IMG/VR virus record: IMGVR_UViG_2690316131_000018 | Length of the DNA: 29,394 nt | Reading direction: 5' to 3' (one strand) | From: a virus | Lineage: Duplodnaviria > Heunggongvirae > Uroviricota > Caudoviricetes | Shown here: one piece after another, positions 1 to 29,394 of the stretch | Position numbering within the stretch: position 1 is the first letter of the stretch | Layout: every line of letters starts with the position of its first letter | Program-made: the position numbers and the translations under genes | The notes under the pieces: generated by a model | Told to the model about the DNA's origin: nothing | Database searches by the model: none | The model's input: the letters and a program-made list of their open reading frames with translations, nothing else

Positions 1-117
<117 letters not shown>

Positions 118-140
<23 letters not shown>

Positions 141-1359
141 CTAATGCTTTCAGTTCTTCATCTGGCGGCAATAAACCAAGCTTTTGCATTTCAACCTTCA
201 CCCGATTTAATACAGTTCGCATCGCCTGCGCCGTTTCCTGAACAACAGGATTAGCATGCACATCACCGCTTCGCATAGCATTCCCAACCTGCTGACGAAA
301 TGAATCAAAACTCATGTCACCACCATCAGCTTTATACTTTGCGTATGCCTGTTTATTTCCGACAACAACAGCAGCTTCTTCACGCTGCCATCCACGTGTA
401 CGGGTTTCTACAGCTACCGGTGTTTCAATCCCCCTTTCATTTCCTTTAAGGGTGAAATTATTTTCGGCTAACTCCAGCGTTGTTTTTCGCACTGTCTTGG
501 ACGGAGACTCCATTAACCTTGTCAAAGGAGTAAGATAGCTCCCTGCTTTCCATGCAGCCTTTCCAACCACCCCACCGGAAACAGGGGTTAAATCATCCAG
601 AGTCGCTGTATCAATTTTCATAGCACCAACACTACCACCATCAGAAAGCGAAGCGGCAGCCCTGTCAGTCGCTGATGTAATGCTCATATTATCAAGAGCA
701 TCAGCAACCTCACGCGTGGCTGCAGCCCGGACGGATGGCGAAAGCGCAACACCAGCACTGGCAAACACGCCGCTCATCATCGCACCCGCTGCAATGTGAG
801 CGGCACTTTCACCCCATGAGCGTGTTATTTGCTGATTATTCAGCACAACCTCGCTTAATGCTGTACCGGCTGCACCAATCGCAATCTGTGAGCCAATACG
901 CGCCAGTGCCCCTCCTTGAGCACCAGGGATAAACATTGACGCAACAGTAACCGGATCCATTCCCGCAGCAATACTGGCAAGGGTTCCAACTACGCCAGCA
1001 TCAGACAATAAACGTCTGTCTTCATTTTCATCATCTATCTGCTGCTTAATCCACGCCGTTTCCTCTGGCGATCGGGAATCTGCAAATTTCGCCCCCCAGT
1101 ATTCATAACCGTGCAACTCATTTTTATCAGCATATGGGTTATAACCTTCGACCGGTTCAAACTGTCTGGCTGGTCGGAAAAAACCAGCCAGAATATTGTT
1201 CTGTCGCATTGCAGCCCCCCATACGGAAGGCTCCGGTGGCAATGGCTCAGGATTAGCCCCTTCCGGAAGGGCAACATCAAACCCAGTTTGTTCCGGCAAA
1301 ACATTACCTGACGGGATCAGTCCGTTATTAAGATCTTCAGCTTGTGCATAAACTGGCAT
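118..1359 (-). CDS. internal virion/ejection protein; 3' end replaced by IS5-derived sequence (probably truncated)
   Basis: 413-aa ORF whose start overlaps the stop of the upstream gene (TAATG). The last ~7 codons and the stop lie inside the IS element (<=140). Confidence 0.55.
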
Positions 1360-4076
1360 TATTTAGATCCCCACGAAAAGTAATCTTTAAATTTGTCCAT
1401 ACGTTCGTTATGCAGGCGCTGATACTGCTCATCCAGAGCGCGATGCTTGTCTTTGAAGTTTCGTATAGCCTGTCCACGCATAATTTCTTCCTGCTCGTAC
1501 TGCTCCCGTTCCTGCTGCATTTTCTTATAAGGTTCCCAATCTTCTAGTGATGGTTCCCAACGCATAGGACGCCCATGTTTGTTATAAAACGGCTGGACCC
1601 GATCGATGCCATTTTCATCCTTAGTTCTTACCATAATGGCGTAATCACCATTACGAGGTGTTAACACGTCAGGGGTTATGAATAATTCTCCATTAATACG
1701 ACTCTCAGGGGTTTTTGTCTCAACTACAGGAGCATTACCTGACGTGATCCCAAGCAACGTCGGACTGGTTGTTATAATCTCTTTGCGCTCACCGTACATC
1801 AGCCGTTCTTTTTCAGCTTTCCACTGCGCCGCCTGCCAGCCTGACGGCCCATATTGATAAAGCGCCTCCGGTGCATATTTCATAAACTGCGCTTCTCCGT
1901 TAACCTCGCTGATACTCCAGGTGCGGGCTATCTGCTGGTTGGTCATTTGCTTCGCTACGTCAGCGTTACCACCAGCAACGCGGTAGTTAATGTCATACAG
2001 CGTCTGATAGTCATTACGGAATCTAGCTGCTTCCGGCGTCTGGTCATCCGCAGACGGATCCCAACGGAACCACTGCGCCATATTGCTGACAGCAGAATTC
2101 ATCGCCTTGCTGCGATTATTTTTGTACTCTTTTGAACTCTGCGTTGATGCCAATTGAGCTTTAAGAGCATCGGTCTGGTTGTACGTCAGGTTCTGCGCCT
2201 GCTCGATAGCCGCATCAGCAGACATGCCAGAATCTGTTAGTTGCTTAACAGTCAGATAAAAACCCTGCATATCCTTCGGCATATTTCCAATAGATGCATT
2301 GTCTGTTTCATATAACCGACTAAACAAATTCGCTGCATTTTTAACCACTTCCTGATTGCTGGATCTGGATACTGCTGAAAGCTGCGTGATGACCTGCGAA
2401 GGCATGATGCCAGTCTGAGCCACAAGCCGAACAACCCCATCATGAGTGGAGGCATCATTAATACGAAAGTTCTGCGCCATTTCTGTGTAATCAGCAGCTT
2501 TCTGCATTGATTTGTTGCTTGGGTCTAATTTTTCACCTATTGTCAGCGCCTCATTGAATCTGCGTGAATCACGTTGCGCCTGAATTGCTTCATTTGATCG
2601 CTGAAGCAATGCAGACAATTTTCCGTAAGCATCGAGTTTTAACGCATAGTGAGGATCGTTAACCTCAGGCTTCACTTTCTGCATTTCTTCTTGCTGCTGA
2701 GAAGGAGGTAAATACTGAATTGCCTGGAATATTCTCGCGTTATCAATCGCTATATCCAGTTGATTGATTATTTTATCTGCATTTTTTCCATACCCCCTGA
2801 TGATAGTCTCCTGAGCCGGTATATAATCTGGAACCTCACCGTTATATAGCTGGGCCATGGTGTTATTAATAGCTGGCTCAAGCTGTTCTAATATTAACTT
2901 CCTTTGCTTTTCTATCTGACTATTAGCAAGGTTATCTATTTGATAAATAGTCAGCGGATCCATTCCAGTTTTATTTTTTCTATATCGGGAAAGCCACCCT
3001 TGTGTTTCTGATGGAAGATTTCGGATAAATTCTTCTTCTGATATTTCACCTTTACGTGGATCACCGACTTTGGCGATCAGTTTATCCACGTTACCCATCC
3101 CCCAGTTATATGCTGCTCCGGTCAATATTTCGGAGCCGTACTTACCATACAGTTGATTTACATAGTCACTGGCGAGCATTTCATGCTGTTGTTCGTCCGT
3201 AGGGTTGTATTTAACGCCACGCTTGGCCGCCAGTTCTTTCCCTGTGCCCGGCATTAACTGGTATTTCCCCTGGGCTCTCTCTCCAGAAGATGTTATCGGT
3301 CCTTCAAGAAGACTACCATCAGGATTAAAATGTCGATCACCTGATTCAACAAGGCGTATGGCACGCATGTCCATGCCTCCAGAATCATTTTTCTGAAACA
3401 GACCATTTAGCCATCCTTCTGGATTGGCAGCGGCATAATTCTTCGCCCGCATTTCTGTGGCACGGCGATCATCACTTTCTATTTCTTCCAGAATGCGTTC
3501 TTGTGACCATCCCCTGGCAGCTCCATATCTGGCAATGGCTACCATTCTGGAATTTCTGGCTAAAGTGGCAGTTTGCGGGTCATTCCAGGCATCCGCTTCA
3601 TTTTGTATCCATAATTTTCTCGTTGCCTGATATTGCTCATCTTCATAGGCATTTGTCTGCCCTATCTCATGTCTGAGAACTCCAGTACTGAACTGAATTT
3701 TCTGTGTTCTGGCTTGTTGCAAAAACATATTTCTTGCTGCTTCATCAGTCAATGAAGCAGCTATTTCTTCCACATCCTGATCAAATCCAGATATGTACTC
3801 TTGCCCCTTACCAATCGCATTTTTGCCTTGTTGTGCATAAAAACCGGTTTGAGGGTTATAAAGACGTTCATTGCTGCGCTGATTAAGCTGAAGGATGGCA
3901 TCCTGAGACAATGCAACATTCGCTTTCTGCCTGGCTTCACCATATGCCACCGCATACTGATCTGCGACATTCGCCAGCACCTGACCTGCTTGAGGAACAT
4001 CGAAGATCTGAAAACCACCGGTTTGCACACCACGACTTTGCACCTGGCGTCCGGATGTAGTAGGAACAACAGGCAT
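1359..4076 (-). CDS. internal virion protein with lytic transglycosylase (SLT-like) domain
   Basis: 905-aa ORF. Contains an ES...GKYQLMPGT...AAYNWGMGN pattern typical of SLT-family transglycosylases. ATGA overlap with the upstream gene at 4076. Confidence 0.7.
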   Translation of the reverse strand: MPVVPTTSGRQVQSRGVQTGGFQIFDVPQAGQVLANVADQYAVAYGEARQKANVALSQDAILQLNQRSNERLYNPQTGFYAQQGKNAIGKGQEYISGFDQDVEEIAASLTDEAARNMFLQQARTQKIQFSTGVLRHEIGQTNAYEDEQYQATRKLWIQNEADAWNDPQTATLARNSRMVAIARYGAARGWSQERILEEIESDDRRATEMRAKNYAAANPEGWLNGLFQKNDSGGMDMRAIRLVESGDRHFNPDGSLLEGPITSSGERAQGKYQLMPGTGKELAAKRGVKYNPTDEQQHEMLASDYVNQLYGKYGSEILTGAAYNWGMGNVDKLIAKVGDPRKGEISEEEFIRNLPSETQGWLSRYRKNKTGMDPLTIYQIDNLANSQIEKQRKLILEQLEPAINNTMAQLYNGEVPDYIPAQETIIRGYGKNADKIINQLDIAIDNARIFQAIQYLPPSQQQEEMQKVKPEVNDPHYALKLDAYGKLSALLQRSNEAIQAQRDSRRFNEALTIGEKLDPSNKSMQKAADYTEMAQNFRINDASTHDGVVRLVAQTGIMPSQVITQLSAVSRSSNQEVVKNAANLFSRLYETDNASIGNMPKDMQGFYLTVKQLTDSGMSADAAIEQAQNLTYNQTDALKAQLASTQSSKEYKNNRSKAMNSAVSNMAQWFRWDPSADDQTPEAARFRNDYQTLYDINYRVAGGNADVAKQMTNQQIARTWSISEVNGEAQFMKYAPEALYQYGPSGWQAAQWKAEKERLMYGERKEIITTSPTLLGITSGNAPVVETKTPESRINGELFITPDVLTPRNGDYAIMVRTKDENGIDRVQPFYNKHGRPMRWEPSLEDWEPYKKMQQEREQYEQEEIMRGQAIRNFKDKHRALDEQYQRLHNERMDKFKDYFSWGSK

Positions 4077-4651
4077 CAGTAACCTCCTATTTTGAATCGG
4101 GAGTCAGAATTCATAAAACCTGAGTTAGATAACATTGGCGTCCCACCACTAGATGTACTTCCTTTAGAGAACGGACTCCACGTCCCACCAAACATCTGGT
4201 ACGCACCGTATGCCTTCAGAGGCGCGGTGAGCAATGTTGTTGCTGCTCCCACATTCCCCTGTTTACGGGCTGAACTGGCTTCTGCTTTATAGTTGGCAGC
4301 CTGAACCTGATAACCGTAAGCCTCGCGTTGCGCGTTATTCACCGTCGTCAGAGAATCAAGAGCGCCAAACTGGGCAGTGTCGCCAAATATATCCAGCGCG
4401 TTACCTGTAGATAAATCAGCGCCGGTAGCCCCCATTGTCGCCGCCTGTGTACCAAGCCGCTGTCGGGTCTCTCTGCGCCGTTGCTCAGCTTCAGCGTTAC
4501 CTCTGTTTATTGCATCATTTGCCTGAGCTGTGGCTATATCTGCGTTCGCTTCTGCAACCTTCGAGGCATACTTTCCCTGTTGGTACTGGGTGTATGCCTG
4601 AATGCCACTCATGGCGAGCATTGCGCCACCAGCAATAACCGGATCGCACAT
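4076..4651 (-). CDS. internal virion protein (gp14-like by size and position)
   Basis: 191-aa ORF, Gly/Ala/Gln-rich. GGAGAG ribosome-binding site upstream. Stop/start overlaps on both sides. Confidence 0.55.
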   Translation of the reverse strand: MCDPVIAGGAMLAMSGIQAYTQYQQGKYASKVAEANADIATAQANDAINRGNAEAEQRRRETRQRLGTQAATMGATGADLSTGNALDIFGDTAQFGALDSLTTVNNAQREAYGYQVQAANYKAEASSARKQGNVGAATTLLTAPLKAYGAYQMFGGTWSPFSKGSTSSGGTPMLSNSGFMNSDSRFKIGGY

Positions 4652-5115
4652 TATTTTCTCTCCATGTGAAATCTGTGGAAATTAAGACCAAGAGCACCAT
4701 AAGGCGCGGCTTCTTCAAGCCTGAATCCAAGCCAGTGCAGCCATGCTTTGGCAACATGGTTTCGCTCGTCGACATAGTTTTCCAGGCGCGGATAAACTGC
4801 CAGCATCTGCTGCAATACAGGGCGGCAGTGGCGAAGAAATGTCTTCTGATATTTTTCGATACGGCTGGTTCCGACCAGCCAGGGCGTACCATTGCCACCG
4901 ATCATTGACGCCGGAGATACGCCAAACATGGTTACCAGTTCTCCGTTCGCGAACCCTGACCAGGCCATAGTCGCAGTACGCAGGCCAACACGCAGTGCAT
5001 CTTCGGTAGTCATCAGCGATACCGCATACAGTTCTTCAATATCAGCCTGACGAATATCCGGCAAAATCATCTGAAGATGCTCTTCGGTAGCGGGAATAAT
5101 TCGAACATCGATCAT
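4651..5115 (-). CDS. hypothetical virion-associated protein (gp13-like position)
   Basis: 154-aa ORF, ATG start with ATGA overlaps at both ends, inside the structural operon. Confidence 0.5.
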   Translation of the reverse strand: MIDVRIIPATEEHLQMILPDIRQADIEELYAVSLMTTEDALRVGLRTATMAWSGFANGELVTMFGVSPASMIGGNGTPWLVGTSRIEKYQKTFLRHCRPVLQQMLAVYPRLENYVDERNHVAKAWLHWLGFRLEEAAPYGALGLNFHRFHMERK

Positions 5116-7586
5116 CAGAATCCCCCAACAGTAAGGCGAGGAATAACGGCAAGAACAGACAGCGGCAACGGGTCAAGCTGACGGATTTTTACACGTCCGT
5201 TTTTGCCCCAGTTACTGTCCAGTTTCACTTCTACCTTTCCGGTAGCATCATCAACAGGATCATCGTAGAACTCGAATTCACGCTGTGGATATTCGTACCA
5301 TTTACCGCCGGGCGTAGTCGCCCAGATGCCGCGGCTGGCATTCACAACCAGAGTAACGGACGGGATCACCTGTTTTTTGTCCAGCAGCGTTTCCTGTCCG
5401 TTAATGTTGATATCCAGTGTTTCGAATTCAGCAGTTATTGGCAGGCCGATGTGAACTACAGCCCCCGGAGATTCCAGCGTGACGGCACCTCCGGAAACCA
5501 CTTTCTGTGGTTCCACGTTCGCATCAGAGAGAATGTTTACGGTCTGGCCTTCAAGATGAGACAGGCCTCCAAATGTCCGGCGCGCCATCTGCCAGTTCGT
5601 GGTGGCCACATTCCTGAGGGATGGCGGGACGTTCCTGTTAGCACGAACCACTACAGCGGTATTGCTGGTTACAGAAATAATGTCGCAACGTAATTCTTTT
5701 GACACCTCATCACCAGTATCAGGATCAGTTCCGGTATAAGGGAACTGTAGTTGCGCGCCGACATCACTACTGGTGAAGTACGCACCACCAGAAACACTGA
5801 TTGTATATTCCGCGCGGTAATCCCATTCACCAGAACCACCAGTGATGGTCATCGTTCTGTCAGACGTATTTCTTCCATCATAGCTAAGGCCAGAATCAAC
5901 AAAGAAAGCATCTTCATCGCTGGTAAATAAACGGCTGGACAGTCGCTCGATGTATCTCACTGTTTGCCCGTTAACGGTTCGGTTAACGACGAAATACACC
6001 GCATCTTCATTTCCTTCGCTGATACTGCATGTGCTTTCATATTTTCCGGTACTGGATTGTGGTGCCCATGCAAAAACCTGCTGATCACGCAAATAGGTCA
6101 TCACCAGTAATTTACCGTCATCACGAATGCAGAAGGCGCTGGAGTAAGGGACAATAGAGAAGCACCAGTCAACAATACTGTGCTTCTGAAAAAGATGATT
6201 GGCAAGGATGGTCAGGTCGTTCCCCTGATAGCCGTCAACATCGAATGAGTAGGCCAGATCACGGACAACACTGCCTTTCTCCTGGACGAACAGAGCAATA
6301 TTCGCCACGGCAATTGGTGGGACATTGCTCGAGCCATTTGATCCCTGAGAGCTGAATGCAAATGATGATGGGGTAAGCACTTTGTTCTGGTCGCCAGTGA
6401 TGACGTACTCACCTCCGGAAGTCAGCGCCACCAGCGAACCAACATCAATCAGGTGACGGATCTCATTAACCTGACGCCCGGCATAGGTGTAGATAATTCT
6501 GTCGTCATCCTGCGTAGGATTGCTTTTGCCAAAATCCTTATAATCCCCGGTACGGCTGGCCCAGATAGTCTGAGGAAACGCAGTCGATGCGGCGAAGTAA
6601 AGACGTTGTTGATAATAAACAACAGTGCCAGGATAACCATTAACACTGTTCCAGGCATATTTAGCCCATTTATAGCTGGCATTATCCTCGCCCACGACCT
6701 GCGAAGGGATATAGGAAATCACCTCGGCAGTTGCAGTAGTTCCATTTGCAGCAGTGATACGGGCAATGCCAAAACCACTGTGCAGATATTCCCACTCAAT
6801 GCCAGTATCATCATCACCGGATCCGCCCCAGCCATCTCATGATGTGCCTTCTGTATGCGAAGGGCGCAAAGTACCTGTTTTGCCTGCTGTAACGGCGCGA
6901 TAGTAGTTACTGTCTGCACGGCGAATATCGCCAATCGACGTACTCTTACTGGTTTCCCATACCGGCACTGAATCCACTGCAGGCTGTTCCAGATAGAACA
7001 ATTTGCCTACCTGCTCCGCGCCAAAAATAGAGGCGCTTGCCGTTAACGTAATTGTCCCGGTGCTGGCGCTGGCATAAACCGTCACTGACTCGTCAATATT
7101 GATATCTTCAAATGGCCCGTTCTTCGTTACCACATCAACCAGTTGCCAGTTGTCATGAGCATATCGGCGCAACTCTTTCGGCGGGTATGCCGGGTGAACC
7201 AGCGTAAGCACGTCGGCGCTTTGCGTGAATTTAATTCGGAACAGATCGGCTTCAGTATATGGCGTGGCAATTTCATAAATAACATTGCTGCTGTTCAGCA
7301 CCAACGCACCATCTTTGATAACGCGCATGTACTGGTGTCCGAACTCCAGAGCATAGGTCTGAACCGTCGAGAACTCGAACGGGATCAGGCGGCATTTCCG
7401 ATTTGGGTATTTGGCGGCACCGACAAAACGCGTACCAGGTCGATTCTCAACGCCGCCATACTGCCGCACGATAAAGTTATCGCACTTGCGCAATGCTACC
7501 TGGTACTTCGCCATGTCAATACGCCCGTACAACGACGGTCCAATCTCACCACCGGCAAAGCTGGGCTGGATCCAACTGATAGCCAT
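5115..7586 (-). pseudogene. tail tubular protein B-like (T7 gp12-like) gene interrupted by an in-frame TGA
   Basis: ORFs 6837..7586 (249 aa) and 5115..6722 (535 aa) are in the same frame. The 38 codons between them (6723-6836) are all sense; only TGA at 6837-6839 separates them. No ATG or usable ribosome-binding site precedes the second part. The N-terminus (MAISWIQPSFAGGEIG) resembles the start of T7 gp12 from memory, and combined length is ~820 aa. Confidence 0.6.
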
Positions 7587-8194
7587 CAGGACAACCTCGC
7601 AATGGTAAACTCATCAACCGGTGGCTGTGGTTCCTGTGATTCATTCTGGCTATGCGAGCCAGCACTAAGAATCACGCGATTGTACATATTGAGGGCAAAC
7701 GTACCGAGGTCTGCATTCCCAGTCAGCGCCATGTTAATAGCTGCCGCAAGACGCCAGGCCAACGCCTCCATAAAAATGGCATCAAACATGTTCACATCTG
7801 TAACGCGAGAGACATACTTGAGCCATGCCTGAGGCTGGTCTGTGTAGATCAACTTTCCTGTTCCGTTGGTGTCTGCACCAACTTCGTACTGAACGCGCAT
7901 TGCTGCTGTTGGATTGCGTACACCAGGAAGCATAATTTCAGTAATGCGCAGACAATCTGACGGGTACTGGTACGCATATTCCCAGTCAGGCGGTGGATTG
8001 CTCGTATCTGCAAGCGCCACGCGTTTGGTAGCAAAGTTCCAGTCAAAATCAGAAAGCACAGCATCACGACAGGCCTCAAAGTGCAGCGAACATTCCCCCG
8101 CTTCCTTGCTGGCTTCCGTCAGGCTGTTAATGCTGCGGCTGTTGCCAATATTGGACAGCGCACGATTACAGATCTCTACTACAGAGGCCATCAC
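7586..8194 (-). CDS. tail tubular protein A-like (T7 gp11-like) protein
   Basis: ~200-aa ORF. N-terminal pattern ALSNIG...SLTEA resembles gp11 from memory. GGAGG ribosome-binding site; probable ATG at 8191 overlapping the upstream stop. Confidence 0.55.
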   Translation of the reverse strand: MMASVVEICNRALSNIGNSRSINSLTEASKEAGECSLHFEACRDAVLSDFDWNFATKRVALADTSNPPPDWEYAYQYPSDCLRITEIMLPGVRNPTAAMRVQYEVGADTNGTGKLIYTDQPQAWLKYVSRVTDVNMFDAIFMEALAWRLAAAINMALTGNADLGTFALNMYNRVILSAGSHSQNESQEPQPPVDEFTIARLS

Positions 8195-8520
8195 TCACCT
8201 CCGTTACCGTACAGAGTTTCAGCCGCTGATTTTTCTACATCCCCGGAAACAGGAGCGATCGCCATATCAGTGATCTGCAGATCGGCGCTGCGATTAACGC
8301 CATCGTTAGTTTCTCTGGCAGACAGGCCTCGAATAACAGCCTTTGCAGTTATCATCACTTCCGTTCCGACGCCCTTAGGTTGCGCCTTCAGCTTATTCAA
8401 TGTGTCGTTATTAAGAGTGATGCACAGCCCCCACGGGTATTCATCGCGAGTTCTGGTTTCTCCGCTCTCATCCTGGTAGCTGTCAGTGCCGGTTTTGAGG
8501 TTTACGAGTTCCATATACAC
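8191..8520 (-). CDS. hypothetical structural-module protein
   Basis: ORF in the operon; likely true start is the ATG at ~8514, preceded by GGAG. Confidence 0.45.
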   Translation of the reverse strand: MYMELVNLKTGTDSYQDESGETRTRDEYPWGLCITLNNDTLNKLKAQPKGVGTEVMITAKAVIRGLSARETNDGVNRSADLQITDMAIAPVSGDVEKSAAETLYGNGGE

Positions 8521-8564
8521 TCCTGCAATAAAGGGGCCGAAGCCCCTTGTCTGATCCGCGAGGC

Positions 8565-8909
8565 TTACACGCCCAGTTCTTTACGCTTATCTGCGATCTT
8601 CTCGCGGAGCGTTTCGGCTTTGGCGTTATGGTGTGGCTTCTCGTTAAAGAGCAATTCGTACTCTTCACGGAGCTTATCCAGCTCACCATCATCTGACACA
8701 TCGTTGATGATTTTGGTACTGGTTGCTGCCATTGACACCTTTCCTGCTACCTTTGCTTTTGCCTGTCTGGCTGCATCGTTAACAGGTTCCAGTGCGCTAC
8801 CTGGCTCACCTTCGTATTCGATTTCTGCCCCCTCCGGCCACAGAGTGTTATGGATATGAGAGAGGCGCAGAACGCGGTATCTTGGTTTCTCACCTGACAT
8901 CGATATCAC
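8565..8909 (-). CDS. hypothetical structural-module protein
   Basis: ORF; likely start is the ATG at ~8900, with AAGGTGA upstream. Confidence 0.45.
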   Translation of the reverse strand: MISMSGEKPRYRVLRLSHIHNTLWPEGAEIEYEGEPGSALEPVNDAARQAKAKVAGKVSMAATSTKIINDVSDDGELDKLREEYELLFNEKPHHNAKAETLREKIADKRKELGV

Positions 8910-8910
8910 C

Positions 8911-9348
8911 TTAACCAGTTACTTTTGAGCGGATCGGATACGGCGTATTGGCATCAACATCAAGACTGATACCAGCAGTGAATTCGCCAGCCGTTAGTGG
9001 GCCAGTTGCGACGGAGTAGTTAACACGCAGATATCGCTGAACACCGGCAGGCACCTTTGCAGAAACAACTCGTTTACCTGCTGTCAGGGCGGTCTTTGCC
9101 AGTGCACCACTATCATAAATAGTGGTCCATGAGCTGTTATTCTCACTCGTCTGCAACTGGATGTTTACAGTTGCCTCACCACTTGCCGTGGCGGCTTCGT
9201 TAACCAGCGCCCAAAACTCAAGCGGGTAACCCACGCCGATATCACGACGTTTTCCGTCAATTGGACCGAGATCGATTACGTCAGTAGAAGCCGCGGTATT
9301 CGTAACCGCCTGAGCTTCGGAGAACATCAACAGTTTGTCGGTGATCAT
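8911..9348 (-). CDS. hypothetical virion protein (possible minor capsid or decoration protein)
   Basis: 145-aa ORF with ATG start, immediately downstream of the capsid gene and its hairpin. GGAGAAAG ribosome-binding site. Confidence 0.5.
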   Translation of the reverse strand: MITDKLLMFSEAQAVTNTAASTDVIDLGPIDGKRRDIGVGYPLEFWALVNEAATASGEATVNIQLQTSENNSSWTTIYDSGALAKTALTAGKRVVSAKVPAGVQRYLRVNYSVATGPLTAGEFTAGISLDVDANTPYPIRSKVTG

Positions 9349-9363
9349 CTTCTTTCTCCATTA

Positions 9364-9383
9364 GTGGGTCTGTTACGACCCAC
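9364..9383 (-). other. stem-loop just after the major capsid gene
   Basis: Inverted repeat GTGGGTC / GACCCAC between the capsid stop (9400) and the next start (9348), with no T-tract. Position is analogous to the attenuator after the capsid gene in T7-like phages. Confidence 0.4.
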
Positions 9384-9399
9384 AGGTTAATAACAGGCG

Positions 9400-10392
9400 T
9401 TACACCACGCGGGCTTCTGTTTCCAGAAGCGCATCAGTTTCACGGATTGGTACACCACGGAATGAAGTCCACCACTCGCCTTCAGTCTCTTTTACGCTGA
9501 TAGCCAGAGATGTTTTCTCCAGAGATTGCAGATCAAGAGCCTGGCCTACAGTGCGGTTCATGTAGAACACCGGGCGGCCCATTCCACGGTTTGGAATGCG
9601 ATGCAGTGCTTTAACCATCAACTTCGCAATATTTGCGGCAGAGGAAGGTTCTGAAAGATTGCTGACATCGATGTTTGCAATGCGAACAACATAACGCCAG
9701 TCACGCAGAGCAAGTCCGTTGTCCCATTTGTAATGGGTGCGATAGCCTTCGTACTTGCCGCCATTAGCATCTTCCAGTGTCACCTGGCCTTTATCTTCCA
9801 TCTGGATGCCAGCCTTCTGCCCTTTCGGGAAGATGCCATGCACGGTGTTTTCGCCCCACACCACTAACCAGATTGAGGTGTTATCTGTACCCGTGCCACC
9901 AGCATCAATGATGTTCTGAGCATTACCCGCAGACAGGCTGGAATAGCGGGAGGACAGTCCCATAAACTGCTGAGGGTTAACGCTGGAATCACCATAAAAC
10001 AGCGTCTGCGCCATCTGCTGATTCATCGCTTCAATAAATGCGCGGTCTTCAGACAGGCGGAATTCAGCGGTATTGCCGTTCAGATCAGCCAGTGACTTAT
10101 CGACTTCAGCATAGGTTTCCAGCATGCCAACGGAATCGGTTACCTGCACTGTGGTTGATTTGCTTGGCTGTACGCCATAGTTCAGCAAACGCCATGTAGC
10201 TGAAGGTAAACCAGAACGAATGGTGGTTCGGTGTCCGGTAGGAAGGTTCCCTTCGACAAAAGGCATATCCTGAAGGATCGGGTTAGTTTGACCGAGAAGC
10301 TCGATAATCTTATCGACTTTCCCGTTTGGATCGACGCGCTTACCCCAGTCAGCCAGCGTTAGCGCAGTTAAGCCTTTAACAGACATTGTCAT
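9400..10392 (-). CDS. major capsid protein
   Basis: 330-aa ORF following the scaffold gene, in the order portal-scaffold-capsid. Start is probably the ATG at 10386, which has better spacing from the GAGAGGAA ribosome-binding site. Confidence 0.7.
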   Translation of the reverse strand: MTMSVKGLTALTLADWGKRVDPNGKVDKIIELLGQTNPILQDMPFVEGNLPTGHRTTIRSGLPSATWRLLNYGVQPSKSTTVQVTDSVGMLETYAEVDKSLADLNGNTAEFRLSEDRAFIEAMNQQMAQTLFYGDSSVNPQQFMGLSSRYSSLSAGNAQNIIDAGGTGTDNTSIWLVVWGENTVHGIFPKGQKAGIQMEDKGQVTLEDANGGKYEGYRTHYKWDNGLALRDWRYVVRIANIDVSNLSEPSSAANIAKLMVKALHRIPNRGMGRPVFYMNRTVGQALDLQSLEKTSLAISVKETEGEWWTSFRGVPIRETDALLETEARVV

Positions 10393-10400
10393 TTCCTCTC

Positions 10401-11102
10401 TTATTTGCCATAGAGCACTTCGGCCGCACTACGCTGGCCTTCATTACCACCGGTGACCATGCCATCTTCAGACATCGCCTTTCCGATTTTCACGAACGTT
10501 TTGACCAGATCAGGGTGATTACCCAGCCCGGTGGTGTTCAGATATTCTTTGAGTTCAGGTGTCCCGAACTGGTCAAGCGCACGCTGTGCGGCGCTAAGGT
10601 TAGAAATCAACTTGTCGCCACCGATTTCTTTGTCAGCTTTTACATCCGCAGCCCACTGCTCGGTTGTTTTCTGCCAGGCTTCTGCCTGGCGCTGCTGAAC
10701 ACCTGCCAGAATCTTCGGATAAGCATCAACCAGCTTTTGCGCTTGCTCGTTGGTCAGGTTAAGTTCTCGCGCCACCGGCTCGAATTCATTCAACGCTTCT
10801 GTATCCAGCTCTACGCCTTCGGCAGCCTGAAACTCGTACTTCTCAGGCGCACCCTCTGGTTTATCGCCGTCCTTTTTTTCATCCTGCTTATCGTTTTCAG
10901 GCTTTTTGTCATCAGCAGGTTTATCGCCATCAGCAACAGGTTGTGGCTTATCACCTTCCTGTTGTGATGGATCACCAACTGGAGCAGGGTTATCACCTGC
11001 AGGCGCTGACGGTTCTGACGCAGCCGGAGCTGCTCCACCATCGACTGGTTGCTCATTGCAAAGACGGCTATACAGCAAACGCTCAAATAAATTCATGATC
11101 AC
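10401..11102 (-). CDS. scaffolding protein
   Basis: 233-aa acidic, low-complexity protein (Pro/Asp/Lys-rich N-terminus, helical C-terminus) between portal and capsid genes. Confidence 0.6.
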   Translation of the reverse strand: MIMNLFERLLYSRLCNEQPVDGGAAPAASEPSAPAGDNPAPVGDPSQQEGDKPQPVADGDKPADDKKPENDKQDEKKDGDKPEGAPEKYEFQAAEGVELDTEALNEFEPVARELNLTNEQAQKLVDAYPKILAGVQQRQAEAWQKTTEQWAADVKADKEIGGDKLISNLSAAQRALDQFGTPELKEYLNTTGLGNHPDLVKTFVKIGKAMSEDGMVTGGNEGQRSAAEVLYGK

Positions 11103-11395
11103 TCCTGTTCACTGGCCTCTTTGGCCATCTTCAAATACTGTTCAGGGCAATGCGCCATAACGCGCTGAAACAGTTCCAGCGCCAGATTGCGTTGCCCCTC
11201 ATTAAATGCCATTGCCATAGCGTCCATCGGTGAGATGGCGGAAAACACACGGCCTTTCTCCAGCACCGACCAGACAACGCGACGCCCCTGTTCACTGCTC
11301 ATGACAAAGCGAATGTCATCAATTTCACGCTGCGCCATGTCACGTTGCTTACGGGCGTTTTCTTCTTTCAGTTGATCGTCTTCGTAATCTGTCAT
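11099..11395 (-). CDS. hypothetical small protein between portal and scaffold
   Basis: 98-aa ORF with ATG start; overlapping stop/start with both neighbours. Confidence 0.5.
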   Translation of the reverse strand: MTDYEDDQLKEENARKQRDMAQREIDDIRFVMSSEQGRRVVWSVLEKGRVFSAISPMDAMAMAFNEGQRNLALELFQRVMAHCPEQYLKMAKEASEQE

Positions 11396-13071
11396 TGTGA
11401 TTGCCCACCCTGACCACTAACTGCATTCGCCATAGCTGACAACACACTCGGATCCGAAGTTTTAGCTTCGCTTAGCGTCTTGGCCCCCTGTGCCGCCGCC
11501 ATCCCCATCGCCATCATTTGTTGCTGCTGTTGTTGCTGTGCCCGTTGCTGGCGAGCCTGCTCAACCTGTTCCTGCGGAACAATGACGGTTGGAGACACTC
11601 CGGACATATCAGCGAATGCATCGATCGCCTGATCAACGTTGAGTTTGTCGAGAGCTTCTGGTTTCGCTTGCGCAAGTTGACCAATGAAGTTGACCGTAGA
11701 CGCCAGACTGGACAGGCCGATAGACTTCTGCGCCTGAGCCATGACGGAAATGTATTCGACCTTCAGGGGCATACCTTCCATCGCGTCAGGCGGTGGCGGC
11801 AGCATGTTTTTACGCACCATCATCGAGAAAGCGCGGTCAATGAGAGGATTAAGACATTCGTCGTTCAGACGCTCCAGAACCGGCCCCAACATCAGAAGTT
11901 TTTCTTCTTTCATTTCGATCACCGCTTCAACAGGCATCGAGCGGGTATTGATGTTCTGCAACATCATGAACAGATCGACAAAGTAGGCGCTGTTAATAAT
12001 TTGGCGAGTGTCCTGAATGTCTGCTACCAGATCTGCTGTACTGGGGTTAACCAGATAAGCAGGCCTGAAACCATCCTGACCAGTAATCTGATCGATATAC
12101 GTGATGTCGCCAGGAAGAAGGGAGGCGCGCTGATTCTTGAGGGAAGTCGGAGCAACCATCGGCGGATTGGTGGCTTTATCAATCAACTGCGACTTGCGCT
12201 TCTGGAGAAGCTGCAATGCCTTAACAGGTCCAAGCGCCAGCATACCCGGGCATGATGATCCATAAACATCTTCGCCGTTAACTTCCCAGCGCGGAGCCAT
12301 AATTGGAAACTCATCGAATCCGGACTCACGCAACAACTTGTCGTTATCGCCGCCAACCTCGTAATAAACCGATTTGAATGGCTTGTTCTTGCTATCCAGC
12401 TTCGATGTATCGCGGTCAATGTTCGGGTAAACCGAATGCATCACTTCGATCCACTTCTCGTAGGTGCCGCTTTCCCACATGCTTTTTACGGATTCGCTGA
12501 CGTTATTTAGCCCGAACTCCTGAACAAGCTGACGAACAGTCATAGAGAACTTGCGAAAACAGGTGTCAACACTGCCACGAGGTGAGTTAGCCAGGTAGTA
12601 ACTGCCTATCGGGAATGGCATTGTGCGAATGATGTCCTCGTCATCCTCCAGCACTGCCATTGCACCAGTGCTGTATGTGCCGAGGCTTCCGTATAACTGC
12701 GGAAGAGACTGGTAGAGATTCGACTTATTGAACATATCGTTCATGCGGTTCTGCACCGCCTCAAGCCACAACTTAACAGGGCCATAATCCATCATTTCAG
12801 GATCTGGCGTAGCCAGGCGAAACCACGGACGCGCGGGGCTTGTGATGCCTGACATCATGCCGCTGGCGAGAGTGCGCGCCGCCATAGTCCCGGTCGAATC
12901 AATAATGCGTGTATTGCGTCGATCGTTACGGTTGACCTCTGAAGTCAGAAAGCGGGAACCACGCGGGTTGATGTAATCACTCAACTCGCGCCAGTGCGGC
13001 TCGAACGACTGACGCTCGCTTTCAAGTTGTGCGAACTGTTTGTTCAATCGCTCTTTAGTTGTTTCCGCCAT
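11392..13071 (-). CDS. portal protein
   Basis: 559-aa ORF downstream of terminase. Gln-rich C-terminus (QQRAQQQQQQQMMAMGMAAAQG) resembles the T7 gp8 C-terminus from memory. ATG at 13071 with CGGAG ribosome-binding site. Confidence 0.75.
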   Translation of the reverse strand: MAETTKERLNKQFAQLESERQSFEPHWRELSDYINPRGSRFLTSEVNRNDRRNTRIIDSTGTMAARTLASGMMSGITSPARPWFRLATPDPEMMDYGPVKLWLEAVQNRMNDMFNKSNLYQSLPQLYGSLGTYSTGAMAVLEDDEDIIRTMPFPIGSYYLANSPRGSVDTCFRKFSMTVRQLVQEFGLNNVSESVKSMWESGTYEKWIEVMHSVYPNIDRDTSKLDSKNKPFKSVYYEVGGDNDKLLRESGFDEFPIMAPRWEVNGEDVYGSSCPGMLALGPVKALQLLQKRKSQLIDKATNPPMVAPTSLKNQRASLLPGDITYIDQITGQDGFRPAYLVNPSTADLVADIQDTRQIINSAYFVDLFMMLQNINTRSMPVEAVIEMKEEKLLMLGPVLERLNDECLNPLIDRAFSMMVRKNMLPPPPDAMEGMPLKVEYISVMAQAQKSIGLSSLASTVNFIGQLAQAKPEALDKLNVDQAIDAFADMSGVSPTVIVPQEQVEQARQQRAQQQQQQQMMAMGMAAAQGAKTLSEAKTSDPSVLSAMANAVSGQGGQSQ

Positions 13072-13085
13072 TTCAATGACTCCGG

Positions 13086-13292
13086 TTACTGACCAAGCAG
13101 CGTTTTACCGCTGGTATTAGCGGTTGATGTGTCGCCCTGAGAACCAGTAAGCAGCGTAGAACTACGACCAGCAGCAGCGCGACGGCGACGTGTTTCTTCG
13201 TCGCGGGCATCAACAACGGCGGCATCCTGCTCCTGTGGTGCTGCCTGAACTTCTGGTGTTGCAGGCACTGATGGTGAGCTACCCATGCACAT
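13086..13292 (-). CDS. hypothetical small low-complexity protein upstream of portal
   Basis: 68-aa ORF with ATG start. Its ribosome-binding/start region (TCAATGACTCCG) nearly duplicates that of the portal gene. Coding status uncertain. Confidence 0.3.
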   Translation of the reverse strand: MCMGSSPSVPATPEVQAAPQEQDAAVVDARDEETRRRRAAAGRSSTLLTGSQGDTSTANTSGKTLLGQ

Positions 13293-13382
13293 ATCAATGA
13301 CTCCGTACGCAATTAAATTATTACCAATTTAACCACATATGATTTATTTATCGTAGGTAGTTGACATTTACCGCACGAATTA

Positions 13383-13397
13383 TTACCTTCAAGGTAA
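13383..13397. promoter_or_regulatory. operator-like palindrome TTACCTTCAAGGTAA, with a TTGACA hexamer at 13361-13366
   Basis: Perfect TTACC-N5-GGTAA in the intergenic region between the portal operon and the tRNA island. A degenerate copy (TTACCAATTTAACCA, 13321-13335) lies ~62 bp away. Confidence 0.45.
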
Positions 13398-13720
13398 CCA
13401 AAGAGCTCATTCCGGTTACTAACCTGACTGGCTTGTCGTTAAATTGAACAGGTGGAGTGAGCTTTTATTTTGAGCAGTACGGCGTATGGCACATGCGACG
13501 ATAGCGGTCTGGATACGTTTAAGGGGGCACCCTCCCTTGCTCGGGCAAACGAACCAGGTAGCCGGAATGTGCAAGTCGAGCGGTTTTATTCCGCGCACGG
13601 GGATACACCATCCCGGCGATTCGGTGTGACGCCTCGGAAGAGACGAGGGTACAACGATGAGAGCATTTATGGAGCCGCGACAAAGTGTGGTGCCTTAACA
13701 GGCTAAGTGCTCTCAGCGTT

Positions 13721-13797
13721 GTGGCATTAGCTCAGTCGGACAGAGCAACCGCCTTCTAAGCGGTTGGTCGCAGGTTCGAATCCTGCATGCCACGCCA
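13721..13797 (+). tRNA. tRNA-Arg (anticodon UCU), phage-encoded
   Basis: 77-nt cloverleaf folded by hand: acceptor stem GTGGCAT/ATGCCAC, D-stem GCTC/GAGC, anticodon stem ACCGC/GCGGT with loop CTTCTAA, T-arm GCAGG-TTCGAAT-CCTGC, discriminator G and encoded CCA. D- and T-arms resemble host argU; acceptor and anticodon stems differ. Confidence 0.85.
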
Positions 13798-13840
13798 GAA
13801 TCACGCCTAAGGACCGTGATGCCAGAAGTTCCAGGTGCTT

Positions 13841-13884
13841 GGCGGTGATGGTTTCCCTTGAAGGGCTATCACCGCCCTTTTTAC
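13841..13884 (+). terminator. rho-independent terminator after the tRNA
   Basis: 9-bp stem GGCGGTGAT / ATCACCGCC with a structured loop, followed by CTTTTT. Confidence 0.6.
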
Positions 13885-13960
13885 AGCAGGACGCCATTGC
13901 GATGACTTCATGCTGTAAACCCGTACAGCCACGGAAGGCATAACTCATTGCTTCCAGTTC

Positions 13961-13985
13961 GCCCGGTTCGCCGGGCATTTTTTTG
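13961..13985 (+). terminator. second rho-independent terminator-like hairpin
   Basis: GCCCGG-TTCG-CCGGGC followed by ATTTTTTT. Confidence 0.5.
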
Positions 13986-14019
13986 CCTGATGACCGCAAA
14001 CTACCTTAAAGGTATAATC

Positions 14020-14838
14020 ATGAAAAAATTCAAGGTAATTAGCATGTTTGAATCGTTCAAAGAGCTGTTTTTATCTACTGCCAATACTGCCGTGAATCGA
14101 GCCAAAAACCCTGTGCTTGGTGCTTTTGTTATGTCCTGGTGCGCCTTCAACTGGAAATCAATTCTTTATCTATTTTTTAGCAAATCAAACATAATAGATA
14201 AAATTTCATATATCTCAGATAACAGCACATGGAAAACTGTTATGTTTTATCCATGCTTATCTGTAATTGCTATCTGCTGCCTATTACCATGGGTAAACAA
14301 TATCATTAACGTATGGCAAGCAAAGCCTCTTGATAATAATGACTCAATCGAAAATCACCTGAAGGCAAGAAAAATCCAGCGTGAAACAAGACTGCAGAGG
14401 TTATTGGCTAAAAAAGATGTTACATACGACAAAGTTAAGACTGGCGCGGAAAAAGACATCCAAGAGATGAAAGAAGAGATTATTCGATCAAAGAATAGTA
14501 TGGGGGAATTGACTGCCGAGTTGAAAGCTAAAGATGACGAATTGAGATCCGCCAGTGCTCAGTTAGCAGCTCTAAATCATTCATTAAAAGAGATATCGGA
14601 AACTCTTGGAAGAATGAATGAGGCATATAAGACCCTCCAAAATGATTTCGACGAATACAAACTCAAATACCCTGAAAAATCTCAAATAAAAAGCCTTGCA
14701 CTTGGCAACGGCCAAACAATTAGCAACTTTTTGGAGCAACACAACTTATCCGGATTAAAATCTGGTAAGCCAAACGTTTTTAATAACTTTGGTGTTCTAT
14801 CTGGATTATCAGGTTTCGAGGATAAAAATAAAGACTAA
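14020..14838 (+). CDS. AT-rich cargo gene: predicted membrane protein with long C-terminal coiled coil, unknown function
   Basis: The track ORF starts at 13948, but the probable start is the ATG at ~14020 (MKKFKVISMF), just after a TATAAT. Two hydrophobic segments near the N-terminus, then a charged heptad-like region. AT-rich versus the rest of the window. Convergent with the terminase gene, stops overlapping. Confidence 0.6.
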   Translation: MKKFKVISMFESFKELFLSTANTAVNRAKNPVLGAFVMSWCAFNWKSILYLFFSKSNIIDKISYISDNSTWKTVMFYPCLSVIAICCLLPWVNNIINVWQAKPLDNNDSIENHLKARKIQRETRLQRLLAKKDVTYDKVKTGAEKDIQEMKEEIIRSKNSMGELTAELKAKDDELRSASAQLAALNHSLKEISETLGRMNEAYKTLQNDFDEYKLKYPEKSQIKSLALGNGQTISNFLEQHNLSGLKSGKPNVFNNFGVLSGLSGFEDKNKD

Positions 14839-16310
14839 GCATATGGATCGTACTCGGTAAGCGCCTTGCCTTGCTGGTTCTGCTGCCCGGGAAGTCGCAG
14901 GCGCTTTGACACCGGGAAAGCAAACGTCAGCAGTAGCGCATCGCCTTTACCAGGAGAACGCCCAAGACGCTCTTTGATATCTTCCTTCGGTTCGATAACG
15001 ATTTTACCGTCCACACGAACTTTGTACTCTGCCGCCGACAGGTCGTCTGCAGTTTCCTGGTCATCCAGCATGCCGCCCAGCCTCAGCCATGTCTTACATG
15101 AGTTGAACATCTCCCCACGCTTGTTAAGCATCTGCGGGTCAGTGGACGCACCGCCGAACGGAACAAGTTGCCATGTACGCCCCCAGCCATCACCGATTGA
15201 CTTCAAACCGGTTCCGTAACCGAAGTCGATGAACACCGCGTCAGCCTGATACTGGTCTTCAAAGTCAGCGATACGCTTCGCCATAATCAGATCGTCAGTG
15301 GTCTTGTTGCCAGTCCACAGCACCTTACTGTGCAGCCCCTGCCGCAGGTATATCGCAGCGTCATCAACACCGGAGTATGCCGGGTCAACGCCGATTATCA
15401 CCGGAGCATGTACCACCTGCGCAGCGGTTACCACCCGTTTCATTGCCTCATCAGTAAGACCGGTAGGGATAAACTGCAATTCAGATGCATCAGGGAATAT
15501 GCCGCGCACACGGATTTTAACGAAGTCGCTGTCTTCCCCGTAGTCATCAACCCATTTCTGCAACTGCTATTTGTTAGTGCCTTCCACCGTCCGGCTGTCA
15601 ATCTGCGCAGTTTTCCAGCGGTGTTTGTATTTGCGGAAACATTCGCGAAAACGCCCGGTGTTACGTGTAGGGTTTCCGAACGCCACCCAGATAATCTCAG
15701 TGTCTTCGTCCGTAAGAGCACCCTCAGCAACTTCCCACACCAGATCCGCAATGTTCGACGCTTCATCAAATACCACGATGATGCGTTTGCGCTCGTTGTG
15801 TAGTCCGGCGAATGCCTCAGTGTTGTGCTCAGACCAGGGTATTGCGTCAGCCCGCCACCGCTTGTCGTGCCCAGGGTCATTGCTGTACATCGCGGTAGCG
15901 GTACAGGTAAACCAGTCTTTCGTGATGGCAAGGTTCGACCACTTGATAATTTCCGGCCAGGTCTTCGTTCGTAGCTGGTTGTCGGTGTTGGCGGTCACCA
16001 CGACCTTACAATCCTCGCAAGTGGACATGCCCCAGTTGATCAGCATTGAGATGAATGCGGATTTACCAATACCGTGACCAGAAGCGCGTGCCAGCATAAG
16101 CGGCTGATAGCGCGTCTCTGGATTCTGCAGGTGATCACGTATCTCTCGGAACGCATCGGCCTGCCACTGACGTGGACCGGTAGCATGTGCCAGTTCAGTC
16201 CCCTCTTCCCCCCAAGGGAACGCATAGAGGGCATAGCCAAGCGGATCGTGAGTGAACCCTGCAATATCTTCGATTAACTGCTCTTCAGGAGATAACGCTG
16301 CATCTGTCAC
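14835..16310 (-). pseudogene. terminase large subunit interrupted by an in-frame TAG
   Basis: ORF 15567..16310 has Walker A (GHGIGKS) and Walker B (IIVVFDEAS) motifs; ORF 14835..15563 has a nuclease-like Asp-rich region. Both are in one frame, separated only by TAG at 15567-15569 plus one sense codon. The second ORF starts at TTG, not ATG. Confidence 0.7.
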
Positions 16311-17017
16311 TGATTACCATCCTGACGTTCTTTGAGTCGCTTCCTGGCTGCTGCTATGCGATCAGCAATTGTCACATTCACATTAACATCCAGGCGTTCT
16401 TTGAATGCGTTGACGTCGACGTGCTTACCGATGAGCTCGAGGTTTTTCACCTTGTCGGGCCATTTCACCTTCTTCAGGATATGCTCGACATCCTCAACAG
16501 AGAGATCCGCCTCGCCATTCTCTTTTTGCAGGGAAGCCTGGGTTGTCTTGATGGTAGCGATATCCATAGCACTGAGAGAGGTACGCCAGACCTTCGGCCA
16601 TTCAGTGATCGGCTTCATCCCGCCGTCATCGTTCAGTATATCCAGCACGTCCATCTGGTCTATTTCCACCAGGCGCATGAGAACGTAATCAGCACTGACG
16701 CGCATTCGTTTGTTGCGCTCCTCCATCAACTCGGCAATCCGTTTTTGAATGCGTTCATCGCGCATCATGACACTGGCTTTAACTGCCGCTGTATTTGGAG
16801 AGAATCCTGCGTTAATCGCTGCCTGAGTCTGGTTTTCAGGCGTTTTGATGTATGACTGGCAATAAGCCTCCTGCATTGCTGTTAGTGGCTTAAATTGCGT
16901 TGATTTGCGTTTATAGGTTTTAGGTTCAGCAGGCATCATAACCACCCTGGTAATTGTTACCGTCGTGGTAATAGTAACATGCAAAATAAAGCCGCCATAG
17001 TTGGCGGCAGTATTCAA
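16307..17017 (-). CDS. terminase small subunit
   Basis: Motif AYCQSYIKTPENQTQAAINAGFS is typical of phage small terminases. Probable start is the ATG at ~16939 (MMPAEPK); the longer track N-terminus would run through a terminator and operator. Confidence 0.65.
   Translation of the reverse strand: MNTAANYGGFILHVTITTTVTITRVVMMPAEPKTYKRKSTQFKPLTAMQEAYCQSYIKTPENQTQAAINAGFSPNTAAVKASVMMRDERIQKRIAELMEERNKRMRVSADYVLMRLVEIDQMDVLDILNDDGGMKPITEWPKVWRTSLSAMDIATIKTTQASLQKENGEADLSVEDVEHILKKVKWPDKVKNLELIGKHVDVNAFKERLDVNVNVTIADRIAAARKRLKERQDGNQ
16957..16971. promoter_or_regulatory. operator-like palindrome TTACCGTCGTGGTAA just upstream of the terminase genes
   Basis: Perfect TTACC-N5-GGTAA between the terminator (16981-17008) and the small terminase start (~16939). 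Confidence 0.45.
16981..17008 (-). terminator. rho-independent terminator between the nin-like block and the terminase genes
   Basis: GCCGCC-N6-GGCGGC hairpin followed on the - strand by TTTATTTTG. Confidence 0.5.
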
Positions 17018-17057
17018 AACCCATCAAATTCATCATGCATAATCTACTCGTGACATG

Positions 17058-17405
17058 TCACACTATTAATTTCGTTTCATGCCAGCCTTTAGTCACCCAG
17101 CATTGCGAGTCACCATTACACGGGCATGAATTAACTGGAACTCTCTCGCCGCACTTACCGCAACGTTTTCTGCTGATCGATTTTATACGCCCGCGCACAC
17201 GTGCATCATCCTGGCGGATCAGCAGCGCGATGTACTCGGCCATTTCATAGGGATCGCGACCAGGGCGCCGGGCGGCGCAGTTCCGCGCTAGCATTTCCTG
17301 CTCCTGCTTATCCAGCACCAGTTCAATTTTGCGCTCACCGGCGGCGGACTGCCGAGCGCGCTGCGCGGCTTTGCGTTCTGCGGGGGATTTAGCCACGAAT
17401 CGCAC
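17058..17405 (-). CDS. hypothetical basic protein with Cys-rich C-terminus (possible DNA-binding regulator)
   Basis: 115-aa ORF with GTG start. Arg/Lys-rich N-terminus and a CGKCG...CPCNGDSQC cluster. Last gene before the terminase terminator. Confidence 0.4.
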   Translation of the reverse strand: MRFVAKSPAERKAAQRARQSAAGERKIELVLDKQEQEMLARNCAARRPGRDPYEMAEYIALLIRQDDARVRGRIKSISRKRCGKCGERVPVNSCPCNGDSQCWVTKGWHETKLIV

Positions 17406-17511
17406 TCCACGCCAGATTGATTAATGACTCCCAGGTAATATAAACCCGGATACCAGCAGCCAGGCCGAAACCAATCACCATGGCATAAAGCAGAGCGTTG
17501 CACTTGTTCAT
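17389..17511 (-). CDS. possible small hydrophobic protein (~40 aa)
   Basis: ATG at ~17511 overlaps the stop of the DUF551 gene (ATGA). MNKCNALLYAMVIGFGLAAGIRVYITW is a single hydrophobic segment. Not independently supported. Confidence 0.25.
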   Translation of the reverse strand: MNKCNALLYAMVIGFGLAAGIRVYITWESLINLAWSAIRG

Positions 17512-18410
17512 CACTTCACCTCCTGCGGCGGTTCTGGTAGAGGCATCCAGTGTGATGGTATCCACGACGCACCAGGTATTACCCACCCATCATTAGCGTC
17601 AGGATGCCCCGGGATGTAAGTCGCCCATTTCATTCGCCAGTCACCTTTCCTGTCAAACTCCCTGGCAACAAGAACGGCTGTTTTGGTATCCGGCATTCGC
17701 TCACTACAGCTTATCCAACCATCCGGAGTTGCCGGAGAGTTGCCCGATAGTGCATTCTGCTCCAGTGATGCTTTTACAAACCACGCTGCCTGAACTATAA
17801 CGCCATGAATCCAGCGCAAATCAGCATCGCGATCTTTCTTTTTCATCTTTTCGCCACTTAAGGCCTTGCTTATGTGGCTGCGTACCAGGTCTTCATGTAA
17901 TTCCTTCGCCTCCTCAATGGTGAAACCACCAGGCAGAAGAGCCGGAGTTACCGGAGAGCTGGTTGACGCTTCCGGGATTTCCCGAAAATTATTGGTTGAC
18001 GAATTCTTGCTTTCCCGAAAGTTTCCGGACTGAAGCATGGCGGTGCGGCAGGCGTTCCATATTTCGGCAGCAATATCGCGCTCGCTATCGGTTAATTTGT
18101 ACGTGGAAACATAGCCAGAGAGCATTTCTACGTTTTCCGGAGTTGCTTCTTCCGGCACTACCGGCGCTGGCGGGGCGATGCGTCCAAGCAACTTATTTAC
18201 CTCTTTCGCCATCGCGTCATATTTATCTAAATGGCGATTAGCTTCTAAGCAGACTCGGCGCATCTGATCTGAGTTAACTCGTTTAACTGGATCTGCTTCC
18301 AGCGATGCCAGCGCAATCCGTGCCAGTTCCATTTGTTCACCACGGGTAAGCCCGTTTTCAAGCGGATTTTTAATGAACAATTCAATACGTTCTTTGGTAA
18401 TAGTGGTCAT
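17511..18410 (-). CDS. DUF551-domain phage protein
   Basis: 299-aa ORF. The C-terminus (...WISCSERMPDT...HWMPLPEPP) matches the DUF551 signature common in prophage nin regions. Confidence 0.55.
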   Translation of the reverse strand: MTTITKERIELFIKNPLENGLTRGEQMELARIALASLEADPVKRVNSDQMRRVCLEANRHLDKYDAMAKEVNKLLGRIAPPAPVVPEEATPENVEMLSGYVSTYKLTDSERDIAAEIWNACRTAMLQSGNFRESKNSSTNNFREIPEASTSSPVTPALLPGGFTIEEAKELHEDLVRSHISKALSGEKMKKKDRDADLRWIHGVIVQAAWFVKASLEQNALSGNSPATPDGWISCSERMPDTKTAVLVAREFDRKGDWRMKWATYIPGHPDANDGWVIPGASWIPSHWMPLPEPPQEVK

Positions 18411-18649
18411 GTGTTAATCCTCAAAACTTTATGCCCGGGCGCAAAAGTACGTGTTTTGTCTTTGCTTATTCGCCAGCCATCCTTGCGCGCCTCTTTTGCA
18501 CAGCCAGCCCATGACGTACCTATATACTCACCGAAGTCTGGCACTGGATATACACCTTCCGTGCACTGACGGCAGTCACAATAGAGATGCATGGTGTAAC
18601 TTGCAGCGATAGCCATATCACTCTCCTTTGATGCGAATGCCTGTTGCAA
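18407..18649 (-). CDS. small Cys-rich hypothetical protein
   Basis: Probable start is the internal ATG at ~18616 (MAIAASYTMHLYCDCRQC), which avoids overlap with the upstream gene. Confidence 0.4.
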   Translation of the reverse strand: MQQAFASKESDMAIAASYTMHLYCDCRQCTEGVYPVPDFGEYIGTSWAGCAKEARKDGWRISKDKTRTFAPGHKVLRINT

Positions 18650-19061
18650 TGCTGTTTATGATGCTGTCAGTGCATGGGGTAGAAAGCTGGGCATCTCCAG
18701 CAATTTTCATGACCTCAACATCTGCATATCGAATACCGAGGTGTATCAGACCGGCTATGCCTGACTTAAGCCGAGCATTTTCCATAAATAGAACTTTTGC
18801 CCGCTGTTTTTCTGCTTCAAGCTCAACGCGCAGCTTCCCTACCGTTAGCGCAATATCCTCGTTCTCCTGATCGCGGCTTTTGATGTATTTCTGGTTTCTT
18901 TCCCGTTCATCCAGAAGCGCCAGCACAATGTGTGGCGTTATCAGGGACTCAAATTCGGCAACAGCTTGCTCGCCTCGCTTGTAATTCTTAATCCCACCTA
19001 AATCTTTCGCGTTCTGCGCCGCCTCACGCAGTACCTGATAGTCAATTGTCATTCTCGCCAT
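18618..19061 (-). CDS. Ead/Ea22-like coiled-coil protein
   Basis: 147-aa ORF with a coiled-coil core containing ENARLKS, also present in the ORF at 19690..20136. Confidence 0.5.
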   Translation of the reverse strand: MARMTIDYQVLREAAQNAKDLGGIKNYKRGEQAVAEFESLITPHIVLALLDERERNQKYIKSRDQENEDIALTVGKLRVELEAEKQRAKVLFMENARLKSGIAGLIHLGIRYADVEVMKIAGDAQLSTPCTDSIINSIATGIRIKGE

Positions 19062-19693
19062 CCTTCACAGTTGTAATCACTACAGCCTTCAAAATCATAT
19101 GGGCTGTACTGCCAGGTGATTTTTCCGCAATGCGGACAATTCCAGCGCACCTTCCCGCTTCGTGACTTCTTTCTTCTGTTTTGCTTTTTCAACCAGTCAG
19201 GCATGATCAAACCTGCGCCCTGAACCATTGTTCTGCGGTTAAAATTATTGATATTGAACGTCCGCCGCTTTGCTGCATCGGCAATGGAAAATGGCAACCA
19301 AACTATTCCTGGTTCGTTTTTGTTGGCGACGCTAAAGATGGTCGCTTTACTGAAGTCATCTGTTGGCAATCCACCGTGTTGAAGCCAGTAAACATCGTTG
19401 CCGTTCCAGCTACCTTTTTTGTAGGCCACATACGCAGTGCAATCTGACTCAATCAGGCTTTCTGTAGGGATGTACTGGCAATCAACGTGCCACACAGCCA
19501 TTGCATCCACGCTATCAGCGCAAACAGGCTGATCGATATCTCGTCCACAATTCCAGGCTTTTTGGGCTTCTTCCAGCGTGTAAATATGAGCGCGATCGAT
19601 ATCAGAACTGTAACCATTGCCGTTATGGCAATGGAATGAGGCGTTATTACCCACAGTTTCACGCAAGCACATCATGTAAAAACGGTTACTCAC
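19049..19693 (-). CDS. hypothetical Cys-rich protein with C-terminal zinc-ribbon-like motif
   Basis: 214-aa ORF ending CPHCGKITWQ...CSDYNCEGW. Confidence 0.45.
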   Translation of the reverse strand: MSNRFYMMCLRETVGNNASFHCHNGNGYSSDIDRAHIYTLEEAQKAWNCGRDIDQPVCADSVDAMAVWHVDCQYIPTESLIESDCTAYVAYKKGSWNGNDVYWLQHGGLPTDDFSKATIFSVANKNEPGIVWLPFSIADAAKRRTFNINNFNRRTMVQGAGLIMPDWLKKQNRRKKSRSGKVRWNCPHCGKITWQYSPYDFEGCSDYNCEGWRE

Positions 19694-20136
19694 TGGTTGC
19701 CTCCTTTGCGAAGCTCAGCGGCGAAGGCTACTGCGTGATCATGATGTTCAAGTGTGTATGCACACTTGAACATCTCCACGCCCTGCGCCCGTACTTCAGC
19801 TAGGAAAGCATCGGTGGCTGGGGTGTCAACACGGATACTGTCGCGCAAGATGAAAAATGCATTGAGCATCCCAGTCTCCGGCACTTCATCCTGATACTTC
19901 TCATACGCATCAAGAGCCTTCATCATCTCAGGTCCGAATGGTTGAGGGTGCGCAGATTTCAGTCTCGCATTCTCCGCCGCCAGCGCATTAGCACGCACCA
20001 GTTGCACTTCCAGTTGCGTTGCCAAATCGCTGATCAGCTTTGCCACACTGCGCATATCAACGGCACCACATTCTGCTTTCAGTTCCGAAGCCATCTCATG
20101 CCCGGCGGCAACTAACCCTTTGATATTACTTTCCAT
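19690..20136 (-). CDS. Ead/Ea22-like protein (paralog of 18618..19061)
   Basis: 148-aa ORF sharing the ENARLKS coiled-coil motif. Confidence 0.5.
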   Translation of the reverse strand: MESNIKGLVAAGHEMASELKAECGAVDMRSVAKLISDLATQLEVQLVRANALAAENARLKSAHPQPFGPEMMKALDAYEKYQDEVPETGMLNAFFILRDSIRVDTPATDAFLAEVRAQGVEMFKCAYTLEHHDHAVAFAAELRKGGNQ

Positions 20137-20197
20137 CTTTACCCTCGCTTATCCACATAACTTATTGATTACATTGATAACTAAAAAGATCGTCGAT

Positions 20198-20542
20198 TCA
20201 GAACTCTTCGATGTTCCAGCCACCACCTGCTTTCTTTGGTTTAACCGTTACCCCGATGATTCGGAACGGATACTGATCTGCGGCGACTTTGGTTTTCACC
20301 CTGGCGTCGTCGGTCCAGAAACCTTTCACTTCGTGCAGTTCCATCTCTCCGGTGGCGAGCATCACAGCGAAATCGGGCGTATAGAACGTGTTATCAGCTA
20401 ACCGCAGCTTGATACCCTCAAATCGATACCAGACGATTTCTCCTGCACGTTTACGCAGCTCAAGGTGCTGGCAATACGCAGATTCTGTTTTGTTCATCTG
20501 ACCTGTTTTGAGTCGACCAAGAGCCTGTATCTGTTTTCTCAT
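20198..20542 (-). CDS. DUF1064-like phage protein, putative PD-(D/E)xK nuclease
   Basis: 114-aa ORF with ATG start. The YTPDF...E.HEVKG pattern fits a restriction-endonuclease-like fold. Confidence 0.5.
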   Translation of the reverse strand: MRKQIQALGRLKTGQMNKTESAYCQHLELRKRAGEIVWYRFEGIKLRLADNTFYTPDFAVMLATGEMELHEVKGFWTDDARVKTKVAADQYPFRIIGVTVKPKKAGGGWNIEEF

Positions 20543-20545
20543 GAT

Positions 20546-20622
20546 TTACCTCTGAGGTAATTAAAAACCACATAAGACACGAAATCAATAGATTTTAGAA
20601 TATTTTATTACCTAACAGGTAA
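20546..20622 (-). promoter_or_regulatory. repressible promoter for the nin-like block, flanked by two operator palindromes
   Basis: On the - strand: operator TTACCTGTTAGGTAA (20608-20622), then -35 TTGATT (20583-20588), 17-nt spacer, -10 TTTAAT (20560-20565), then operator TTACCTCAGAGGTAA (20546-20560) abutting the -10 and containing the ribosome-binding site for the ATG at 20542. Confidence 0.5.
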
Positions 20623-20659
20623 TTGTCGAGGCGTAAAAAAATGCGCTATCGCGCTGGTA

Positions 20660-21460
20660 TTACTTGATAAATCCTGCCGCCTTTCCTCGCCTGTATTCCT
20701 CCATCAGCCACTGCGCCGGTGTTATTCCACCAAGGGTGGCGGCGTTAGGCATGCACCCGAAACTTCGCCCTGGTGGATGGTAAACGTCTCTCCCTGTGTC
20801 CGGAGGTGTACTCATGGGTTCTGGCTTTGCCTGTATGCTGATCACCGGATCGGGTATCTGCTGTCCGGAAGCCACCTTTTTCGCCCAATCATCGAGCAGC
20901 TTGCGCGCGTGTTTCTCAACCTCAATCTCGCTAAGCTGGCGCTGATACATTGCACGGCGGGTATCACATACGACCCAGTACATAACCGGATGTCGCCACG
21001 GGAATCTTTCGGGACCACCAGGATATAAACTTTTTTCCTTGCTGTACCGGTTAAACTCCGCCATCACATCGTCAATGGTGACGCCAAGAACCATCTTGCT
21101 GTCTTTACACCACTTGATGAATTGCCCAGGCGACGGCCAGAACGGAGATTCACTGGCGCGGGCGTGGCGCATACCAGCAGAAACCTGTTCACGGGTTCGG
21201 ATCCCCCCTTCGGCAAACGCAGCAATCCACTGCTGTTTTGCAGCAACTTCCTGCTCTGGCGTCTTCAGGTTGGTTACCACTGCCGCCGGAAACAGTTGTT
21301 TCAGCTGTTTGAAAAGGGCATCAACAAGCCTCTCTGCTGACATGTTCACCACGTTATCATTGTTGGTGTACTGATGCTCATAACCTGACATGCGAGAAAG
21401 GGCTTCTCCGTCACGGTTTTGTATCGCGGTAAAAACGTTGTTCACAAGAAATCCTCCCAT
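20660..21460 (-). CDS. lambda P-like replication protein (helicase loader)
   Basis: Central region closely resembles lambda P from memory (WIAAFAEGGIRTREQVSAGMRHARASESPFWPSPGQFIKWC; LYPGGPERFPWRHPVMYWVV). Probable start is GTG at ~21445, preceded by GGAGGA and overlapping the O-like stop. Confidence 0.75.
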   Translation of the reverse strand: MGGFLVNNVFTAIQNRDGEALSRMSGYEHQYTNNDNVVNMSAERLVDALFKQLKQLFPAAVVTNLKTPEQEVAAKQQWIAAFAEGGIRTREQVSAGMRHARASESPFWPSPGQFIKWCKDSKMVLGVTIDDVMAEFNRYSKEKSLYPGGPERFPWRHPVMYWVVCDTRRAMYQRQLSEIEVEKHARKLLDDWAKKVASGQQIPDPVISIQAKPEPMSTPPDTGRDVYHPPGRSFGCMPNAATLGGITPAQWLMEEYRRGKAAGFIK

Positions 21461-22257
21461 GCTTCAGGGCTGTTCCTGTGCGGAACGTTGTTATCAGGTA
21501 ATGTTGATTGCTTCTGTCTGCTAATCTGCAGCCTCCTTGCCAGCTTCTGCTCCCACTGTGCCTGATGGTATGCCTTACCCTCAGCCATCCAGTAAATTCT
21601 GAACTCTGCAAGTTCCTGTGCCGTTGGCAGACTGTCCAGGTAGATCCCCTGCAATGAGCTTTTCCGAAGAAAGTCATCTGATGGCTGCCATTGTTCATGC
21701 ATGACAAATTTGCCTAATTGCCCTGGCCCACCAGGAGGAACAAAGTTATTCATCACGGCGTTGTTTGCGCCGGGGTCATGAGGCACAGAATCCCCGCTTT
21801 TTGTCCTGCTCTCCCTCTCTTGGTTAAATGACTGGTTATATGACTGGTTCTGGATCCCGTTTTTGGGATCATTCAACATCCCGTTTTTGGGATCATTCAA
21901 CATCCCGTTTTTGGGTATATTCCCGTTTTCGGTAACATTACCGTTTTCGGGTTCATTGCCCCCCTCCAGGTTGCCTTTAATGTTCCCGTTTTTGGTTATA
22001 TTAAGAGAGAAAACCCGCACTCTTTTTGTCGCTCCCTTTCTCTCTCCGGTATCTGAAATAAGCCCCATTTTCATGAGCGATATAAGCCCGGCCTGCACGG
22101 TTTTTTTATTCAGGCAAGTGTCTTTAACGAGGCGTTCTATGCTGGGGTAGCAGAGGTTATATTCATCGGCTCTGTCAGCCATCGAGAGCAGTATGAGCTT
22201 TAATGATGAGCTACCTGGATCTGTCTCCCAGGCCCAATCTGTTGCATGTCTGCTCAT
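21442..22257 (-). CDS. lambda O-like replication initiator
   Basis: 271-aa ORF with an N-terminal HTH-like region, internal repeats (NGMLNDPKNG) encoded by iterons, and position directly upstream of the P-like gene. ATG at 22257 with GGAG ribosome-binding site. Confidence 0.7.
   Translation of the reverse strand: MSRHATDWAWETDPGSSSLKLILLSMADRADEYNLCYPSIERLVKDTCLNKKTVQAGLISLMKMGLISDTGERKGATKRVRVFSLNITKNGNIKGNLEGGNEPENGNVTENGNIPKNGMLNDPKNGMLNDPKNGIQNQSYNQSFNQERESRTKSGDSVPHDPGANNAVMNNFVPPGGPGQLGKFVMHEQWQPSDDFLRKSSLQGIYLDSLPTAQELAEFRIYWMAEGKAYHQAQWEQKLARRLQISRQKQSTLPDNNVPHRNSPEAWEDFL
21854..22002. repeat. origin-type iterons inside the O-like gene
   Basis: Two tandem 24-bp copies of ATCCCGTTTTTGGGATCATTCAAC followed by degenerate copies. 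Each has an internal inverted repeat (ATCCC...GGGAT) and resembles lambda ori iterons. Confidence 0.65.
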
Positions 22258-22272
22258 GATTAATCTCCGCTA

Positions 22273-22536
22273 TCAGCTTGAGTGTTGTGGGGAGGAATTA
22301 ATCATGATCTGCTTAATCTCTGCCCTGATGCGACGGTTTGATTCCATGGTGCACTCAACACAGTGTCCGTTGTAAACCCAGCGTTCACTGTCATGTCCGT
22401 GCTTACATGGTTTTCCGGTGTAGTAGCGTTTAAGTCCGCGCTTTGCGGCATCAATACGTGTAATGATTTCCATGGTAAGCCCTGTTATTAGTATTGGGAT
22501 TACGGTTATTTTGTGCTGACACAAAAAAAAGATCAA
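22273..22536 (-). CDS. small zinc-finger-like hypothetical protein (cII position)
   Basis: Probable start is the ATG at ~22473 (MEIITRIDAAK...CKHGHDSERWVYNGHCVEC). Located between the Cro-like and O-like genes. Confidence 0.4.
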   Translation of the reverse strand: MIFFLCQHKITVIPILITGLTMEIITRIDAAKRGLKRYYTGKPCKHGHDSERWVYNGHCVECTMESNRRIRAEIKQIMINSSPQHSS

Positions 22537-22553
22537 CCATATTTGGTTTTTTA

Positions 22554-22568
22554 TTACCTTTGAGGTAC
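22554..22568. promoter_or_regulatory. operator-like palindrome TTACCTTTGAGGTAC
   Basis: Imperfect TTACC-N5-GGTAA between the Cro-like gene's terminator hairpin and the next gene. Confidence 0.4.
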
Positions 22569-22583
22569 GAATAGATATGAAAA

Positions 22584-22601
22584 GACCGCCGGATGGCGGT
22601 C
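22584..22601 (-). terminator. possible terminator after the Cro-like gene
   Basis: GACCGCC-GGAT-GGCGGTC hairpin followed on the - strand by TTT. Weak T-tract. Confidence 0.35.
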
Positions 22602-22623
22602 TACAGAGGGTTGTGGCTGGATA

Positions 22624-22854
22624 TCATGAGTAGAAGAAGTATGCCAGTTCTGCTTTTGAGCGCAGCCATTGTCTTGTTTTACAGGCTTTAAAAAGCCCAT
22701 TCATCAATACCTTACCTGGGATTTTGCGCTTACCTGTTAAGTGAGTCTGGATATAGTGACTCGTCGTTCCGGCTTCCTGTGCGAAGGCTTCACGCTCATC
22801 CGGAGTAAGTGCAAGCCAGTGCTTTTTGAAATCGAAATGTCCGTTATCGCTCAT
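22624..22854 (-). CDS. Cro/CII-like HTH regulator, first gene of the rightward-equivalent operon
   Basis: 76-aa ORF with ATG start, divergent from the repressor gene. HTH-like segment EAGTTSHYIQTHLTGKRKIP. Confidence 0.55.
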   Translation of the reverse strand: MSDNGHFDFKKHWLALTPDEREAFAQEAGTTSHYIQTHLTGKRKIPGKVLMNGLFKACKTRQWLRSKAELAYFFYS

Positions 22855-22890
22855 AGCTATTGCCTGATATTTATTTCAGATAATAAATAT

Positions 22891-22953
22891 TCACCCATAA
22901 GGTAACAAAAATCAAGGATAGTTACCTGTGGGGTGCATTTACCTGTTGGGTAA
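22891..22953. promoter_or_regulatory. tripartite operator region between the Cro-like and repressor genes
   Basis: Three TTACC-N5-GGTAA-type sites: TCACCCATAAGGTAA (22891-22905), TTACCTGTGGGGTGC (22922-22936) and the perfect TTACCTGTTGGGTAA (22939-22953). Confidence 0.6.
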
Positions 22954-23008
22954 TATTGCTTTAAATTGAATCATCTACTGATTCATATATGAGGCGATTT
23001 TCCAGAAA

Positions 23009-23593
23009 ATGAAAAGTATCCAGGACGTCCGCAGGCAAAATCTCAACGACTTGATCGACCGTGAATTCAATGGTGTTCAGACGCGGATGGCAGAAAAACT
23101 TGGAACTCAGGCAAATCTGGTAAACCGCTGGGCTCTTGGCAAGAAGGTTATCGGCGACCAGGTTGCGCGAAAAATCGAAGCTGCCGCCAATAAACCCCGT
23201 AACTGGCTTGATATCGATCGCTCGCTTTCTCAGGAAGGTTTTCAGCCTGTCGGACCAAGCGACATTGGTCAACTGGCGGCTCACAACCTGGAACGCTGGA
23301 TGAGCGAAAGCCGCGACCTTTCAACACAGGGAAAACTTCACCGCGCATCTGGCGTCTCCCAGGTGACAATCAGCCGCCTGTTAAACAATGAGGTCAGCGT
23401 TTCCATTTCCACCCTGGAGAATGTTGCATCCGCATTCGGGCGTCACGGCTATGAATTACTGATTCACCCGCACGACCCTGCGACCATCAACTATGACCGC
23501 TCGCGCTACGCATTGTTACCCGAAACCGAGAAAGCAAAGATCGAAAGTTACATTGAATTTGTCATCAACCAGAACGAAAAAAACAAACAATAA
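23009..23593 (+). CDS. prophage repressor-like HTH protein, no obvious autocleavage domain
   Basis: 194-aa ORF with ATG start, divergent from the Cro-like gene. Two HTH-like segments (QTRMAEKLGTQANLVNRWA and ASGVSQVTISRLL). I see no Ser/Lys peptidase motifs. Confidence 0.6.
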   Translation: MKSIQDVRRQNLNDLIDREFNGVQTRMAEKLGTQANLVNRWALGKKVIGDQVARKIEAAANKPRNWLDIDRSLSQEGFQPVGPSDIGQLAAHNLERWMSESRDLSTQGKLHRASGVSQVTISRLLNNEVSVSISTLENVASAFGRHGYELLIHPHDPATINYDRSRYALLPETEKAKIESYIEFVINQNEKNKQ

Positions 23594-23613
23594 AATCATA
23601 TTTTTCAGTAAGT

Positions 23614-23640
23614 AAGCCGCCTTCTGGCGGCTTTTTTATT
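23614..23640 (+). terminator. rho-independent terminator after the repressor gene
   Basis: AAGCCGCC-TTCT-GGCGGCTT followed by TTTTATT. Confidence 0.6.
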
Positions 23641-23650
23641 GCCTGTTTGA

Positions 23651-23727
23651 TTACCTAAAGGGTAATTTTTTTAACTCATATCTATTGACACCAAACCAAA
23701 TACGCATAATCATTACCTCAACGGTAA
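23651..23727 (+). promoter_or_regulatory. pL-like early-left promoter with two flanking operator palindromes
   Basis: TTACCTAAAGGGTAA (23651-23665), TTGACA (23685-23690), CATAAT-like -10, then TTACCTCAACGGTAA (23713-23727). Operator centres are ~62 bp apart, as at the nin promoter. Confidence 0.5.
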
Positions 23728-23746
23728 CAAGCCGAGGTAACAAATT

Positions 23747-23899
23747 ATGCAGTGGAAAATCATCAACGGTTGGTACTGCGTTACTGCATGCGGATTCATG
23801 AGCTGGAAGTTCCGCACCTTACAGGAAGGCATTAAGTGGGCTTTCGTCAGCAAAGAAGCTCGCGATGTAGCCAACGATAACGAGATATGGGAGGGCTGA
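23747..23899 (+). CDS. possible small protein (50 aa), first ORF of the early-left operon
   Basis: ATG preceded by GAGGTAA at good spacing. My translation: MQWKIINGWYCVTACGFMSWKFRTLQEGIKWAFVSKEARDVANDNEIWEG. Too short for the ORF track. Confidence 0.3.
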   Translation: MQWKIINGWYCVTACGFMSWKFRTLQEGIKWAFVSKEARDVANDNEIWEG

Positions 23900-24201
23900 T
23901 AATGAACGTTAATCAGCAGAAAAATCTTCAAAAAATCATGCTGGCATTCGACAAGGACTACCGCCTGTCAGAACAGCTATATGACCGACAAGTTGAACTG
24001 ATCGAGAGCATCCGGCTTCATCAACTAGCCTCAACTTTCGACGCTGTAACAGGTAAAGGCGTTCGCCAGGAAGTACTGGAGGCCGCTAAAGACAGTCCAG
24101 AGTTCGAAGAACTGATGGATTCCTACCGGCGCGAGGCAATGGCAATTATCGCCCGCTGGGATCTGGCTGATCAGCTTGATGGACAGAGGGACGCGGCATG
24201 A
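23887..24201 (+). CDS. hypothetical early protein
   Basis: Probable start is the ATG at ~23902 (MNVNQQK), preceded by GGGAGGG. Stop overlaps the exonuclease start. Confidence 0.5.
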   Translation: MGGLIMNVNQQKNLQKIMLAFDKDYRLSEQLYDRQVELIESIRLHQLASTFDAVTGKGVRQEVLEAAKDSPEFEELMDSYRREAMAIIARWDLADQLDGQRDAA

Positions 24202-25097
24202 TGCGGAACGCTGGAATCATGGATAGAACAAAATACATCGGAGGAAGCGATGTTGCAGGGATTCTTGGAATTAGCCCATGGCGCACCCCGCTTGAGGTTT
24301 ATCTGGATAAGGTACAGCCACGTGTCAAACCAGTAGACCCAAGCAAGCAGAAAGTTTTCACGCGTGGCCAGCGTATGGAGCCATACGTAATAGACCTGCT
24401 TTCTGAGGAAACAGGGATGGAAATCGTTCATCGCGGAAACCGCTATATCCACCGTGATTACGATTTTATTGCAGCTGAGATCGATGCAGAAGCAGCGTCA
24501 GGCGAGAACATTGAGATCAAAACAGTTAGTCCGTTCAAAGCCAAAGAATGGGGAGAAATCCAGACAGATGCAATTCCTGTGCATTACACGGCCCAGGCCA
24601 TGCACGGGTTGATGGTTACAAACAAACAGGTATGCGTTTTCGGTGTGCTTATCGGTGGCGACGACTTCCGAATCTATCGGGTTGAGCGTGATGAAGAAAC
24701 TATCCAGGCAATCTTAGAAAAAGAAATCGCTTTCTGGGACCGAGTGAAAAATCTTAACCCGCCGGAAGCTACCAGCGTAAGCGATATATCGCTGATGTTT
24801 GAGAAAGATGCCGGGACAAGTATCGAGGCTGACGGAAAGGCACTCGCACTATTCAACGATCTACGAGACATGAAGTCACGCAGAAAATCACTGGAAGAAG
24901 AAATAGCTATATCAGAAGAGAAGCTGAAGATGTACATGCAAGAGCACTCAGTCCTGACCCTGGACGGAAAGCCGCTCTGCACATGGAAATCTCAGATCAG
25001 CAACAGATTCGACCAGAAGCTATTCCAGTCAGTACACCCTGAGTTATTCGAAAAATTCAAAACAACAACGACACAACGCGTCTTCAGAATGAAGTAA
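24198..25097 (+). CDS. YqaJ-like viral recombination exonuclease
   Basis: N-terminal GGSDVAGILGISPWRTPLEVY is characteristic of the YqaJ domain. Directly upstream of RecT. Confidence 0.75.
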   Translation: MMRNAGIMDRTKYIGGSDVAGILGISPWRTPLEVYLDKVQPRVKPVDPSKQKVFTRGQRMEPYVIDLLSEETGMEIVHRGNRYIHRDYDFIAAEIDAEAASGENIEIKTVSPFKAKEWGEIQTDAIPVHYTAQAMHGLMVTNKQVCVFGVLIGGDDFRIYRVERDEETIQAILEKEIAFWDRVKNLNPPEATSVSDISLMFEKDAGTSIEADGKALALFNDLRDMKSRRKSLEEEIAISEEKLKMYMQEHSVLTLDGKPLCTWKSQISNRFDQKLFQSVHPELFEKFKTTTTQRVFRMK

Positions 25098-25106
25098 GGA
25101 GAAAAA

Positions 25107-26129
25107 ATGTCTATCAATGCACTTAAGGCAGCGGCTACCGGTAACCAAGTTGCACATCATAATGAGAAACCAACAACTCTGGCCGGACTTCTGGCAGACC
25201 CAAAAATTAAAGCTCAGATGGCTTTGGCACTTCCAAAGCACATGACAGCAGACCGTCTGGCGCGCATAGCAACCACAGAGATCCGAAAGGTTCCAAAACT
25301 TGCATCATGCGACCAAGCCAGCTTCCTGGGGGCAATTATGCAATGTGCCCAATTGGGTCTTGAACCAGGCGGAGCTCTTGGACACGCTTACCTGATACCG
25401 TTCGACAAACGCCAGAAAGTAAATGGAAGATGGGAAACCGTATCTACAGAAGCACAGCTGATTATCGGCTATCGCGGAATGATTGACCTTGCCCGCCGCT
25501 CTGGGCAGATCCTGAGTATCTCGGCTCGTACCGTACATACAAACGACAAATTCAGCTACTCATACGGCCTGGAAGAAACGCTCGAGCATTTACCTTGCGA
25601 AACAGGTGACCGAGGAGAATTAACGCACGTTTACGCCGTTGCACGACTGAAAGATGGCGGAGTCCAATTTGAAGTTATGAGCCGGGCAGACATTGAGAAA
25701 GTTCGTGCACTGAGCAAAGCCGGTAGCAGTGGCCCATGGGTTGATCACTTCGATGAGATGGCTAAAAAAACAGTAATTCGCCGACTATTCAAATATCTTC
25801 CTGTTTCTATTGAAATGCAGAAGGCTGTTGTTATGGATGAGCGCGCTGAAGCTGGACTTAGCCAAGATAACGCAGCTGTTATCACTGGTGAATATTCCGT
25901 AGTTGACGATGAGCGTCAACACCTGTCGCCAATTTCAGATTCAGAACGAGAAGAAGCTCGAGAATATATCATCGCGATACTTAATAGCCTGGATCCATCT
26001 GCTGAAGATGCAAAAACGATGTTCAAGCGCGCTGAAAATGAGATTAACACCATGGCTGAAAAGCTCGGTGATGAATATCACCAAAAATTCATGATGACGC
26101 TTAACGATATGCGTCCAGAATTCGAGTAA
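25107..26129 (+). CDS. recT: RecT-family single-strand annealing protein
   Basis: 340-aa ORF with RecT-like conserved blocks, paired with the YqaJ-like exonuclease. Confidence 0.8.
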   Translation: MSINALKAAATGNQVAHHNEKPTTLAGLLADPKIKAQMALALPKHMTADRLARIATTEIRKVPKLASCDQASFLGAIMQCAQLGLEPGGALGHAYLIPFDKRQKVNGRWETVSTEAQLIIGYRGMIDLARRSGQILSISARTVHTNDKFSYSYGLEETLEHLPCETGDRGELTHVYAVARLKDGGVQFEVMSRADIEKVRALSKAGSSGPWVDHFDEMAKKTVIRRLFKYLPVSIEMQKAVVMDERAEAGLSQDNAAVITGEYSVVDDERQHLSPISDSEREEAREYIIAILNSLDPSAEDAKTMFKRAENEINTMAEKLGDEYHQKFMMTLNDMRPEFE

Positions 26130-26178
26130 CCACCACCGCGGCGCCACACGCGCCGCACTGCAACCAAGAGAGGTATTT

Positions 26179-26427
26179 ATGAAAGGTGCATTAGGTAAGA
26201 AGGAACTCCTGGCGGTGGTGCCACTGTCATGGAGCACTATCGATCGTATGGAGCGCGCAGGGGAATTTCCTAAACGCTGGTATATCACCGATAAACGCTG
26301 CGCATGGAACCGTGATGAAGTTGAGCGTTGGCTTGATGAACGTCAGGCAGCAAGTCCGGCAGAGTTCCAGGGTAAAAAACCTCCTGTTCAGCAACGTGTA
26401 TATCGTCCCGTGAGCAACGCGGCATGA
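26179..26427 (+). CDS. AlpA-family HTH protein (regulator or excisionase-like)
   Basis: 82-aa ORF; LSWSTIDRMERAGEFPKRWYITDKRCAWNRDEVERWL matches the AlpA/Xis-type HTH pattern. AGAGAGG ribosome-binding site. Confidence 0.6.
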   Translation: MKGALGKKELLAVVPLSWSTIDRMERAGEFPKRWYITDKRCAWNRDEVERWLDERQAASPAEFQGKKPPVQQRVYRPVSNAA

Positions 26428-26540
26428 GTGTGCTGCTAAGGCACTGGAGCAAATGGTCAGGATGGTACTTATTCCTGGCCTCTGTTTCAGCATGGCTTTA
26501 TCTGCTGGCATTAATTTTCAGAGAGGGTTGGATTAAGTGA
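26424..26540 (+). CDS. possible small hydrophobic peptide (38 aa)
   Basis: ATG overlaps the AlpA-like stop (ATGA). My translation, MSVLLRHWSKWSGWYLFLASVSAWLYLLALIFREGWIK, has one transmembrane-like segment. Unsupported otherwise. Confidence 0.25.
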   Translation: MSVLLRHWSKWSGWYLFLASVSAWLYLLALIFREGWIK

Positions 26541-26836
26541 GAAAGTTAAGCCGACTTGAAAAATATCACATGAACAAGGTTTCAATGCGCAGCCCTTCAA
26601 AGGTTGTTGCCGTTACTCCTGCGGCGATAGAGATCGAAAAACGCGCGATTGAAAGAGAGAAAAAAGGGCAGTTCCGCATTGCCGCTCACCTTTGGCTTCA
26701 GTGTATGGATGTTGCTTCTGGTGATGTTGAGCGTGCAAGGATCGCGGTTCGCAGGGACCAATGTATCACAAAAGGTAACGGCCTTCGCCGTGGCGACTAT
26801 AGCGGCATAGGATGTTGTGGGGTGGTTTATGACTAA
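26537..26836 (+). CDS. PerC-like transcriptional activator family protein (tentative)
   Basis: 99-aa ORF with GTG start and GAGAGGG upstream. EREKKGQFRIAAHLWLQCMDV resembles the PerC/Pch signature from memory. Confidence 0.4.
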   Translation: MRKLSRLEKYHMNKVSMRSPSKVVAVTPAAIEIEKRAIEREKKGQFRIAAHLWLQCMDVASGDVERARIAVRRDQCITKGNGLRRGDYSGIGCCGVVYD

Positions 26837-27479
26837 GAAATACACACTAATCTATGCAGATCCACCCTGGGTATACCGGGACAAAGCCGCAGATGGTAAT
26901 CGCGGTGCCGGTTTTAAATATCCGGTTATGAGTGTGCTGGATATCTGCCGCCTTCCTGTGTGGGATTTGGCCGATGAAAACTGTCTGTTGGCCATGTGGT
27001 GGGTGCCAACACAACCACTCGAAGCGCTAAAAGTTGTTGAAGCCTGGGGATTTCGCCTTATGACCATGAAGGGCTTCACGTGGATAAAATGTGGTAGTCG
27101 ACAACCAGATAAACTGGTTATGGGTATGGGACACATGACTCGCGCCAATAGTGAAGATTGCCTGTTTGCGGTAAAGGGAAAACTACCTCCGCGCATTAAT
27201 GCAGGGATCGTTCAGTCATTTACCGCACCGCGGCTTGAGCACTCAAGAAAACCAGATGTCGTTCGTGAAAAACTTGTGCAATTGTTAGGCGATGTTTCTC
27301 GCATTGAACTGTTCGCCCGCCAGTCGTCTCATGGCTTCGATGTTTGGGGTAATCAGTGTGAAGACCCGGCAGTGCAACTACACCCTGGATACGCGTTGGA
27401 TATTGCCAGATTAACAAATGCATTCAGCAATGCTCCGCTGTCACCAACAGACAACCAGGGGCGGGAGCGTGCAGCATGA
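26817..27479 (+). CDS. MT-A70-family DNA N6-adenine methyltransferase
   Basis: Catalytic DPPW motif in [10 protein letters not shown]. Probable start is the ATG at ~26829 with GGGGTGG upstream. Stop overlaps the phosphatase start. Confidence 0.75.

Positions 27480-29394: not shown

Follow-up and report, generated by a model that had tools for sequence, protein, structure and literature searches.

The stretch of DNA analysed here, 29,394 nucleotides from a tailed phage and hereafter called the window, raises the question of where a virus that seems to unite lambda-like early genes with a T7-like particle belongs. The original prediction had read it as a mosaic, in which lambda-type replication and immunity were joined to a T7-like podovirus virion module. 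The features on which that reading was built are real, as the block of open reading frames, the iterons and the phosphatase could all be located. However, the correct label would be that of a defective prophage of the epsilon15/phiV10 type and not of a new lambda-T7 hybrid, and the locus has little significance past annotation. With a probability of about 90%, we hold that the window represents an epsilon15/phiV10-type prophage with a T7-related tail and ejection set and a non-T7 head, and that this copy is defective.

Identity and nearest relatives

Judged by its sequence, the window comprises the greater part of a temperate podovirus genome that is integrated as a prophage and belongs to the epsilon15/phiV10/TL-2011b type, that is, to Uetakevirus (of which phiV10, epsilon15 and PAS61 are species) and its close relatives. 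Its top match is Escherichia phage TL-2011b (NC_019445), with 97.5% identity over 77% of the first 25 kb, and phiv142-3, PAS61, ZX5 and phiV10 show 97-98% DNA identity to the window; across this set of phages, the identity extends over most of its length. The gene order is collinear with the TL-2011b annotation through the integrase, replication, terminase, head, tail and internal virion genes. Positions 118-22257 form a contiguous minus-strand block which, read from 22257 downward, holds the initiator, the P-like loader, nin-like small genes, the small and large terminase genes and the portal gene; after these come the protease, capsid and decoration genes, a pair of tail genes and four genes for internal virion proteins. 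In 495 E. coli genomes, 80% or more of the 11.4-kb segment running from the nozzle to the terminase genes (5000-16400) is present. This prophage type is already known and well described in E. coli, and its architecture, far from being a new mosaic, is the standard one of a named and sequenced phage group.

Several differences set the window apart from TL-2011b. Its initiator allele is that of phiV10 and not that of TL-2011b or ZX5, gp23 of TL-2011b is replaced by a 296-aa low-GC ORF, and the position of the TL-2011b DUF1382 gene is occupied by a NinI-type phosphatase. Moreover, TL-2011b has intact nozzle, terL and gp16-like genes, whereas the window copy carries W250*, Q248* and an IS5-family insertion in their place. 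With epsilon15, the window shares 76% DNA identity over the head-tail genes (tail to portal, window 4178-13397), the capsid family PF20911 and a Gp10-like staple, while megablast no longer detects the diverged epsilon15 early region or the largest two of its internal virion genes. Two features of the epsilon15/phiV10 type fall beyond the ends of the window. The region corresponding to the O-antigen tailspike lies past the IS with which the contig ends, and the site for integration at the guaA 3' end (attP attgagtgggaatgatt) lies past the integrase end. The remainder of a TL-2011b-type prophage, namely the 3' part of the gp16-like gene, the Arc/Ant region, gp48 and the lysis genes, is also outside the window.

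Lesions in this copy

Four features bear on the state of this copy:

1-139, no strand assigned: end piece (139 nt) of an ISKpn26-like element of the IS5 family, where the source contig also ends; 100% identity
118-1359, minus: truncated gp16-like internal virion protein (IVP-D), 413 of 1004 codons; phrog_342
5115-7586, minus: tail nozzle gene of the T7 gp12 fold, 823 codons (2472 nt), pseudogene; fold and profile matches
14835-16310, minus: large terminase gene, pseudogene; intact TL-2011b homologue in phrog_2 and phrog_5902

Both premature stops are single transitions. The nozzle gene has an in-frame TGA at 6837-6839 (W250*) and the large terminase gene an in-frame TAG at 15567-15569 (Q248*), where TL-2011b has TGG and CAG, respectively. 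The protein of about 820 aa in the original prediction therefore corresponds to a real gene of 823 codons but not to an open frame; the two stops and the IS had been missed. As to the insertion, 2259 E. coli records contain regions that are 100% identical to window 1-139 and annotated as 'IS5-like element ISKpn26 family transposase', and homology to TL-2011b begins at position 140. The gp16-like ORF represents the first 40% (5' end) of a gene of 1004 codons, and its last ~7 codons run into the IS. All remaining ORFs of the window are intact. The truncated products, that of TerL included, turn up again in independently made assemblies and in read sets and so cannot be put down to mistakes in one draft. 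One related sample retains an intact nozzle gene, and related samples hold the lesions in different combinations.

Given W250*, Q248* and the IS in the gp16-like gene, this prophage copy should be defective and is predicted neither to package DNA nor to build an infectious tail; readthrough or suppression of the TGA and TAG codons could yield some full-length protein. It is conceivable, although we regard it as unlikely, that the remnant has been domesticated and is kept by the host lineage for superinfection immunity or an accessory function. Such a reading can be entertained because the structural genes are decaying while the early, regulatory and accessory genes are intact, and because the combinations of lesions vary. 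The intact set comprises the repressor, the integrase, RecT/YqaJ, an MT-A70 methylase, the NinI-type phosphatase, a tRNA-Arg gene and the 296-aa ORF.

That the prophage is still functional, its stops being tolerated through suppression, readthrough or complementation and its IS lying where the gene can spare the sequence, is very unlikely. The lesions are few, each stop is one transition away from a sense codon, the other ORFs are intact, and the nozzle gene survives in a related sample. However, three independent lesions affect the terminase, the nozzle and the gp16-type ejection protein, all of which are essential in podoviruses; the IS takes ~600 of 1004 codons out of the reading frame; and the stepwise lesions across related samples follow the usual pattern of prophage decay. 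If the copy is defective, as we prefer to think, the lesions should serve to mark lineages, and they lead to the prediction that induction would yield no infectious particles.

Head, tail and ejection proteins

Apart from the large terminase pseudogene, the packaging and head genes are as follows:

8191-8520, minus: capsid decoration ('staple') protein of the epsilon15 gp10 type; PF21628 Gp10-like, 8e-52
8911-9348, minus: Bbp16-family capsid cement protein; PF21190 Bbp16, 2.5e-48
9400-10392, minus: major capsid protein, epsilon15/BPP-1 type; PF20911 GP7, 2.1e-149
10401-11102, minus: prohead protease candidate; phrog_458 'protease', 1.7e-110
11392-13071, minus: portal protein, T7 gp8 family; PF12236, 624 bits
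16307-17017, minus: small terminase subunit; PF03592 Terminase_2, 7.2e-28

The predicted relation of the portal to T7 was borne out, as PF12236 is common to the window portal and T7 gp8, which scores 379 bits in it. The portal also shows reciprocal PHROG cross-matches 332/449 with T7, and it matches 8ck0_A (Carin-1) at 5.7e-179. The idea that the whole virion module is T7-like, on the other hand, does not hold. To go by protein families, the head is not T7-like, since its capsid, protease and decoration/cement proteins follow the epsilon15/BPP-1 type; the terminase, too, is of a non-T7 type. Against PDB chains, the capsid matches 3J4U (BPP-1, 9e-129), 8CJZ (2e-87), which belongs to the deposition series of the Carin-1 tail entries 8CK0/8CK1, and 3J40 (3.6e-85, chain named gp7), which we take to be the epsilon15 capsid. 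In contrast, the T7 gp10 capsid belongs to PF21703, another Pfam family. The protease candidate gave no Pfam or NCBIfam match, and NCBIfam returned zero matches for any virion protein of the window. The intact TerL of TL-2011b matches phrog_2 and phrog_5902, but neither T7's phrog_38 nor PF22530. By family, none of the head, protease, decoration and terminase proteins of T7 is related to those of the window, and the T7 terminase genes come last, whereas the terminase-first order noted in the original prediction is indeed present here.

Besides the two pseudogenes already listed, the tail and ejection genes are these:

1359-4076, minus: 905-aa internal virion protein with an SLT lytic transglycosylase domain, in the T7 gp15 position; PF01464, phrog_1044
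4076-4651, minus: gp14-family internal virion protein B, 191 aa; PF24072 T7_gp14
4651-5115, minus: gp13-like internal virion protein A, 154 aa; phrog_308, 2.8e-62
7586-8194, minus: tail adaptor of the T7 gp11 fold, 202 aa; AF2 model and Foldseek

The gp11 and gp12 folds proposed for the 202-aa and 823-aa proteins were confirmed by Foldseek (E 3e-6 and 4e-25, TM ~0.55-0.6). The adaptor model (pLDDT 87.5) aligns over its full length with T7 gp11 (E 2.8e-6, TM 0.59-0.61), matches ~25 podovirus adaptors at E<=1e-3, and matches the Carin-1 connector at E 2.4e-16 with a fold TM of 0.84. The nozzle model (pLDDT 90.8) aligns, also over its full length, with T7 gp12 chains (E 4e-25 to 6e-22, TM 0.50-0.56), and the nozzle matches that of Carin-1 (8ck1_A) at E 4.5e-218, with 44% identity and a TM of 0.90. 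Sequence identity to the T7 tail is 10-14% in the structural alignments. No sequence-level match between the adaptor and T7 was found with Pfam, BLASTP/phmmer or hhalign to T7 gp11, and a 29-sequence adaptor profile found no T7-type chain among PDB sequences; the adaptor link thus rests on predicted structure. Neither the adaptor nor the nozzle has a Pfam match at E<=0.01, including to Tube (PF17212) and Phage_nozzle (PF25675), which T7 gp11 and gp12 themselves match strongly. As word-indexed homologue searches yielded close relatives only (adaptor, identity of at least 49%; nozzle, at least 82%), an exhaustive HMMER search was used for the nozzle profile. This profile aligns by hhalign to T7 gp12 349-466 (P 7.9e-6; swapped controls at least 0.05), a region that overlaps the conserved centre of gp12, 354-556, of Hardies et al. 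(PMC4819975).

The closest solved structures for the portal, adaptor, nozzle and capsid are those of the Cobetia marina phage Carin-1 (8CJZ, 8CK0, 8CK1) and the Legionella phage LME-1 (9EFK), which differ in hosts and genomes and are related to the window at the protein level only. Entries 8CK0/8CK1 were assigned to Carin-1 from the fold-search description and the LME-1 paper (PMC12407071), whose authors call the tails of both phages T7-like in architecture; a literature search on these two PDB codes returned nothing relevant. The relationship to T7 is not new, as Tail B and the internal virion proteins of epsilon15 were linked to T7 by HMM-HMM comparison in 2016 (PMC4819975), and it is now seen in the solved structures of Carin-1 and LME-1.

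A gp13-16-like set with a transglycosylase had also been predicted, and this stands for gp13, gp14, gp16 and the SLT domain. T7 gp13 is likewise in phrog_308 (1.1e-42), and T7 gp14 is in PF24072, which the 191-aa protein matches with 33.7 bits (cut-off 27) over positions 1-182 of 187. The truncated protein belongs to phrog_342, the T7 gp16 family (fragment 2.9e-75), as does the intact TL-2011b gp38 (4.8e-210), which covers profile positions 203-1225 of 1235; compared with T7 gp16, the window-type homologue is without positions 1-200. By BLASTP, the product of 118-1359 matches T7 gp16 298-426 (E 0.003). For gp15, position and very weak BLAST matches suggest that the 905-aa protein is the equivalent. 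Its SLT domain (residues 263-342; 30.1 bits, cut-off 21.3) matches T7 gp16 13-142 (SLT) by BLASTP at 2e-4; it lies mid-protein in the gp15-position protein, whereas that of T7 is at the gp16 N-terminus. The gp13, gp14 and gp16 homologues stand in T7 order after the nozzle gene, together with a virion-borne transglycosylase.

The BLASTP comparison with T7 proteins that had been proposed as a check, extended with phmmer and run with 16 virion proteins of the window and 15 proteins of T7, yielded significant similarity for the SLT domain alone, besides the weak gp16 match, so pairwise sequence comparison cannot settle the T7 question. The tail proteins did not match siphovirus or myovirus families. 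Taken at the level of folds and families, the tail and ejection set of T7 and that of the window group are of ancient common ancestry, while the head, terminase, replication and lysogeny modules share no ancestry with T7. The window is a clean worked example of a temperate enterobacterial podovirus whose adaptor, nozzle and ejection proteins are related to those of T7 at the fold level, with a head and terminase from a different lineage.

It is highly improbable that the virion module belongs to the T7 family proper, as an Autographiviridae-type particle to which a lambdoid early region was joined in recent times. Such a particle would explain a PF12236 portal shared with T7 gp8, the gp11/gp12 folds, the family links to gp13, gp14 and gp16, and a portal-to-gp16 gene order as in T7, but not the insignificance of pairwise similarity outside the SLT domain, the failure of the adaptor and nozzle to match T7's own Pfam families, or the different type of capsid, terminase and prohead protease. 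In addition, a phage RNA polymerase is absent both from the matches of the window ORFs and from the complete annotation of TL-2011b, an integrase and a repressor are present, and the closest solved relatives are Carin-1 and LME-1, not T7. Nor would the join be recent, because a sequenced phage group has kept the arrangement in full. As for the portal and capsid families PF12236 and PF20911, neither is, to our knowledge, the family of the P22 portal or capsid. A P22-like particle, that is, a terminase-first tailspike podovirus with a gp4/gp10-type tail, has next to no chance of being correct: the gene order, the temperate lifestyle, a TL-2011b Arc/Ant region like P22 immI, and the clustering of epsilon15 ejection proteins with P22 for gp14 and gp16 (PMC8954989) speak for it, but P22 gp4 reaches only E 0.38 and TM 0.33 against the adaptor model, and P22/Sf6 gp10-type chains (E 3e-8 to 3e-6, TMq 0.22-0.28; P22 gp10 itself E 3e-8, TMq 0.28) fall far behind T7 gp12 (E 1e-22 to 4e-25, TM about 0.54) against the nozzle model.

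Replication, immunity and accessory genes

The genes and sites of early functions and of the other prophage arm are listed here, together with a tRNA gene located between the portal and terminase genes:

20660-21460, minus: P-type helicase loader (lambda P); PF06992, 1.5e-56
21442-22257, minus: replication initiator with an N-terminal HTH_36 and a C-terminal DnaT domain, containing the origin; Pfam, phrog_1032
21857-21995, no strand assigned: iteron array of six CCGTTTTYGG cores inside the initiator gene; repeat search
22624-23593, no strand assigned: divergent immunity switch (Cro-like gene, operator-like repeats, repressor); HTH_3, PHROGs, repeats
22624-22854, minus: Cro-like 76-aa gene, part of the switch
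22922-22951, no strand assigned: operator-like repeats TTACCTGTGGGGT / TTACCTGTTGGGT; repeat search
23009-23593, plus: repressor gene; HTH_3 at residues 106-147
27476-28135, plus: NinI-type Ser/Thr phosphatase; PF00149 Metallophos
28138-29394, minus: tyrosine integrase; Arm-DNA-bind_3, Phage_int_M and Phage_integrase
13721-13797, plus: tRNA-Arg(TCT); ARAGORN

The likeness to lambda comprises the P loader, origin iterons within the initiator gene, the NinI phosphatase, the divergent repressor/cro layout, and 60% identity of the lambda Ea22 N-terminus to its window counterpart. Of the lambda-like O/P pair originally predicted, P is upheld by 31% identity to lambda P (E 5e-34), but O is not. The initiator, with its HTH_36 and DnaT domains, matches phrog_1032 at 1e-106 and 'O-like' PHROGs more weakly (7.6e-19 and below) through its N-terminal domain, and it gave no BLASTP match to lambda O and no O-family model among Pfam matches at E<=0.01. 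The iterons are genuine, with six cores seen where chance would give 0.08; three 24-nt units, of which two are identical, lie side by side, and more degenerate copies come after them. In a lambda/Stx search, the replication module was shared at the DNA level with 17 phage records only, each of them either a phiV10-type phage or an unclassified phage of E. coli, which places the lambdoid relationship at the protein-family level only.

Lambda-type immunity could not be substantiated. The switch matches phrog_35 and phrog_8, but the repressor has no LexA/S24 domain match in Pfam, and BLASTP finds no match among lambda CI, Cro and CII for the repressor, the Cro-like protein or the protein in the CII position. 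In contrast to lambda CI, in which an N-terminal HTH is combined with a C-terminal LexA/S24 domain, the window shares only the divergent layout with repeated operator-like sites. The phosphatase is 67% identical to lambda NinI and matches the serine/threonine protein phosphatase 1G5B, presumably that of lambda, at E 6.9e-100. It lies outside 118-22257 on the other arm of the prophage, where it adjoins int, whereas in lambda it is part of the nin region. In this phage group, repression is lifted by an anti-repressor, as was shown for phage ZX5 (PMC9782041).

Mostly by homology, the working of an intact relative may be pictured as follows. The tyrosine integrase would insert the phage, the HTH repressor without a self-cleavage domain would keep it silent, and an anti-repressor would release it. 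The iteron-binding initiator and the lambda-P-type loader would then bring host DnaB to the origin within the initiator gene. A two-subunit terminase would fill an epsilon15/BPP-1-type capsid, matured by the protease and braced by the Gp10-like and Bbp16-like proteins, through a gp8-family portal. The short tail would be built from the gp11-fold adaptor, as a dodecamer, and the gp12-fold nozzle, as a hexamer. The gp13-, gp14-, gp15-position and gp16-like proteins would be packaged in the head and ejected on infection, the SLT domain cutting peptidoglycan and the channel being extended across the envelope.

Among the accessory genes are the MT-A70 methylase, RecT/YqaJ, which differ from the Exo/Bet recombination genes of lambda, and the low-GC 296-aa ORF. 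PADLOC hits of this ORF to DndD/LmuB/JetC (E 3e-5 to 9e-3, 12-21 bits), proteins that carry long coiled coils, were set aside as compositional.

The prophage and its relatives

The window is a copy of a named, well-sequenced temperate podovirus type, as is evident from its identity to and collinearity with Escherichia phage TL-2011b (NC_019445) and from the Uetakevirus membership of its relatives. In megablast searches, TL-2011b matched the first 25 kb of the window at 97.5% identity over 77% of its length, phiv142-3, PAS61, ZX5, HEMP4, and phiV10 matched the same 25 kb at 97-98% identity, and Salmonella phage epsilon15 was 76% identical over the tail-to-portal genes (4178-13397). The genes run collinear with those of TL-2011b in its RefSeq annotation, and the genus Uetakevirus includes the species phiV10, epsilon15, and PAS61. 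Of the 11.4-kb stretch with the nozzle-to-terminase genes (5000-16400), 80% or more is present in 495 complete E. coli genomes. The phage-collection matches of window 1-25000 include 65 Synechococcus phage records, which, at a guess, may stem from the tRNA gene. The layout is as follows.

118-22854, minus strand: long gene block
13721-13797, plus strand: tRNA-Arg(TCT), lying between terminase and portal, with the structural genes on the other strand
13948-14838, plus strand: 296-aa ORF, between the large terminase gene and the tRNA, on the opposite strand
23009-28135, plus strand: divergent gene block
26537-27479, plus strand: PerC-family transcriptional activator homolog (99 aa), directly followed by an MT-A70-type DNA methyltransferase (220 aa)
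28138-29394, minus strand: integrase gene, closing the window

The original prediction had singled out this genome as a mosaic of lambda-type replication and immunity with a T7-like podovirus virion. The elements that it listed are all present, with corrections to the position of the phosphatase, stops in the nozzle and large terminase genes, and an IS-cut ORF, but the architecture is already known and is standard for this phage group.

T7 relationship of the virion proteins

Likeness to T7 was assessed protein by protein, by pairwise search and then by profiles and folds. In BLASTP and phmmer comparisons with T7 gp6.7-gp19, the virion proteins gave no significant pairwise match except for the SLT domain and a weak gp16 match, so that profiles and folds had to decide the question. 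The portal protein and T7 gp8 fall in the same Pfam model, PF12236 (624 and 379 bits, respectively), and cross-match each other's PHROG (332/449) at 1e-23 to 1e-31. The 202-aa tail adaptor has no Pfam match, T7 gp11 falling in PF17212. When its AlphaFold2 model (29 homologs; mean pLDDT 87.5) was searched against the PDB with Foldseek, the top match was the 'connector' of the Cobetia marina phage Carin-1 (8CK1_E, E 2.4e-16, TM 0.84), followed by Legionella phage LME-1 (4.4e-9) and, third, by the T7 gp11 adaptor 7BOX_M (2.8e-6, TM 0.59-0.61, full length). Around 20 further T7-type tail tubular protein A chains also matched (PhiM1, P-SCSP1u, KP32, Kp7, Kp9, HRP29, SU10, KHP30), and P22 gp4 gave no better than E 0.38.

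The 823-aa nozzle protein has no Pfam match either (T7 gp12 falls in PF25675), and it matches the Carin-1 'tail nozzle' at 4.5e-218 by sequence. An exhaustive HMMER search returned 18,263 representative clusters at E ≤ 1e-3, and the nozzle family is therefore very large. In the PDB, a 40-sequence nozzle profile matched the cyanophage A4 'tail tubular protein B' (1.2e-8) and another phage nozzle (3.2e-5); with hhalign it aligned to T7 gp12 349-466 at 84% probability (P 7.9e-6), against P ≥ 0.05 for swapped controls. In the fold search, the model (pLDDT 90.8, pTM 0.87) matched the Carin-1 nozzle (TM 0.90), LME-1 (8e-44), and next the T7-type nozzles including T7 gp12 (7EY9, 9JYZ, 6R21, 7BOY; E 4e-25 to 6e-22, TM 0.50-0.56, near full length), behind which came P22/Sf6 gp10-type chains (3e-8 to 3e-6, TMq 0.22-0.28). 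The virion results agree with the HMM-HMM comparison of Hardies et al. (PMC4819975), in which epsilon15 gp12 strongly matches the central domain of T7 gp12 (354-556), and with the account of the LME-1 structure (PMC12407071), whose authors describe the Carin-1/LME-1 tail as closely like that of T7 without sequence similarity.

From the portal through the adaptor, the nozzle, and the gp13-, gp14-, gp15-position, and gp16-like genes, the order is that of T7. The 154-aa protein and T7 gp13 share phrog_308 (2.8e-62 and 1.1e-42, respectively), and the 191-aa protein covers the whole Pfam T7_gp14 model, the family of T7 gp14, at 33.7 bits vs a curated cut-off of 27. The 905-aa protein (1359-4076, minus strand) carries an SLT domain at residues 263-342, and its residues 224-354 match T7 gp16 13-142 (SLT) at E 2e-4 in a 15-protein database (BLASTP/phmmer); outside this domain, its link to gp15 consists only of position and weak BLAST matches. 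The truncated last gene weakly matches T7 gp16 298-426 (BLASTP/phmmer) and belongs to phrog_342, the T7 gp16 family. Its intact TL-2011b homolog (L001 4206-7220) covers phrog_342 positions 203-1225 of 1235 (4.8e-210), the N-terminal transglycosylase part being missing. With the first ~200 profile positions missing from the gp16 homolog and an SLT domain present in the 905-aa protein, it follows that in this clade the protein before the gp16 homolog, rather than the homolog itself, bears the lytic domain. Whereas T7 has its transglycosylase at the N-terminus of gp16, here it lies in the middle of the gp15-position protein.

The resemblance to T7 does not extend to the head or to the packaging enzyme. 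The capsid protein belongs to PF20911 (the epsilon15 GP7 family), T7 gp10 to PF21703, and its matches among solved capsids are 3J4U, the BPP-1 head (9e-129), 8CJZ, deposited in one series with the Carin-1 tail entries (2e-87), and 3J40, whose chain is named gp7 and which we take to be epsilon15 gp7 (4e-85). T7 has a scaffold without a protease, whereas the window has a protease-family gene (phrog_458). A Gp10-like staple, a Bbp16-family cement protein, and a Bbp19-like protein are also encoded. The large terminase belongs to phrog_2/5902, not to T7's phrog_38 or PF22530, and the small subunit is a Terminase_2 protein. The T7-like virion of the original prediction therefore stands for the tail and ejection proteins, which are deeply related to those of T7 (PF12236, the gp11/gp12 folds, and the gp13/gp14/gp16 families), but not for the capsid, protease, and terminase. 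For the portal, capsid, 202-aa, and ~820-aa proteins, which it had proposed to compare with T7 gp8, gp10, gp11, and gp12, the portal family and the adaptor and nozzle folds bear out the likeness, whereas pairwise BLASTP and the capsid family do not.

The early region and accessory genes

The early region is only partly lambda-like. The helicase loader belongs to the lambda P family (PF06992, 1.5e-56; 31% identity), and, as in lambda, the initiator gene contains the origin. The predicted iterons are borne out by six CCGTTTTYGG cores in 139 nt (21857-21995) within this gene, 0.08 being expected; the array opens with three contiguous 24-nt units, two of which are identical, and continues with more degenerate copies. 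The NinI-like phosphatase (27476-28135, plus strand; Metallophos), which adjoins the integrase, is real, being 67% identical to lambda NinI across 217 residues and matching 1G5B, a serine/threonine protein phosphatase that is presumably lambda's, at E 6.9e-100, but it lies outside the 118-22257 region in which it had been placed. The lambda-type reading thus holds for the P loader, the iterons, and NinI, but not for the initiator, which has HTH_36 and C-terminal DnaT domains, no BLASTP match to lambda O, and weak matches to 'O-like' PHROGs via the N-terminal domain only.

In DNA sequence, only phages of the same phiV10-type group share the replication module. The O/P module (20600-22300) is shared whole at 98% by phiV10, phiv142-3, and PAS61; in TL-2011b, ZX5, and HEMP4 the match is limited to the first 35% of the queried segment (20600-21190), which falls inside the P-like gene. 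The initiator allele of TL-2011b and ZX5 differs from that of the window, so that modules are exchanged within the group, and the initiator gene is itself mosaic within it.

The proposed lambda-type immunity did not hold. The 194-aa repressor has an HTH at residues 106-147, no S24 domain was found in it, and BLASTP against the lambda counterparts gave no match for this protein, the Cro-like 76-aa protein, or the 87-aa protein in the CII position; the likeness is limited to a divergent layout with repeated operator-like sites (22922-22951). In the close relative ZX5, control by this repressor and an anti-repressor was shown by overexpression (PMC9782041). The Arc/Ant region of TL-2011b, the counterpart of this anti-repressor control, has its position beyond the IS end of the window.

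The PerC-family homolog and the MT-A70-type methyltransferase (PADLOC MTase_II, 2.5e-77) lie in the early-left arm, beside the phosphatase and the integrase. The 296-aa ORF, situated in the lowest-GC kilobase of the window (0.39 vs ~0.50), belongs to phrog_4780 (unknown function), has no Pfam match, and weakly matches DndD, LmuB, and JetC in PADLOC, all three being proteins with long coiled coils. At the corresponding site TL-2011b has another, shorter gene, and the ORF looks like a moron of unknown function.

Lesions of this copy

The '~820-aa protein' is not encoded by an uninterrupted frame. In the nozzle gene (5115-7586, 2472 nt), the codon at 6837-6839 reads TGA instead of the TGG of TL-2011b (W250*), and in the large terminase gene (14835-16310), TAG at 15567-15569 replaces the CAG of TL-2011b (Q248*), both stops being in frame. 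ORF 118-1359 corresponds to the first 40% of a gene of 1004 codons, which is cut at position 140, where an IS5-family element ends; positions 1-139 are 100% identical to an ISKpn26-like member of that family. In the draft assembly GCA_001284925.1, contig CYDD01000008.1 begins with the window, whose left end, inside the IS, is the contig end; the sequence beyond is unassembled but need not be absent.

The 249-aa nozzle fragment occurs also in GCA_001285885.1 and ERR15728851, and the 247-aa TerL fragment in GCA_001285885.1, ERR137821, and SRR21357613. Because the truncated products recur in other assemblies and read sets, the lesions are real, inherited, and gained stepwise. The gp16-like gene is IS-truncated in SRR29313759, GCA_001284925.1, and GCA_001285885.1, among which the W250* state of the nozzle differs, the read set SRR29313759 having an intact 823-aa nozzle gene. 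The nozzle stop probably arose later than the IS insertion, and the differing lesion sets in related samples suggest stepwise decay and a possible lineage marker. Judging from the sequence, a copy with these three hits, in the terminase, the nozzle, and the ejection protein of gp16 type, should no longer produce particles.

What the first reader, a model, noticed from the sequence alone, without database searches (positions are those of the whole stretch)
6720..6839. In-frame opal codon inside the gp12-like tail-tube gene
TGA at 6837-6839 is followed by 38 sense codons in the same frame before the next ORF begins at GTG with no ribosome-binding site. This reads as a single ~820-aa gene carrying a nonsense mutation. 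A second nonsense lesion in an essential virion gene supports a decaying prophage; rare programmed read-through is the alternative.
Basis: seen in the sequence. Interest (0 to 1): 0.6.

Follow-up and report, generated by a model that had tools for sequence, protein, structure and literature searches.

The report
Nonsense-mutated tail nozzle gene, decaying prophage
A single G-to-A change has turned a conserved tryptophan codon into a stop in the tail-nozzle gene of an epsilon15/phiV10-like prophage of E. coli that carries two further knock-out lesions, so this is ordinary prophage decay, not recoding.

Summary
On the minus strand, TGA at 6837-6839 is codon 250 of an 823-codon frame (7586..5115). 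It is followed by 38 sense codons and a GTG with no Shine-Dalgarno sequence.

The window is the first 29.4 kb of E. coli draft contig CYDD01000008.1. It holds a Uetakevirus (phiV10/epsilon15-like) prophage next to guaA. The gene is the epsilon15 gp12 / phiV10 p15 homologue, the tubular-tail-B or "nozzle" protein.

- **Relatives:** phiV10, ZX5 and E. coli BE311 read TGG (Trp) there. Of 120 homologue cluster representatives, all are single 819-826 aa proteins with W, Y or F at this position. A solved 830-aa "Tail Nozzle" chain aligns across the site in one piece.
- **Rarity:** no complete E. coli genome matches the TGA 61-mer, while 358 records match the TGG version exactly.
- **Not a read error:** the same allele is in a second NCBI assembly and two Logan run assemblies.
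- **No recoding signal:** there is no Rfam hit, no unusual downstream structure and no suppressor tRNA. TGA ends 16 of 31 genes here.
- **Other lesions:** a private amber codon in the large terminase (15567-15569) and an IS5 insertion in an internal-virion-protein gene (1-140).

Interest is low.

The parts
5115..7586 (-). Tail nozzle (tubular tail B; epsilon15 gp12 / phiV10 p15 homologue) gene. 823 codons plus terminal TGA, now a pseudogene because of one internal stop.
6837..6839 (-). Opal codon TGA at codon 250. Derived from TGG (Trp) by a G-to-A change at window 6837 (C-to-T on the + strand).
   Evidence: No complete E. coli genome is identical to the TGA 61-mer; 358 records are identical to the TGG version.
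6840..7586 (-). The part still translated from the native start: a 249-aa N-terminal fragment, 30% of the protein. Deposited as CTV28859.1 / CTV52133.1 'phage protein'.
6723..6836 (-). 38 in-frame sense codons between the stop and the next possible start. They encode conserved nozzle sequence (DGWGGSGDDDTGIEWEYLHSGFG...).
5115..6722 (-). Mechanical 535-aa ORF from GTG. It is the C-terminal 65% of the nozzle gene, has no Shine-Dalgarno sequence, and is not an independent gene. Deposited as CTV28839.1.
14835..16310 (-). Large terminase gene (491 codons) with an internal amber codon. The second nonsense lesion of the prophage.
15567..15569 (-). Amber TAG at terminase codon 248. Derived from CAG (Gln).
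   Evidence: No complete genome is identical to the TAG 61-mer; 288 records are identical to the CAG version.
1..140 (.). End of an IS5-family element (IS5/ISKpn26), with the terminal inverted repeat at 121-140. The contig begins inside it.
141..1359 (-). First ~406 codons of a 1004-aa internal virion (ejection) protein gene, cut by the IS5 insertion at a CTAA target (141-144).

Best explanation
The feature is a plain loss-of-function nonsense mutation. TGG(Trp250) became TGA in the tail nozzle gene of an integrated Uetakevirus (phiV10/epsilon15-like) prophage of E. coli.

Shown: the base change, its derived state, its reality in several assemblies, and the two other inactivating lesions in the same prophage.

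Inferred mechanism:
- Ribosomes starting at the native ATG (7586) terminate at codon 250 and release a 249-residue fragment. That fragment lacks the remaining 70% of the nozzle, so no functional hexameric nozzle can be built and heads could not acquire a closed tail.
- The 535-codon ORF downstream is not a gene. It has no ribosome-binding site and would be translated only after rare UGA read-through.
- The nozzle stop overlaps the start of the next gene (TGATG at 5113-5117), and that gene has no Shine-Dalgarno sequence of its own. Premature termination should therefore also lower expression of the downstream internal-virion-protein genes, through lost translational coupling and possibly Rho-dependent polarity.
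- With the amber codon in the large terminase and the IS5 insertion in an ejection-protein gene, the prophage should be unable to make infectious particles. Its integrase, repressor region, recombination and replication genes remain intact.

This is a recently grounded, decaying prophage.
For: - **Identity of the element and gene.** The region is 97.9-99.0% identical in DNA to phiV10, ZX5, TL-2011b and related phages and 77% to epsilon15. In those records one CDS of 2472-2478 nt covers it. The same holds in E. coli BE311 and FDAARGOS_1300.
- **The change.** The only difference in the codon is TGG to TGA.
- **Selection before the lesion.** Against BE311 the gene has 38 differences. Of these, 34 are synonymous, 3 are missense and 1 is the stop, so the gene was under purifying selection until recently.
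- **Conservation of the site.** It lies in the motif GTLRPSHTEG..WDGWGG. Position 250 is W in 115, Y in 3 and F in 2 of 120 cluster representatives, all 819-826 aa long at 100% query coverage. The solved chain 8ck1_A 'Tail Nozzle' (830 aa) aligns to residues 2-822 in one stretch, E = 5e-218, with W opposite W250.
- **The allele is real.** The 249-aa product is on 4 contigs: GCA_001284925.1 (the window itself) and Logan ERR15728851, plus the same split in GCA_001285885.1 (2 mismatches in 20.7 kb) and Logan ERR137821.
- **The allele is rare.** No record in 5,426 complete E. coli genomes is identical to the 61-mer with TGA, while 358 are identical to the TGG version.
- **Other lesions.** TerL carries Q248 amber. 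IS5 cuts the 1004-aa gene. All other genes compared are intact.
- **No restart signal** downstream of the stop.
Against: - Nothing observed contradicts this reading.
- No expression or phenotype data are available, so loss of function is inferred, not shown.
- UGA is the leakiest stop codon in E. coli. A K-12 reporter showed about 2-4% read-through by Trp-tRNA(Trp) (PMC10570021). Read-through here would restore the wild-type residue, so the nozzle lesion alone might be leaky rather than null.
- The rest of the prophage (tailspike, lysis genes, the far side of the IS5) lies outside the window and was not examined.
- For 159 of 517 E. coli records the 61-mer differs from both versions elsewhere. 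Codon 250 was not read individually in those.
Confidence: 0.93

Rival explanations
1. Sequencing or assembly error: the true base is G (TGG) and the gene is intact.
For: The source is a draft assembly. The contig ends inside an IS5 copy. The change is a single base.
Against: The identical 249-aa product and the identical DNA are found in a second NCBI assembly (GCA_001285885.1, 2 mismatches in 20,744 bases elsewhere). They are also in Logan assemblies of runs ERR137821 and ERR15728851. A slightly different 249-aa variant (Q71, N184) and a variant 535-aa C-terminal ORF (GDH81518.1) also exist in the protein collection. The site is not in a homopolymer run.
Confidence: 0.02
2. Programmed recoding: the TGA is decoded on purpose, by stimulated read-through, selenocysteine insertion or a suppressor tRNA, to give the full-length nozzle.
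For: The downstream frame stays open and conserved. Trp-tRNA(Trp) is the natural near-cognate reader of UGA in E. coli and would restore the wild-type residue. About 2-4% read-through was measured in a K-12 reporter (PMC10570021).
Against: The stop is not conserved. phiV10, ZX5, epsilon15-group phages, 358 E. coli records and 120/120 cluster representatives have a sense (aromatic) codon there. No Rfam family matches 6400-7200 at E up to 1. The 86 nt from the stop onward fold no better than shuffles (z = +0.58; 137 of 200 shuffles fold at least as well). The only tRNA in the window is an ordinary tRNA-Arg(TCT). TGA terminates 16 of 31 genes in the window, including this gene itself. The downstream sequence is the same as in relatives that encode Trp, so no signal has evolved.
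Confidence: 0.015
3. A natural, functional split of the nozzle into two polypeptides, as in phage phiRIO-1 (gp44 + gp40).
For: A split tubular tail B whose two polypeptides were both detected separately on SDS-PAGE is documented for phiRIO-1 (PMC4819975). PHROGs holds separate families for an N-terminal part (phrog_20269) and a C-terminal part (phrog_15566) of this protein.
Against: The second part has no start codon with a ribosome-binding site. Between the two ORFs lie 38 codons of conserved nozzle sequence that would be lost. The break falls inside a conserved motif, not at a domain linker. No homologue at 82% identity or more is split. The paper itself states that splits are uncommon in this family. 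The allele co-occurs with two other knock-out lesions.
Confidence: 0.01

Closest known systems
epsilon15 gp12 (NP_848220) / phiV10 p15 (YP_512269), the tubular tail B homologue of the epsilon15 homology group
   Same: Same gene in the same place. phiV10 is 97.9% identical in DNA and epsilon15 77%. The gene has the same length, 823-825 codons. It has the same neighbours: a gp11-like adaptor upstream, and gp13, a T7_gp14-family protein and an SLT-domain protein downstream.
   Different: Those genes are intact, with TGG at codon 250. The window copy has TGA.
PDB 8ck1 chain A, 'Tail Nozzle' (830 aa)
   Same: Collinear sequence match over residues 2-822, E = 5e-218. The Trp at the mutated position is conserved.
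   Different: It is a different phage, and I could not identify the organism or the paper. It is a full-length single chain.
T7 gp12 (tail tubular protein B, nozzle)
   Same: Same position in the gene order and same proposed role. HMM-HMM similarity between the epsilon15 and T7 groups is reported at E < 1e-10, limited to a central ~200-residue domain (PMC4819975).
   Different: No direct match was found with the tools used here. Pfam and NCBIfam gave nothing, and a profile search of PDB found only 8ck1 and 9efk. 'gp12-like' is therefore a distant-homology label taken from the literature.
phiRIO-1 gp44 + gp40, a naturally split tubular tail B
   Same: A tubular tail B encoded as two polypeptides.
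   Different: There the two genes have their own starts, are separated by other genes, and both products were detected as separate polypeptides. Here a point mutation interrupts a continuous frame and no second start signal exists.
Defective (cryptic) prophages of E. coli inactivated by point mutations and IS insertions; classical amber and opal phage mutants
   Same: Same kind of lesions, a nonsense codon and an IS insertion, in morphogenesis genes of an otherwise well-preserved integrated phage. This comparison rests on general knowledge.
   Different: None of principle. This is one more instance, at an early stage of decay.

Membership tests
Tubular tail B / nozzle protein, epsilon15 homology group | Full-length collinear sequence similarity to epsilon15 gp12 / phiV10 p15 | tested here: met
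   There is 97.9% DNA identity to phiV10 and 77% to epsilon15 over the whole gene. phrog_376 'tail protein' matches both halves in order.
Tubular tail B / nozzle protein, epsilon15 homology group | Similarity to a structurally solved nozzle | tested here: met
   8ck1_A 'Tail Nozzle', E = 5e-218 with a single protein and 3e-234 with a profile.
Tubular tail B / nozzle protein, epsilon15 homology group | Conserved gene order: adaptor (tubular tail A), then nozzle, then internal virion proteins | tested here: met
   The upstream gene matches phrog_394 and phrog_9239 (tail / tail tubular protein). Downstream genes match Pfam T7_gp14 and SLT. The order is the same as in epsilon15 and phiV10.
T7 gp12 family in the strict sense | Direct sequence or fold match to T7 gp12 | tested here: inconclusive
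   No Pfam or NCBIfam hit, and no T7 gp12 chain in the PDB profile search. The AlphaFold model was too poor for a fold search (mean pLDDT 40). The link rests on published HMM-HMM comparisons (PMC4819975).
Nonsense-disrupted pseudogene in a defective prophage | Orthologues have a sense codon at the site and a single continuous gene | tested here: met
Nonsense-disrupted pseudogene in a defective prophage | The stop is real, i.e. reproduced in independent sequence data | tested here: met
   Raw read pile-ups themselves were not available.
Nonsense-disrupted pseudogene in a defective prophage | Further inactivating lesions in the same element | tested here: met
   TerL amber. IS5 insertion in the 1004-aa internal virion protein gene.
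Nonsense-disrupted pseudogene in a defective prophage | Loss of protein and of phage production | not testable with these tools
   Needs induction, plaque or electron-microscopy assays, and a western blot or mass spectrometry.
Programmed stop-codon read-through / selenocysteine / code reassignment | The stop codon is conserved among relatives | tested here: not met
Programmed stop-codon read-through / selenocysteine / code reassignment | A downstream stimulatory RNA structure (SECIS or read-through element) | tested here: not met
   No Rfam hit at E up to 1. Folding z-score is +0.58.
Programmed stop-codon read-through / selenocysteine / code reassignment | A suppressor tRNA, or TGA avoided as a terminator | tested here: not met
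   The only tRNA is tRNA-Arg(TCT). TGA ends 16 of 31 genes.

The most novel reading that the evidence does not exclude
The opal lesion may be phenotypically leaky. Ordinary near-cognate decoding of UGA by Trp-tRNA(Trp) would insert the wild-type residue, so a small percentage of full-length, fully wild-type nozzle could still be made. Only a few copies are needed per virion (six if the hub is hexameric, as reported for epsilon15). The nozzle gene could then act as a down-tuned rather than dead gene, and the prophage's block would rest on the terminase amber codon and the IS5 insertion. Nothing here suggests that this is selected or programmed.
Probability: 0.03. Interest if true: 0.3.

Novelty: already known. 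Interest (0 to 1): 0.08.

Why it matters
It matters little beyond annotation. The two ORFs deposited as separate 'phage proteins' (CTV28859.1 and CTV28839.1) are halves of one pseudogene. The prophage should be scored as defective. It is a clean example of early prophage decay: three independent knock-outs (opal, amber, IS5) in morphogenesis genes, while the integrase, repressor region, recombination and replication genes and all other structural genes remain intact. It also shows that ORF-level prophage 'completeness' calls can miss single-base inactivation.

Tried and rejected
- **Domain libraries.** Pfam and NCBIfam scans of both halves and of a full-length homologue gave no family.
- **Structure.** AlphaFold2 on a 23-sequence alignment of 82-99% identical homologues gave mean pLDDT 40 and pTM 0.28. 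The model is unusable, so no fold search was run and W250 could not be placed in a fold.
- **Exact-pattern scans.** Scans for the 37-mer carrying the TGA found nothing in the one-genome-per-species collection or in JGI metagenome contigs. The allele was found only through the exact-protein look-up.
- **Variant truncated proteins.** Whether they carry the same TGA on a different background is therefore inferred from protein ends only.
- **PDB entry 8CK1.** A literature search returned only an unrelated paper, and 'tail nozzle' + epsilon15 gave no paper on that entry.
- **Selenocysteine and read-through elements.** Considered and rejected.
- **Suppressor tRNA or code reassignment.** Rejected.
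- **Re-initiation at GTG 6722 or three later in-frame starts.** Rejected for lack of any Shine-Dalgarno match.

Full report
**1. The observation**

All genes of this part of the window lie on the minus strand. The + strand reads TCA at 6837-6839, which is TGA on the coding strand.

Translating 7586..5115 (-) gives a frame of 823 codons that ends in TGA and has one internal stop at codon 250. The mechanical ORF list splits it into 6837..7586 (249 aa, ATG) and 5115..6722 (535 aa, GTG). Both are in the same frame.

Between them are exactly 38 sense codons (6836..6723). The GTG at 6722-6720, and the next three in-frame start codons, have no Shine-Dalgarno match. Most neighbouring genes have one.

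So every element of the description is right. An open stretch of 38 codons is not significant in itself (about 0.16 by chance, my arithmetic). The homology across the stop is what decides the case.

**2. What the region is**

The window is identical to the first 17.6 kb held for contig CYDD01000008.1 of assembly GCA_001284925.1, E. coli. At 97-99% identity it matches the temperate podophages phiV10, TL-2011b, ZX5, phiv142-3 and PAS61 (genus Uetakevirus). It matches epsilon15 at about 77%.

Related prophages, detected through a 501-bp piece of this gene, occur in 527 of 5,426 complete E. coli genomes. In the two relatives whose flanks I read, BE311 and 20AR0300, the prophage lies between yfgI and guaA, with the integrase gene next to guaA. 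The window ends exactly at the integrase start.

The interrupted gene is the orthologue of phiV10 p15 and epsilon15 gp12. In those records, in ZX5, in E. coli BE311 and in FDAARGOS_1300 it is one CDS of 2472-2478 nt.

- **Literature.** Hardies et al. list epsilon15 gp12 as the tubular tail B homologue of the epsilon15 homology group. They relate it to T7 gp12 by HMM-HMM comparison in a central ~200-residue domain (PMC4819975).
- **Solved structure.** A chain that its depositors call 'Tail Nozzle' (8ck1_A, 830 aa) aligns to residues 2-822 in one stretch at E = 5e-218.
- **Gene order.** It fits a podophage tail and ejectosome module: a gp11-like adaptor upstream, then the nozzle, then gp13, a T7_gp14-family protein, an SLT-domain protein and a large internal virion protein.
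- **Limit of the label.** Direct matches to T7 gp12 were not obtained with Pfam, NCBIfam or a PDB profile search. 'gp12-like' is correct for epsilon15 gp12 and only distantly so for T7 gp12.

**3. The lesion**

phiV10, ZX5 and BE311 read TCA TGG GAT where the window reads TCA TGA GAT. This is a single G-to-A transition on the coding strand at window 6837.

- **Divergence pattern.** Against BE311 the gene differs at 38 positions: 34 synonymous, 3 missense and the stop. This is the pattern of a gene kept by purifying selection until very recently.
- **Conservation of the site.** Codon 250 sits in the conserved motif GTLRPSHTEG..WDGWGG. Among 120 cluster representatives at 82-99% identity, position 250 is W in 115, Y in 3 and F in 2. 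These clusters stand for several thousand member sequences. All the proteins are 819-826 aa long and cover 100% of the query. The junction therefore lies inside conserved sequence, not at a linker, and no close homologue is split.
- **Precedent for a split.** The only documented natural split of a tubular tail B is in the distant phage phiRIO-1. There the two genes have their own starts, and the authors note that splits are uncommon.
- **Rarity.** In complete E. coli genomes, no record is identical to the 61-mer centred on the TGA, whereas 358 of 517 records are identical to the same 61-mer with TGG. The other 159 differ elsewhere in the 61-mer, and I did not read their codon individually.

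**4. It is not an error**

The exact 249-aa product occurs on four contigs. NCBI holds it under two accessions.

- GCA_001285885.1 has the same split of both the nozzle and the terminase, and differs from the window at only 2 of 20,744 bases.
- Logan assemblies of runs ERR137821 (12 kb) and ERR15728851 (2 kb) are 100% identical to the window, including the TGA.
- A 249-aa variant (Q71, N184) and a 535-aa variant (GDH81518.1) also exist. This hints that the allele is present on slightly different backgrounds. I could not fetch their DNA.

**5. It is not recoding**

- No Rfam family matches 6400-7200 on either strand at E up to 1.
- The 86 nt from the stop onward fold no better than shuffled sequence (z = +0.58).
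- The only tRNA in the window is tRNA-Arg(TCT).
- TGA is the terminator of 16 of 31 genes in the window, including the nozzle gene itself.
- The stop is absent from all relatives examined.

What remains is ordinary UGA leakiness. In E. coli K-12 a reporter showed about 2-4% read-through through Trp-tRNA(Trp) competing with RF2 (PMC10570021). Because the lost residue is Trp, any such read-through would give wild-type protein. This is a caveat about how tight the block is, not evidence of design.

**6. Context: two more lesions**

A gene-by-gene comparison with intact relatives found only two other defects.

- **Large terminase (16310..14835).** It has TAG at 15567-15569 where BE311 has CAG (Gln248). 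No complete genome is identical to the TAG 61-mer, and 288 records are identical to the CAG version.
- **IS5 insertion.** Window 1-140 is the end of an IS5/ISKpn26 element. Its inverted repeat is at 121-140 and a CTAA target follows at 141-144. The element cuts a 1004-aa internal-virion-protein gene after about 406 codons, and the contig ends inside the IS.

All other genes compared are intact and mostly 97-100% identical to relatives. These include the portal, protease, major capsid, Bbp16/Bbp19-like proteins, staple, adaptor, gp13, gp14, the SLT protein, small terminase, replication genes, the repressor region, RecT/YqaJ and integrase.

One more sign of relaxed constraint is Q71E in the nozzle. 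It is unique to this allele, at a position that is Q in 120/120 homologues.

**7. Mechanism**

Shown: the mutation and its setting.

Inferred:
- Termination at codon 250 yields a 27 kDa fragment without the central and C-terminal 70% of the protein, so no nozzle can assemble.
- The nozzle stop overlaps the gp13 start (TGATG), and gp13 lacks a Shine-Dalgarno sequence of its own. Expression of the downstream ejection-protein genes should therefore also drop.
- The terminase amber codon blocks DNA packaging, and the IS5 insertion removes an ejection protein.

The prophage is therefore very probably unable to produce infectious particles. It may still confer immunity and whatever its early genes provide.

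**8. Verdict**

The feature is real but ordinary: a private nonsense mutation in a recently inactivated prophage, already present in public databases as two 'phage protein' entries. Novelty is 'already known'. Interest is low.

**9. Dead ends**

The structure prediction was too poor to use. Collection scans for the exact 37-mer found nothing. The paper behind 8CK1 was not found.

Noticed in passing
window 15567-15569 (-), within the large terminase gene 14835-16310: There is an in-frame amber codon (CAG Gln248 to TAG) in the large terminase. No complete E. coli genome is identical to the 61-mer carrying it, while 288 records match the CAG version. It co-occurs with the nozzle TGA in GCA_001285885.1 and ERR137821.
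   Followed up: yes
window 1-144 and 141-1359 (-): The end of an IS5/ISKpn26 element (inverted repeat at 121-140, CTAA target at 141-144) interrupts a 1004-aa internal virion protein gene after about 406 codons. The contig starts inside the IS, so what lies beyond it is unknown: the rest of the gene, the tailspike and the lysis genes.
   Followed up: partly
L010 (Logan SRR21357613), 776-1516; corresponds to window 15570-16310: This contig is only about 95% identical in DNA to the window, yet it ends exactly at the base before the terminase amber site and gives the same 247-aa product. It could be an assembly-graph branch at that very site in a mixed sample, or coincidence.
   Followed up: no
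window 7376 (-), nozzle codon 71: There is a private missense change, Q71E, at a position that is Q in 120/120 homologue representatives. A Logan variant with the same 249-aa truncation still has Q71. The stop may therefore be older than Q71E, which would fit relaxed selection after inactivation.
   Followed up: partly
window 5113-5117, 7584-7588, 4649-4653, 4074-4078, 1357-1361 (-): The tail and ejectosome genes (gp11-like, nozzle, gp13, gp14, SLT protein, IVP) are chained by one-base stop/start overlaps. The overlap was read as TGATG at the two nozzle junctions. For the other three it is inferred from the shared ORF coordinates. Several downstream starts have weak or no Shine-Dalgarno sequence, which implies translational coupling and hence polarity of the nonsense mutation.
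   Followed up: partly
nozzle protein vs PHROGs (window 5118-7586): Besides the full-length family phrog_376 (712 positions), PHROGs has separate families for an N-terminal part (phrog_20269, 374) and a C-terminal part (phrog_15566, 552). This suggests that some deposited phage or prophage genomes also carry or annotate fragments of this gene.
   Followed up: no
window 13721-13797 (+); 13523 and 13647: There is a phage-borne tRNA-Arg(TCT) in the gap between the portal-side genes and the terminase-side genes, as in BE311. Relative to BE311, the window has two single-base insertions in the non-coding stretch just upstream.
   Followed up: no

What the first reader, a model, noticed from the sequence alone, without database searches (positions are those of the whole stretch)
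13321..23727. One 15-bp palindrome, TTACC-N5-GGTAA, recurs at essentially every promoter-like region of the prophage
Perfect copies at 13383-13397, 16957-16971, 20546-20560, 20608-20622, 22939-22953, 23651-23665 and 23713-23727, plus imperfect copies at 13321-13335, 14001-15, 22554-68, 22891-905 and 22922-36. Every one is intergenic. They cover the immunity region, the pL-like promoter, the promoter after the Cro-like gene, the nin promoter, the site upstream of terminase and the tRNA/cargo island. A single regulator, most simply the repressor at 23009..23593, may therefore touch early, replication, nin, late and cargo transcription directly. I do not recognise the motif as a known operator.
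Basis: partly seen in the sequence, partly recalled or inferred. Interest (0 to 1): 0.8.

Follow-up and report, generated by a model that had tools for sequence, protein, structure and literature searches.

The report
Known repressor operators of an epsilon15-like prophage
The repeated 15-bp palindrome is real and far from chance, but it is the operator set of the prophage's repressor, and the GenBank record of the sister phage epsilon15 already annotates the same motif as repressor-binding sites.

Summary
TTACC-N5-GGTAA occurs 7 times perfectly in the window, against 0.01 expected, and 10 times with up to one mismatch, against 0.47 expected. All copies lie in the 5.8% of the window that is non-coding. 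200 kb of E. coli chromosome and phage lambda contain no perfect copy.

The window is a phiV10-like prophage of the genus Uetakevirus (epsilon15-like podoviruses). The same motif sits at the same intergenic positions in phiV10, epsilon15, SPC32H, Enterobacter phage Tyrion and Klebsiella phage BUCT711. The N5 spacer varies between them. Pairs of sites keep a fixed 62-bp spacing around two early promoters.

The epsilon15 GenBank record already marks seven such sites as protein_bind "repressor". The gene at 23009-23593 is a full-length homologue of SPC32H Rep (PDB 5D50). Papers citing the primary study describe Rep as a tetramer that binds palindromic sites and is released by an antirepressor.

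The claim that the motif is not a known operator is not.

Inferred here but not shown: one Rep tetramer bridges two operators centred near -62 and +1 of the promoter. Low novelty.

The parts
23009..23593 (+). Rep, the prophage repressor (194 aa). It has an N-terminal DNA-binding domain, a middle HTH-fold dimerisation domain and a C-terminal tetramerisation/Ant-binding domain. It has no S24 peptidase domain.
   Evidence: phmmer against PDB: 5D50_A SPC32H Repressor, E 4e-42 over residues 1-190. Pfam gives HTH_3 at 106-147 and no Peptidase_S24. 99.5% identical to phiV10 p40 and ZX5 ORF21. Domain names from PMC9986798.
22624..22854 (-). Cro-like small regulator, transcribed divergently from Rep. 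It may share the OR operators.
   Evidence: phrog_35 'transcriptional repressor', E 5e-13. 59-83% identical across the genus, with the block AGTTSHYIQ.HLT conserved (invariant except one position).
22891..22905 (.). OR site nearest cro (TCACCCATAAGGTAA, 1 mismatch). It overlaps the core of the rightward (cro) promoter.
   Evidence: The scan finds TTGTTA-17-TATTAT at 22908-22880. The invariant TTGATT on the - strand at 22915-22910 is my reading of the sequence.
22922..22936 (.). Middle OR site (TTACCTGTGGGGTGC, 2 mismatches). It is degenerate in the phiV10 clade and perfect in epsilon15 and BUCT711.
22939..22953 (.). OR site nearest rep (perfect).
23651..23665 (.). pL upstream operator O_A (perfect). 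It sits 19 nt upstream of the -35 hexamer, just after the rep terminator at 23614-23633.
23685..23713 (+). pL-like core promoter, TTGACA-17-AATCAT.
   Evidence: Promoter scan, 10 of 12 matches. CTATTGAC is invariant in 6 genomes.
23713..23727 (.). pL downstream operator O_B (perfect). It starts at the last base of the -10 hexamer, covers the predicted start site, and lies 62 bp from O_A.
22554..22568 (.). Single site (1 mismatch) just downstream of the cro terminator (22602-22583, - strand), 81 bp upstream of the next small gene.
   Evidence: An orthologous one-mismatch site is present in phiV10, Tyrion and BUCT711; none within one mismatch in epsilon15.
20608..20622 (.). Post-replication ('nin') promoter upstream operator O_A (perfect).
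20560..20588 (-). Inferred core promoter of the nin-like operon: -35 TTGATT (20588-20583), 17 nt, -10 TTTAAT (20565-20560).
   Evidence: The block TATTGA is invariant and the geometry matches pL in alignment A4. The promoter scan instead called a non-conserved TCGACA-16-TAAAAT.
20546..20560 (.). Nin promoter downstream operator O_B (perfect), 62 bp from O_A. Its spacer and right half (GAGAGG) double as the Shine-Dalgarno of the DUF1064 gene, whose ATG is at 20542.
16957..16971 (.). Site (perfect) between a terminator (17008-16991, - strand) and terS.
   Evidence: Orthologous to the epsilon15 site at 12-27, which is annotated as repressor-binding.
16939..16953 (.). Second terS site (TAACCACCCTGGTAA, 1 mismatch), 18 bp from the first. 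It covers the terS ribosome-binding site and abuts the ATG.
   Evidence: The same 18-bp pair is present in phiV10, epsilon15 and Tyrion.
13383..13397 (.). Site (perfect) between the late gp3/portal operon (- strand) and the divergent tRNA/cargo unit (+ strand). Its left half falls at the -10 position, 17 nt after the conserved TTGACA.
   Evidence: Orthologous to the epsilon15 site at 2931-2947, which is annotated as repressor-binding.
13362..13367 (+). -35 TTGACA of the divergent promoter that points into the variable tRNA/moron region.
   Evidence: Reverse-complementing the late-strand sequences gives TTGAC at this position in all six genomes (sixth base A in five, C in BUCT711). The promoter assignment is inferred.
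13321..13335 (.). Half-site only (GGTAAT on the - strand), 62 bp from 13383, inside a block of about 55 nt that is nearly invariant upstream of the gp3-like gene.
   Evidence: There are 4 mismatches to the full palindrome, so Rep binding here is uncertain.
14001..14015 (.). Weak candidate site (CTACCTTAAAGGTAT, 2 mismatches). It overlaps a TATAAT and the ribosome-binding site of the cargo ORF (14020-14838).
   Evidence: It resembles the conserved GGTAT variant upstream of int in phiV10, epsilon15 and Tyrion. It could be chance.

Best explanation
The palindromes are the operators of the prophage repressor Rep (23009-23593), a homologue of the Rep of Salmonella phages epsilon15 and SPC32H. The consensus is A-TTACC-wwWww-GGTAA-T, with half-sites 10 bp (one helical turn) apart. 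Paired N-terminal helix-turn-helix domains of a Rep tetramer would recognise the two half-sites.

In lambda, operators are confined to OL and OR. Here an operator sits at every transcription unit. There are three between rep and cro. Two sites 62 bp apart bracket each of the two strong early promoters. Singles or 18-bp pairs lie before terS, before the gp3/portal late operon together with the divergent tRNA unit, and after the cro terminator. In the complete relatives there are further sites before ant/tail fibre, the lysis cassette and int.

In the lysogen Rep would therefore silence each unit directly. It would act by occluding the -10/+1 region (O_B), the upstream A/T-rich region (O_A), or the ribosome-binding region as a roadblock.

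Inferred: one tetramer, with two pairs of DNA-binding domains, clamps O_A and O_B across a promoter. Induction would be by a small antirepressor that dismantles the tetramer, not by RecA-mediated cleavage; the antirepressor gene lies outside this window.
For: - Enrichment and location: 7 perfect copies against 0.01 expected, all in the 5.8% of the window that is intergenic. None in 200 kb of host chromosome or in lambda.
- Conservation: the motif occurs at orthologous positions in phiV10, epsilon15, SPC32H, Tyrion and BUCT711, which infect four host genera. These genomes hold 8-11 perfect copies each. Half-sites are invariant while the N5 spacer varies.
- Spacing: the 62-bp pairs at pL and at the nin promoter are kept in all of them, with one 63 in BUCT711.
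- Prior annotation: epsilon15 GenBank annotates 7 of these sites as repressor-binding.
- Rep homology: full-length homologue of PDB 5D50, E 4e-42. NLVNRW in the N-terminal domain is invariant, and that domain is 54-56% identical to the epsilon15, SPC32H and BUCT711 Reps (90% to Tyrion) against 36-37% (72% for Tyrion) for the rest of the protein.
- Literature on Rep: it binds palindromic sites as a tetramer, the domain pairs come from different dimers, one tetramer suffices, and an Ant tetramer breaks it up (PMC9638917 citing Kim et al. 2016; PMC9986798).
- Function of the identical protein: overexpressed ZX5 Rep cut endolysin and holin transcripts by more than 99.9% and abolished free phage (PMC9782041).
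- No S24 peptidase domain.
Against: - I could not read any direct binding data for these sites. The primary papers (Kim & Ryu 2013; Kim et al. 2016; Kropinski et al. 2007) are not in the library. The epsilon15 annotation may be purely computational.
- The Cro-like protein is equally conserved. Comparison cannot separate it from Rep as the binder.
- The terS sites and the 22554 site lack a recognisable sigma-70 promoter, so their mode of action (roadblock?) is a guess.
- Bridging of sites 62 bp apart by one tetramer is my inference.
- The 2-mismatch and half-site copies (14001, 13321) may not bind.
Confidence: 0.85

Rival explanations
1. The dispersed sites are bound mainly by the Cro-like protein (22624-22854), or by another phage DNA-binding protein such as the AlpA-like or PerC-like early-left products, rather than by Rep.
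For: The Cro-like protein has an HTH-type profile match. It is conserved across the genus, as is the motif. In lambda-type switches Cro shares the repressor's operators.
Against: A lytic-phase regulator sitting on the late, lysis, int and terS regions would hinder lytic growth. Rep overexpression alone shuts off lysis-gene transcripts. The epsilon15 record assigns the sites to the repressor. The literature describes Rep binding palindromic sites.
Confidence: 0.07
2. The palindromes act in RNA, as small hairpins for processing or translational control. Several overlap ribosome-binding sites.
For: 20546, 16939 and 14001 overlap Shine-Dalgarno sequences. The epsilon15 record annotates RNase III sites in some of the same intergenic regions.
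Against: - The hairpins are weak, -1 to -6 kcal/mol.
- The half-site sequence itself is invariant in 36 sites and shows no base-pair covariation. Imperfect sites break pairing with no compensating change.
- The O_A sites lie upstream of the -35 hexamer and one OR site overlaps a core promoter, that is, in DNA rather than in the local transcript.
Confidence: 0.03
3. The motif is the site of a host transcription factor, or is a recombination 'boundary' sequence at module junctions.
For: The motif is the same in phages of four enterobacterial genera. It flanks variable moron regions such as the tRNA/cargo island.
Against: There is no perfect copy in 200 kb of E. coli chromosome, and the one-mismatch rate there is at chance level. 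I know of no E. coli factor with this site (my own knowledge). The fixed geometry relative to the -35 and -10 hexamers points to transcriptional control. The conserved Rep DNA-binding domain explains the cross-genus constancy.
Confidence: 0.03

Closest known systems
Repressor-binding sites annotated in Salmonella phage epsilon15 (GenBank AY150271.2)
   Same: Same 17-bp palindrome ATTACC-N5-GGTAAT, same genus, and the same positions: before terS, before gp3, in the pL region and after the replication genes.
   Different: Rep is only 42% identical overall. The phiV10-type records and the ZX5 paper do not annotate the operators. The epsilon15 record lists 7 sites, whereas a scan finds 11 perfect copies, including three OR-region sites (two perfect, one with one mismatch) that it omits.
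SPC32H Rep-Ant switch (PDB 5D50, 5D4Z; Kim et al. 2016, read only through citing papers)
   Same: Homologous repressor with the same domain order. SPC32H carries 10 perfect copies of the motif. The phiV10 homologue of Ant is 86% identical to SPC32H Ant.
   Different: The ant gene lies outside this window. Binding to these particular sites and the 62-bp bridging are not documented in anything I could read.
Lambda CI/Cro with OL and OR and CI-mediated looping
   Same: Divergent repressor and cro genes with three operators between them. Paired operators and oligomeric repressor bridging.
   Different: There is no S24 autocleavage domain. Operators are at every transcription unit rather than two clusters. 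Each 62-bp pair brackets a single promoter, unlike the 2.4-kb OL-OR loop (lambda facts from my own knowledge).
Dispersed multi-operator phage repressors: P1 C1 and mycobacteriophage L5/L1 gp71 'stoperators'
   Same: One repressor with many sites spread over the genome, some acting downstream of promoters (PMC1934351 abstract; details from my own knowledge).
   Different: Those sites are asymmetric and bound differently. No sequence homology was seen here. The sites in this window are symmetric palindromes.
RP4 KorA global repressor
   Same: A symmetric operator repeated at several promoters of one mobile element (PMC2665229 abstract).
   Different: It is a plasmid system with an unrelated protein. 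It serves only as an analogy.

Membership tests
Uetakevirus (epsilon15/SPC32H-type) Rep-operator system | Repressor homologous to SPC32H/epsilon15 Rep over its full length (DNA-binding domain, dimerisation domain, C-terminal tetramerisation/Ant-binding domain) | tested here: met
   5D50_A, E 4e-42, residues 1-190 of 194. Alignment A1 has 71 invariant columns.
Uetakevirus (epsilon15/SPC32H-type) Rep-operator system | Palindromic ATTACC-N5-GGTAAT sites as annotated for the epsilon15 repressor | tested here: met
   The epsilon15 protein_bind features read ATTACCnnnnnGGTAAT. The window has 7 perfect copies.
Uetakevirus (epsilon15/SPC32H-type) Rep-operator system | Sites at orthologous intergenic positions with conserved spacing | tested here: met
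   Spacings recur across genomes: 62-bp pairs in all five; 18-bp terS pair in four; 48 bp at OR in the phiV10 clade, 17 bp in epsilon15 and BUCT711. See also alignments A3-A5.
Uetakevirus (epsilon15/SPC32H-type) Rep-operator system | Small antirepressor Ant that releases Rep | tested here: inconclusive
   The ant locus is outside the window. In phiV10, which is 98% identical to the window in the immunity region, p24 is 86% identical to SPC32H Ant.
Uetakevirus (epsilon15/SPC32H-type) Rep-operator system | Physical binding of Rep to the sites | not testable with these tools
   Only secondary descriptions were available. The primary papers are not held.
Lambda-type CI repressor | C-terminal S24 (LexA-like) autocleavage domain | tested here: not met
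   Pfam finds only HTH families.
Lambda-type CI repressor | Operators confined to two clusters, OL and OR | tested here: not met
   Sites lie in seven separate intergenic regions of the window.
Stoperator-type dispersed operators (L5 gp71, P1 C1) | Asymmetric sites, orientation-dependent | tested here: not met
   The sites are perfect palindromes.

The most novel reading that the evidence does not exclude
Two readings are not excluded.

(a) Each strong early promoter is built as a fixed cassette: terminator, O_A, about 19 nt of A/T-rich DNA, -35, 17 nt, then a -10 hexamer that overlaps O_B. A single Rep tetramer would clamp the two operators, 62 bp (about six helical turns) apart, across the promoter. 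This would give the 'trans' domain-pairing described for the SPC32H structure a concrete DNA target.

(b) The operator word, the Rep DNA-binding domain and Ant are all conserved in phages of Escherichia, Salmonella, Enterobacter and Klebsiella, while the rest of Rep has drifted to about 37% identity. The whole genus may therefore form one immunity and induction group. Its specificity may be frozen because a change would have to be matched at 12 or more dispersed sites.
Probability: 0.35. Interest if true: 0.4.

Novelty: already known. Interest (0 to 1): 0.15.

Why it matters
The result has little value as a discovery. It has some value for annotation:
- About 10% of complete E. coli genomes (562 of 5426) carry this immunity region.
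- Neither the phiV10-type GenBank records nor the 2022 ZX5 study list the operators.
- The site map and the promoter-operator cassette give a ready design for reporter and binding experiments.
- They suggest that phages of this genus silence every transcription unit directly rather than through a regulatory cascade.

Tried and rejected
- Primary papers. I tried to read Kropinski 2007, Kim & Ryu 2013 and Kim 2016 by PMC id, PubMed id and DOI. None is held.
- Full-text searches for the motif words gave nothing relevant.
- Rep relatives in viral contigs: 80 loci came back, all 99-100% identical, so they were useless for covariation.
- The only distant hit in the phage collection was a Pseudomonas cI sharing the N-terminal domain. 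It has a different recognition helix and showed no clear recurrent palindrome, so I dropped it.
- I first thought operator specificity might be frozen while antirepressor specificity diversifies. I rejected this because Ant is 82-87% identical between the phiV10-type and epsilon15/SPC32H-type phages, far more conserved than Rep.
- The promoter scan's TCGACA-16-TAAAAT at the nin region is not conserved. I replaced it with the conserved TTGATT-17-TTTAAT.
- RNA-hairpin reading: rejected.
- I did not run the large protein-database searches, because Rep and Cro are co-inherited. Covariation could not have told them apart.
Full report
**Observation**

Shuffles that preserve dinucleotide content give 0.01 on average. 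With up to one mismatch there are ten copies against 0.47 expected.

- 14001 and 22922 have two mismatches. That class has a chance background of about eight per window.
- 13321 has four mismatches and is only a half-site.

With a gene map built from the ORF list and phiV10 homology, 5.8% of the window is intergenic. Every site with 0 or 1 mismatch lies there; the chance that seven random positions all do so is about 2e-9. Seven of the eight gaps of 100 nt or more hold a site. The eighth (26428-26536) probably corresponds to a 38-codon gene annotated in phiV10 (p35).

Controls: 200 kb of E. coli H10407 chromosome has no perfect copy and nine one-mismatch copies, close to the chance rate. Phage lambda has none perfect and one with one mismatch.

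**What the window is**

The immunity region is 98% identical to Escherichia phage phiV10. It is 77-78% identical to Enterobacter phages Tyrion and BUCT554. About 562 of 5426 complete E. coli genomes carry it. phiV10 belongs to the genus Uetakevirus, the epsilon15-like temperate podoviruses.

The window runs from tail genes through the head genes, a tRNA/cargo island, terL and terS. It continues through the nin-like and replication genes and the cro-like gene, all on the - strand. Rep and the early-left operon are on the + strand. The window ends inside the integrase gene.

**Comparison with relatives**

The same palindrome is present in every relative I fetched:

| Genome | Perfect copies | Copies with up to 1 mismatch |
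|---|---|---|
| phiV10 | 8 | 14 |
| epsilon15 | 11 | 15 |
| SPC32H | 10 | 18 |
| Tyrion | 9 | 15 |
| Klebsiella phage BUCT711 | 9 | 13 |

The sites fall at the same intergenic positions in each. Across 36 perfect sites from four clades the half-sites are invariant by construction. The flanks favour A and T, giving A-TTACC...GGTAA-T. The five spacer bases vary freely, except that the central base is A or T in 92%.

The complete genomes show further sites outside this window. These lie between ant and the tail-fibre gene, before the lysis cassette, and, as a conserved GGTAT variant, before int.

**Already annotated**

The epsilon15 GenBank record carries seven protein_bind features labelled 'repressor / lysogeny'. 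Their sequences are ATTACC-N5-GGTAAT. Their positions correspond to the window's terS, gp3, pL and nin sites. So the motif has been publicly recognised as this genus's repressor operator.

The phiV10 record annotates no operators. The 2022 ZX5 paper does not map them either.

**The binder**

The protein from 23009-23593 matches the SPC32H repressor (PDB 5D50) over its whole length, with E 4e-42. It has no S24 peptidase domain.

Papers citing Kim et al. 2016 give the following description (PMC9638917; PMC9986798):
- Rep has an N-terminal DNA-binding domain, a middle dimerisation domain and a C-terminal tetramerisation domain.
- It binds palindromic sites as a tetramer.
- Each DNA-binding pair is drawn from different dimers.
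- One tetramer suffices for repression.
- A tetrameric antirepressor, Ant, dismantles the complex.

The N-terminal domain is 54-56% identical between the window's Rep and the epsilon15, SPC32H and BUCT711 proteins (90% to Tyrion), with NLVNRW invariant. The rest is 36-37% identical (72% for Tyrion). That fits an unchanged operator.

The Rep of phage ZX5, 99.5% identical to the window's protein, abolished free phage when overexpressed. It also cut endolysin and holin transcripts by more than 99.9% (PMC9782041).

The Cro-like protein is equally conserved. Sequence comparison cannot exclude that it shares the sites, at least at OR.

**Anatomy and likely mechanism**

Alignments of the pL region and the post-replication ('nin') region across the genus show one repeated cassette:
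- the T-run of a terminator;
- operator O_A;
- about 19 nt of A/T-rich DNA;
- the invariant CTATTGA(C/T) holding the -35 hexamer;
- a 17-nt spacer;
- a -10 hexamer whose last base is the first base of operator O_B.

O_B thus covers about -7 to +8. O_A is centred 62 bp upstream. The 62-bp distance is kept in all genomes, with one 63 in BUCT711. At the nin promoter, O_B also holds the Shine-Dalgarno sequence of the first gene.

OR has three sites spaced 31 and 17 bp apart between the divergent rep and cro genes. The site nearest cro lies in the cro promoter core.

The terS region has two sites 18 bp apart, between a terminator and the start codon. The 22554 site follows the cro terminator. Neither has a recognisable sigma-70 promoter, so a roadblock role is a guess.

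The 13383 site lies at the -10 position of a conserved TTGACA promoter. That promoter points into the variable tRNA/moron region. The site is also 62 bp from an invariant half-site in a highly conserved block before the gp3-like late gene.

The half-sites are 10 bp apart, as expected for a pair of HTH domains on one face of the helix. My inference, not shown, is that one tetramer with two domain pairs clamps O_A and O_B across a promoter.

**Rivals**

- RNA hairpins are weak, -1 to -6 kcal/mol. Imperfect sites are never compensated, and several sites lie in untranscribed promoter DNA.
- A host factor is unlikely, given the absence of the motif from host DNA.
- Exclusive binding by Cro would put a lytic-phase regulator on the late genes, which makes little sense.

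**Verdict**

The proposed mechanism is very probably right. But this is the known operator set of a known repressor family. Novelty is low.

What this analysis adds is a complete site map for the phiV10-type prophage, the promoter-operator cassette with its fixed 62-bp geometry, and one comparative point. Operator, DNA-binding domain and Ant (82-87% identical) are conserved across four host genera. This suggests a single immunity group.

Noticed in passing
window 15567-15569 (- strand) and 6837-6839 (- strand): Two in-frame nonsense codons in essential genes. terL codon 248 is TAG where phiV10 has CAG. Codon 250 of the p15-like 823-aa structural protein is TGA where phiV10 has TGG. Both genes are otherwise colinear with phiV10 (65 and 52 nt differences). 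The prophage is probably defective, although its repressor and operators are intact.
   Followed up: partly
window 21821-21957, inside the replication gene 21442-22257 (- strand): Iteron-like array: ATCCCGTTTTTGGGATCATTCAAC repeated 2.6 times (100% matches), followed by about three 18-bp variants and preceded by TGGTTAAATGAC repeated 2.4 times. This is a likely replication origin inside the initiator gene, as in lambda O.
   Followed up: partly
window 14020-14838 (+ strand): Cargo ORF of 272 aa with no Pfam family. It matches phrog_4780 (unknown function). Its only matches to defence-system profiles are weak (E 2e-5 to 9e-3) and lie in SMC-like proteins such as JetC, so I read them as coiled-coil similarity. 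Two terminators precede it (13841-13876 and 13961-13976). It replaces phiV10 p03/p04 at this locus.
   Followed up: partly
window 13721-13797 (+ strand): tRNA-Arg (UCU), transcribed divergently from the late genes. SPC32H has a tRNA-Arg at the same locus (2788-2861 in KC911856).
   Followed up: partly
window 13293-13350 (- strand); also L001 3300-3356, L002 2980-3036: A block of about 55 nt is nearly invariant in phages of four host genera, just upstream of the gp3-like gene: CTACGnTAAATAAATCATATGTGGTTAAATTGGTAATAATTTAATTGCGTACGGAG. It may be the late promoter or leader. It shares TATGTGG with the nin promoter spacer.
   Followed up: no
L001 20543-20800, L085 19676-19936 (outside the window): The small antirepressor Ant is 82-87% identical between phiV10-type and epsilon15/SPC32H-type phages, while their repressors are only 42% identical. 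phiV10 labels this gene 'hypothetical' and calls the neighbouring Bro-domain protein the anti-immunity protein.
   Followed up: partly
L001 41-121 (phiV10 terS start): The annotated phiV10 terS start (41) places both terS operators (87-119) inside the coding sequence. The in-frame ATG at 119, directly after the second operator, matches the start used in epsilon15 and in this window. It is probably the true start.
   Followed up: partly

What the first reader, a model, noticed from the sequence alone, without database searches (positions are those of the whole stretch)
13300..14838. AT-rich cargo island (tRNA-Arg, two terminators, membrane/coiled-coil protein) inserted between large terminase and portal
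The island is on the opposite strand to the morphogenesis operon and is visibly more AT-rich than its surroundings. It has its own promoter-like elements, including a palindrome-like site overlapping a TATAAT just before the ORF. The ~273-aa product has two hydrophobic segments and a long charged coiled coil, and I recognise no known family. A moron at this position is a classic location for superinfection-exclusion, abortive-infection or lysogenic-conversion functions. This is the best candidate in the window for an undescribed accessory or defence function.
Basis: partly seen in the sequence, partly recalled or inferred. Interest (0 to 1): 0.8.

Follow-up and report, generated by a model that had tools for sequence, protein, structure and literature searches.

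The report
Swappable phage membrane-protein gene cassette
Between the DNA-packaging and head genes of a phiV10-like E. coli prophage sits a swappable one-gene cassette for an uncharacterised membrane-anchored coiled-coil protein, and its promoter carries the phage's own operator, so it is a good but unproven candidate for a phage-versus-phage conflict gene.

Summary
The described features are real, but the island has two parts. Bases 13300-13984 (tRNA-Arg(UCU), two terminators; GC 0.51) are conserved phage backbone, present even in a relative with an empty slot. Only 13985-14838 (GC 0.367, 4.5 SD below the window mean) is cargo.

The cargo is one gene, most likely 264 aa starting at 14044. It matches PHROG 4780 (function unknown). 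Its N-terminal domain, with two hydrophobic helices, defines a superfamily of about 2,365 protein clusters with no Pfam, NCBIfam, PADLOC, PDB or fold match.

In backbones 95-98% identical to the window, at least four alleles occupy this slot. They share the N-terminal module and differ almost completely in the C-terminal half.

TACC-N5-GGTA occurs 10 times in the window (0.15 expected), including the repressor/cro region, an early-left-type promoter, the tRNA promoter and upstream of the small terminase gene. It abuts the cargo's -10 in 68 of 70 related podovirus loci. The gene therefore appears wired to the phage regulator, probably repressed in the lysogen, which weakens the classic "moron" reading.

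Function is untested. My best inference is an inner-membrane exclusion or abortive protein made on derepression. The prophage's large terminase carries an amber stop.

The parts
13361..13366 (+). TTGACA, the inferred -35 of the promoter that drives the tRNA unit
   Evidence: Read from the sequence. Its position relative to the operator is the same in phiV10. The consensus scan did not call it because the -10 is weak, so this is an inference.
13384..13396 (.). Operator-type palindrome TACCTTCAAGGTA in the conserved backbone. It lies between the head genes, which run leftward, and the tRNA unit, which runs rightward.
   Evidence: The equivalent site is present in phiV10, TL-2011b, phiv142-3 and about 70 related loci.
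13397..13720 (+). Conserved non-coding stretch of 324 nt between the promoter and the tRNA; function unknown
   Evidence: 97% identical in E. coli relatives and 75-83% in Klebsiella and Salmonella phages. No Rfam match. Folding z-score -1.8.
13721..13797 (+). tRNA-Arg with anticodon UCU, which reads AGA codons; part of the backbone
   Evidence: ARAGORN. Rfam RF00005, 73.3 bits. Present in relatives whatever the cargo.
13841..13876 (+). Terminator-like hairpin 1 after the tRNA (14-pair stem followed by CTTTTT); part of the backbone
   Evidence: Conserved in relatives.
13961..13984 (+). Terminator-like hairpin 2 (GCCCGG-TTCG-CCGGGC followed by ATTTTTTT). Its last T is the left boundary of the variable slot.
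   Evidence: The alignment with the empty-slot phage phiv142-3 and with phages carrying other cargo diverges immediately after it.
13985..14838 (+). The cargo cassette: promoter, operator and one gene; GC 0.367
   Evidence: The cassette, including its promoter, recurs with divergent alleles and in lambdoid phages.
13990..14018 (+). Sigma-70-type promoter: ATGACC, 17-nt spacer, TATAAT
   Evidence: Matches 10 of 12 consensus positions. The -35 and -10 are conserved upstream of alleles that share only 25-45% protein identity.
14002..14014 (.). Operator-type palindrome TACCTTAAAGGTA. It fills the promoter spacer and overlaps the -10 by 2 nt.
   Evidence: The motif TACC-N5-GGTA occurs 10 times in the window against 0.15 expected. 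An identical 13-mer lies upstream of the phiV10 integrase gene. The motif is present 42-46 nt before the gene start in 68 of 70 podovirus loci.
14044..14838 (+). Coding sequence of the 264-aa protein, stop codon included. An alternative upstream ATG at 14020 would give 272 aa.
   Evidence: PHROG 4780, E = 3e-137.
14107..14316 (+). Region encoding the conserved membrane module: helix H1 (aa 22-45), a loop, and helix H2 (aa 65-91)
   Evidence: Hydropathy. AlphaFold2 model of the N-terminal domain, pLDDT 81.7. Family signature R19, P23, G26, F28, S31, W32, F35, N36, W37, S46, P70, P82, N85.
14524..14835 (+). Region encoding the hypervariable C-terminal half: variable coiled coil plus a disordered tail
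   Evidence: Alignment A1. Allele comparison in identical backbones. DNA identity to the type-2 allele falls from about 97% to random between about 14350 and 14530.
14835..16310 (-). Large terminase gene, the right flank of the slot. It is interrupted by an in-frame amber codon at 15567-15569 (Gln248, CAG to TAG). Its 3' end overlaps the cargo ORF by 4 nt.
   Evidence: The gene is intact in phiV10 and in other carriers of the same cargo.

Best explanation
Shown:
- The window is a phiV10/epsilon15-like (Uetakevirus-type) E. coli prophage.
- A fixed slot lies where the small and large terminase genes (leftward) meet the rightward tRNA unit. The slot holds interchangeable cargo.
- Here the cargo is a one-gene cassette, with promoter, for a 264-aa protein of an uncharacterised family.
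- The protein has a conserved N-terminal module with two hydrophobic helices. The second helix continues into a long coiled coil. A hypervariable C-terminal half and a disordered tail follow.
- The cassette's strong -10 is fused to the 13-bp palindrome that also lies between the repressor and cro-like genes, at an early-left-type promoter, at the tRNA promoter and upstream of the small terminase gene (and, in phiV10, upstream of the integrase and anti-repressor genes).

Inferred:
- The phage's CI-like repressor (and/or the Cro-like protein) binds this site and keeps the gene off in the lysogen. The protein would then be made immediately on infection or induction.
- It inserts into the inner membrane, with the coiled coil probably in the cytoplasm.
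- The conserved membrane module is the working or anchoring part. The swappable C-terminal half sets which partner is recognised.

Most likely role: a phage-against-phage conflict function at the inner membrane. The protein would exclude a competing phage's infection, or abort it, while this phage is growing. This is functionally like T4 Imm or P22 SieA without being related to them.
For: - Optional and swappable cargo. phiV10 and TL-2011b carry unrelated genes in the slot, and phiv142-3 has none.
- At least four alleles occur in backbones whose flanks are 95-98% identical to the window. Their N-terminal / C-terminal identities to the window protein are 100/99, 92/26, 68/23 and 43/20%. A recombination gradient lies inside the gene.
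- A clade only 25-30% identical occupies the same slot in E. coli and Cronobacter.
- About 64 of 74 IMG/VR loci carrying the family gene have it in this slot.
- The gene is also found as a lone opposite-strand gene between the replication genes and ninB in lambdoid phages, in a Vibrio inovirus, and in a small Serratia chromosomal islet.
- The N-terminal domain is strongly conserved: 2,365 clusters at 50% identity, always at the N-terminus. This argues for a real, selected protein.
- Membrane and coiled-coil architecture.
- Operator motif: 10 sites against 0.15 expected in the window and 10 against 0.27 in phiV10. The sites lie in core-promoter positions.
- The motif is fused to the cargo's -10 in 68 of 70 podovirus loci and absent from lambdoid, inovirus and chromosomal copies.
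- The homologous repressor was shown experimentally to block the lytic cycle in the close relative vB_EcoP_ZX5 (PMC9782041).
- P22 SieA is a precedent. It is an opposite-strand membrane protein gene inside a virion-gene cluster, with several types under 30% identical at one locus (PMC10461980).
Against: - No experiment or homology links this family to any function.
- Nothing identifies the protein that binds the palindrome. Conservation of the site could partly reflect its use as a recombination anchor.
- If the gene is truly silent in the lysogen, it cannot protect lysogens, which is the usual benefit of exclusion genes.
- Copies in lambdoid phages lack the operator and may be expressed constitutively, so the regulation differs between contexts.
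- H1 is only marginally hydrophobic (maximum Kyte-Doolittle score 1.23). The topology, and therefore the compartment of the variable half, is uncertain.
- A hypervariable early protein fits counter-defence equally well.
- No match to PADLOC models beyond coiled-coil noise.
- The family motif was not found in the tested-system sequences of DefensePredictor.
Confidence: 0.4

Rival explanations
1. Classic moron. The gene would be expressed constitutively from the prophage and protect the lysogen by superinfection exclusion, abortive infection or lysogenic conversion.
For: - It has its own sigma-70-type promoter with a perfect TATAAT.
- It lies on the opposite strand, has foreign base composition and is optional.
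- In lambdoid phages the cassette sits between the replication genes and ninB without the operator, so it may be on in those lysogens.
- P22 sieA is a precedent for this arrangement.
- The gene is intact in a prophage whose large terminase is broken.
Against: - In this phage group the promoter's spacer and -10 are occupied by the same palindrome that lies in core-promoter positions at the cro-like and early-left-type promoters and, in phiV10, upstream of the integrase and anti-repressor genes. This predicts repression in the lysogen.
- There is no downstream terminator, which is a defining feature of a moron.
- No match to known defence families.
Confidence: 0.2
2. Early counter-defence or host-takeover protein. 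It would be made on infection or induction and act at the membrane. Its variable C-terminal half would bind and neutralise host or prophage membrane-associated defence or exclusion proteins, or another host target.
For: - The operator-controlled promoter predicts early expression together with lytic functions.
- Hypervariable, modular C-terminus and allele turnover in a fixed accessory slot. From general knowledge, this pattern is typical of anti-defence loci.
- The gene is carried by phages of several types.
Against: - No similarity to any known anti-defence protein.
- From general knowledge, membrane anchoring is unusual for such proteins.
- Lone chromosomal copies exist, for example in Serratia, and the gene is retained in a packaging-defective prophage. 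Neither is easily explained if the protein benefits only a lytically growing phage.
Confidence: 0.2
3. Accessory role in the phage's own cycle rather than in conflict. Examples would be tuning of lysis timing in a holin or antiholin-like way, or anchoring replication or packaging to the membrane.
For: - Two hydrophobic helices followed by a highly charged C-terminal part resemble class II holin topology.
- The gene appears co-regulated with lytic genes and lies next to the packaging genes.
Against: - The gene is dispensable. Relatives with an empty slot or other cargo are viable isolated phages.
- At 264 aa with a coiled coil of about 110 aa it is far larger than a holin (general knowledge).
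- phiV10 has its own holin cassette elsewhere in the genome.
- Extreme C-terminal diversity is not expected for a housekeeping role.
Confidence: 0.1

Closest known systems
P22 SieA (superinfection exclusion protein A of Salmonella phage P22)
   Same: - A single gene with its own promoter, lying on the opposite strand inside the virion-gene region of a temperate podovirus.
- It encodes an inner-membrane protein.
- Several sequence types under 30% identical occupy the same locus.
   Different: - No sequence relationship: hhalign probability below 1%.
- SieA is 162-164 aa with three predicted membrane helices and no coiled coil.
- SieA is expressed from the prophage, whereas this gene's promoter carries the phage operator.
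- The position in the genome differs: between gene 16 and the immI region in P22, against between the large terminase and portal genes here.
T4 Imm (immunity protein, an early exclusion function)
   Same: From general knowledge, not tested here: Imm is a small inner-membrane protein with two hydrophobic helices. It is made early in lytic infection and blocks DNA entry of superinfecting phages. That matches both the timing predicted here from the operator and the predicted location.
   Different: Imm is about 83 aa, has no coiled coil or variable C-terminal half, and belongs to a virulent phage. No sequence comparison was run.
PHROG 4780, with PHROGs 13369 and 35327
   Same: The protein is a full-length member of PHROG 4780 (E = 3e-137, residues 9-272 of the 272-aa ORF against profile positions 1-267 of 275). 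Its N-terminal part also matches PHROGs 13369 and 35327.
   Different: These families are only clusters of phage proteins annotated 'unknown function'. They say nothing about mechanism.
ZorA of the Zorya defence system
   Same: A membrane-embedded N-terminal part followed by a long cytoplasmic helical tail. This is an architectural analogy only, from PMC11946911 as listed and from general knowledge.
   Different: ZorA works with ZorB as a proton-driven motor complex and with soluble effectors, and it is much larger. No homology was detected, and PADLOC matches here are coiled-coil noise only. The protein here is encoded by a single gene.
Morons of lambdoid phages (Hendrix/Juhala definition)
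   Same: An extra gene with its own promoter and deviant base composition, present or absent among otherwise similar phages.
   Different: There is no terminator of its own downstream. The promoter carries the phage's operator, so autonomous expression from the repressed prophage is doubtful.

Membership tests
PHROG 4780 (phage protein family, function unknown) | Full-length match to the family profile HMM | tested here: met
   E = 3.2e-137, 457.6 bits, residues 9-272 against profile positions 1-267 of 275.
Moron (independently expressed extra gene in a phage genome) | Own promoter upstream of the gene | tested here: met
   ATGACC-17-TATAAT matches 10 of 12 consensus positions. It is conserved upstream of divergent alleles. 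This is a sequence match only; no activity was measured.
Moron (independently expressed extra gene in a phage genome) | Own terminator downstream of the gene | tested here: not met
   No + strand terminator follows 14838. The ORF overlaps the large terminase end by 4 nt, and the bidirectional terminator that phiV10 has at this position is missing.
Moron (independently expressed extra gene in a phage genome) | Base composition different from the surrounding genome, and presence or absence among close relatives | tested here: met
   GC 0.367 against 0.492. The slot is empty or holds other genes in relatives with 97% identical flanks.
Moron (independently expressed extra gene in a phage genome) | Expressed from the repressed prophage | not testable with these tools
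   The operator-type palindrome over the spacer and -10 argues against it. No expression data were available.
P22 SieA family | Sequence or profile similarity to SieA | tested here: not met
   hhalign of family alignment A5 against P22 SieA gave probability 0.95%.
P22 SieA family | Blocks DNA injection by related phages | not testable with these tools
   Needs plating and potassium-efflux or DNA-entry assays.
P22/lambda SieB family | Sequence or profile similarity to SieB | tested here: not met
   hhalign of A5 against P22 SieB gave probability 0.5%.
Known anti-phage defence families (PADLOC-DB 2.0.0, 2023) | A specific match to a defence-protein model outside low-complexity or coiled-coil regions | tested here: not met
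   Best hits are to DndD, PbeC, LmuB and JetC at E = 2e-5 or weaker, and all fall in the coiled coil at residues about 92-260. Across 65 family members only 2 have such hits. Systems described after 2023 were not testable.
Class II holin | Two membrane helices with a charged cytoplasmic C-terminus, small size, and a gene located in the lysis cassette | tested here: not met
   Two hydrophobic helices and a charged C-terminal part are present. However, the protein is 264 aa with a coiled coil of about 110 aa, the gene lies between the large terminase and the portal, and the relative phiV10 has its holin, endolysin and spanin genes elsewhere.
tRNA-Arg(UCU) | Cloverleaf structure and anticodon | tested here: met
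   ARAGORN reports anticodon TCT at position 35. Rfam RF00005, 73.3 bits against a gathering score of 29.
Regulon of the Uetakevirus regulator (sites TACC-N5-GGTA) | The motif lies in a core-promoter position and is shared with the phage's immunity-region promoters | tested here: met
   10 sites against 0.15 expected. Their positions relative to predicted promoters are given. The same holds in phiV10 and in 68 of 70 loci. Binding by the repressor itself is not testable here.

The most novel reading that the evidence does not exclude
The cassette encodes the founding member of a new, very widespread family of single-gene phage conflict proteins. In this reading the conserved two-helix membrane module is an effector or blocking device, and a swappable cytoplasmic coiled-coil and tail provide specificity. 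The mobile cassette would also have captured its carrier phage's operator, so that it fires only when the repressor is gone. That would make it an exclusion or counter-defence weapon under the phage's own immunity control rather than a lysogen-expressed moron.
Probability: 0.3. Interest if true: 0.75.

Novelty: new variant of a known kind. Interest (0 to 1): 0.55.

Why it matters
Variable slots in temperate phages have been a rich source of defence and counter-defence genes. This one has several useful properties:
- It is sharply defined: the left edge is the last T of a terminator and the right edge is the large terminase stop codon.
- The backbone is common, found in about 9% of complete E. 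coli genomes.
- It is repeatedly occupied by one uncharacterised superfamily of about 2,400 protein clusters.
- Natural chimeras already exist, with the same N-terminal module and a different C-terminal half. They offer a ready-made test of what determines specificity.

The operator fused to the cassette's -10 gives a concrete, testable regulatory prediction. If it holds, some accessory cassettes are plugged into phage immunity circuits rather than expressed autonomously, and that would change how "morons" are read from sequence. If the protein has no phenotype, the slot is still a useful marker of recombination in this phage group.

Tried and rejected
- **Family and defence libraries.** Pfam, NCBIfam and PADLOC scans of the protein and of 65 distant relatives gave only coiled-coil noise.
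- **Sequence search of solved structures.** Profile searches against PDB sequences gave only coiled-coil or membrane-protein noise.
- **Structure.** The full-length AlphaFold2 model has pLDDT 69.5. The N-terminal model built from a 119-sequence alignment has pLDDT 81.7.
- **Known exclusion proteins.** hhalign against P22 SieA and SieB gave no relationship.
- **Literature.** There are no papers on PHROG 4780 or on this slot. The DefensePredictor supplements do not contain the family's motifs among the tested or predicted sequences that are held, and some of those tables are truncated. Brenes & Laub 2025 and the epsilon15 genome paper are not held.
- **Leader upstream of the tRNA.** No Rfam family and no convincing structure.
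- **Spurious ORF rejected.** The N-terminal domain is conserved in thousands of clusters, which rules this out.
- **Structural or housekeeping phage protein rejected.** The gene is optional among viable relatives.
Full report
**1. What the window is.**
The morphogenesis genes lie on the - strand:
- small terminase at 16307-17017 (Pfam Terminase_2)
- large terminase at 14835-16310
- a 68-aa ORF at 13086-13292
- portal at 11392-13071 (Head-tail_con, E = 1.6e-187)
- a GP7-type major capsid protein at 9400-10392

The right part of the window holds replication genes (lambda-P-like and DnaT-like), a two-HTH repressor-like gene at 23009-23593, YqaJ and RecT recombination genes, and an integrase.

Megablast places the window among phiV10-like (Uetakevirus) E. 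coli phages. phiV10, TL-2011b, phiv142-3 and vB_EcoP_ZX5 have flanks about 97% identical to it.

**2. The observation.**
These features are confirmed:
- tRNA-Arg(UCU) at 13721-13797
- two + strand terminator-like hairpins at 13841-13876 and 13961-13976
- a promoter-like ATGACC-17-TATAAT at 13990-14018
- a + strand ORF ending at 14838

The low GC content is real but confined to 13985-14838. That stretch has GC 0.367, which is 4.5 SD below same-size windows and the lowest in the window. Bases 13300-13984 have GC 0.509.

**3. Backbone and cargo.**
I aligned the window with phiv142-3 (empty slot), phiV10 (cargo p03, 123 aa), TL-2011b (cargo gp23, 115 aa) and EC.W1-9. All are identical through the second terminator (…GCCCGGTTCGCCGGGCATTTTTTT, ending at 13984). 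They diverge from the next base and rejoin at the large terminase stop codon.
- The tRNA and both terminators are therefore conserved backbone.
- The cargo is 13985-14838.
- Other phages have a bidirectional terminator of about 90 bp between the cargo and the large terminase. The window lacks it, and the two convergent ORFs overlap by 4 nt.
- The backbone segment 13300-13984 occurs in 501 of 5,426 complete E. coli genomes. This cargo allele occurs in 37, and alleles with a similar N-terminal half occur in 61.

**4. The gene and its protein.**
Most homologues start at the window ORF's ninth codon, and an AAGG lies 7 nt upstream of that ATG. The ATG at 14020 lies only 2 nt after the -10. The product is therefore most likely 264 aa, encoded by 14044-14838. 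Both the 264-aa and 272-aa versions exist in public annotation, always as "hypothetical protein".

The protein is a full-length member of PHROG 4780, function unknown (E = 3e-137).

In the numbering of the 264-aa protein, the model contains:
- an amphipathic helix at residues 2-20
- a marginally hydrophobic helix at about 22-45, which carries the invariant N36-W37
- a short loop
- a strongly hydrophobic helix from about 63 that continues without a break into a long helix or coiled coil to about 208
- a disordered tail

This description rests.

Across 374 relatives, the mean net charge is +0.9 before H1, -0.6 in the loop and +2.6 after H2. By the positive-inside rule this favours both termini, and hence the coiled coil, lying in the cytoplasm. 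This is an inference and is weakened by the marginal hydrophobicity of H1.

**5. The family.**
A profile of residues 1-118 finds 2,365 clusters (at 50% identity) with E <= 1e-3, and 268 with E <= 1e-10. The domain is always N-terminal, in proteins of about 200-390 aa.

No Pfam, NCBIfam or PADLOC model covers the domain. No PDB sequence, BFVD or PDB fold is related. P22 SieA and SieB are unrelated.

Residues 1 to about 160 are conserved. The rest is essentially unalignable between alleles.

**6. Turnover in the slot.**
About 64 of 74 IMG/VR loci carrying a family member have it in this same slot between the large terminase and the portal. In backbones whose flanks are 95-98% identical to the window, I found four alleles:

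| Allele | Length (aa) | N-terminal identity to window | C-terminal identity to window |
|---|---|---|---|
| Type 1 (window) | 264 | 100% | about 99% |
| Type 2 | 274 | 92% | about 26% |
| Type 3 | 246 | 68% | 23% |
| Type 4 | 201 | 43% | 20% |

- Types 1 and 2 are about 97% identical in DNA up to about 14350. Identity then decays to random by about 14530, which marks a recombination junction inside the gene.
- A clade only 25-30% identical occupies the same slot in E. coli and Cronobacter. In E. coli it sits next to a second cargo gene.
- Elsewhere the gene is a lone opposite-strand gene between the replication genes and ninB in lambdoid phages. It is also found in a Vibrio inovirus, in a Klebsiella aerogenes prophage and in a small Serratia chromosomal islet.
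- A few alleles are truncated.

**7. The palindrome is the phage's operator-type motif.**
The 13-mer TACCTTAAAGGTA at 14002-14014 fills the promoter spacer and shares its last TA with TATAAT.

The degenerate form TACC-N5-GGTA occurs 10 times in the window. The expectation is 0.15, and none of 100 shuffles reached 10. The sites are at:
- 22940 (plus imperfect copies), between the cro-like gene and the repressor gene
- 23652 and 23714, flanking and abutting a TTGACA-17-AATCAT promoter for the leftward early genes
- 22555
- 20547 and 20609; the second lies in the spacer of a TCGACA-16-TAAAAT promoter
- 16958, just upstream of the real small terminase start and after a terminator
- 13384, next to a TTGACA upstream of the tRNA
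- 14002, the cargo promoter
- 5232, inside a structural gene

phiV10 has 10 sites against 0.27 expected. They include one upstream of the integrase gene, with the identical 13-mer followed by TATACT, and one upstream of the Bro-N anti-repressor gene.

Among loci that carry the family gene, 68 of 70 podovirus-type loci keep the exact motif 42-46 nt before the start codon. This holds for all alleles and for E. coli, Klebsiella and Cronobacter hosts. In every case the motif is followed by a -10-like hexamer (TATAAT, TATACT, TAGAAT and similar). The two exceptions differ by one base.

Lambdoid, inovirus and chromosomal copies lack the motif. The unrelated cargo genes of phiV10 and TL-2011b have none.

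The cassette is therefore tied to the carrier phage's regulator. The natural candidate is the two-HTH repressor. Its homologue in vB_EcoP_ZX5 blocks the lytic cycle when overexpressed (PMC9782041). The operator itself was not defined in that paper.

I recall that the epsilon15 genome paper (Kropinski et al. 2007) reported a similar motif as a putative operator. I could not check this, because the paper is not held.

**8. What follows for function.**
The geometry places the site over the spacer and -10. The site sits at comparable core-promoter positions (in the spacer or abutting the -10) at the cro-like and early-left-type promoters, and upstream of the integrase gene in phiV10. This predicts repression in the lysogen and expression on infection or induction. 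That step is inferred, not shown.

Four observations point to a conflict function at the inner membrane:
- The gene is optional.
- Alleles turn over in a fixed slot.
- The C-terminal half is modular and hypervariable.
- The protein is membrane-anchored.

I rank the readings as follows:

| Reading | Probability |
|---|---|
| Exclusion or abortive action against competing phages during the phage's own growth | 0.4 |
| Counter-defence or host takeover | 0.2 |
| Non-conflict accessory role | 0.1 |

None of these is tested. The family was not found among known or recently validated defence systems that I could inspect.

**9. Architecture of the locus.**
The slot lies where the leftward small and large terminase genes meet the rightward tRNA-cargo unit. 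phiV10 has a bidirectional terminator there.

The operator at 13384-13396 lies between the rightward tRNA promoter and the leftward head genes. It could serve both directions: on the - strand it is followed by AATAAT. No -35 was called on that strand, so this remains a suggestion.

**10. Verdict.**
The feature is real and correctly flagged as the most interesting accessory locus in the window. It needs three corrections:
- Only 13985-14838 is cargo.
- The protein belongs to a catalogued but uncharacterised family.
- The promoter palindrome links the gene to the phage's immunity circuit.

I rate the novelty as a new variant of a known kind (a phage accessory-slot gene), with function unknown, and the interest as 0.55.

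Noticed in passing
window 5232, 13384, 14002, 16958, 20547, 20609, 22555, 22940, 23652, 23714 (each site is 13 bp): The palindrome TACC-N5-GGTA occurs 10 times against 0.15 expected. Most sites lie at or next to predicted promoters in the immunity region, near the early-gene promoters, upstream of the small terminase gene and upstream of the tRNA. It looks like the operator set of this phage group. phiV10 also has 10 sites, including ones upstream of the integrase and anti-repressor genes.
   Followed up: yes
window 15567-15569 (- strand): The large terminase gene carries an in-frame amber codon (Gln248, CAG to TAG) that splits it into 247-aa and 242-aa ORFs. The gene is intact in phiV10 and in other carriers of the same cargo. 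IMG/VR locus L035, whose flanks are 100% identical to the window, has the same mutation. The prophage is probably defective in packaging.
   Followed up: yes
window 13397-13720: A conserved non-coding stretch of 324 nt lies between the operator-bearing promoter and the tRNA. It is 97% identical in E. coli relatives and 75-83% in Klebsiella and Salmonella phages. It has no Rfam match and only a weak folding signal (z = -1.8). The short ORFs annotated here in some phage records overlap the tRNA and look spurious.
   Followed up: partly
window 14044-14838 and 13721-13797: Four of the cargo gene's eight arginine codons are AGA and one is AGG. In the morphogenesis genes AGA accounts for 28 of 277 arginine codons. 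The adjacent phage tRNA-Arg(UCU) reads AGA. The numbers are small, and the tRNA is present whatever the cargo.
   Followed up: partly
window 14835-14838; L001 3893-3912: The cargo ORF and the large terminase ORF converge and overlap by 4 nt with no terminator between them. phiV10-type phages have a bidirectional terminator at this position. Convergent transcription would collide here.
   Followed up: partly
window 21864-21907: Two tandem copies of TGGGATCATTCAACATCCCGTTTTTGGG lie inside the DnaT-like replication initiator gene (21442-22257) and encode the repeated peptide PKNGMLND. They look like iterons of an origin inside the initiator gene, as in lambda O.
   Followed up: no
L090 7372-7743 and 8001-8912; L034; L078: The slot can hold two cargo genes at once, here a phiV10p03-like 123-aa gene together with a family member. 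Some loci carry truncated family genes of 62 or 100 aa.
   Followed up: partly
L007 4001-4771 (Vibrio phage vB_VipaK, an f237-like inovirus): A distant relative (23% identity, tblastn E = 2e-5) lies in the variable region of a filamentous Vibrio parahaemolyticus phage, next to the f237 ORF9 homologue.
   Followed up: no
alignments A1 and A6 (C-terminal ends of family members): The disordered tails end in short tips that are specific to each clade. The window's clade ends in K/D-rich tips such as DKNKD. The distant MLDF clade ends in (T/S)x(H/R)N(Q/P). These may be docking motifs.
   Followed up: no

Follow-up and report, generated by a model that had tools for sequence, protein, structure and literature searches.

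That phage tRNAs can serve as replacements against tRNA-targeting defences is an established idea. Structured non-coding RNAs are also borne by phages: among the described ones closest to the present case are GOLLD and ROOL, large structured RNAs often encountered in prophages and beside tRNA genes (PMC5737381), and the put RNAs of phage HK022, cis-acting antiterminators of about 70 nt with two stem-loops (PMC9378689). The locus considered here brings together a tRNA gene and a structured RNA within a DNA stretch of 29,394 nucleotides (IMG/VR virus record IMGVR_UViG_2690316131_000018; hereinafter, the window). The tRNA alone adds little, being another annotated rare-codon tRNA of a temperate phage. 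Of greater interest is its neighbour, a covarying pseudoknotted RNA which lacks annotation and is carried by ~34% of complete E. coli genomes, by Stx2-converting phages, and by P1.

The region matches phiV10, TL-2011b, the O157 typing phages 9 and 10, phiv142-3, ZX5, and others at 97–99%. Judging by these matches, the window is a prophage of a phiV10/epsilon15-type (Uetakevirus) podophage integrated at guaA. In phage vB_EcoP_ZX5, attB lies at the 3′ end of guaA, and one tRNA was reported (PMC9782041). The prophage map of strain 118UI, where the prophage adjoins guaA and the integrase is located at the guaA end, agrees with this attB. The guaA att core from the ZX5 paper was not found within the window, since the window ends at the integrase gene and the att sites fall outside. 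The large terminase gene of this prophage carries an amber codon (15567–15569), and this particular copy may no longer be phage-producing.

A sequence-only reading of the window had proposed a phage-encoded tRNA-Arg(UCU) at 13721–13797 (plus strand), with argU-like D- and T-arms. The gene was borne out: run on the whole window, ARAGORN called a single tRNA, tRNA-Arg with the anticodon TCT, at 13721–13797 (+), and Rfam model RF00005 scored it at 73.3 bits (E = 1.8e-14; gathering score 29). The acceptor stem comprises seven Watson–Crick pairs (GUGGCAU/AUGCCAC), followed by the D-stem GCUC/GAGC, the anticodon stem ACCGC/GCGGU with the loop CUUCUAA, and the T-arm GCAGG-UUCGAAU-CCUGC; the discriminator is G73, the base at −1 is U, and CCA is encoded. 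All 21 of the 21 stem pairs are standard, giving a 7/4/5/5-bp cloverleaf with a conserved T-loop. Natural copies collected from viral contigs and phage records (n = 126, 19 sequence variants) retain the full set of cloverleaf pairs in 124 cases, one lineage displaying the compensatory change C30G/G42C and acceptor changes elsewhere yielding G-U pairs. With every cloverleaf pair kept in 124/126 copies, a chance match can be dismissed, and the tRNA is a gene maintained by selection.

The identity elements recognized by E. coli ArgRS are A20, C35, U36, and G/A73, and the phage tRNA possesses A20, C35, U36, and G73 (A73 in some copies). By the tRNA-Arg identity rules, the presence of these elements together with the anticodon loop of argU implies that the tRNA should be charged with arginine and decode AGA and, weakly, AGG. 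The decoding of both rare codons, as originally claimed, thus stands as a prediction for AGA, made from the anticodon and the identity elements, and in a weak form for AGG.

The alignment with argU of E. coli K-12 covers 77 positions, 63 of which are identical (82%) and 14 of which differ. The two tRNAs share the anticodon and the whole 7-nt anticodon loop, the T-arm, the D-stem, G73, A20, and the encoded CCA; the differences are confined to three base pairs of the acceptor stem, two base pairs of the anticodon stem, two nucleotides of the D-loop, and two of the variable loop. Hence, the description of argU-like D- and T-arms combined with distinct acceptor and anticodon stems was accurate, and so was the statement that the gene is not identical to the host one and is no simple copy of it. 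Since prophages are known to use argU for attachment (DLP12 in K-12) and the attP of the Salmonella phage epsilon34 resembles the argU 3′ end, one could also think of a duplicated piece of an argU attachment site left behind by integration. The probability of this origin is practically negligible: the gene is full-length with an identity of 82% only, it resides well inside the prophage, with the portal gene on one side and the terminase genes on the other, and argU is not the attachment site of this phage type, which integrates at the guaA 3′ end. The att-site duplicate was, therefore, ruled out.

As a feature, the tRNA is already known, being annotated in sister phages and in E. coli genomes. 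In Uetakeviruses, its locus is situated between the gp3/portal side and the terminase genes, in the opposite orientation. The E. coli Uetakevirus records contain the same tRNA-Arg gene at the same locus with 97–100% identity, and tRNA-Arg is annotated in the O157 typing phages 9 and 10, phiv142-3, SPC32H/N, SPN9TCW, and the Klebsiella phage ST512-KPC3phi13.3. In the original phiV10 record, the tRNA was missed, and ORF p04 was annotated across it on the opposite strand; the phiV10 copy is 97–98% identical to that of the window, and the copy of strain 118UI is 100% identical. The gene was found in 508 of 5426 complete E. coli genomes, mostly as a single copy, and its PGAP label was tRNA-Arg in every case among the matches listed. 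Overall, the tRNA of the window is essentially no different from those of the Uetakevirus records, and the RNA upstream of it is annotated in no record fetched.

Two tandem terminators had been proposed to follow the tRNA, and both hairpins were found together with their T-runs. Intrinsic terminator T1 (13841–13884, plus strand; hairpin 13841–13876, located by the scan and folding) consists of a 14-bp stem and the sequence CTTTTT, with one stem base different from phiV10 and strain 118UI. Intrinsic terminator T2 (13961–13984, plus strand; hairpin 13961–13976) has the stem GCCCGG/CCGGGC followed by ATTTTTTT, a run of seven T. The terminators are separated by a conserved structured spacer (13885–13960, plus strand; folding and phiV10 alignment) with one mismatch to phiV10. 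The stretch 13885–13984 folds with z = −2.5, and an Rfam search of the spacer returned weak sRNA-like matches only (E about 1.4–3); with some uncertainty, the spacer and T2 together resemble a small terminator-ended RNA.

T2 is the end of the conserved unit. In a three-way alignment, the window, phiV10, and strain 118UI are near-identical through the tRNA, T1, the spacer, and T2, and diverge completely from 13985, the breakpoint (13984/13985) being placed right after the T-run of T2. What follows in the window is a swappable cargo cassette (a moron; 13985–14838, plus strand) located outside the tRNA unit and featuring its own promoter-like site, ATGACC-17-TATAAT at 13990–14018, which matched 10 of 12 consensus positions in the promoter scan. 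The cargo ORF spans 14020–14838 (plus strand), and the ATG at 14044 was suggested as its likely true start, because of the promoter geometry and because homolog alignments begin at residue 7–9. The encoded protein, a member of phrog_4780, has two hydrophobic segments at its N-terminus in addition to a coiled coil; PADLOC and Pfam searches with this protein gave non-specific coiled-coil matches only. The cargo was correctly described at the outset as AT-rich and using AGA/AGG: its GC content is 36%, and five of its eight Arg codons are AGA/AGG.

The supposed link between the cargo and the tRNA fared differently. Co-acquisition of the two, with the tRNA present in order to compensate for the AGA/AGG codons of the cargo, draws on the AGA density of the cargo, the highest in the window (15.2 per 1000 codons), and on the recurrence of cargo-family homologs in the same slot of the Klebsiella phages BUCT711 and KO-TP1 and the Escherichia phage EC.W1-9. 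Nevertheless, the claim of co-acquisition fails on several points: of the 5426 complete E. coli genomes, 508 possess the tRNA and 56 the cargo; an identical tRNA adjoins a Gp49-family gene in place of the cargo in strain 118UI (likewise in phiV10); and the homology breakpoint lies exactly after T2, so that two terminators and a separate promoter intervene. The five AGA/AGG codons of the cargo also make a small demand to be compensated. Thus, this explanation is considered highly improbable, and the alignments indicate that the cargo is one of several morons using the slot after T2.

Compensation can be considered on the scale of the whole phage. Within the window, AGA is used at 5.6 per 1000 codons in the virion and packaging genes, at 8.4 in the early and regulatory genes, and at 15.2 in the cargo. 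In the flanking host genes guaA, guaB, and xseA, a small host sample of three genes, there is no AGA among 1471 codons; genome-wide, E. coli uses about 2 AGA per 1000 codons. AGA is, therefore, used more in the prophage than in these host genes (5.6–8.4 per 1000 vs. 0/1471). The top users of AGA/AGG are the tailspike gene (18 codons) and the replication protein gene (11 of 14 Arg codons), along with a PerC-like activator. Hardly any such codons occur in capsid, portal, and the virion genes next to them; capsid and portal are the most highly expressed virion genes, and this counts against codon compensation.

Five phage genomes were compared using one uniform ORF caller. The tRNA-bearing ones use AGA at 6.7 (the window), 7.2 (phiV10), and 5.5 (SPN1S) per 1000 codons, and the relatives without the tRNA at 4.2 (epsilon15) and 6.9 (PAT1), so there was no correlation between AGA use and tRNA carriage among these five genomes. 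Hence, compensation does not track carriage, since PAT1 uses AGA at a phiV10-like level (6.9 vs. 7.2) without the tRNA. ATA and GGA are likewise enriched, with no matching tRNA. From the earlier suggestion of codon compensation, what holds is that the phage uses AGA more than the host genes sampled. The cargo makes a weak target, as other genes use as many AGA/AGG codons or more, and carriage is untied to demand (6.9 per 1000 in PAT1 vs. 5.5–7.2 in the carriers). Still, compensation for AGA is the likeliest function of the tRNA and a plausible one, with the chances about even.

The tRNA might also be a counter-defence spare, replacing a host tRNA-Arg(UCU) cleaved or depleted during infection by a nuclease of the host or of a rival. 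Such a role would suit acceptor and anticodon stems unlike those of argU, as well as the repressor operator on the unit (see below), which would switch it on in lytic growth; moreover, genes resembling tRNA-Arg(UCU) rank with the most frequent tRNA genes in phages (1678 matching phage records). Yet the anticodon loop is identical to that of argU, and a loop-specific nuclease should cut both equally; no tRNA-targeting system was identified, and close relatives manage without the tRNA. On balance, this role appears decidedly unlikely, and added decoding of AGA is retained as the preferred function.

The stretch between gp3 and the tRNA amounts to 430 nt and is non-coding. Its part next to the tRNA, 13480–13720 on the plus strand, is occupied by a structured non-coding RNA of ~240 nt recognized by covariation in alignments and by RNAalifold, which detected compensatory pairs; in the alignments, invariant blocks alternate with variable hairpins. 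The model starts with helix H1 (13480–84/13496–500) and pseudoknot PK1 (13489–94/13567–72), and continues with helices P1d (13504–05/13561–62) and P1e (13508–12/13554–58), after which two variable hairpins follow. Next come helix P3 (13600–03/13611–14), pseudoknot PK2 (13606–09/13623–26), helix P4 (13632–36/13644–48), and the closing helix P5 (13651–13667/13706–13722), all of them on the plus strand.

Covariation was tested on 57 representatives with the model composed of H1, P1d/e, P3, P4, PK1, and PK2. The model cells were paired in 96.0% of cases vs. 28–43% when the partners were slid by one to three columns, and 14 model pairs have changed on both sides. Compensatory cells numbered 125 vs. 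30.6 ± 7.6 after shuffling, and none of the 500 shuffles reached 125. The covarying pairs are exemplified by the terminal pair of H1 (GC 29/AU 25), P1e (CG 41/UA 16), PK2 (CG 50/AU 6), and P4 (CG 40/GC 12). A fully nested alternative model scored slightly lower than the pseudoknotted one. Of 122 unique copies, 105 allow P5 to pair perfectly over 10 bp, as against 14/122 after shuffling; the helix occurs in at least eight sequence versions, and its fold z is −4.1. The plus strand, which is the tRNA strand, is taken as the RNA strand because of the frequent G-U pairs. The single-sequence fold of the element on this strand was uninformative (z = −0.68), and the support for the structure is, therefore, covariation and not folding energy. 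On this evidence, the product of 13480–13720 is a strongly covarying structured RNA that includes two pseudoknots. The reading of the same region as a small protein (a 78-aa ORF at 13470–13706) was rejected: the ORF has no Pfam or PHROG match, and the alignment features compensatory changes along with G-U pairs, its indels being of many different lengths.

The sequence 13479–13720 is common to widely differing phages at about 80% identity. Its carriers include the lambdoid phages cdtI, mEp460, 2H10, and Ayreon, Stx2c and some Stx2a converting phages, and P1, P7, D6, SJ46, and RCS47. The element was found in 1839 of 5426 complete E. coli genomes (~34%), where no annotation lies beneath it save for an occasional hypothetical protein, and on 590 plasmids, mostly non-mobilizable and about 80–100 kb in size, i.e., the size of P1-type phage-plasmids. 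An invariant 19-mer of the element, GGTAGCCGGAATGTGCAAG, occurs in about 20 species of Enterobacteriaceae/Erwiniaceae and in more than 120 viral contigs; a match in an Oscillospiraceae MAG was limited to the 19-mer and was discarded as a chance match. The sample of the element comprised 162 copies, which gave 127 unique cores and 56 clusters at 93% identity. Among the Uetakevirus relatives, PAT1 contains the full-length RNA and no tRNA, and epsilon15 retains the first ~65 nt of the RNA and likewise no tRNA; the module of RNA and tRNA is thus dispensable.

The first reading of this DNA overlooked a larger conserved RNA unit, of which the tRNA forms the 3′ end. The base of P5, ACAACG (13651–56), pairs with CGUUGU (13717–22), which includes bases 1–2 of the tRNA, so P5 and the acceptor helix abut with zero linker. 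Among the 114 viral-contig copies of the tRNA-Arg(UCU), the exact 19-mer was located upstream in 98, the commonest distance being 164 nt, and a profile search detected the element upstream of seven more; the remaining nine possess a different 5′ domain and the same ACAAC-hairpin-GTTGTGG-tRNA junction. Seen from the side of the RNA, whenever a tRNA adjoins the element, the two share a strand and their offset hardly varies. In Uetakeviruses (about 30 copies), tRNA-Arg(UCU) is directly 3′ of the element, and in P1-type phages (about 21 copies), a tRNA(CAU) annotated as trnI ends 15 nt 5′ of it; about 111 of the 162 RNA copies have no tRNA nearby. Since most RNA copies, those of PAT1 and epsilon15 too, are without a tRNA, the RNA is the element of broader distribution, to which some lineages have added the tRNA.

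The intimacy of this junction raises the question of whether the tRNA is mainly a processing partner, with its 5′ end recruiting RNase P to create a precise 3′ end of the RNA, much as tRNAs serve as punctuation within other polycistronic transcripts, and decoding being secondary. The RNA family does abut tRNAs in two unrelated groups of phages, on the same strand and with fixed junctions; P5 overlaps the first two bases of the tRNA, and the P5–tRNA junction is kept even with a different 5′ RNA domain. However, the approximately 111 copies without an adjacent tRNA, including the full-length RNAs of PAT1 and of the lambdoid phages, speak against this explanation, and so does the selection on identity elements and cloverleaf, needless for a mere processing signal. 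We regard it as unlikely, and a tRNA functional in decoding remains the preferred reading.

A conserved control region precedes the RNA–tRNA unit (13286–13397, no strand assigned; cross-genus alignment). This block of ~110 nt is nearly invariant in the Uetakeviruses of E. coli, Salmonella, Enterobacter, and Klebsiella and contains a TTGACA −35-like hexamer (13361–13366) and the palindrome TTACCTTCAAGGTAA (13383–13397). The motif TTACC-N5-GGTAA occurs 10 times in the window vs. 0.47 expected, its sites forming clusters around repressor/cro and ahead of the small terminase gene, and equivalent sites were annotated as repressor operators by the authors of the epsilon15 record. By its sequence, the palindrome at 13383–13397 is assigned to the operator set of the phage repressor. 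A candidate rightward promoter, TTGACA-17-TACCTT, would overlap this operator, its score being below the threshold of the promoter scan; alternatively, the operator could serve the leftward virion operon.

Other carriers of the RNA present a comparable arrangement. In phage cdtI, the cI stop codon is followed by a terminator, the promoter-like sequence TTGACA-16-CATAAT (11/12), and the RNA element, an order that corresponds to the position of P_L. A gene of a cI-type repressor (HTH + Peptidase_S24) precedes the element in 68 of the 121 copies with an upstream ORF on the same strand, and in P1 the element (AF234173, 70,690–70,975) is inside the C1-controlled ban operon. The Uetakevirus, cdtI/lambdoid, and P1 settings are all compatible with early, repressor-controlled expression. 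The first ORF of substantial size downstream shares the strand of the RNA in 34 of 48 lineages, and at least four lineages have the element by itself, facing the terminase gene. Given these lone copies and, in the window, the tRNA and two terminators that follow, a role purely as a leader misfits some contexts. The lambdoid genes downstream of the element were checked for an N-like antiterminator and are all of unknown function.

Overall, we find it fairly likely that the locus encodes a functional tRNA-Arg(UCU) of a guaA-integrated prophage, which forms the end of an operator/RNA/tRNA/terminator unit and aids the decoding of AGA. The unit, a conserved accessory one whose orientation is opposite to that of the virion genes, is organized in the order of a repressor operator with a candidate promoter, the 240-nt RNA, the tRNA as the last gene, and two terminators. 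If RNase P cut once, at 13720/13721, this would both mature the 5′ end of the tRNA and free the RNA. The main benefit would most likely consist in added capacity for decoding AGA, used by the phage several-fold more than by the host genes, and T1 together with T2 would most likely block antisense read-through into the convergent terminase gene.

The RNA element is apparently undescribed. An Rfam 15 search of 13250–14050 at E ≤ 10 returned nothing besides the tRNA and weak chance matches, and the window, one lambdoid locus, and one variant locus searched at gathering and permissive thresholds gave no Rfam family for the element. A full-text search with its conserved blocks written as DNA and as RNA found no paper in the library covered; keyword searches for prophage structured RNAs near cI or tRNAs and for P1 transcriptomes yielded nothing relevant; and the element is described neither in Weinberg et al. 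2017 nor in the 2026 non-coding-element mining preprint. We consider the chances slightly better than even that it represents a new and widespread family of two-pseudoknot phage non-coding RNAs, distributed over Uetakeviruses, lambdoid/Stx2 phages, and P1-type phage-plasmids, expressed from repressor-controlled early promoters, and fused to a tRNA in some lineages. Its invariant loops and compact fold suggest that, instead of being a simple antisense RNA, it binds some machine of the host or the phage, for instance RNA polymerase, a defence protein, or an RNase. By analogy, a concrete version of the new-family reading can be suggested, in which the RNA would be a put-like processive antiterminator of a new structural class. 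The positions of the element are typical of early-operon leaders and of tRNA operons. If truly undescribed, it would add to the best-studied bacterial host a new phage RNA that is simple to test, and if the reading is true, the spurious-looking ORFs overlapping the element (phiV10 p04, cdtI orf40, mEp460 gp37) would be corrected.

Among the known systems outside Uetakeviruses, the tRNA can be compared with argO and argN of the Stx phages, likewise rare-codon accessory tRNAs, with argO matching it at about 86% over the core. The likeness of the RNA to HK022 put is one of position only, since the lambdoid element is just downstream of a strong promoter after the cI terminator, i.e., at the P_L/putL site. 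Homology to put was searched for and rejected: an nhmmer profile of 56 element sequences found nothing in the nun-cI-cro immunity region (best E = 2.3). In contrast to put, the element of the window is about 240 nt long, contains pseudoknots, and is present in one copy per phage instead of two, and behind the Uetakevirus copies come a tRNA and terminators that face a convergent gene. The closest published analogy of context is provided by GOLLD and ROOL, also structured phage-borne non-coding RNAs of unknown function, often tRNA-adjacent and probably co-transcribed. Their covariance models (Rfam) gave no match to the element, and they differ from it in size (roughly 600–800 nt vs. about 240 nt) and in origin (Firmicutes, rumen, and lake samples vs. 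phages of Enterobacteriaceae), with no sequence relationship. The tRNA-Asn, -Thr, and -Ile genes of P1 (the ban operon) are further rare-codon accessory tRNAs of a temperate coliphage; like argO and argN, they are listed with other genome positions and other tRNA identities. In P1, trnI precedes the same RNA family, 15 nt upstream on the same strand within a repressor-controlled operon, whereas in the window the tRNA follows the RNA.

In the phages SPN1S (L013, about 1806-1916) and Stx2a_1447 (L011, about 2187-2270), variants of the structured RNA that in the window lies directly 5' of the tRNA-Arg(UCU) gene carry an insertion of ~60-100 nt in the loop closed by helix P5. The insertions of both phages harbor T-arm-like sequences (CTGGTTCAATTCCAG), and may represent a decayed tRNA within the structured RNA; no tRNA was called in them by ARAGORN. 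A second type of RNA region occurs upstream of the same tRNA in four IMG/VR loci (L173, positions 7537-7986, as well as L197, L206, and L208) and in five others. It lacks the 19-mer core, an invariant block of the first type, yet reuses both GGAAGAG-loop hairpins resembling P4 and the junction of P5 with the tRNA, which implies that the upstream RNA domains constitute a modular set. An Rfam search with the second-type region of L173 returned no match. Hypothetical ORFs that overlap either the tRNA or the structured RNA have been annotated on the opposite strand, namely p04 of phiV10 (L002 4327-4578), orf40 of cdtI (L003 3282-3737), and gp37 of mEp460 (L007 2443-2811); these are probably annotation artefacts.

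Downstream of the tRNA, the conserved spacer between its two terminators folds stably together with the second of them (window 13885-13984, + strand; z = -2.5). The same segment gave weak Rfam matches (RyhB-like and other sRNA-like, E about 1.4-3), and could correspond to a small terminator-ended RNA produced when the first terminator (13841-13884) is read through.

The cargo ORF that follows, together with a promoter-like site, spans window 13990-14838 (+ strand). Since the -10 hexamer ends at 14018 and the alignments with homologs and the PHROG family start at residue 7-9, its true start is probably the ATG at 14044 rather than position 14020. The encoded protein, a member of phrog_4780, features a coiled coil in addition to two hydrophobic segments, and its diverged homologs occupy the same slot in the Klebsiella phages BUCT711 and KO-TP1 and in the Escherichia phage EC.W1-9; such a pattern would be expected of exclusion or defence morons.

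The operator motif TTACC-N5-GGTAA is present in the window in 10 copies (vs. 0.47 expected). The nine copies besides that at 13383-13397 (within 16939-16971, 20546-20622, 22554-22953, and 23651-23727) flank the repressor/cro genes and also lie upstream of both the small terminase gene and one early gene, suggesting direct action of the repressor on several operons.

The large terminase gene (window 14835-16310, - strand) is split by an in-frame amber codon at 15567-15569 (CAG to TAG, Gln248 to stop), a position occupied by CAG in phiV10, typing phage 9, and strain 118UI. A 100% match to the amber region (15500-15640) was found in none of 5426 E. coli genomes. The amber codon is either a private inactivating mutation, rendering the prophage packaging-defective, or a sequencing error. 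The large terminase gene of PAT1 (L167 23824-26274) is annotated as 2451 nt long vs. 1476 nt in its relatives; the extra length may reflect an inserted element, e.g., an intein, or a gene fusion.

Similar tRNAs were encountered in 1678 phage records in total. The tRNA-Arg of the Synechococcus phage S-RIM2 (KX349237, KX349280), 92% identical over positions 5-69, is closer to the window tRNA than is E. coli argU (82% overall).

What the first reader, a model, noticed from the sequence alone, without database searches (positions are those of the whole stretch)
15561..15569. In-frame amber codon splits the large terminase between its ATPase and nuclease domains
The two terminase ORFs share a frame and are separated only by TAG at 15567-15569 plus one sense codon, and the second half has no ATG. 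Without suppression this prophage cannot package DNA. The phage tRNA is Arg(UCU), not a suppressor.
Basis: seen in the sequence. Interest (0 to 1): 0.6.

Follow-up and report, generated by a model that had tools for sequence, protein, structure and literature searches.

The report
Nonsense mutation in dead prophage terminase
The amber stop codon in the phage DNA-packaging enzyme gene is real, but it is an ordinary, very recent single-base knockout in an E. coli prophage that an IS5 insertion had already disabled and that also carries a second nonsense mutation.

Summary
The large terminase gene (TerL, minus strand, 16310..14835, 491 codons) has an in-frame TAG at 15567-15569. It is followed by CAG and then TTG, and the next in-frame ATG is 42 codons downstream.

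The stop is a single C>T change, CAG(Gln248)>TAG. All 17 related loci outside this clone have CAG. None of 483 matching places in complete E. coli genomes is identical across the site. Ten other E. coli assemblies carry a TerL gene that differs from the window's by this one base only.

It is not a sequencing error. The same TAG is in two NCBI assemblies and in an independent read-level assembly (ERR137821).

It is not a special device either. The same small clone carries a second nonsense mutation, TGG>TGA, in the 823-aa tail gene (6837-6839). It also has an IS5 insertion truncating a 1004-aa internal virion protein gene (window 1-140). That insertion is older, because a sibling has IS5 with an intact tail gene.

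There is no suppressor tRNA in the window. No close homologue listed is split at this junction.

Verdict: routine pseudogenisation of a phiV10/epsilon15-like (Uetakevirus) prophage. Low interest, already known.

The parts
14835..16310 (-). Large terminase (TerL) pseudogene. It has 491 codons and is interrupted at codon 248.
   Evidence: Translation. 95.7-97.6% nucleotide identity to intact 1476-nt TerL genes of phiV10, PAS61, TL-2011b and E. coli prophages. PHROG 2 'terminase large subunit', E 3.8e-52. Foldseek to Sf6 gp2, T4 gp17 and HK97 TerL.
15567..15569 (-). In-frame amber codon TAG (Gln248>stop). The mutated base is plus-strand A at 15569, where relatives have G.
   Evidence: Seventeen related loci have CAG. 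TAG occurs only in five loci, all from this clone.
15570..16310 (-). N-terminal ORF of 247 aa: the ATPase core with Walker A (77-84), Walker B (177-183) and motif III (211-215).
   Evidence: Annotated in NCBI as CTV29190.1 and CTV51785.1.
14835..15563 (-). C-terminal ORF of 242 aa from TTG: lid/linker helices plus the RNase H-like nuclease domain (D309, D357/D362, D457). It has no ATG and no Shine-Dalgarno sequence at usable spacing.
   Evidence: Nuclease-only structures 5C10/5C12 align over about 230 columns with TMt 0.62-0.64.
16307..17017 (-). Small terminase (TerS, PF03592). It is intact and overlaps the TerL start by 4 nt.
5115..7586 (-). 823-aa tail protein gene (PHROG 376), interrupted at codon 250.
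6837..6839 (-). Second in-frame stop, TGA, derived from TGG (Trp250). The mutated base is plus-strand T at 6837, where relatives have C.
   Evidence: Twenty-five related loci have TGG. TGA occurs only in this clone.
1..140 (.). Outer end of an IS5 element. The terminal inverted repeat is at 121-140. The draft contig ends inside it.
   Evidence: 100% identity to IS5/ISKpn26 copies in 1840 E. coli genomes. Homology to the phage gene starts at about 140.
118..1359 (-). Truncated internal virion protein gene. Only residues 1-408 of 1004 remain, and the frame then runs into IS5.
   Evidence: tblastn. Intact 1004-aa genes in 10 relatives. The same truncated ORF occurs next to an intact tail gene in SRR29313759.
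13721..13797 (+). Prophage tRNA-Arg(UCU). It is not a suppressor.
   Evidence: ARAGORN. The same tRNA is annotated in relatives.

Best explanation
This is a recent loss-of-function point mutation. One C>T transition turned codon 248 of the large terminase gene from CAG (Gln) into TAG. Translation should now stop after the ATPase core. The predicted product is a 247-aa fragment without the lid/linker helices and without the nuclease domain, so the enzyme should neither cut nor package DNA.

The mutation arose in a small clonal E. coli lineage. Its phiV10/epsilon15-like prophage had already been disabled by an IS5 insertion in a 1004-aa internal virion protein gene. The same lineage also acquired a TGG>TGA nonsense mutation in the 823-aa tail gene. 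Together these are the usual decay of a prophage whose late genes appear to be no longer under selection.

Shown here: the mutation and its ancestral state, its presence in independent assemblies, the other two lesions, and the order IS5 first with the tail nonsense mutation later. Inferred: that TAG also arose after IS5, that the truncated protein is non-functional, and that the prophage cannot produce particles.
For: - Ancestral codon: phiV10, PAS61 and TL-2011b have AAA CAG CAG TTG where the window has AAA TAG CAG TTG. CAG is present in 17 of 17 loci outside the clone.
- Rarity: none of 483 places in complete E. coli genomes is identical over the 61-mer centred on the TAG. The same holds for 0 of 522 places for the TGA 61-mer.
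- Recency: the repaired TerL (Q248) and the repaired tail protein (W250) both exist exactly in other E. coli genomes. TerL in ten other loci differs from the window by 1 nt in 1476.
- Sibling prophages: GCA_012791145.1 differs at 5 sites in 20,711 nt and GCA_048834105.1 at 3 sites in 12,304 nt. In both cases two of those sites are the two nonsense mutations.
- Reality of the base: the same TAG and TGA occur in GCA_001285885.1 (2 other SNPs), in GCA_001284925.1, and in the Logan assembly of run ERR137821.
- IS5: window 1-140 is an IS5 end. The phage gene is cut at residue 408 of 1004.
- Order of events: Logan SRR29313759 has the IS5-truncated ORF together with an intact 823-aa tail gene.
- Rest of the element: 30 other genes match their relatives over their aligned length with no internal stop.
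- Homologues: the 120 best hits of 8000 are single chains of 482-504 aa or intein-containing chains of about 813 aa.
- Position of the stop.
Against: - Raw reads could not be inspected directly.
- The host genome could not be searched for an amber-suppressor tRNA.
- Two of the two or three substitutions on the stem of this clone are nonsense. Under random mutation the expected share is 3.9% (6.0% for G:C>A:T changes). The naive P is about 0.004-0.01. It is about 0.04-0.12 once one of the two is treated as the reason the site was examined. Purely neutral decay is therefore not the only reading.
- No experiment shows that the truncated protein is inactive.
Confidence: 0.89

Rival explanations
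1. The loss was adaptive. The nonsense mutations in TerL and the tail gene were favoured by selection in the host, for example because residual late-gene expression was costly or was sensed by a terminase-recognising defence system. They would then not be neutral decay.
For: Two of the two or three substitutions on the clone's stem are nonsense, and both are in late genes. The random expectation is 3.9-6.0% per substitution. TerL is a known trigger of Avs3, and structure 8DGC appears among the Foldseek hits.
Against: After allowing for ascertainment, P is only about 0.04-0.12. The counts are tiny. IS5 had probably already disabled the prophage, so neutral decay is expected anyway. No defence system was looked for or seen. 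The N-terminal ATPase fragment could still be made.
Confidence: 0.06
2. The amber codon is leaky or suppressed. It would be read as Gln by a host suppressor (supE-type tRNA-Gln CUA) or by near-cognate tRNA-Gln, so some full-length wild-type TerL is still made.
For: Inserting Gln at UAG would restore the exact wild-type protein, because the ancestral codon is CAG. The stop is followed by C, a weak termination context in E. coli (own knowledge, not tested here). In-frame stops in bacterial genes are sometimes read through (PMC7918605).
Against: No suppressor tRNA is in the window. The stop is not conserved outside one clone. The prophage has two other lesions, so restored TerL would not rescue it. 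PMC7918605 itself attributes the excess of in-frame stops in phage and transposon genes mainly to pseudogenes.
Confidence: 0.03
3. It is a sequencing or assembly error, and the real genome has CAG.
For: It is a single-base difference in a draft assembly. No complete E. coli genome carries it.
Against: The same base appears in two NCBI assemblies that differ from each other at two other sites. It also appears in an independent Logan assembly of run ERR137821 that runs through both nonsense sites. No internal stops were found in the other 30 matched genes, which would be unlikely in an error-prone assembly.
Confidence: 0.01
4. It is a genuinely split terminase. The ATPase and nuclease halves would be made as two proteins, the second by re-initiation at TTG 15561-15563, and would work together.
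For: The two ORFs correspond roughly to the two domains. A TTG lies two codons after the stop.
Against: The listed homologues are all single chains. The nearest Shine-Dalgarno-like sequence, GGAAGG, ends 16 nt upstream of the TTG (read). The split is one mutation old. In T4 gp17 the separated domains do not package DNA (own knowledge, not tested here).
Confidence: 0.01

Closest known systems
Intact TerL of Uetakevirus phages and prophages (phiV10 PhiV10p02, vB_EcoP_PAS61 WMX18983.1, TL-2011b gp22; E. coli protein EFL0670688.1)
   Same: Same gene, same length (1476 nt), same neighbours (TerS upstream, tRNA-Arg and portal beyond). Nucleotide identity is 95.7-96.9% to the phages, and there is a 1-nt difference from several E. 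coli prophage alleles.
   Different: Those genes have CAG at codon 248 and are uninterrupted. The window has TAG.
Defective ('grounded' or cryptic) prophages of E. coli, decaying by IS insertion and point mutation (Bobay et al. 2014, PMC4143005, as cited in PMC7918605; Ramisetty & Sudhakari 2019, PMC6379469, title and abstract only)
   Same: Inactivating lesions accumulate in late genes while the 30 other genes checked, early region included, show no internal stops. Here that means one IS5 insertion plus two nonsense mutations.
   Different: Nothing in kind. This is an early stage of decay: gene order and the other 30 genes are still intact.
Laboratory amber mutants of terminase genes (conditional-lethal mutants grown on supE/supF hosts; own knowledge)
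   Same: The same kind of change, CAG>TAG in a packaging gene. A Gln-inserting suppressor would restore the wild-type protein.
   Different: This is in draft E. coli genome assemblies that carry no sign of laboratory origin. There is no evidence of a suppressor host, and the mutation sits alongside an opal mutation and an IS5 insertion that an amber suppressor would not fix.
In-frame stop codons proposed to be read through in bacteria (Belinky et al. 2021, PMC7918605)
   Same: A TAG/CAG alternation at one codon of an otherwise conserved gene.
   Different: Their candidates are stops shared by different species with purifying selection around them. This stop is confined to one clone and has no further substitutions on which selection could be measured.

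Membership tests
Phage large terminase (two-domain ASCE ATPase + RNase H-like nuclease) | Walker A, Walker B and motif III in the N-terminal half | tested here: met
   In 38 homologues, S77-G-H-G-I-G-K83-S84 and D182-E183 are invariant, and F211-G-N-P-T215 is nearly invariant.
Phage large terminase (two-domain ASCE ATPase + RNase H-like nuclease) | Fold similarity of both halves to solved terminase structures | tested here: met
   The AlphaFold model has pLDDT 76.5. Foldseek gives Sf6 gp2 4IDH E 3.4e-13, T4 gp17 3CPE E 6.9e-9 and HK97 6Z6D E 2e-8. Nuclease-only 5C10/5C12 reach TMt 0.62-0.64. The ATPase-only 2O0H aligns over 300 columns.
Phage large terminase (two-domain ASCE ATPase + RNase H-like nuclease) | Match to curated sequence families | tested here: inconclusive
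   PHROG 2 'terminase large subunit' matches with E 3.8e-52. Pfam, NCBIfam and PDB sequence searches give no hit. This is a divergent branch.
Phage large terminase (two-domain ASCE ATPase + RNase H-like nuclease) | Encoded next to a small terminase gene | tested here: met
   TerS (PF03592) lies immediately upstream with a 4-nt overlap.
Phage large terminase (two-domain ASCE ATPase + RNase H-like nuclease) | One uninterrupted reading frame covering both domains | tested here: not met
   TAG at codon 248. The window therefore holds a pseudogene of the family, not a functional member.
Uetakevirus (epsilon15/phiV10-like) prophage | Nucleotide similarity and gene order shared with classified members | tested here: met
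   TerL is 95.7-96.9% identical to phiV10 and PAS61. Thirty-two genes are collinear with related E. coli prophages.
Pseudogene in a defective prophage | A sense codon at the site in close relatives, with the stop derived | tested here: met
   CAG in 17 of 17 loci outside the clone. Polarity is fixed by outgroups.
Pseudogene in a defective prophage | The mutation is real and inherited | tested here: met
   Present in three assemblies of at least two distinguishable genomes, including one read-level assembly.
Pseudogene in a defective prophage | Other inactivating lesions in the same element | tested here: met
   TGG>TGA in the tail gene. IS5 in the 1004-aa gene.
Pseudogene in a defective prophage | Loss of particle production on induction | not testable with these tools
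   This needs an induction experiment.
Programmed readthrough / suppressor-dependent gene | The stop codon is conserved among homologues | tested here: not met
   0 of 483 places in complete E. coli genomes. 0 of 17 loci outside the clone.
Programmed readthrough / suppressor-dependent gene | A suppressor tRNA encoded by the element | tested here: not met
   The only tRNA is Arg(UCU).
Programmed readthrough / suppressor-dependent gene | A suppressor tRNA in the host genome | not testable with these tools
   The rest of the host assembly (GCA_001284925.1) cannot be read here.
Naturally split terminase (two genes) | Homologues with two separate genes at this junction | tested here: not met
   The best 120 homologues are 482-504 aa, or about 813 aa with an intein. 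The shorter ones listed come from short contigs. Nine of ten places shown that carry the same neighbouring gene have a 491-aa TerL.
Naturally split terminase (two genes) | An own start codon and ribosome-binding site for the second half | tested here: not met
   Only a TTG is available, and the nearest purine-rich stretch ends 16 nt upstream. The first ATG is at codon 290.

The most novel reading that the evidence does not exclude
The two nonsense mutations did not arise by chance decay. They would have been selected in the host to silence the terminase and a tail protein of an already grounded prophage, for instance to avoid self-triggering a terminase-sensing defence system or to end a costly residual late-gene expression. 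A weaker variant is that the UAG-C stop leaks enough Gln insertion to keep a trace of wild-type terminase.
Probability: 0.06. Interest if true: 0.35.

Novelty: already known. Interest (0 to 1): 0.08.

Why it matters
It matters little beyond annotation. The element should be labelled a defective Uetakevirus-like prophage with three disrupted late genes, and the two 'terminase' ORFs should be annotated as one pseudogene. The case has one small methodological use. Intact sibling prophages differ at only 3-5 sites, so the order of decay events can be read directly: the IS5 insertion came first and the tail-gene nonsense mutation later. That makes it a tidy illustration of early prophage decay. It does not open any new question about recoding or terminase biology.

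Tried and rejected
- Sequencing error was rejected. The same base is in independent assemblies.
- A conserved or programmed stop was rejected. There is no identical 61-mer in 5,426 complete E. coli genomes. The exact 41-mer scan of species-representative genomes found nothing. The only IMG/VR hit is the window's own source.
- A natural split gene was rejected from homologue lengths and neighbourhoods.
- Logan contig L010 (SRR21357613) first looked like an independent occurrence in a lineage that is 96% identical. It is only a contig that ends at the base before the codon, so it says nothing about TAG there.
- Pfam, NCBIfam and PDB sequence searches gave no hit for TerL. Domain mapping therefore relied on PHROGs, conserved motifs and a predicted structure.
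Intact siblings were reached through the neighbouring TerS and moron proteins instead.
- The look-up with the 905-aa protein returned only distant long contigs and did not help with the IS5 question.
- The test for an excess of nonsense mutations is suggestive but does not survive correction for ascertainment.

Full report
**The observation**

The gene lies on the minus strand. The plus strand reads 'cta' at 15567-15569, which is TAG on the coding strand. Translating 16310..14835 gives one frame of 491 codons. It runs 247 sense codons, a stop, then Q-L-Q-K-W and so on to the natural stop. The downstream ORF can start no earlier than the TTG at 15561-15563, one codon (CAG) after the stop. The first in-frame ATG is codon 290. 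The only purine-rich stretch upstream, GGAAGG, ends 16 nt before the TTG. The only tRNA in the window is Arg(UCU) at 13721-13797.

**What the gene is**

- The 1476-nt region is 95.7-96.9% identical to the single, uninterrupted large terminase genes of Escherichia phages phiV10, PAS61 and TL-2011b (Uetakevirus, epsilon15-like).
- It is up to 97.6% identical to prophage genes in 524 of 5,426 complete E. coli genomes.
- Pfam, NCBIfam and a PDB sequence search give nothing, but PHROG 2 'terminase large subunit' matches with E 3.8e-52.
- In an alignment of 38 homologues, Walker A (S77-GHGIGK-S84), Walker B (D182-E183) and the nuclease residue D309 (G307-V-D-P310) are invariant, and motif III (F211-GNPT215) is nearly so.
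- An AlphaFold model (pLDDT 76.5) matches full-length Sf6 gp2, T4 gp17 and HK97 TerL. It also matches nuclease-only and ATPase-only crystal structures.
- Residue 248 sits at the start of a helix just after the last core strand of the ATPase (232-237). It comes before the short lid/linker helices and the nuclease domain.

The stop therefore does fall between the two catalytic modules.

**What the stop replaced, and how old it is**

Homologues read AAA CAG CAG TTG where the window reads AAA TAG CAG TTG. This is one C>T transition, Gln248>amber.

- All 17 fetched loci outside this clone have CAG.
- No place in the complete E. coli genomes is identical over a 61-mer centred on the TAG (0 of 483).
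- The protein with Q restored exists exactly in other E. coli assemblies (P0001, 17 contigs).
- TerL in ten other loci differs from the window by exactly this one base in 1476.

The mutation is therefore very recent.

**Is it real?**

The window corresponds to contig CYDD01000008.1 of E. coli assembly GCA_001284925.1 (L024 identical). The single IMG/VR hit is the same sequence. The identical TAG is also in GCA_001285885.1, which differs from the window at two other positions. It is also in the Logan assembly of run ERR137821, built from reads independently. A sequencing error is very unlikely.

**The context changes the significance**

A gene-by-gene comparison with a related prophage shows 30 genes that match over their aligned length with no internal stop, and three lesions:

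1. The TerL amber codon.
2. A second in-frame stop in the 823-aa tail protein gene (7586..5115). It is TGA at 6837-6839, derived from TGG (Trp250). All 25 loci outside the clone have TGG, and none of 522 genomic places is identical across the site.
3. The end of an IS5 element at window 1-140. It cuts a 1004-aa internal virion protein gene after residue 408.

The draft contig ends inside IS5, so the distal part of the prophage was not seen.

**Order of events**

Sibling prophages with intact TerL and tail genes differ from the window at only 5 of 20,711 positions (GCA_012791145.1) or 3 of 12,304 (GCA_048834105.1). In each case two of those differences are the nonsense mutations. A Logan contig from SRR29313759 carries the IS5-truncated 413-aa ORF together with an intact 823-aa tail gene. 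The GCA_012791145.1 contig ends about 7 nt from the IS5 junction (computed from the coordinates). IS5 therefore came first. The tail mutation arose later in a sub-clone, and the TerL mutation most likely did too. Of ten places shown that carry the same neighbouring 272-aa gene, nine have the 491-aa TerL. Only the GCA_001285885.1 place, with one similar place not shown, has the split.

**Mechanism**

The best-supported reading is plain pseudogenisation. Translation should end at codon 248 and yield a 247-aa ATPase-core fragment. No intact packaging motor would be made. The prophage was probably already unable to make infectious particles because of IS5, so the late genes are decaying.

The changes seen within the nonsense clade are two nonsense, two missense, one ambiguous intergenic and no synonymous. 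That fits relaxed constraint, though the numbers are too small to prove it.

**Rival readings**

- *Selection for inactivation.* Two of the two or three substitutions on the clone's stem are nonsense. Random mutation predicts 3.9% (6.0% for G:C>A:T). The naive P is 0.004-0.01. Once one of the two is treated as the reason for looking, the probability of a second is 0.04-0.12. This is suggestive only.
- *Suppression or leaky readthrough.* Gln insertion would restore the wild-type protein. However, there is no suppressor in the window, the stop is not conserved, and TerL alone would not rescue an element with two other lesions. A published survey of bacterial in-frame stops also attributes their excess in phage and transposon genes mainly to pseudogenes (PMC7918605).
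- *A naturally split terminase.* The listed homologues exclude this. They are single chains of 482-504 aa, or chains of about 813 aa that carry an intein.

**Comparison with what is known, and verdict**

This is a member of a well-known class: a defective E. coli prophage accumulating an IS insertion and point nonsense mutations in late genes. There is nothing unusual in kind, and the amber codon is not what keeps this prophage from making phage. Novelty: already known. Interest: low.

Noticed in passing
window 6837-6839 (minus strand), in gene 7586..5115: A second in-frame stop, TGA from TGG (Trp250), splits the 823-aa tail protein gene into 249-aa and 535-aa ORFs. It is confined to the same clone as the TerL amber codon.
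   Followed up: yes
window 1-140 and 118-1359: The end of an IS5 element is inserted in the 1004-aa internal virion protein gene, leaving residues 1-408. The draft contig stops inside IS5, so it is unknown whether the tailspike and lysis genes are still present. A sibling genome has IS5 with an intact tail gene, so IS5 is the oldest lesion.
   Followed up: partly
homologues P0061-P0082 and P0105 (not in the window): About 25 TerL homologues that are 94-98% identical are 812-814 aa long. The one examined in detail (P0064) carries an intein of about 322 aa with a LAGLIDADG homing endonuclease. It is inserted in the Walker A loop between K83 and S84 (GHGIGK|ALRP...VTHN|SAFISML).
   Followed up: partly
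window 14020-14838 (+): A 272-aa gene lies convergent with TerL and overlaps its stop codon by 4 nt. It has hydrophobic N-terminal segments and a long coiled coil. PADLOC and Pfam give only weak coiled-coil-type hits. It sits in a variable slot where other relatives carry a Gp49-family gene, and it is found next to an intact TerL in at least 9 other E. coli assemblies. Its function is unknown.
   Followed up: partly
L010 (Logan SRR21357613_1333221), end of contig: A contig from a TerL lineage that is 96% identical ends exactly at the base before codon 248. This may be a coincidence created by the exact-protein look-up, or a branch in the assembly graph at this position. It is not evidence of a TAG there.
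   Followed up: no
cluster 2 (P0018, P0020, P0025, P0029, P0030): Other shortened proteins of this terminase family (281, 299, 302, 354 and 369 aa) are annotated on long contigs or complete genomes of E. coli and Klebsiella. This suggests independent truncations at other positions.
   Followed up: no
window 21477 and 19563: The window has a private missense change in the DnaT-like replication gene: codon 261 is AGG (Arg) where all relatives have TGG (Trp). Its sister assembly GCA_001285885.1 has a private Q44L change in the 214-aa gene. No synonymous change was seen within the nonsense clade.
   Followed up: partly
window 16307-17017 (minus strand): The TerS ORF is called from a TTG as 236 aa in some assemblies and as 210 aa in another assembly of this prophage. 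Relatives have TerS of 197-224 aa. The N-terminal 26 residues of the long version look like an over-extension.
   Followed up: no

What the first reader, a model, noticed from the sequence alone, without database searches (positions are those of the whole stretch)
16939..17010. Late operon starts behind a terminator and an operator palindrome, with no Q-like gene anywhere in the window
Between the P-like gene and the terminase genes there are only nin-like small genes. The small terminase gene is preceded by a terminator hairpin (16981-17008) and a perfect TTACCGTCGTGGTAA (16957-16971). No Q antiterminator, holin, endolysin or Rz candidate is visible. Late-gene control is therefore not lambda-like and may rely on direct derepression or an unrecognised activator, for which the Cys-rich 115-aa protein at 17058..17405 is one candidate.
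Basis: partly seen in the sequence, partly recalled or inferred. Interest (0 to 1): 0.6.

Follow-up and report, generated by a model that had tools for sequence, protein, structure and literature searches.

The report
Repressor-gated late promoter behind a terminator
In this epsilon15/phiV10-like prophage the DNA-packaging and head genes have their own weak promoter, covered by two prophage-repressor binding sites and shielded from upstream transcription by a terminator; the operator and terminator are already annotated in phage epsilon15, but the small DNA-binding protein encoded just upstream, with its own conserved 12-bp site, is an untested extra regulator.

Summary
On the minus strand a strong intrinsic terminator (17008-16991 plus T-tract) is followed by TTACCACGACGGTAA (16971-16957). 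A second, one-mismatch copy lies at 16953-16939, and terS starts at ATG 16936.

The palindrome is one of 10 TTACC-N5-GGTAA sites in the window (0.47 expected). These match the sites marked 'repressor' in the epsilon15 GenBank record, one of which sits just before its terS. The window's repressor is a homologue of SPC32H Rep.

An extended -10 element, TGnTAnTAT, abuts the first operator in all 35 distinct relatives, with or without the terminator. The most likely reading is therefore a repressor-gated late promoter, insulated from the early operon.

No Q, holin, endolysin or Rz family matches any window ORF. The lysis cassette of relatives lies beyond the window's left end, so its absence is a window artefact.

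The 115-aa protein (really 112 aa, epsilon15 gp49 family) models as a ribbon-helix-helix fold plus a Cys zinc module. A 12-bp palindrome, GTGAC-NN-GTCAC, sits at its stop codon in 56 of 71 distinct contexts, down to 34% protein identity. Further copies lie next to terminators. Its role is open.

The operator-plus-terminator arrangement is an ordinary member of a known kind. The gp49-and-site module is the new lead.

The parts
17058..17396 (-). Gene for a 112-aa protein (the 115-aa ORF from GTG 17405), epsilon15 gp49 / phiV10 p55 / N15 gp46 family (phrog_536). It is the last gene of the early-right (nin-like) operon. Predicted ribbon-helix-helix fold plus a C-terminal Cys zinc module.
17050..17061 (.). 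12-bp palindrome GTGACATGTCAC straddling the stop codon of the gp49-family gene. Presumed binding site of that protein.
   Evidence: The only exact copy in the window. GTGAC-NN-GTCAC lies within 4 nt of the homologue's stop codon in 56 of 71 distinct contexts, and also in homologues of 34-39% identity, N15 and a P2-like Yersinia phage.
16983..17015 (-). Intrinsic terminator: G+C stem 17008-17002 / 16997-16991, outer A-U stem, T-tract 16990-16983. It ends the early-right operon.
   Evidence: Annotated in epsilon15. Conserved in 29 of 35 distinct terS-upstream contexts by eye, and replaced by an ORF end in the rest.
16971..16979 (-). Predicted extended -10 promoter element TGTTACTAT (TG at 16979-16978, hexamer TACTAT at 16976-16971). 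There is no recognisable -35. The predicted transcription start is near 16964.
   Evidence: TG.TA.TAT abuts the first operator in 35 of 35 distinct contexts, and only the non-critical positions vary. The start site is inferred, not mapped.
16957..16971 (.). Operator O1, TTACC-N5-GGTAA, over the predicted start site.
   Evidence: Corresponds to the epsilon15 'protein_bind repressor' site at 12-27.
16939..16953 (.). Operator O2 (TTACCAGGGTGGTTA on the minus strand, 1 mismatch). It covers the Shine-Dalgarno sequence GGGTGG (16947-16942).
   Evidence: A second, weaker repeat is conserved at this place in relatives.
16307..16936 (-). terS, the small terminase subunit and first gene of the late block.
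   Evidence: Pfam Terminase_2 E = 5e-28 and phrog_51.
23009..23593 (+). Prophage repressor Rep, the protein expected to bind the TTACC-N5-GGTAA operators.
   Evidence: E = 4.3e-42 to SPC32H Rep, PDB 5D50. Operators flank the gene at 22891, 22939, 23651 and 23713.
20546..20629 (-). Repressor-controlled promoter of the nin-like operon that ends at the terminator: TCGACA-N16-TAAAAT with an operator at 20608-20622 between the hexamers and another at 20546-20560.
13383..13397 (.). A further operator, upstream of the 68-aa gene and portal block. It corresponds to the epsilon15 repressor site at 2931-2947.

Best explanation
The terS-proximal region is a repressor-gated late promoter placed directly after the terminator of the early-right operon.

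Shown from sequence and comparison:
1. The nin-like operon ends in a strong intrinsic terminator.
2. Immediately after its T-tract lies a conserved extended -10 element, TGTTACTAT.
3. Two TTACC-N5-GGTAA repeats follow. One covers the predicted start site and one covers the ribosome-binding site.
4. The same repeat occurs at the immunity region, at the nin-operon promoter and before the portal block.

Inferred: in the lysogen, Rep (a homologue of SPC32H Rep) occupies O1 and O2 and blocks RNA polymerase at this promoter, and the terminator stops any early-right transcripts. After Rep is inactivated, sigma-70 polymerase starts at about 16964 and transcribes terS-terL. The other late blocks have their own operator-bearing starts. 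No Q-type factor is needed for this. The lack of a -35 element suggests a weak promoter that may be helped by another factor.
For: - Terminator.
- Operator motif enrichment: 10 sites against 0.47 expected.
- The epsilon15 record marks the same motif as repressor sites at 12-27 (before terS), 2931-2947 (before gp3/portal), 19895-19911 (before the tailspike gene) and in the immunity region.
- My own scan adds a site at 24704, before the epsilon15 holin block.
- The window's Rep is homologous to SPC32H Rep.
- TG.TA.TAT abuts O1 in 35 of 35 distinct relatives. It is kept even where the terminator is replaced by an inserted ORF, some preceded by a LexA-box-like palindrome.
- The promoter-then-operator layout resembles the window's left-operon promoter, TTGACA-N17-...CATAAT-CA-TTACC.
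- Samsonia and Proteus prophages keep palindromes plus a -10 before terS, the Proteus ones with a different repeat sequence.
- No Q family hit anywhere in the window.
Against: - No transcript start is mapped, and the promoter has no -35.
- Rep binding to these sites is inferred from motif identity and enrichment. I could not read the SPC32H or epsilon15 papers.
- Simple derepression gives no early-to-late delay.
- The gp49-family gene and its site are kept at this junction in every relative examined, which hints at a second layer of control.
- The operators could act as roadblocks or loop anchors rather than promoter operators.
- This copy may be defective, because terL carries a nonsense codon.
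Confidence: 0.6

Rival explanations
1. Late genes are reached mainly by read-through from the early-right operon. The gp49-family protein binds GTGACATGTCAC at the 3' end of its own gene and lets RNA polymerase pass the adjacent terminator. This would be a Q-like timing device, but local and tied to DNA sites next to terminators. Further sites after terL and after the last structural gene would do the same at the next terminators.
For: - The order regulator gene, then site, then terminator, then late genes mirrors lambda Q, qut/pR', tR' (own knowledge).
- epsilon15, phiV10 and phiv142-3 each have exactly three sites, each within 0-36 nt of a terminator hairpin.
- N15 has a site about 115 nt upstream of the terminator that ends its leftward early operon.
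- 39 of 92 distinct sites have a strict terminator within 60 nt, against 25 of 475 offset control windows.
- gp49 is the last early gene, so it would accumulate late.
- There is a weak similarity to the RNA-polymerase-binding DksA/TraR zinc finger: E = 0.02-0.06 against the PDB, and hhalign P = 8e-5.
Against: - The site-to-terminator distance and order vary, and an ORF separates them in a variant seen in at least 20 viral contigs.
- Some relatives have no terminator before terS.
- The sites after terL and after the last structural gene are followed by genes on the opposite strand.
- The offset controls are mostly coding sequence, so the enrichment partly reflects operon ends.
- The helix that aligns to TraR is the second helix of the RHH fold.
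- A roadblock that enhances termination fits the same data.
Confidence: 0.22
2. The gp49-family protein is a classical activator of the -35-less late promoter(s). It would be the Gram-negative counterpart of RinA-type regulators, which are encoded directly upstream of terS.
For: - The gene sits immediately upstream of terS in all Uetakevirus relatives examined.
- The promoter lacks a -35.
- In Vibrio phages the sites lie upstream of the holin block and about 20 nt before terS.
- RinA is a precedent for a late activator acting on a promoter upstream of terS (abstract of PMC3152322).
Against: - The distance from the palindrome to the -10 is not conserved: about 80 nt here, about 65 nt in epsilon15 and over 250 nt in the L058 type.
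- The other two sites are about 380 and 800 nt from the next operator-bearing starts.
- A P2-like phage carries both this protein and Ogr, and has no site at its late promoters.
Confidence: 0.1
3. The palindrome and hairpin have no regulatory role beyond ending the early operon. The late genes would be driven by an unrecognised Q-like protein among the unknown ORFs.
For: Several small ORFs have no assigned function.
Against: - The motif enrichment and the conservation of its position.
- No Q-family HMM hit.
- The nin-like ORFs vary between relatives, while the operators and gp49 are constant.
Confidence: 0.05

Closest known systems
Phage epsilon15 (GenBank AY150271.2) and phiV10: annotated repressor site and terminator at the gp49/terS junction
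   Same: The gene order gp49, terminator, TTACC-N5-GGTAA, terS is the same. Further repressor sites sit before the portal and tailspike blocks, and the lysis cassette lies after the tail-fibre gene.
   Different: The window has an extra 16 nt between the palindrome and the terminator, a remnant of a small ORF. It has a different inserted gene after terL, which removes the second GTGACATGTCAC site, and a nonsense codon in terL.
SPC32H Rep repressor / Ant antirepressor switch (PDB 5D50)
   Same: The repressor is homologous (E = 4e-42) and the phage type is the same.
   Different: I could not read which operators were tested experimentally. Control of late promoters by Rep is inferred here.
Lambda Q / pR' / tR' late control
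   Same: A small Cys-containing DNA-binding protein is encoded just before a terminator that precedes the late genes.
   Different: There is no sequence or fold relation to any Q family. No conserved promoter lies between the site and the terminator. Repressor operators sit on the late promoter, and sites are repeated at later terminators.
RinA-family late activators of Gram-positive phages (PMC3152322)
   Same: The regulator acts on a promoter directly upstream of terS.
   Different: No homology was tested or seen. The site spacing here does not fit a fixed activator position.
Ribbon-helix-helix repressors (Arc, Mnt, CopG, AmrZ, TacA, MatP)

Membership tests
Lambda-type Q antitermination module | A protein of a Q family (Pfam Phage_antitermQ, Antiterm, Phage_antiter_Q, or the Q21/Q82 types) | tested here: not met
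   No such Pfam, NCBIfam or PHROG hit for any window ORF scanned.
Lambda-type Q antitermination module | A constitutive late promoter with a Q-binding element and a promoter-proximal pause, followed by a terminator | tested here: not met
   The only promoter-like match upstream of the terminator (GTGACA-N18-CATGAT) lies in a deletion remnant. Its -10 is not conserved in relatives.
epsilon15-type (Uetakevirus) repressor-operator control | A Rep homologue encoded in the element | tested here: met
   ORF 23009-23593, E = 4.3e-42 to SPC32H Rep 5D50.
epsilon15-type (Uetakevirus) repressor-operator control | TTACC-N5-GGTAA repeats in the immunity region and before the late blocks | tested here: met
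   10 sites against 0.47 expected. Their positions parallel the epsilon15 'repressor' features.
epsilon15-type (Uetakevirus) repressor-operator control | Rep physically binds these sites and represses terS transcription | not testable with these tools
   Needs EMSA or footprinting and reporter assays. The primary papers were not available.
Ribbon-helix-helix DNA-binding proteins | A strand-helix-helix core that dimerises to form a two-stranded ribbon | tested here: inconclusive
DksA/TraR C4 zinc-finger proteins | A C-x2-C...C-x2-C zinc finger after a long helix, and binding in the RNA polymerase secondary channel | tested here: inconclusive
MatP/matS | Homology to MatP and a 13-bp GTGACRNYGTCAC site | tested here: not met
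   hhalign E = 0.14 with 0.4% probability, and BLASTP finds nothing. The site is 12 bp.

The most novel reading that the evidence does not exclude
The gp49-family protein (RHH core plus zinc module) together with GTGAC-NN-GTCAC is an undescribed, widely spread phage regulatory module. It is present in epsilon15-like podoviruses, N15-like and P2-like phages, and Vibrio and Xenorhabdus prophages. The site is kept at the gene's own stop codon and next to terminators. In this reading it acts on RNA polymerase at those terminators, by local anti-termination or by insulation, and so supplies the early-to-late timing that Q supplies in lambda.
Probability: 0.25. Interest if true: 0.75.

Novelty: new member of a known kind. 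Interest (0 to 1): 0.42.

Why it matters
As written, the finding describes the normal late-operon start of an epsilon15/phiV10-type prophage. It documents how a large group of enterobacterial prophages does without Q: each late block carries repressor operators.

The part worth following is different. A small protein with no Pfam family has a 12-bp site that travels with its stop codon across very different phage types and recurs beside terminators. If it modulates termination, it would be a new kind of phage timing device and a simple, portable protein-and-site pair. If it only structures DNA, it is still an unannotated conserved cis element in hundreds of prophages.

Tried and rejected
- Q, holin, endolysin and spanin HMM searches of the window ORFs scanned found nothing relevant.
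- The sigma-70-like match GTGACA-N18-CATGAT upstream of the terminator was considered as a pR'-like promoter. I rejected it because the stretch is a deletion remnant of a roughly 60-aa ORF present in relatives, and the -10 is not conserved.
- MatP homology was rejected.
- Direct sequence search of the PDB with the single protein found nothing. Foldseek against PDB and BFVD gave no informative hit.
- The AlphaFold database library was unavailable.
- A locus search with the alignment failed because no conserved stretch was long enough.
- The epsilon15 genome paper and both SPC32H papers are not held.
- No paper in the library contains GTGACATGTCAC.
- Rfam finds only the tRNA in 13000-24000.
- A universal late-activator role for gp49 was rejected because of its coexistence with Ogr and with N15 gp40.

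Full report
**What the window is.** The window is the internal part of an epsilon15/phiV10-type (Uetakevirus) prophage, about 96% identical over shared parts to Escherichia phages phiv142-3, EC.W1-9 and PAS61. Most genes are on the minus strand. From right to left the order is:
- integrase, 28138-29394;
- the recombination and methylase block on the plus strand;
- repressor, 23009-23593;
- a cro-like gene, 22624-22854;
- a DnaT-like gene and a P-like gene;
- a variable nin-like stretch with DUF1064, Ead/Ea22-like, DUF551 and small unknown genes;
- the 115-aa ORF;
- terS and terL;
- an inserted plus-strand gene with tRNA-Arg(tct);
- portal, protease, capsid, tail and internal virion proteins.

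**The observation.** On the minus strand the 115-aa ORF ends at 17058. A hairpin GCCGCCA-ACUA-UGGCGGC (17008-16991) followed by TTTATTTT is found by the terminator scan. It folds at -16.2 kcal/mol with z = -4.97. Then comes TTACCACGACGGTAA (16971-16957), a second copy with one mismatch (16953-16939) that covers the Shine-Dalgarno sequence GGGTGG, and the terS start at ATG 16936. The word 'perfect' applies to the arms only.

**What the palindrome is.** TTACC-N5-GGTAA, allowing one mismatch, occurs 10 times in the window against 0.47 expected. Its positions are:
- two copies between the cro-like gene and the repressor gene;
- two copies just downstream of the repressor gene, flanking a TTGACA...CATAAT promoter;
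- one copy after the cro-like gene;
- two copies at a TCGACA-N16-TAAAAT promoter between the P-like gene and the DUF1064 gene;
- two copies before terS;
- one copy before the portal block.

The epsilon15 GenBank record marks this same motif as 'protein_bind: repressor'. Its marked sites are at 12-27 (just before terS), 2931-2947 (before gp3/portal), 19895-19911 (before the tailspike gene), three in the immunity region, and 35906-35922. My own scan adds one at 24704, before the holin block. The window's repressor is homologous to SPC32H Rep, whose structure is solved (E = 4e-42). The palindrome is therefore a Rep operator. That identification is public annotation, not a discovery.

**A promoter under the operators.** I collected 114 loci that encode a homologue of the 115-aa protein and extracted the 110 nt before terS. 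There are 35 distinct sequences with a TTACC-type repeat. In all 35 the nine bases TG-N-TA-N-TAT abut the first operator. Only the two positions that do not matter for an extended -10 promoter vary.

The element is kept whether the upstream neighbour is the terminator or the end of an inserted ORF, which in some relatives is preceded by a LexA-box-like palindrome and has no terminator after it. The conserved unit is therefore a -35-less extended -10 promoter plus operators. O1 lies over the predicted start (about 16964) and O2 lies over the ribosome-binding site. The terminator is a frequent but dispensable insulator from the upstream operon. The start site and Rep occupancy are inferred.

**No Q, and where the lysis genes are.** Pfam, NCBIfam and PHROG searches of the window ORFs scanned give no antiterminator, holin, lysis endolysin or spanin. 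In phiV10 the cassette of membrane protein, holin, endolysin and Rz/Rz1 lies at 24.8-26.6 kb, after the tail-fibre and O-acetyltransferase genes. In phiv142-3, which has the window's orientation, it lies at 128-1925. The window stops inside the internal-virion-protein genes, so the cassette is simply outside it.

**The 115-aa protein.** Its real start is probably GTG 17396, giving 112 aa that begin MAKSPAERK like the homologues. It equals epsilon15 gp49, phiV10 p55 and N15 gp46. It has no Pfam or NCBIfam family. PHROG 536 is labelled 'transcriptional regulator'.

A profile search of the PDB gives marginal hits to YbiI and F-plasmid TraR, covering the long helix and the zinc finger (E = 0.02-0.06). 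hhalign against a three-sequence TraR/YbiI/DksA alignment gives 62% probability. Foldseek does not confirm it. I treat this as a lead only.

**A conserved site attached to that gene.** GTGACATGTCAC (17050-17061) straddles the stop codon. Among 71 distinct downstream contexts, 58 have GTGAC-NN-GTCAC between 20 nt upstream and 300 nt downstream of the stop codon, and 56 have it within 4 nt of the stop. This holds in Citrobacter, Klebsiella, Pantoea, Xenorhabdus and others, whatever gene follows. It also holds in N15, in a P2-like Yersinia phage, and in homologues of only 34-39% identity. A 10-specified-base palindrome is expected about 0.04 times per 40 kb.

epsilon15, phiV10 and phiv142-3 each have exactly three copies:
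- one at the gp49 stop codon, 21-36 nt before the terminator;
- one directly after the terL terminator hairpin;
- one directly before the terminator that ends the structural operon.

N15 also has three. One lies between the last gene of its leftward early operon and that operon's terminator, and one lies inside repA. Vibrio phages have copies upstream of the holin block and about 20 nt before terS. With a strict definition, 39 of 92 distinct sites have a terminator within 60 nt, against 25 of 475 offset control windows. Those controls are mostly coding sequence, so the enrichment is overstated. In the window the post-terL copy is missing, because a 296-aa plus-strand gene has replaced that stretch.

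**What the protein does is open.**
- A fixed-position activator role is unlikely. The distance from the site to the terS promoter varies from about 65 to over 250 nt, and the other two sites are hundreds of bases from the next late starts.
- A universal late-activator role is excluded. The P2-like phage also has Ogr and no site at its late promoters, and N15 has gp40, which is annotated as its late transcription activator.
- The recurring position at the ends of operons beside terminators fits a factor that changes termination locally. This could be anti-termination, giving a Q-like delay because the gene is last in the early operon, or a roadblock or insulator between convergent units.
- A DNA-structuring role cannot be excluded. 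From my own knowledge, the half-sites equal those of E. coli matS, but hhalign against MatP is not significant.

**Verdict.** The feature is real and functional-looking, and its main components are already annotated in epsilon15. The argument from the missing lysis genes is an artefact of the window. The conserved protein-plus-palindrome module is the part that deserves experiments.

Noticed in passing
window 17050-17061; also L043 (epsilon15) 2142 and 19517, L004 9613, L008 (phiV10) 2262 and 19493, L045 7086, 24300 and 26565: The 12-bp palindrome GTGAC-NN-GTCAC is tied to the stop codon of the gp49-family gene across many phage types. It recurs next to terminators after terL and after the last structural gene. 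No paper in the library contains the sequence.
   Followed up: yes
window 15567-15569 (minus strand): terL carries an in-frame TAG where phiv142-3 has CAG, splitting it into ORFs of 247 and 242 aa. Either the prophage cannot package DNA, or this is a sequencing error.
   Followed up: partly
window 5115-7586 (minus strand): The large tail protein gene (about 823 aa in phiV10) is split into 249-aa and 535-aa ORFs with a stop near 6840. The internal virion protein ORF at 118-1359 is also shorter than its phiV10 counterpart. These are further signs of decay.
   Followed up: partly
window 13721-14838: An inserted plus-strand module lies between terL and the portal block: tRNA-Arg(tct), two plus-strand terminators, and a 296-aa coiled-coil or membrane-like protein (phrog_4780, unknown function). 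It converges on terL and replaces the terminator and palindrome found there in relatives.
   Followed up: partly
window 20546-20629 (minus strand): A good sigma-70 promoter, TCGACA-N16-TAAAAT, has one Rep operator between its hexamers and another at the start of the DUF1064 gene. The nin-like operon therefore has its own repressor-controlled promoter, separate from the promoter beside the cro-like gene.
   Followed up: partly
window 17016-17049; L058 1099-1290: The stretch between the palindrome and the terminator is a deletion remnant. It keeps the ...DEFDG* ending of a roughly 60-aa ORF that is intact in a variant seen in at least 20 viral contigs.
   Followed up: partly
L009, L010, L094, L098, L115, L121 (between the gp49 homologue and terS): Some relatives carry an ORF of about 90-115 aa inserted here. 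In those I read (L009, L010, L094) it is preceded by a promoter overlapping a LexA-box-like palindrome (TACTGT-N8-ACAGTA). In several of them (L010, L094, L098, L115, L121) it is not followed by a terminator, so SOS-induced transcription could run straight into terS.
   Followed up: no
L131 (N15) 28550, 33237, 39269: N15 has three GTGAC(T/C)(G/A)GTCAC sites: at the gp46 stop codon, between gene 33 and the terminator of the leftward early operon, and inside repA.
   Followed up: partly
window 17389-17586 (minus strand): A small ORF whose conserved 40-aa core (phrog_5525) is one hydrophobic helix overlaps the start of the gp49-family gene. Its function is unknown and it is not a recognised holin.
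   Followed up: no
window 26537-26836 and 26179-26427 (plus strand): PerC-like and AlpA-like small regulators lie in the early-left operon. They are other possible transcription factors of this phage that nobody seems to have placed in its circuit.
   Followed up: no

Follow-up and report, generated by a model that had tools for sequence, protein, structure and literature searches.

A mosaic ea-type gene block in a probable phiV10-like prophage: a PHROG 2457 zinc-ribbon gene between EaE/Oad2-type and Ea22-type neighbours

The Gene Block and Its Surroundings

The window analysed here is the whole stretch of 29,394 nucleotides of viral DNA (Caudoviricetes), which encodes, among others, an integrase, YqaJ/RecT, O/P-type replication genes, the terminase subunits TerS and TerL, and a portal protein. 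Our study concerns three minus-strand ORFs, whose boundaries agree with those given in a preliminary description of this DNA (Table 1). Their products are named P3, P2, and P1; phages P1 and P7 are always referred to as phages. The three genes lie 3' of the replication genes in a podovirus-type prophage, with replication gene P and a DUF1064/NinX-like gene on one side and the small terminase subunit on the other. The top DNA matches of the region are Uetakevirus genomes and prophages. The source element is probably a phiV10/epsilon15-like (Uetakevirus) prophage, and the region probably a segment of its non-essential, early-expressed accessory ('ea-type') gene block. The TerL gene carries a single in-frame amber codon (15567-15569), and hence the prophage may be defective; a frameshift in this gene was ruled out.

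In phiV10-like phages, the variable region is anchored on its left by the conserved DUF1064 gene, and positions 19979-21000 are 97-98% identical across four Uetakevirus-type loci. The genes from DUF1064 to a phrog_536 regulator (17058-17405) are bracketed by a promoter-like site, which is preceded by a GCGC-GATA-GCGC-T7 hairpin, and by a terminator-like hairpin. The former is a candidate start of an operon that includes the trio, the latter its likely end; in phiV10, a rho-independent terminator is annotated at the equivalent place. Both sites are consensus matches only, and such sites are no more frequent in the region than in shuffled sequences. The gene that follows P1 appears in the ORF list with 80 aa from a TTG at 18649. 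Its start is the ATG at 18616, which gives a 69-aa product 100% identical to an annotated 69-aa protein in the related locus L001. A search of the region for RNA families and direct repeats found none, and no PADLOC model matched the seven block proteins, the library covering defence, not anti-defence, systems.

Table 1. Positions of genes, protein modules and DNA sites of the accessory block in the window
Feature	Position	Strand	Basis or remark
P3 gene, EaE/Oad2-type	19690..20136	-	148 aa, predicted all-helical; phrog_492 E=3e-47
P2 gene	19049..19693	-	214 aa, GTG start; two tandem ~75-aa alpha/beta domains, basic linker, C4 zinc ribbon (predicted)
P1 gene, Ea22-type	18618..19061	-	147 aa as longest ORF; Pfam PF13935 E=3.4e-21
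P3 ENARLKS codons (residues 55-61)	19954..19974	-	read from sequence
TPATDAFLAEVRA motif of EaE-type proteins	19786..19824	-	short conserved DNA island in otherwise unlike relatives
Inverted repeat inside P3 CDS	19743..19774	.	14-bp arms, perfect, 4-nt loop; repeat search; imperfect in relatives
EaE 3' junction CTTCGCAAAGGAGGCAACCAGTGA	19690..19713	-	encodes ...LRKGGNQ*; holds Shine-Dalgarno AAAGGAGG and next GTG in GTGA overlap
P2 repeat 1 (residues 2-79)	19457..19690	-	hhalign of alignment halves
P2 repeat 2 (residues ~85-155)	19229..19441	-	hhalign of alignment halves
P2 basic helix/linker (residues ~166-185), KKQNRRKKSRSGKVRWN	19139..19198	-	charge and predicted helix
P2 zinc ribbon C186-x2-C189-x14-C204-x4-C209	19067..19138	-	family conservation
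P1 ENARLKS codons (residues 94-100)	18762..18782	-	in C-terminal module not common to lambda Ea22
Ea22 3' junction ATTCGCATCAAAGGAGAGTGA	18618..18641	-	encodes ...IRIKGE*; Shine-Dalgarno for next gene (ATG at 18616)
Promoter-like site TCGACA-16-TAAAAT	20602..20629	-	10/12 consensus match; P-DUF1064 intergenic region
DUF1064 gene (NinX-like, Holliday-junction-resolvase-like)	20198..20542	-	Pfam PF06356 E=2.9e-7; phrog_190 E=7e-43
phrog_926 gene	18407..18616	-	69 aa, next in operon after P1; phrog_926 E=5e-36, residues 12-79
DUF551-domain protein gene (context)	17511..18410	-	299 aa; Pfam PF04448 E=3.3e-20
Terminator-like hairpin	16991..17008	-	after phrog_536 regulator gene

The Zinc-Ribbon Protein P2

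P2 matches PHROG 2457 over its full length (E=8.3e-119, residues 1-214 on profile positions 1-220 of 222). When an alignment of 85 family sequences is cut into halves and these are compared with each other, hhalign yields a probability of 98.6% (E=5.8e-16, 75 columns), which points to an internal tandem duplication. G98 and N99 are kept in 98% of this alignment, while alignment A1, with 28 sequences, shows N99 and D100 without exception. Charge is distributed unevenly: residues 1-140 have a pI of 4.7, residues 141-185 a pI of 12.0 with 14 K/R in 45 positions, and the model places a helix at 166-178.

The four cysteines of the tail occur with frequencies of 0.99, 0.99, 0.99, and 0.85 in 85 diverged representatives, 80 of which display the complete pattern, and in the model the first pair lies between strands 182-185 and 192-195. 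Conserved Cys pairs in predicted beta-hairpin knuckles are the hallmark of a C4 zinc ribbon, and zinc binding is accordingly predicted for P2. The zinc-ribbon-like CPHCG...C...C tail noted in the preliminary description is thus real and conserved. Its term "Cys-rich" is partly incidental, since the six N-terminal cysteines are poorly kept across the family (0.04-0.32).

Structural relatives were sought with the P2 model, which is a confident one. Foldseek returned a best E of 0.28 against the PDB and fragments of uncharacterised proteins only from the viral BFVD. Sequence and profile searches of the PDB produced nothing but non-significant matches to zinc fingers and to the ribosomal zinc-ribbon protein eL43, the latter at E=0.07 with the family profile. 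Eight longer family members were checked for domain fusions and contain no Pfam domain.

PHROG 2457 constitutes a broad, unannotated family of temperate phages. It occurs in phages of Gamma- and Betaproteobacteria, with 50% identity between the E. coli and Acinetobacter proteins. Members listed as "putative zinc finger protein" in Vibrio phages or as Upf genes in phage P7/P1-like phage-plasmids have length and C4 ribbon in common with P2. The probable internal duplication, the basic linker, and the failure of our searches to find a solved structural relative appear to be new for this family. The name hkaG does not apply to P2, as the hkaG CDS in IME10 is the downstream Ea22/DUF551-like gene.

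P3 and P1 Belong to Different Families

The preliminary description regarded the two genes flanking P2 as paralogous Ead/Ea22-like genes. For P3, a Pfam search that included PF13935 (Ead/Ea22-like) gave nothing at E<=0.1. Its homologues number more than 6000, and a Pfam domain is present in 0 of 120 among the matches listed. BLASTP aligns P3 residues 2-148 with residues 26-151 of EaE from the P22-like phage SE1 (E=3e-29, 49% identity), the final 45 aa being nearly identical, and residues 14-148 with residues 8-175 of HK446 gp27/Oad2 (E=4e-13, 30% identity). The comparison with lambda Ea22 ends at E=0.35. Judged by these matches, P3 is a member of the EaE/Oad2 family and, by Pfam, stands outside the Ead/Ea22 family.

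Like P22 EaE and Oad2, P3 contains the complete motif frame AENAxLK - TPATDAFLAEVRA - LRKGGNQ-stop (in the family ...AAENAxLK..., ...TPATDAFLAEVRAQ..., ...LRKGGNQ-stop), with an embedded Shine-Dalgarno sequence and an overlapping next start, and the 3' junction DNA is common as well. It differs from them in its N-terminal module MESNIKGLVAAGHE..., which is typical of phiV10-like phages, and in other variable cassettes. The genomic setting differs, too: the P3 gene follows DUF1064 after replication gene P, whereas the eaE-type genes of HK446 and SE1 lie downstream of DUF2737 at the CIII-side recombination locus.

The TPATDAFLAEVRA motif was found in Oad2, SE1 EaE, and Klebsiella EaE-type proteins. 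At the DNA level, blastn islands at 19775/19786/19794-19821/19831 show 88-91% identity in the loci L001, L002, L004, and L005, while L003 spans the island inside a longer 87% match (19690-19827). The arms of the adjacent inverted repeat read GATGTTCAAGTGTG...CACACTTGAACATC in the window and GATGTTTGCGGAGTGTG...CACACTTGAACATC in SE1 and L003, which corresponds to FKC in the window protein in place of FAEC in these relatives.

P1, on the other hand, matches PF13935 with 76.7 bits (cutoff 27) over residues 5-116, and this domain is present in 120 of 120 P1 homologues among the matches listed. Residues 6-87 align with lambda Ea22 4-78 at 60% identity (84 aa, E=1e-26). There the BLASTP alignment ends, save for an identical C-terminal GIRIKGE; in place of the lambda C-terminal domain, P1 has a 55-aa tail containing ENARLKS. 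A search of PDB sequences with P1 gave nothing at E<=10, from which we conclude that the lambda domain, whose NMR structure is known, is absent. On this evidence, P1 is a true Ea22 homologue without the lambda C-terminal domain. Its more likely start is the ATG at 19052 (144 aa, MTIDYQ...), where start codon and P2 stop overlap as ATGA.

The Ea22 protein of lambda forms a tetramer and favours lysogeny (PMC10834534); tetramer and phenotype are known only for the Ea22 proteins of lambda and Stx phages (PMC10834534, PMC7093339). P1 resembles lambda Ea22 and P22 EaD in its N-terminal segment, the first half of the coiled coil and the terminal GIRIKGE, as well as in early-operon expression and a mosaic build with swappable ends (PMC10834534). 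Its gene lies after the replication genes, in contrast to lambda ea22, which is found between exo and xis. A coiled coil, ascribed to both proteins in the preliminary description, is documented in the literature for the Ea22 family. For P3 it is suggested by an AF2 model of low confidence (all-alpha, pLDDT 64, long helix 28-62), too low for a fold search.

A Shared Heptapeptide without Recent Duplication

P1 and P3 both contain ENARLKS exactly, inside a helical stretch of 31 aa, and differ elsewhere as the preliminary description had stated. The similarity does reach beyond the heptapeptide: BLASTP aligns 31-32 aa at 44% identity (E=8e-5), and the Smith-Waterman score of 61 stands against 29+/-5 for shuffled sequences, of which 1 in 2000 reaches it in the global and 20-aa-window controls alike. 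This is, however, the only alignable stretch. Comparison of the two family profiles by hhalign covers 33 columns with a probability of 22.6%, and homology over the full length was rejected on this ground. The P3 family alignment shows no variation at E55, N56, A57, L59, and K60. The codons (GAA AAT GCT CGG CTT AAG TCA versus GAG AAT GCG AGA CTG AAA TCT) differ in 6 of 7 cases, so the motif is kept at the protein level and not by a recent duplication of DNA. We do not claim the C-terminal module of P1 as a shortened EaE module. An HMM built from ten diverse EaE-type proteins aligns colinearly with P1 88-137, pairing ENARLKS with AENAGLK and TPCTD with TPATD, at 5.5 bits, a score that 500 shuffles also cover (maximum 8.5).

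A scenario in which one Ead/Ea22-like gene was duplicated locally in tandem, the copies then diverged, and P2 was inserted between them would account for the significantly similar stretch with its exact heptapeptide, for the like size and helical nature of both proteins, and for their common matches to phrog_250, phrog_368, and phrog_492. Yet these PHROG matches cover different parts of chimeric profiles, and both proteins have closer relatives elsewhere (P3 in EaE, P1 in lambda Ea22) than in each other. Moreover, EaE-type and Ea22-type genes already stand side by side as distinct families in P22-like phages. As nothing beyond 31 aa aligns and hardly a synonymous site agrees in the shared codons, P1 and P3 are not recent duplicates. 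The duplication scenario is largely refuted, and we regard it as very improbable; of the supposed paralogous pair, only P1 is Ead/Ea22-like. Instead, the ENARLKS stretch may represent a conserved piece of a helical region for oligomerisation shared by both mosaic families rather than the trace of a local duplication.

Conserved Junctions and Mosaicism

The trio is packed head-to-tail and translationally coupled by GTGA and ATGA overlaps, and each upstream gene carries a Shine-Dalgarno sequence within its final codons; the ribosome-binding site of the Ea22 gene is thus supplied by the 3' end of the P2 gene. The 24-mer of the EaE junction is identical in five of nine tabulated Eae-type 3' ends (the window, L001, SE1 EaE, HK446 Oad2, and, from TTCGC on, phiV10), whatever gene comes next, and the other four carry variants of it. 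Positions 19686-19740 alone recur with 98-100% identity at the EaE|EaA junction of P22-like phages, and isolated junction matches are also located at EaD starts in these phages. L001, L004, SE1, and lambda-type Ea22 proteins likewise show the 3' junction of Ea22. The conserved C-termini LRKGGNQ and IRIKGE and the conserved N-terminus M-x-IDYQxLRE largely reflect conserved junction DNA.

In our mosaic map, the breakpoints coincide with these conserved junctions, which argues that whole genes or smaller, sub-gene modules are exchanged at these sites by homologous recombination among phiV10-like, P22-like/lambdoid, and phage P1-like phages. Hypervariable cassettes lie between invariant frames in both the EaE and the Ea22 family, and chimeras that join the N-terminus of Ea22 to the C-terminus of EaE reach 47-64 bits with an EaE HMM. 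Module exchange at conserved boundary sequences is known from the modular theory of Botstein and Susskind. The trio represents ordinary phage mosaicism, i.e., a swap-in accessory module, as the earlier suggestion of an exchangeable accessory cassette had anticipated.

Distribution among Phages and Prophages

Of 5426 complete E. coli genomes, 374 contain P2 matches with more than 95% identity, and about half of the places lie on plasmids. These matches belong to phage P1-like plasmids, P22-like/lambdoid prophages, and phiV10-like prophages; P2 is also present in phages P1, P7, and SJ46, in Stx2c phages, and in IME10. Not a single one of the 5426 genomes contains the exact 1.8-kb combination of the window.

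The order EaE-P2-Ea22 recurs in Escherichia Uetakevirus-type prophages and in Klebsiella lambdoid prophages, where it lies directly upstream of NinB/NinE/NinG. In the latter, identity is only 79% for P2 and, in comparison with P3, about 30% for the EaE-type neighbour. The preliminary description assigned the trio to a nin region. This holds by position only: in this part of the window we found a DUF1064/NinX-like gene but no NinB/E/G or Q, and the small terminase subunit comes downstream. If a nin region is taken as lying between P and Q and containing nin genes, the Klebsiella relatives qualify and this part of the window does not. The block resembles a lambdoid nin region in its place between replication and late genes, its NinX-like DUF1064, its gene-by-gene mosaicism, and its conserved junctions; it differs in that its genes themselves have their homologues among the early-left 'ea' genes of P22 and lambda. 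Comparisons of nin regions have reportedly been made by Juhala, Hendrix, and colleagues.

Does the recurring order reflect a common function? EaE-type, P2, and Ea22-type proteins might form one three-component system, e.g., with P2 as effector and the coiled-coil proteins as adaptors or regulators. Gene order and 4-nt overlaps are retained between the phiV10-like prophages of Escherichia and the lambdoid prophages of Klebsiella, although the sequences have diverged strongly. This speaks for such a system, as do the ribosome-binding site that the P2 gene supplies to the Ea22 gene and the adjacency of P2 to Ea22, which holds in 23 of 27 sampled full-length E. coli matches and across four phage types. 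However, linkage at more than 95% DNA identity can be hitch-hiking. In P22-like phages, EaE and Ea22 genes adjoin without P2, and in phiV10 and phiv142-3 other small genes fill the slot between them; in phage P1-like and P22-like contexts, the gene upstream of P2 is not EaE-type. Furthermore, P2 homologues have unrelated neighbours in at least seven other genera. No EaE or Ea22 neighbours were identified in Yersinia, Acinetobacter, Methyloprofundus, Pantoea, Atlantibacter, and other hosts, and P2 can thus do without them. The differing neighbours in these five genera and in two metagenomic/other hosts rule out an obligatory P2-Ea22 linkage across taxa. Altogether, we consider a dedicated three-component system unlikely.

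At the other extreme, the juxtaposition would be meaningless, and the genes three independent 'moron-like' passengers, some possibly decaying, which junction recombination alone keeps together. Extreme mosaicism, the absence of the exact combination from complete E. coli genomes, truncated or pseudogene Ea22-like copies in relatives, and the TerL amber codon fit this possibility. Against it stand three intact, coupled ORFs, the strong conservation of P2 across Gamma- and Betaproteobacterial phages, the maintenance of ENARLKS and other motifs at the protein level despite saturated synonymous change, and the demonstrated activity of one EaE-family member (bioRxiv 10.64898/2026.07.10.737580). We consider this account unlikely as well. 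As a whole, the data are best explained by a mosaic ea-type accessory block shaped by exchange at junctions, with presumed roles in counter-defence, and we hold this reading to be probable.

Proposed Functions

HK446 gp27 (Oad2, OLD anti-defence 2) binds and inhibits the OLD nuclease of phage P2; it binds the OLD tetramer and blocks OLD activation (bioRxiv 10.64898/2026.07.10.737580). P22 EaE is among its relatives, and fusions of it to EaD/Ea22 occur in some cases; a 54% identical homologue from phage HK75 fails to inhibit OLD, the activity thus being reported as allele-specific and for HK446 gp27 only (bioRxiv 10.64898/2026.07.10.737580). Because this homologue is inactive and P3 is only 30% identical to Oad2, anti-OLD activity is not transferable to P3.

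We propose that the three unrelated or barely related genes would serve as a host-takeover and counter-defence toolkit. P3 may be an oligomeric helical protein that binds and blocks an immune protein of the host or of a prophage, as Oad2 does with OLD, its hypervariable C-terminal cassette presumably setting the target. P1 could form a coiled-coil oligomer that, as lambda Ea22 does, tilts development in favour of lysogeny, though with another effector module at its C-terminus. P2 would act as an independent factor that most likely binds nucleic acid through its basic linker and zinc ribbon and may bind a ligand or protein through its acidic double domain.

In a more far-reaching idea, P2 would have a new fold and serve in counter-defence as a zinc-ribbon factor, with nucleic acid or a defence trigger as its ligand; in enterobacterial phages, it would act as a unit with its EaE/Oad2-type and Ea22-type neighbours. 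Together, the three would make up a modular anti-immunity cassette against OLD-family (ABC-ATPase/TOPRIM) or related nucleases, to which the hypervariable cassettes of both coiled-coil proteins would give specificity. We regard this as speculative and quite unlikely.

Implications

Ea22-, EaE-, and PHROG 2457-type genes are among the commonest unannotated genes of E. coli prophages and phage P1-like phage-plasmids; P2 alone occurs in about 7% of complete E. coli genomes. Annotations as 'ead/Ea22-like' comprise a mix of two families that recombine with each other. This mixture, together with protein termini that are in fact conserved ribosome-binding junctions, explains the confusing mosaic annotations. 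Being broadly conserved, confidently modelled, and without a match among solved structures, P2 is a clean target for structural and functional work. Since Oad2 is a reported anti-defence member of the EaE family, the hypervariable cassettes can be read as arms-race interfaces. If P3-type alleles indeed inhibit different OLD-family systems, these cassettes would constitute a ready-made library of specific immune inhibitors.

Gene order and phage context

DNA and gene content identify the window as a phiV10/epsilon15-like (Uetakevirus) prophage. The stretch 17000-21500 is closest in DNA to the Uetakevirus phages phiv142-3, phiV10, and EC.W1-9 and to similar E. coli prophages, and further genes of the window encode an integrase, YqaJ/RecT recombination functions, the replication proteins O (DnaT-like) and P, both terminase subunits (small and large), and a portal. 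The DUF1064 gene is preceded by a hairpin and a promoter-like site, while a terminator-like hairpin lies 3' of the phrog_536 regulator gene (consensus matches only in both cases). These bracketing matches suggest that the block from DUF1064 to the regulator forms one operon.

Features of the segment and of the terminase-portal interval
Feature	Position	Strand	Length or remark
Replication gene P	20660-21460	-	
DUF1064/NinX-like	20198-20542	-	
P3 (EaE/Oad2-type)	19690-20136	-	148 aa
P2 (zinc ribbon)	19049-19693	-	214 aa
P1 (Ea22-type)	18618-19061	-	147 aa
phrog_926 protein	18407-18616	-	69 aa
DUF551 protein	17511-18410	-	
phrog_536 regulator	17058-17405	-	
TerS		-	next after phrog_536 regulator
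TerL	14835-16310		
TerL codon 248	15567-15569	-	in-frame amber
tRNA-Arg(TCT)	13721-13797	+	between terminase and portal genes

The 80-aa ORF at 18407-18649, which overlaps the 3' part of P1, should be read as the 69-aa phrog_926 gene with its ATG at 18616 and GGAG 7 nt upstream; its small, Cys-containing product is the usual successor of Ea22-type genes in phiV10, P1-like plasmids, and E. coli prophages. The TerL protein is 98% identical to that of phiV10 (491 aa). Its TAG codon, CAG in phiV10, splits the gene into ORFs of 247 and 242 aa; the prophage may be defective or an amber mutant, or the sequence may be in error here. The tRNA gene (Rfam, 73 bits; ARAGORN) lies on the strand opposite the structural genes; resistance to defences that cleave tRNA, OLD among them, has been associated with phage tRNAs (bioRxiv 10.64898/2026.07.10.737580).

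Two protein families flank P2

The preliminary description regarded P1 and P3 as paralogous Ead/Ea22-like proteins with a common ENARLKS core and different remainders. The core is confirmed: ENARLKS occurs exactly at residues 94-100 of P1 and 55-61 of P3, and pairwise alignment extends the similarity past the heptapeptide to 31-32 aa (44% identity, BLASTP E=8e-5), with none outside this stretch. The Smith-Waterman score of 61, compared to 29+/-5 in shuffles, was reached by 1 of 2000 shuffles in global and local-composition-preserving controls alike. A duplication, on the other hand, is not upheld. Profile-profile comparison of the two families joins 33 columns only (probability 22.6%), and six of the seven ENARLKS codons differ, so the motif is kept as protein and does not stem from a recent duplication. 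P1 and P3 come from two different families that intermix.

P1 passes Pfam Ead_Ea22 with 76.7 bits. Residues 4-78 of lambda Ea22 are 60% identical to P1 and the terminal GIRIKGE is common to both, but the C-terminal domain of lambda Ea22 is missing from P1, for which no PDB match was found. To see whether the C-terminal module of P1 is an EaE module in shortened form, it was compared with an HMM of EaE-type proteins; it aligns colinearly but with a score no better than shuffles, and such an origin is not claimed. P3 has neither a Pfam match nor similarity to lambda Ea22; it aligns end to end with the EaE protein of a P22-like phage (E=3e-29) and is also alignable with HK446 gp27 (E=4e-13, 30% identity). 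The latter was named Oad2 (OLD anti-defence 2) in a July 2026 preprint, according to which it binds the tetramer of the nuclease P2 OLD and blocks its activation, and is a relative of P22 EaE that is at times fused to EaD/Ea22 (bioRxiv 10.64898/2026.07.10.737580). Natural chimeras that join an N-terminus of Ea22 type to a C-terminus of EaE type score 47-64 bits with an EaE HMM. Each family has an invariant frame around a hypervariable cassette, located between IDYQALREAAEKA and VLALLDERERN in the P1 family and between AEVRAQGVEM and FAAQLRKGGNQ in the P3 family.

Several local variations were observed in these genes. The P3 coding sequence contains a hairpin of 14 perfectly matched bp and a 4-nt loop (19743-19774), where SE1 EaE and the related locus L003 carry the imperfect palindrome GATGTT-TGCGG-AGTGTG. 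In the window (GATGTT-CA-AGTGTG) the left arm is now the exact complement of the right, changing FAEC to FKC with a net loss of 3 nt. This allele, also found in a few E. coli proteins, e.g., P0123, looks like a quasipalindrome template-switch mutation. At 19979-19986, P3 is without a 28-aa coiled-coil segment (EDHQRAIESIKQADSAVKLAHEKFSALA) that in several relatives (L001, L004, L006) is flanked on each side by the short repeat ALA; since forms with and without it are both common in the family, repeated in-frame gain or loss within the helix is suggested. The Ea22-like gene of phiv142-3 opens with an (ATCGAC)n run (2404-2451) encoding IDIDIDIDIDID, a hexanucleotide repeat expansion of the N-terminal ID in the conserved IDYQ motif. 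In HK446, GTGAGCAAGATTGACTATCAGGCACTGCGTGAG directly follows the Oad2 stop (~8480-8512) and would encode VSKIDYQALRE, an Ea22-type gene start. The stretch, annotated as intergenic before xis, is apparently the remnant of an EaE-Ea22 pair.

The zinc-ribbon protein P2

Homology and structure prediction characterize the middle ORF as a full-length member of PHROG 2457 (E=8e-119), a family with no function assigned, and yield a confident AlphaFold2 model (pLDDT 91.9). Pfam and NCBIfam searches returned no family. Two tandem copies of a ~75-aa alpha/beta unit (hhalign probability 98.6%, E=5.8e-16) make up the acidic (pI 4.7) N-terminal 160 residues. Next come a linker that is very basic (pI 12) and, after it, a C4 zinc ribbon. 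Of the earlier designation as a Cys-rich zinc-ribbon protein, the ribbon is borne out, with cysteines conserved at 0.99/0.99/0.99/0.85, whereas Cys-rich is in part incidental, as the six N-terminal cysteines are not conserved. The family is large, with 137 close clusters and 821 representatives (50% identity, E<=1e-3); its members occur in prophages and temperate phages whose hosts are Enterobacterales, Vibrio, Acinetobacter, Pseudomonas, and Burkholderia. Their best annotation is "putative zinc finger protein", and the longer members contain no known domains.

Conserved junctions and exchange

The 3' end of every EaE-type gene examined is a version of CTTCGCAAAGGAGGCAACCAGTGA, a 24-mer identical in the window, L001, SE1 EaE, and HK446 Oad2 and nearly identical in phiV10. 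It combines the codons for LRKGGNQ-stop with a strong Shine-Dalgarno sequence and the GTG of the next gene, whichever gene this is. Ea22-type genes terminate in ATTCGCATCAAAGGAGAGTGA, coding for IRIKGE-stop. The Ea22-type gene that follows P2 receives its Shine-Dalgarno sequence and an ATGA overlap from the P2 3' end. The in-frame ribosome-binding site in both 3' ends explains the likeness of EaE-type and Ea22-type C-termini.

In a blastn comparison with six related loci, the breakpoints fall at these gene junctions and at a short TPATDAFLAEVRA island. The junction 19686-19740 is found by itself, 98-100% identical, at the EaE/EaA junction of P22-like phages. The slot between the EaE- and Ea22-type genes holds P2 in the window and two E. 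coli prophages, a gene of 74-77 aa in phiV10 and phiv142-3, and nothing in SE1, which is P22-like. The suspected exchangeable accessory cassette is thereby supported: the compared sequences show a translationally coupled mosaic accessory segment, parts of which unrelated types of temperate phage swap at conserved junctions.

Distribution and possible functions

The P2 gene matches 374 of 5426 complete E. coli genomes with >95% identity, and at least 80% of it is covered at some place in 248 of these; about half of the places are plasmid-borne. It also occurs in P1/P7/SJ46, Stx2c phages, and IME10. Of 27 full-length E. coli matches sampled, 23 have an Ead/Ea22-like gene next to their 3' end. 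None of the 5426 genomes contains exactly the window's 1.8-kb combination in one piece. Klebsiella lambdoid prophages also carry all three genes with 4-nt overlaps (P2 79% identical, EaE-type gene ~30% identical to P3), in combination with three different replication modules and just upstream of NinB/NinE/NinG. A three-component system of P1, P2, and P3 is conceivable but not the preferred reading, as P2 moves without P1- and P3-type genes outside Enterobacteriaceae: in the neighbourhoods examined of more distant hosts, EaE/Ea22 genes are absent and P2 homologues reside in prophage early regions amid ASCH, DUF551-like, and methyltransferase genes.

By analogy, P3 may be an Oad2-like direct inhibitor of some immune protein, with the allele specificity described as narrow in the preprint, and P1 an Ea22-like factor that forms oligomers and promotes lysogeny but carries another effector end. 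P2 would act as an autonomous factor binding nucleic acid or ligand.

The region consists of new members of known families within a known kind of mosaic region. Its weight is modest, raised somewhat by the link to Oad2 and by P2 as a widespread family without known fold.
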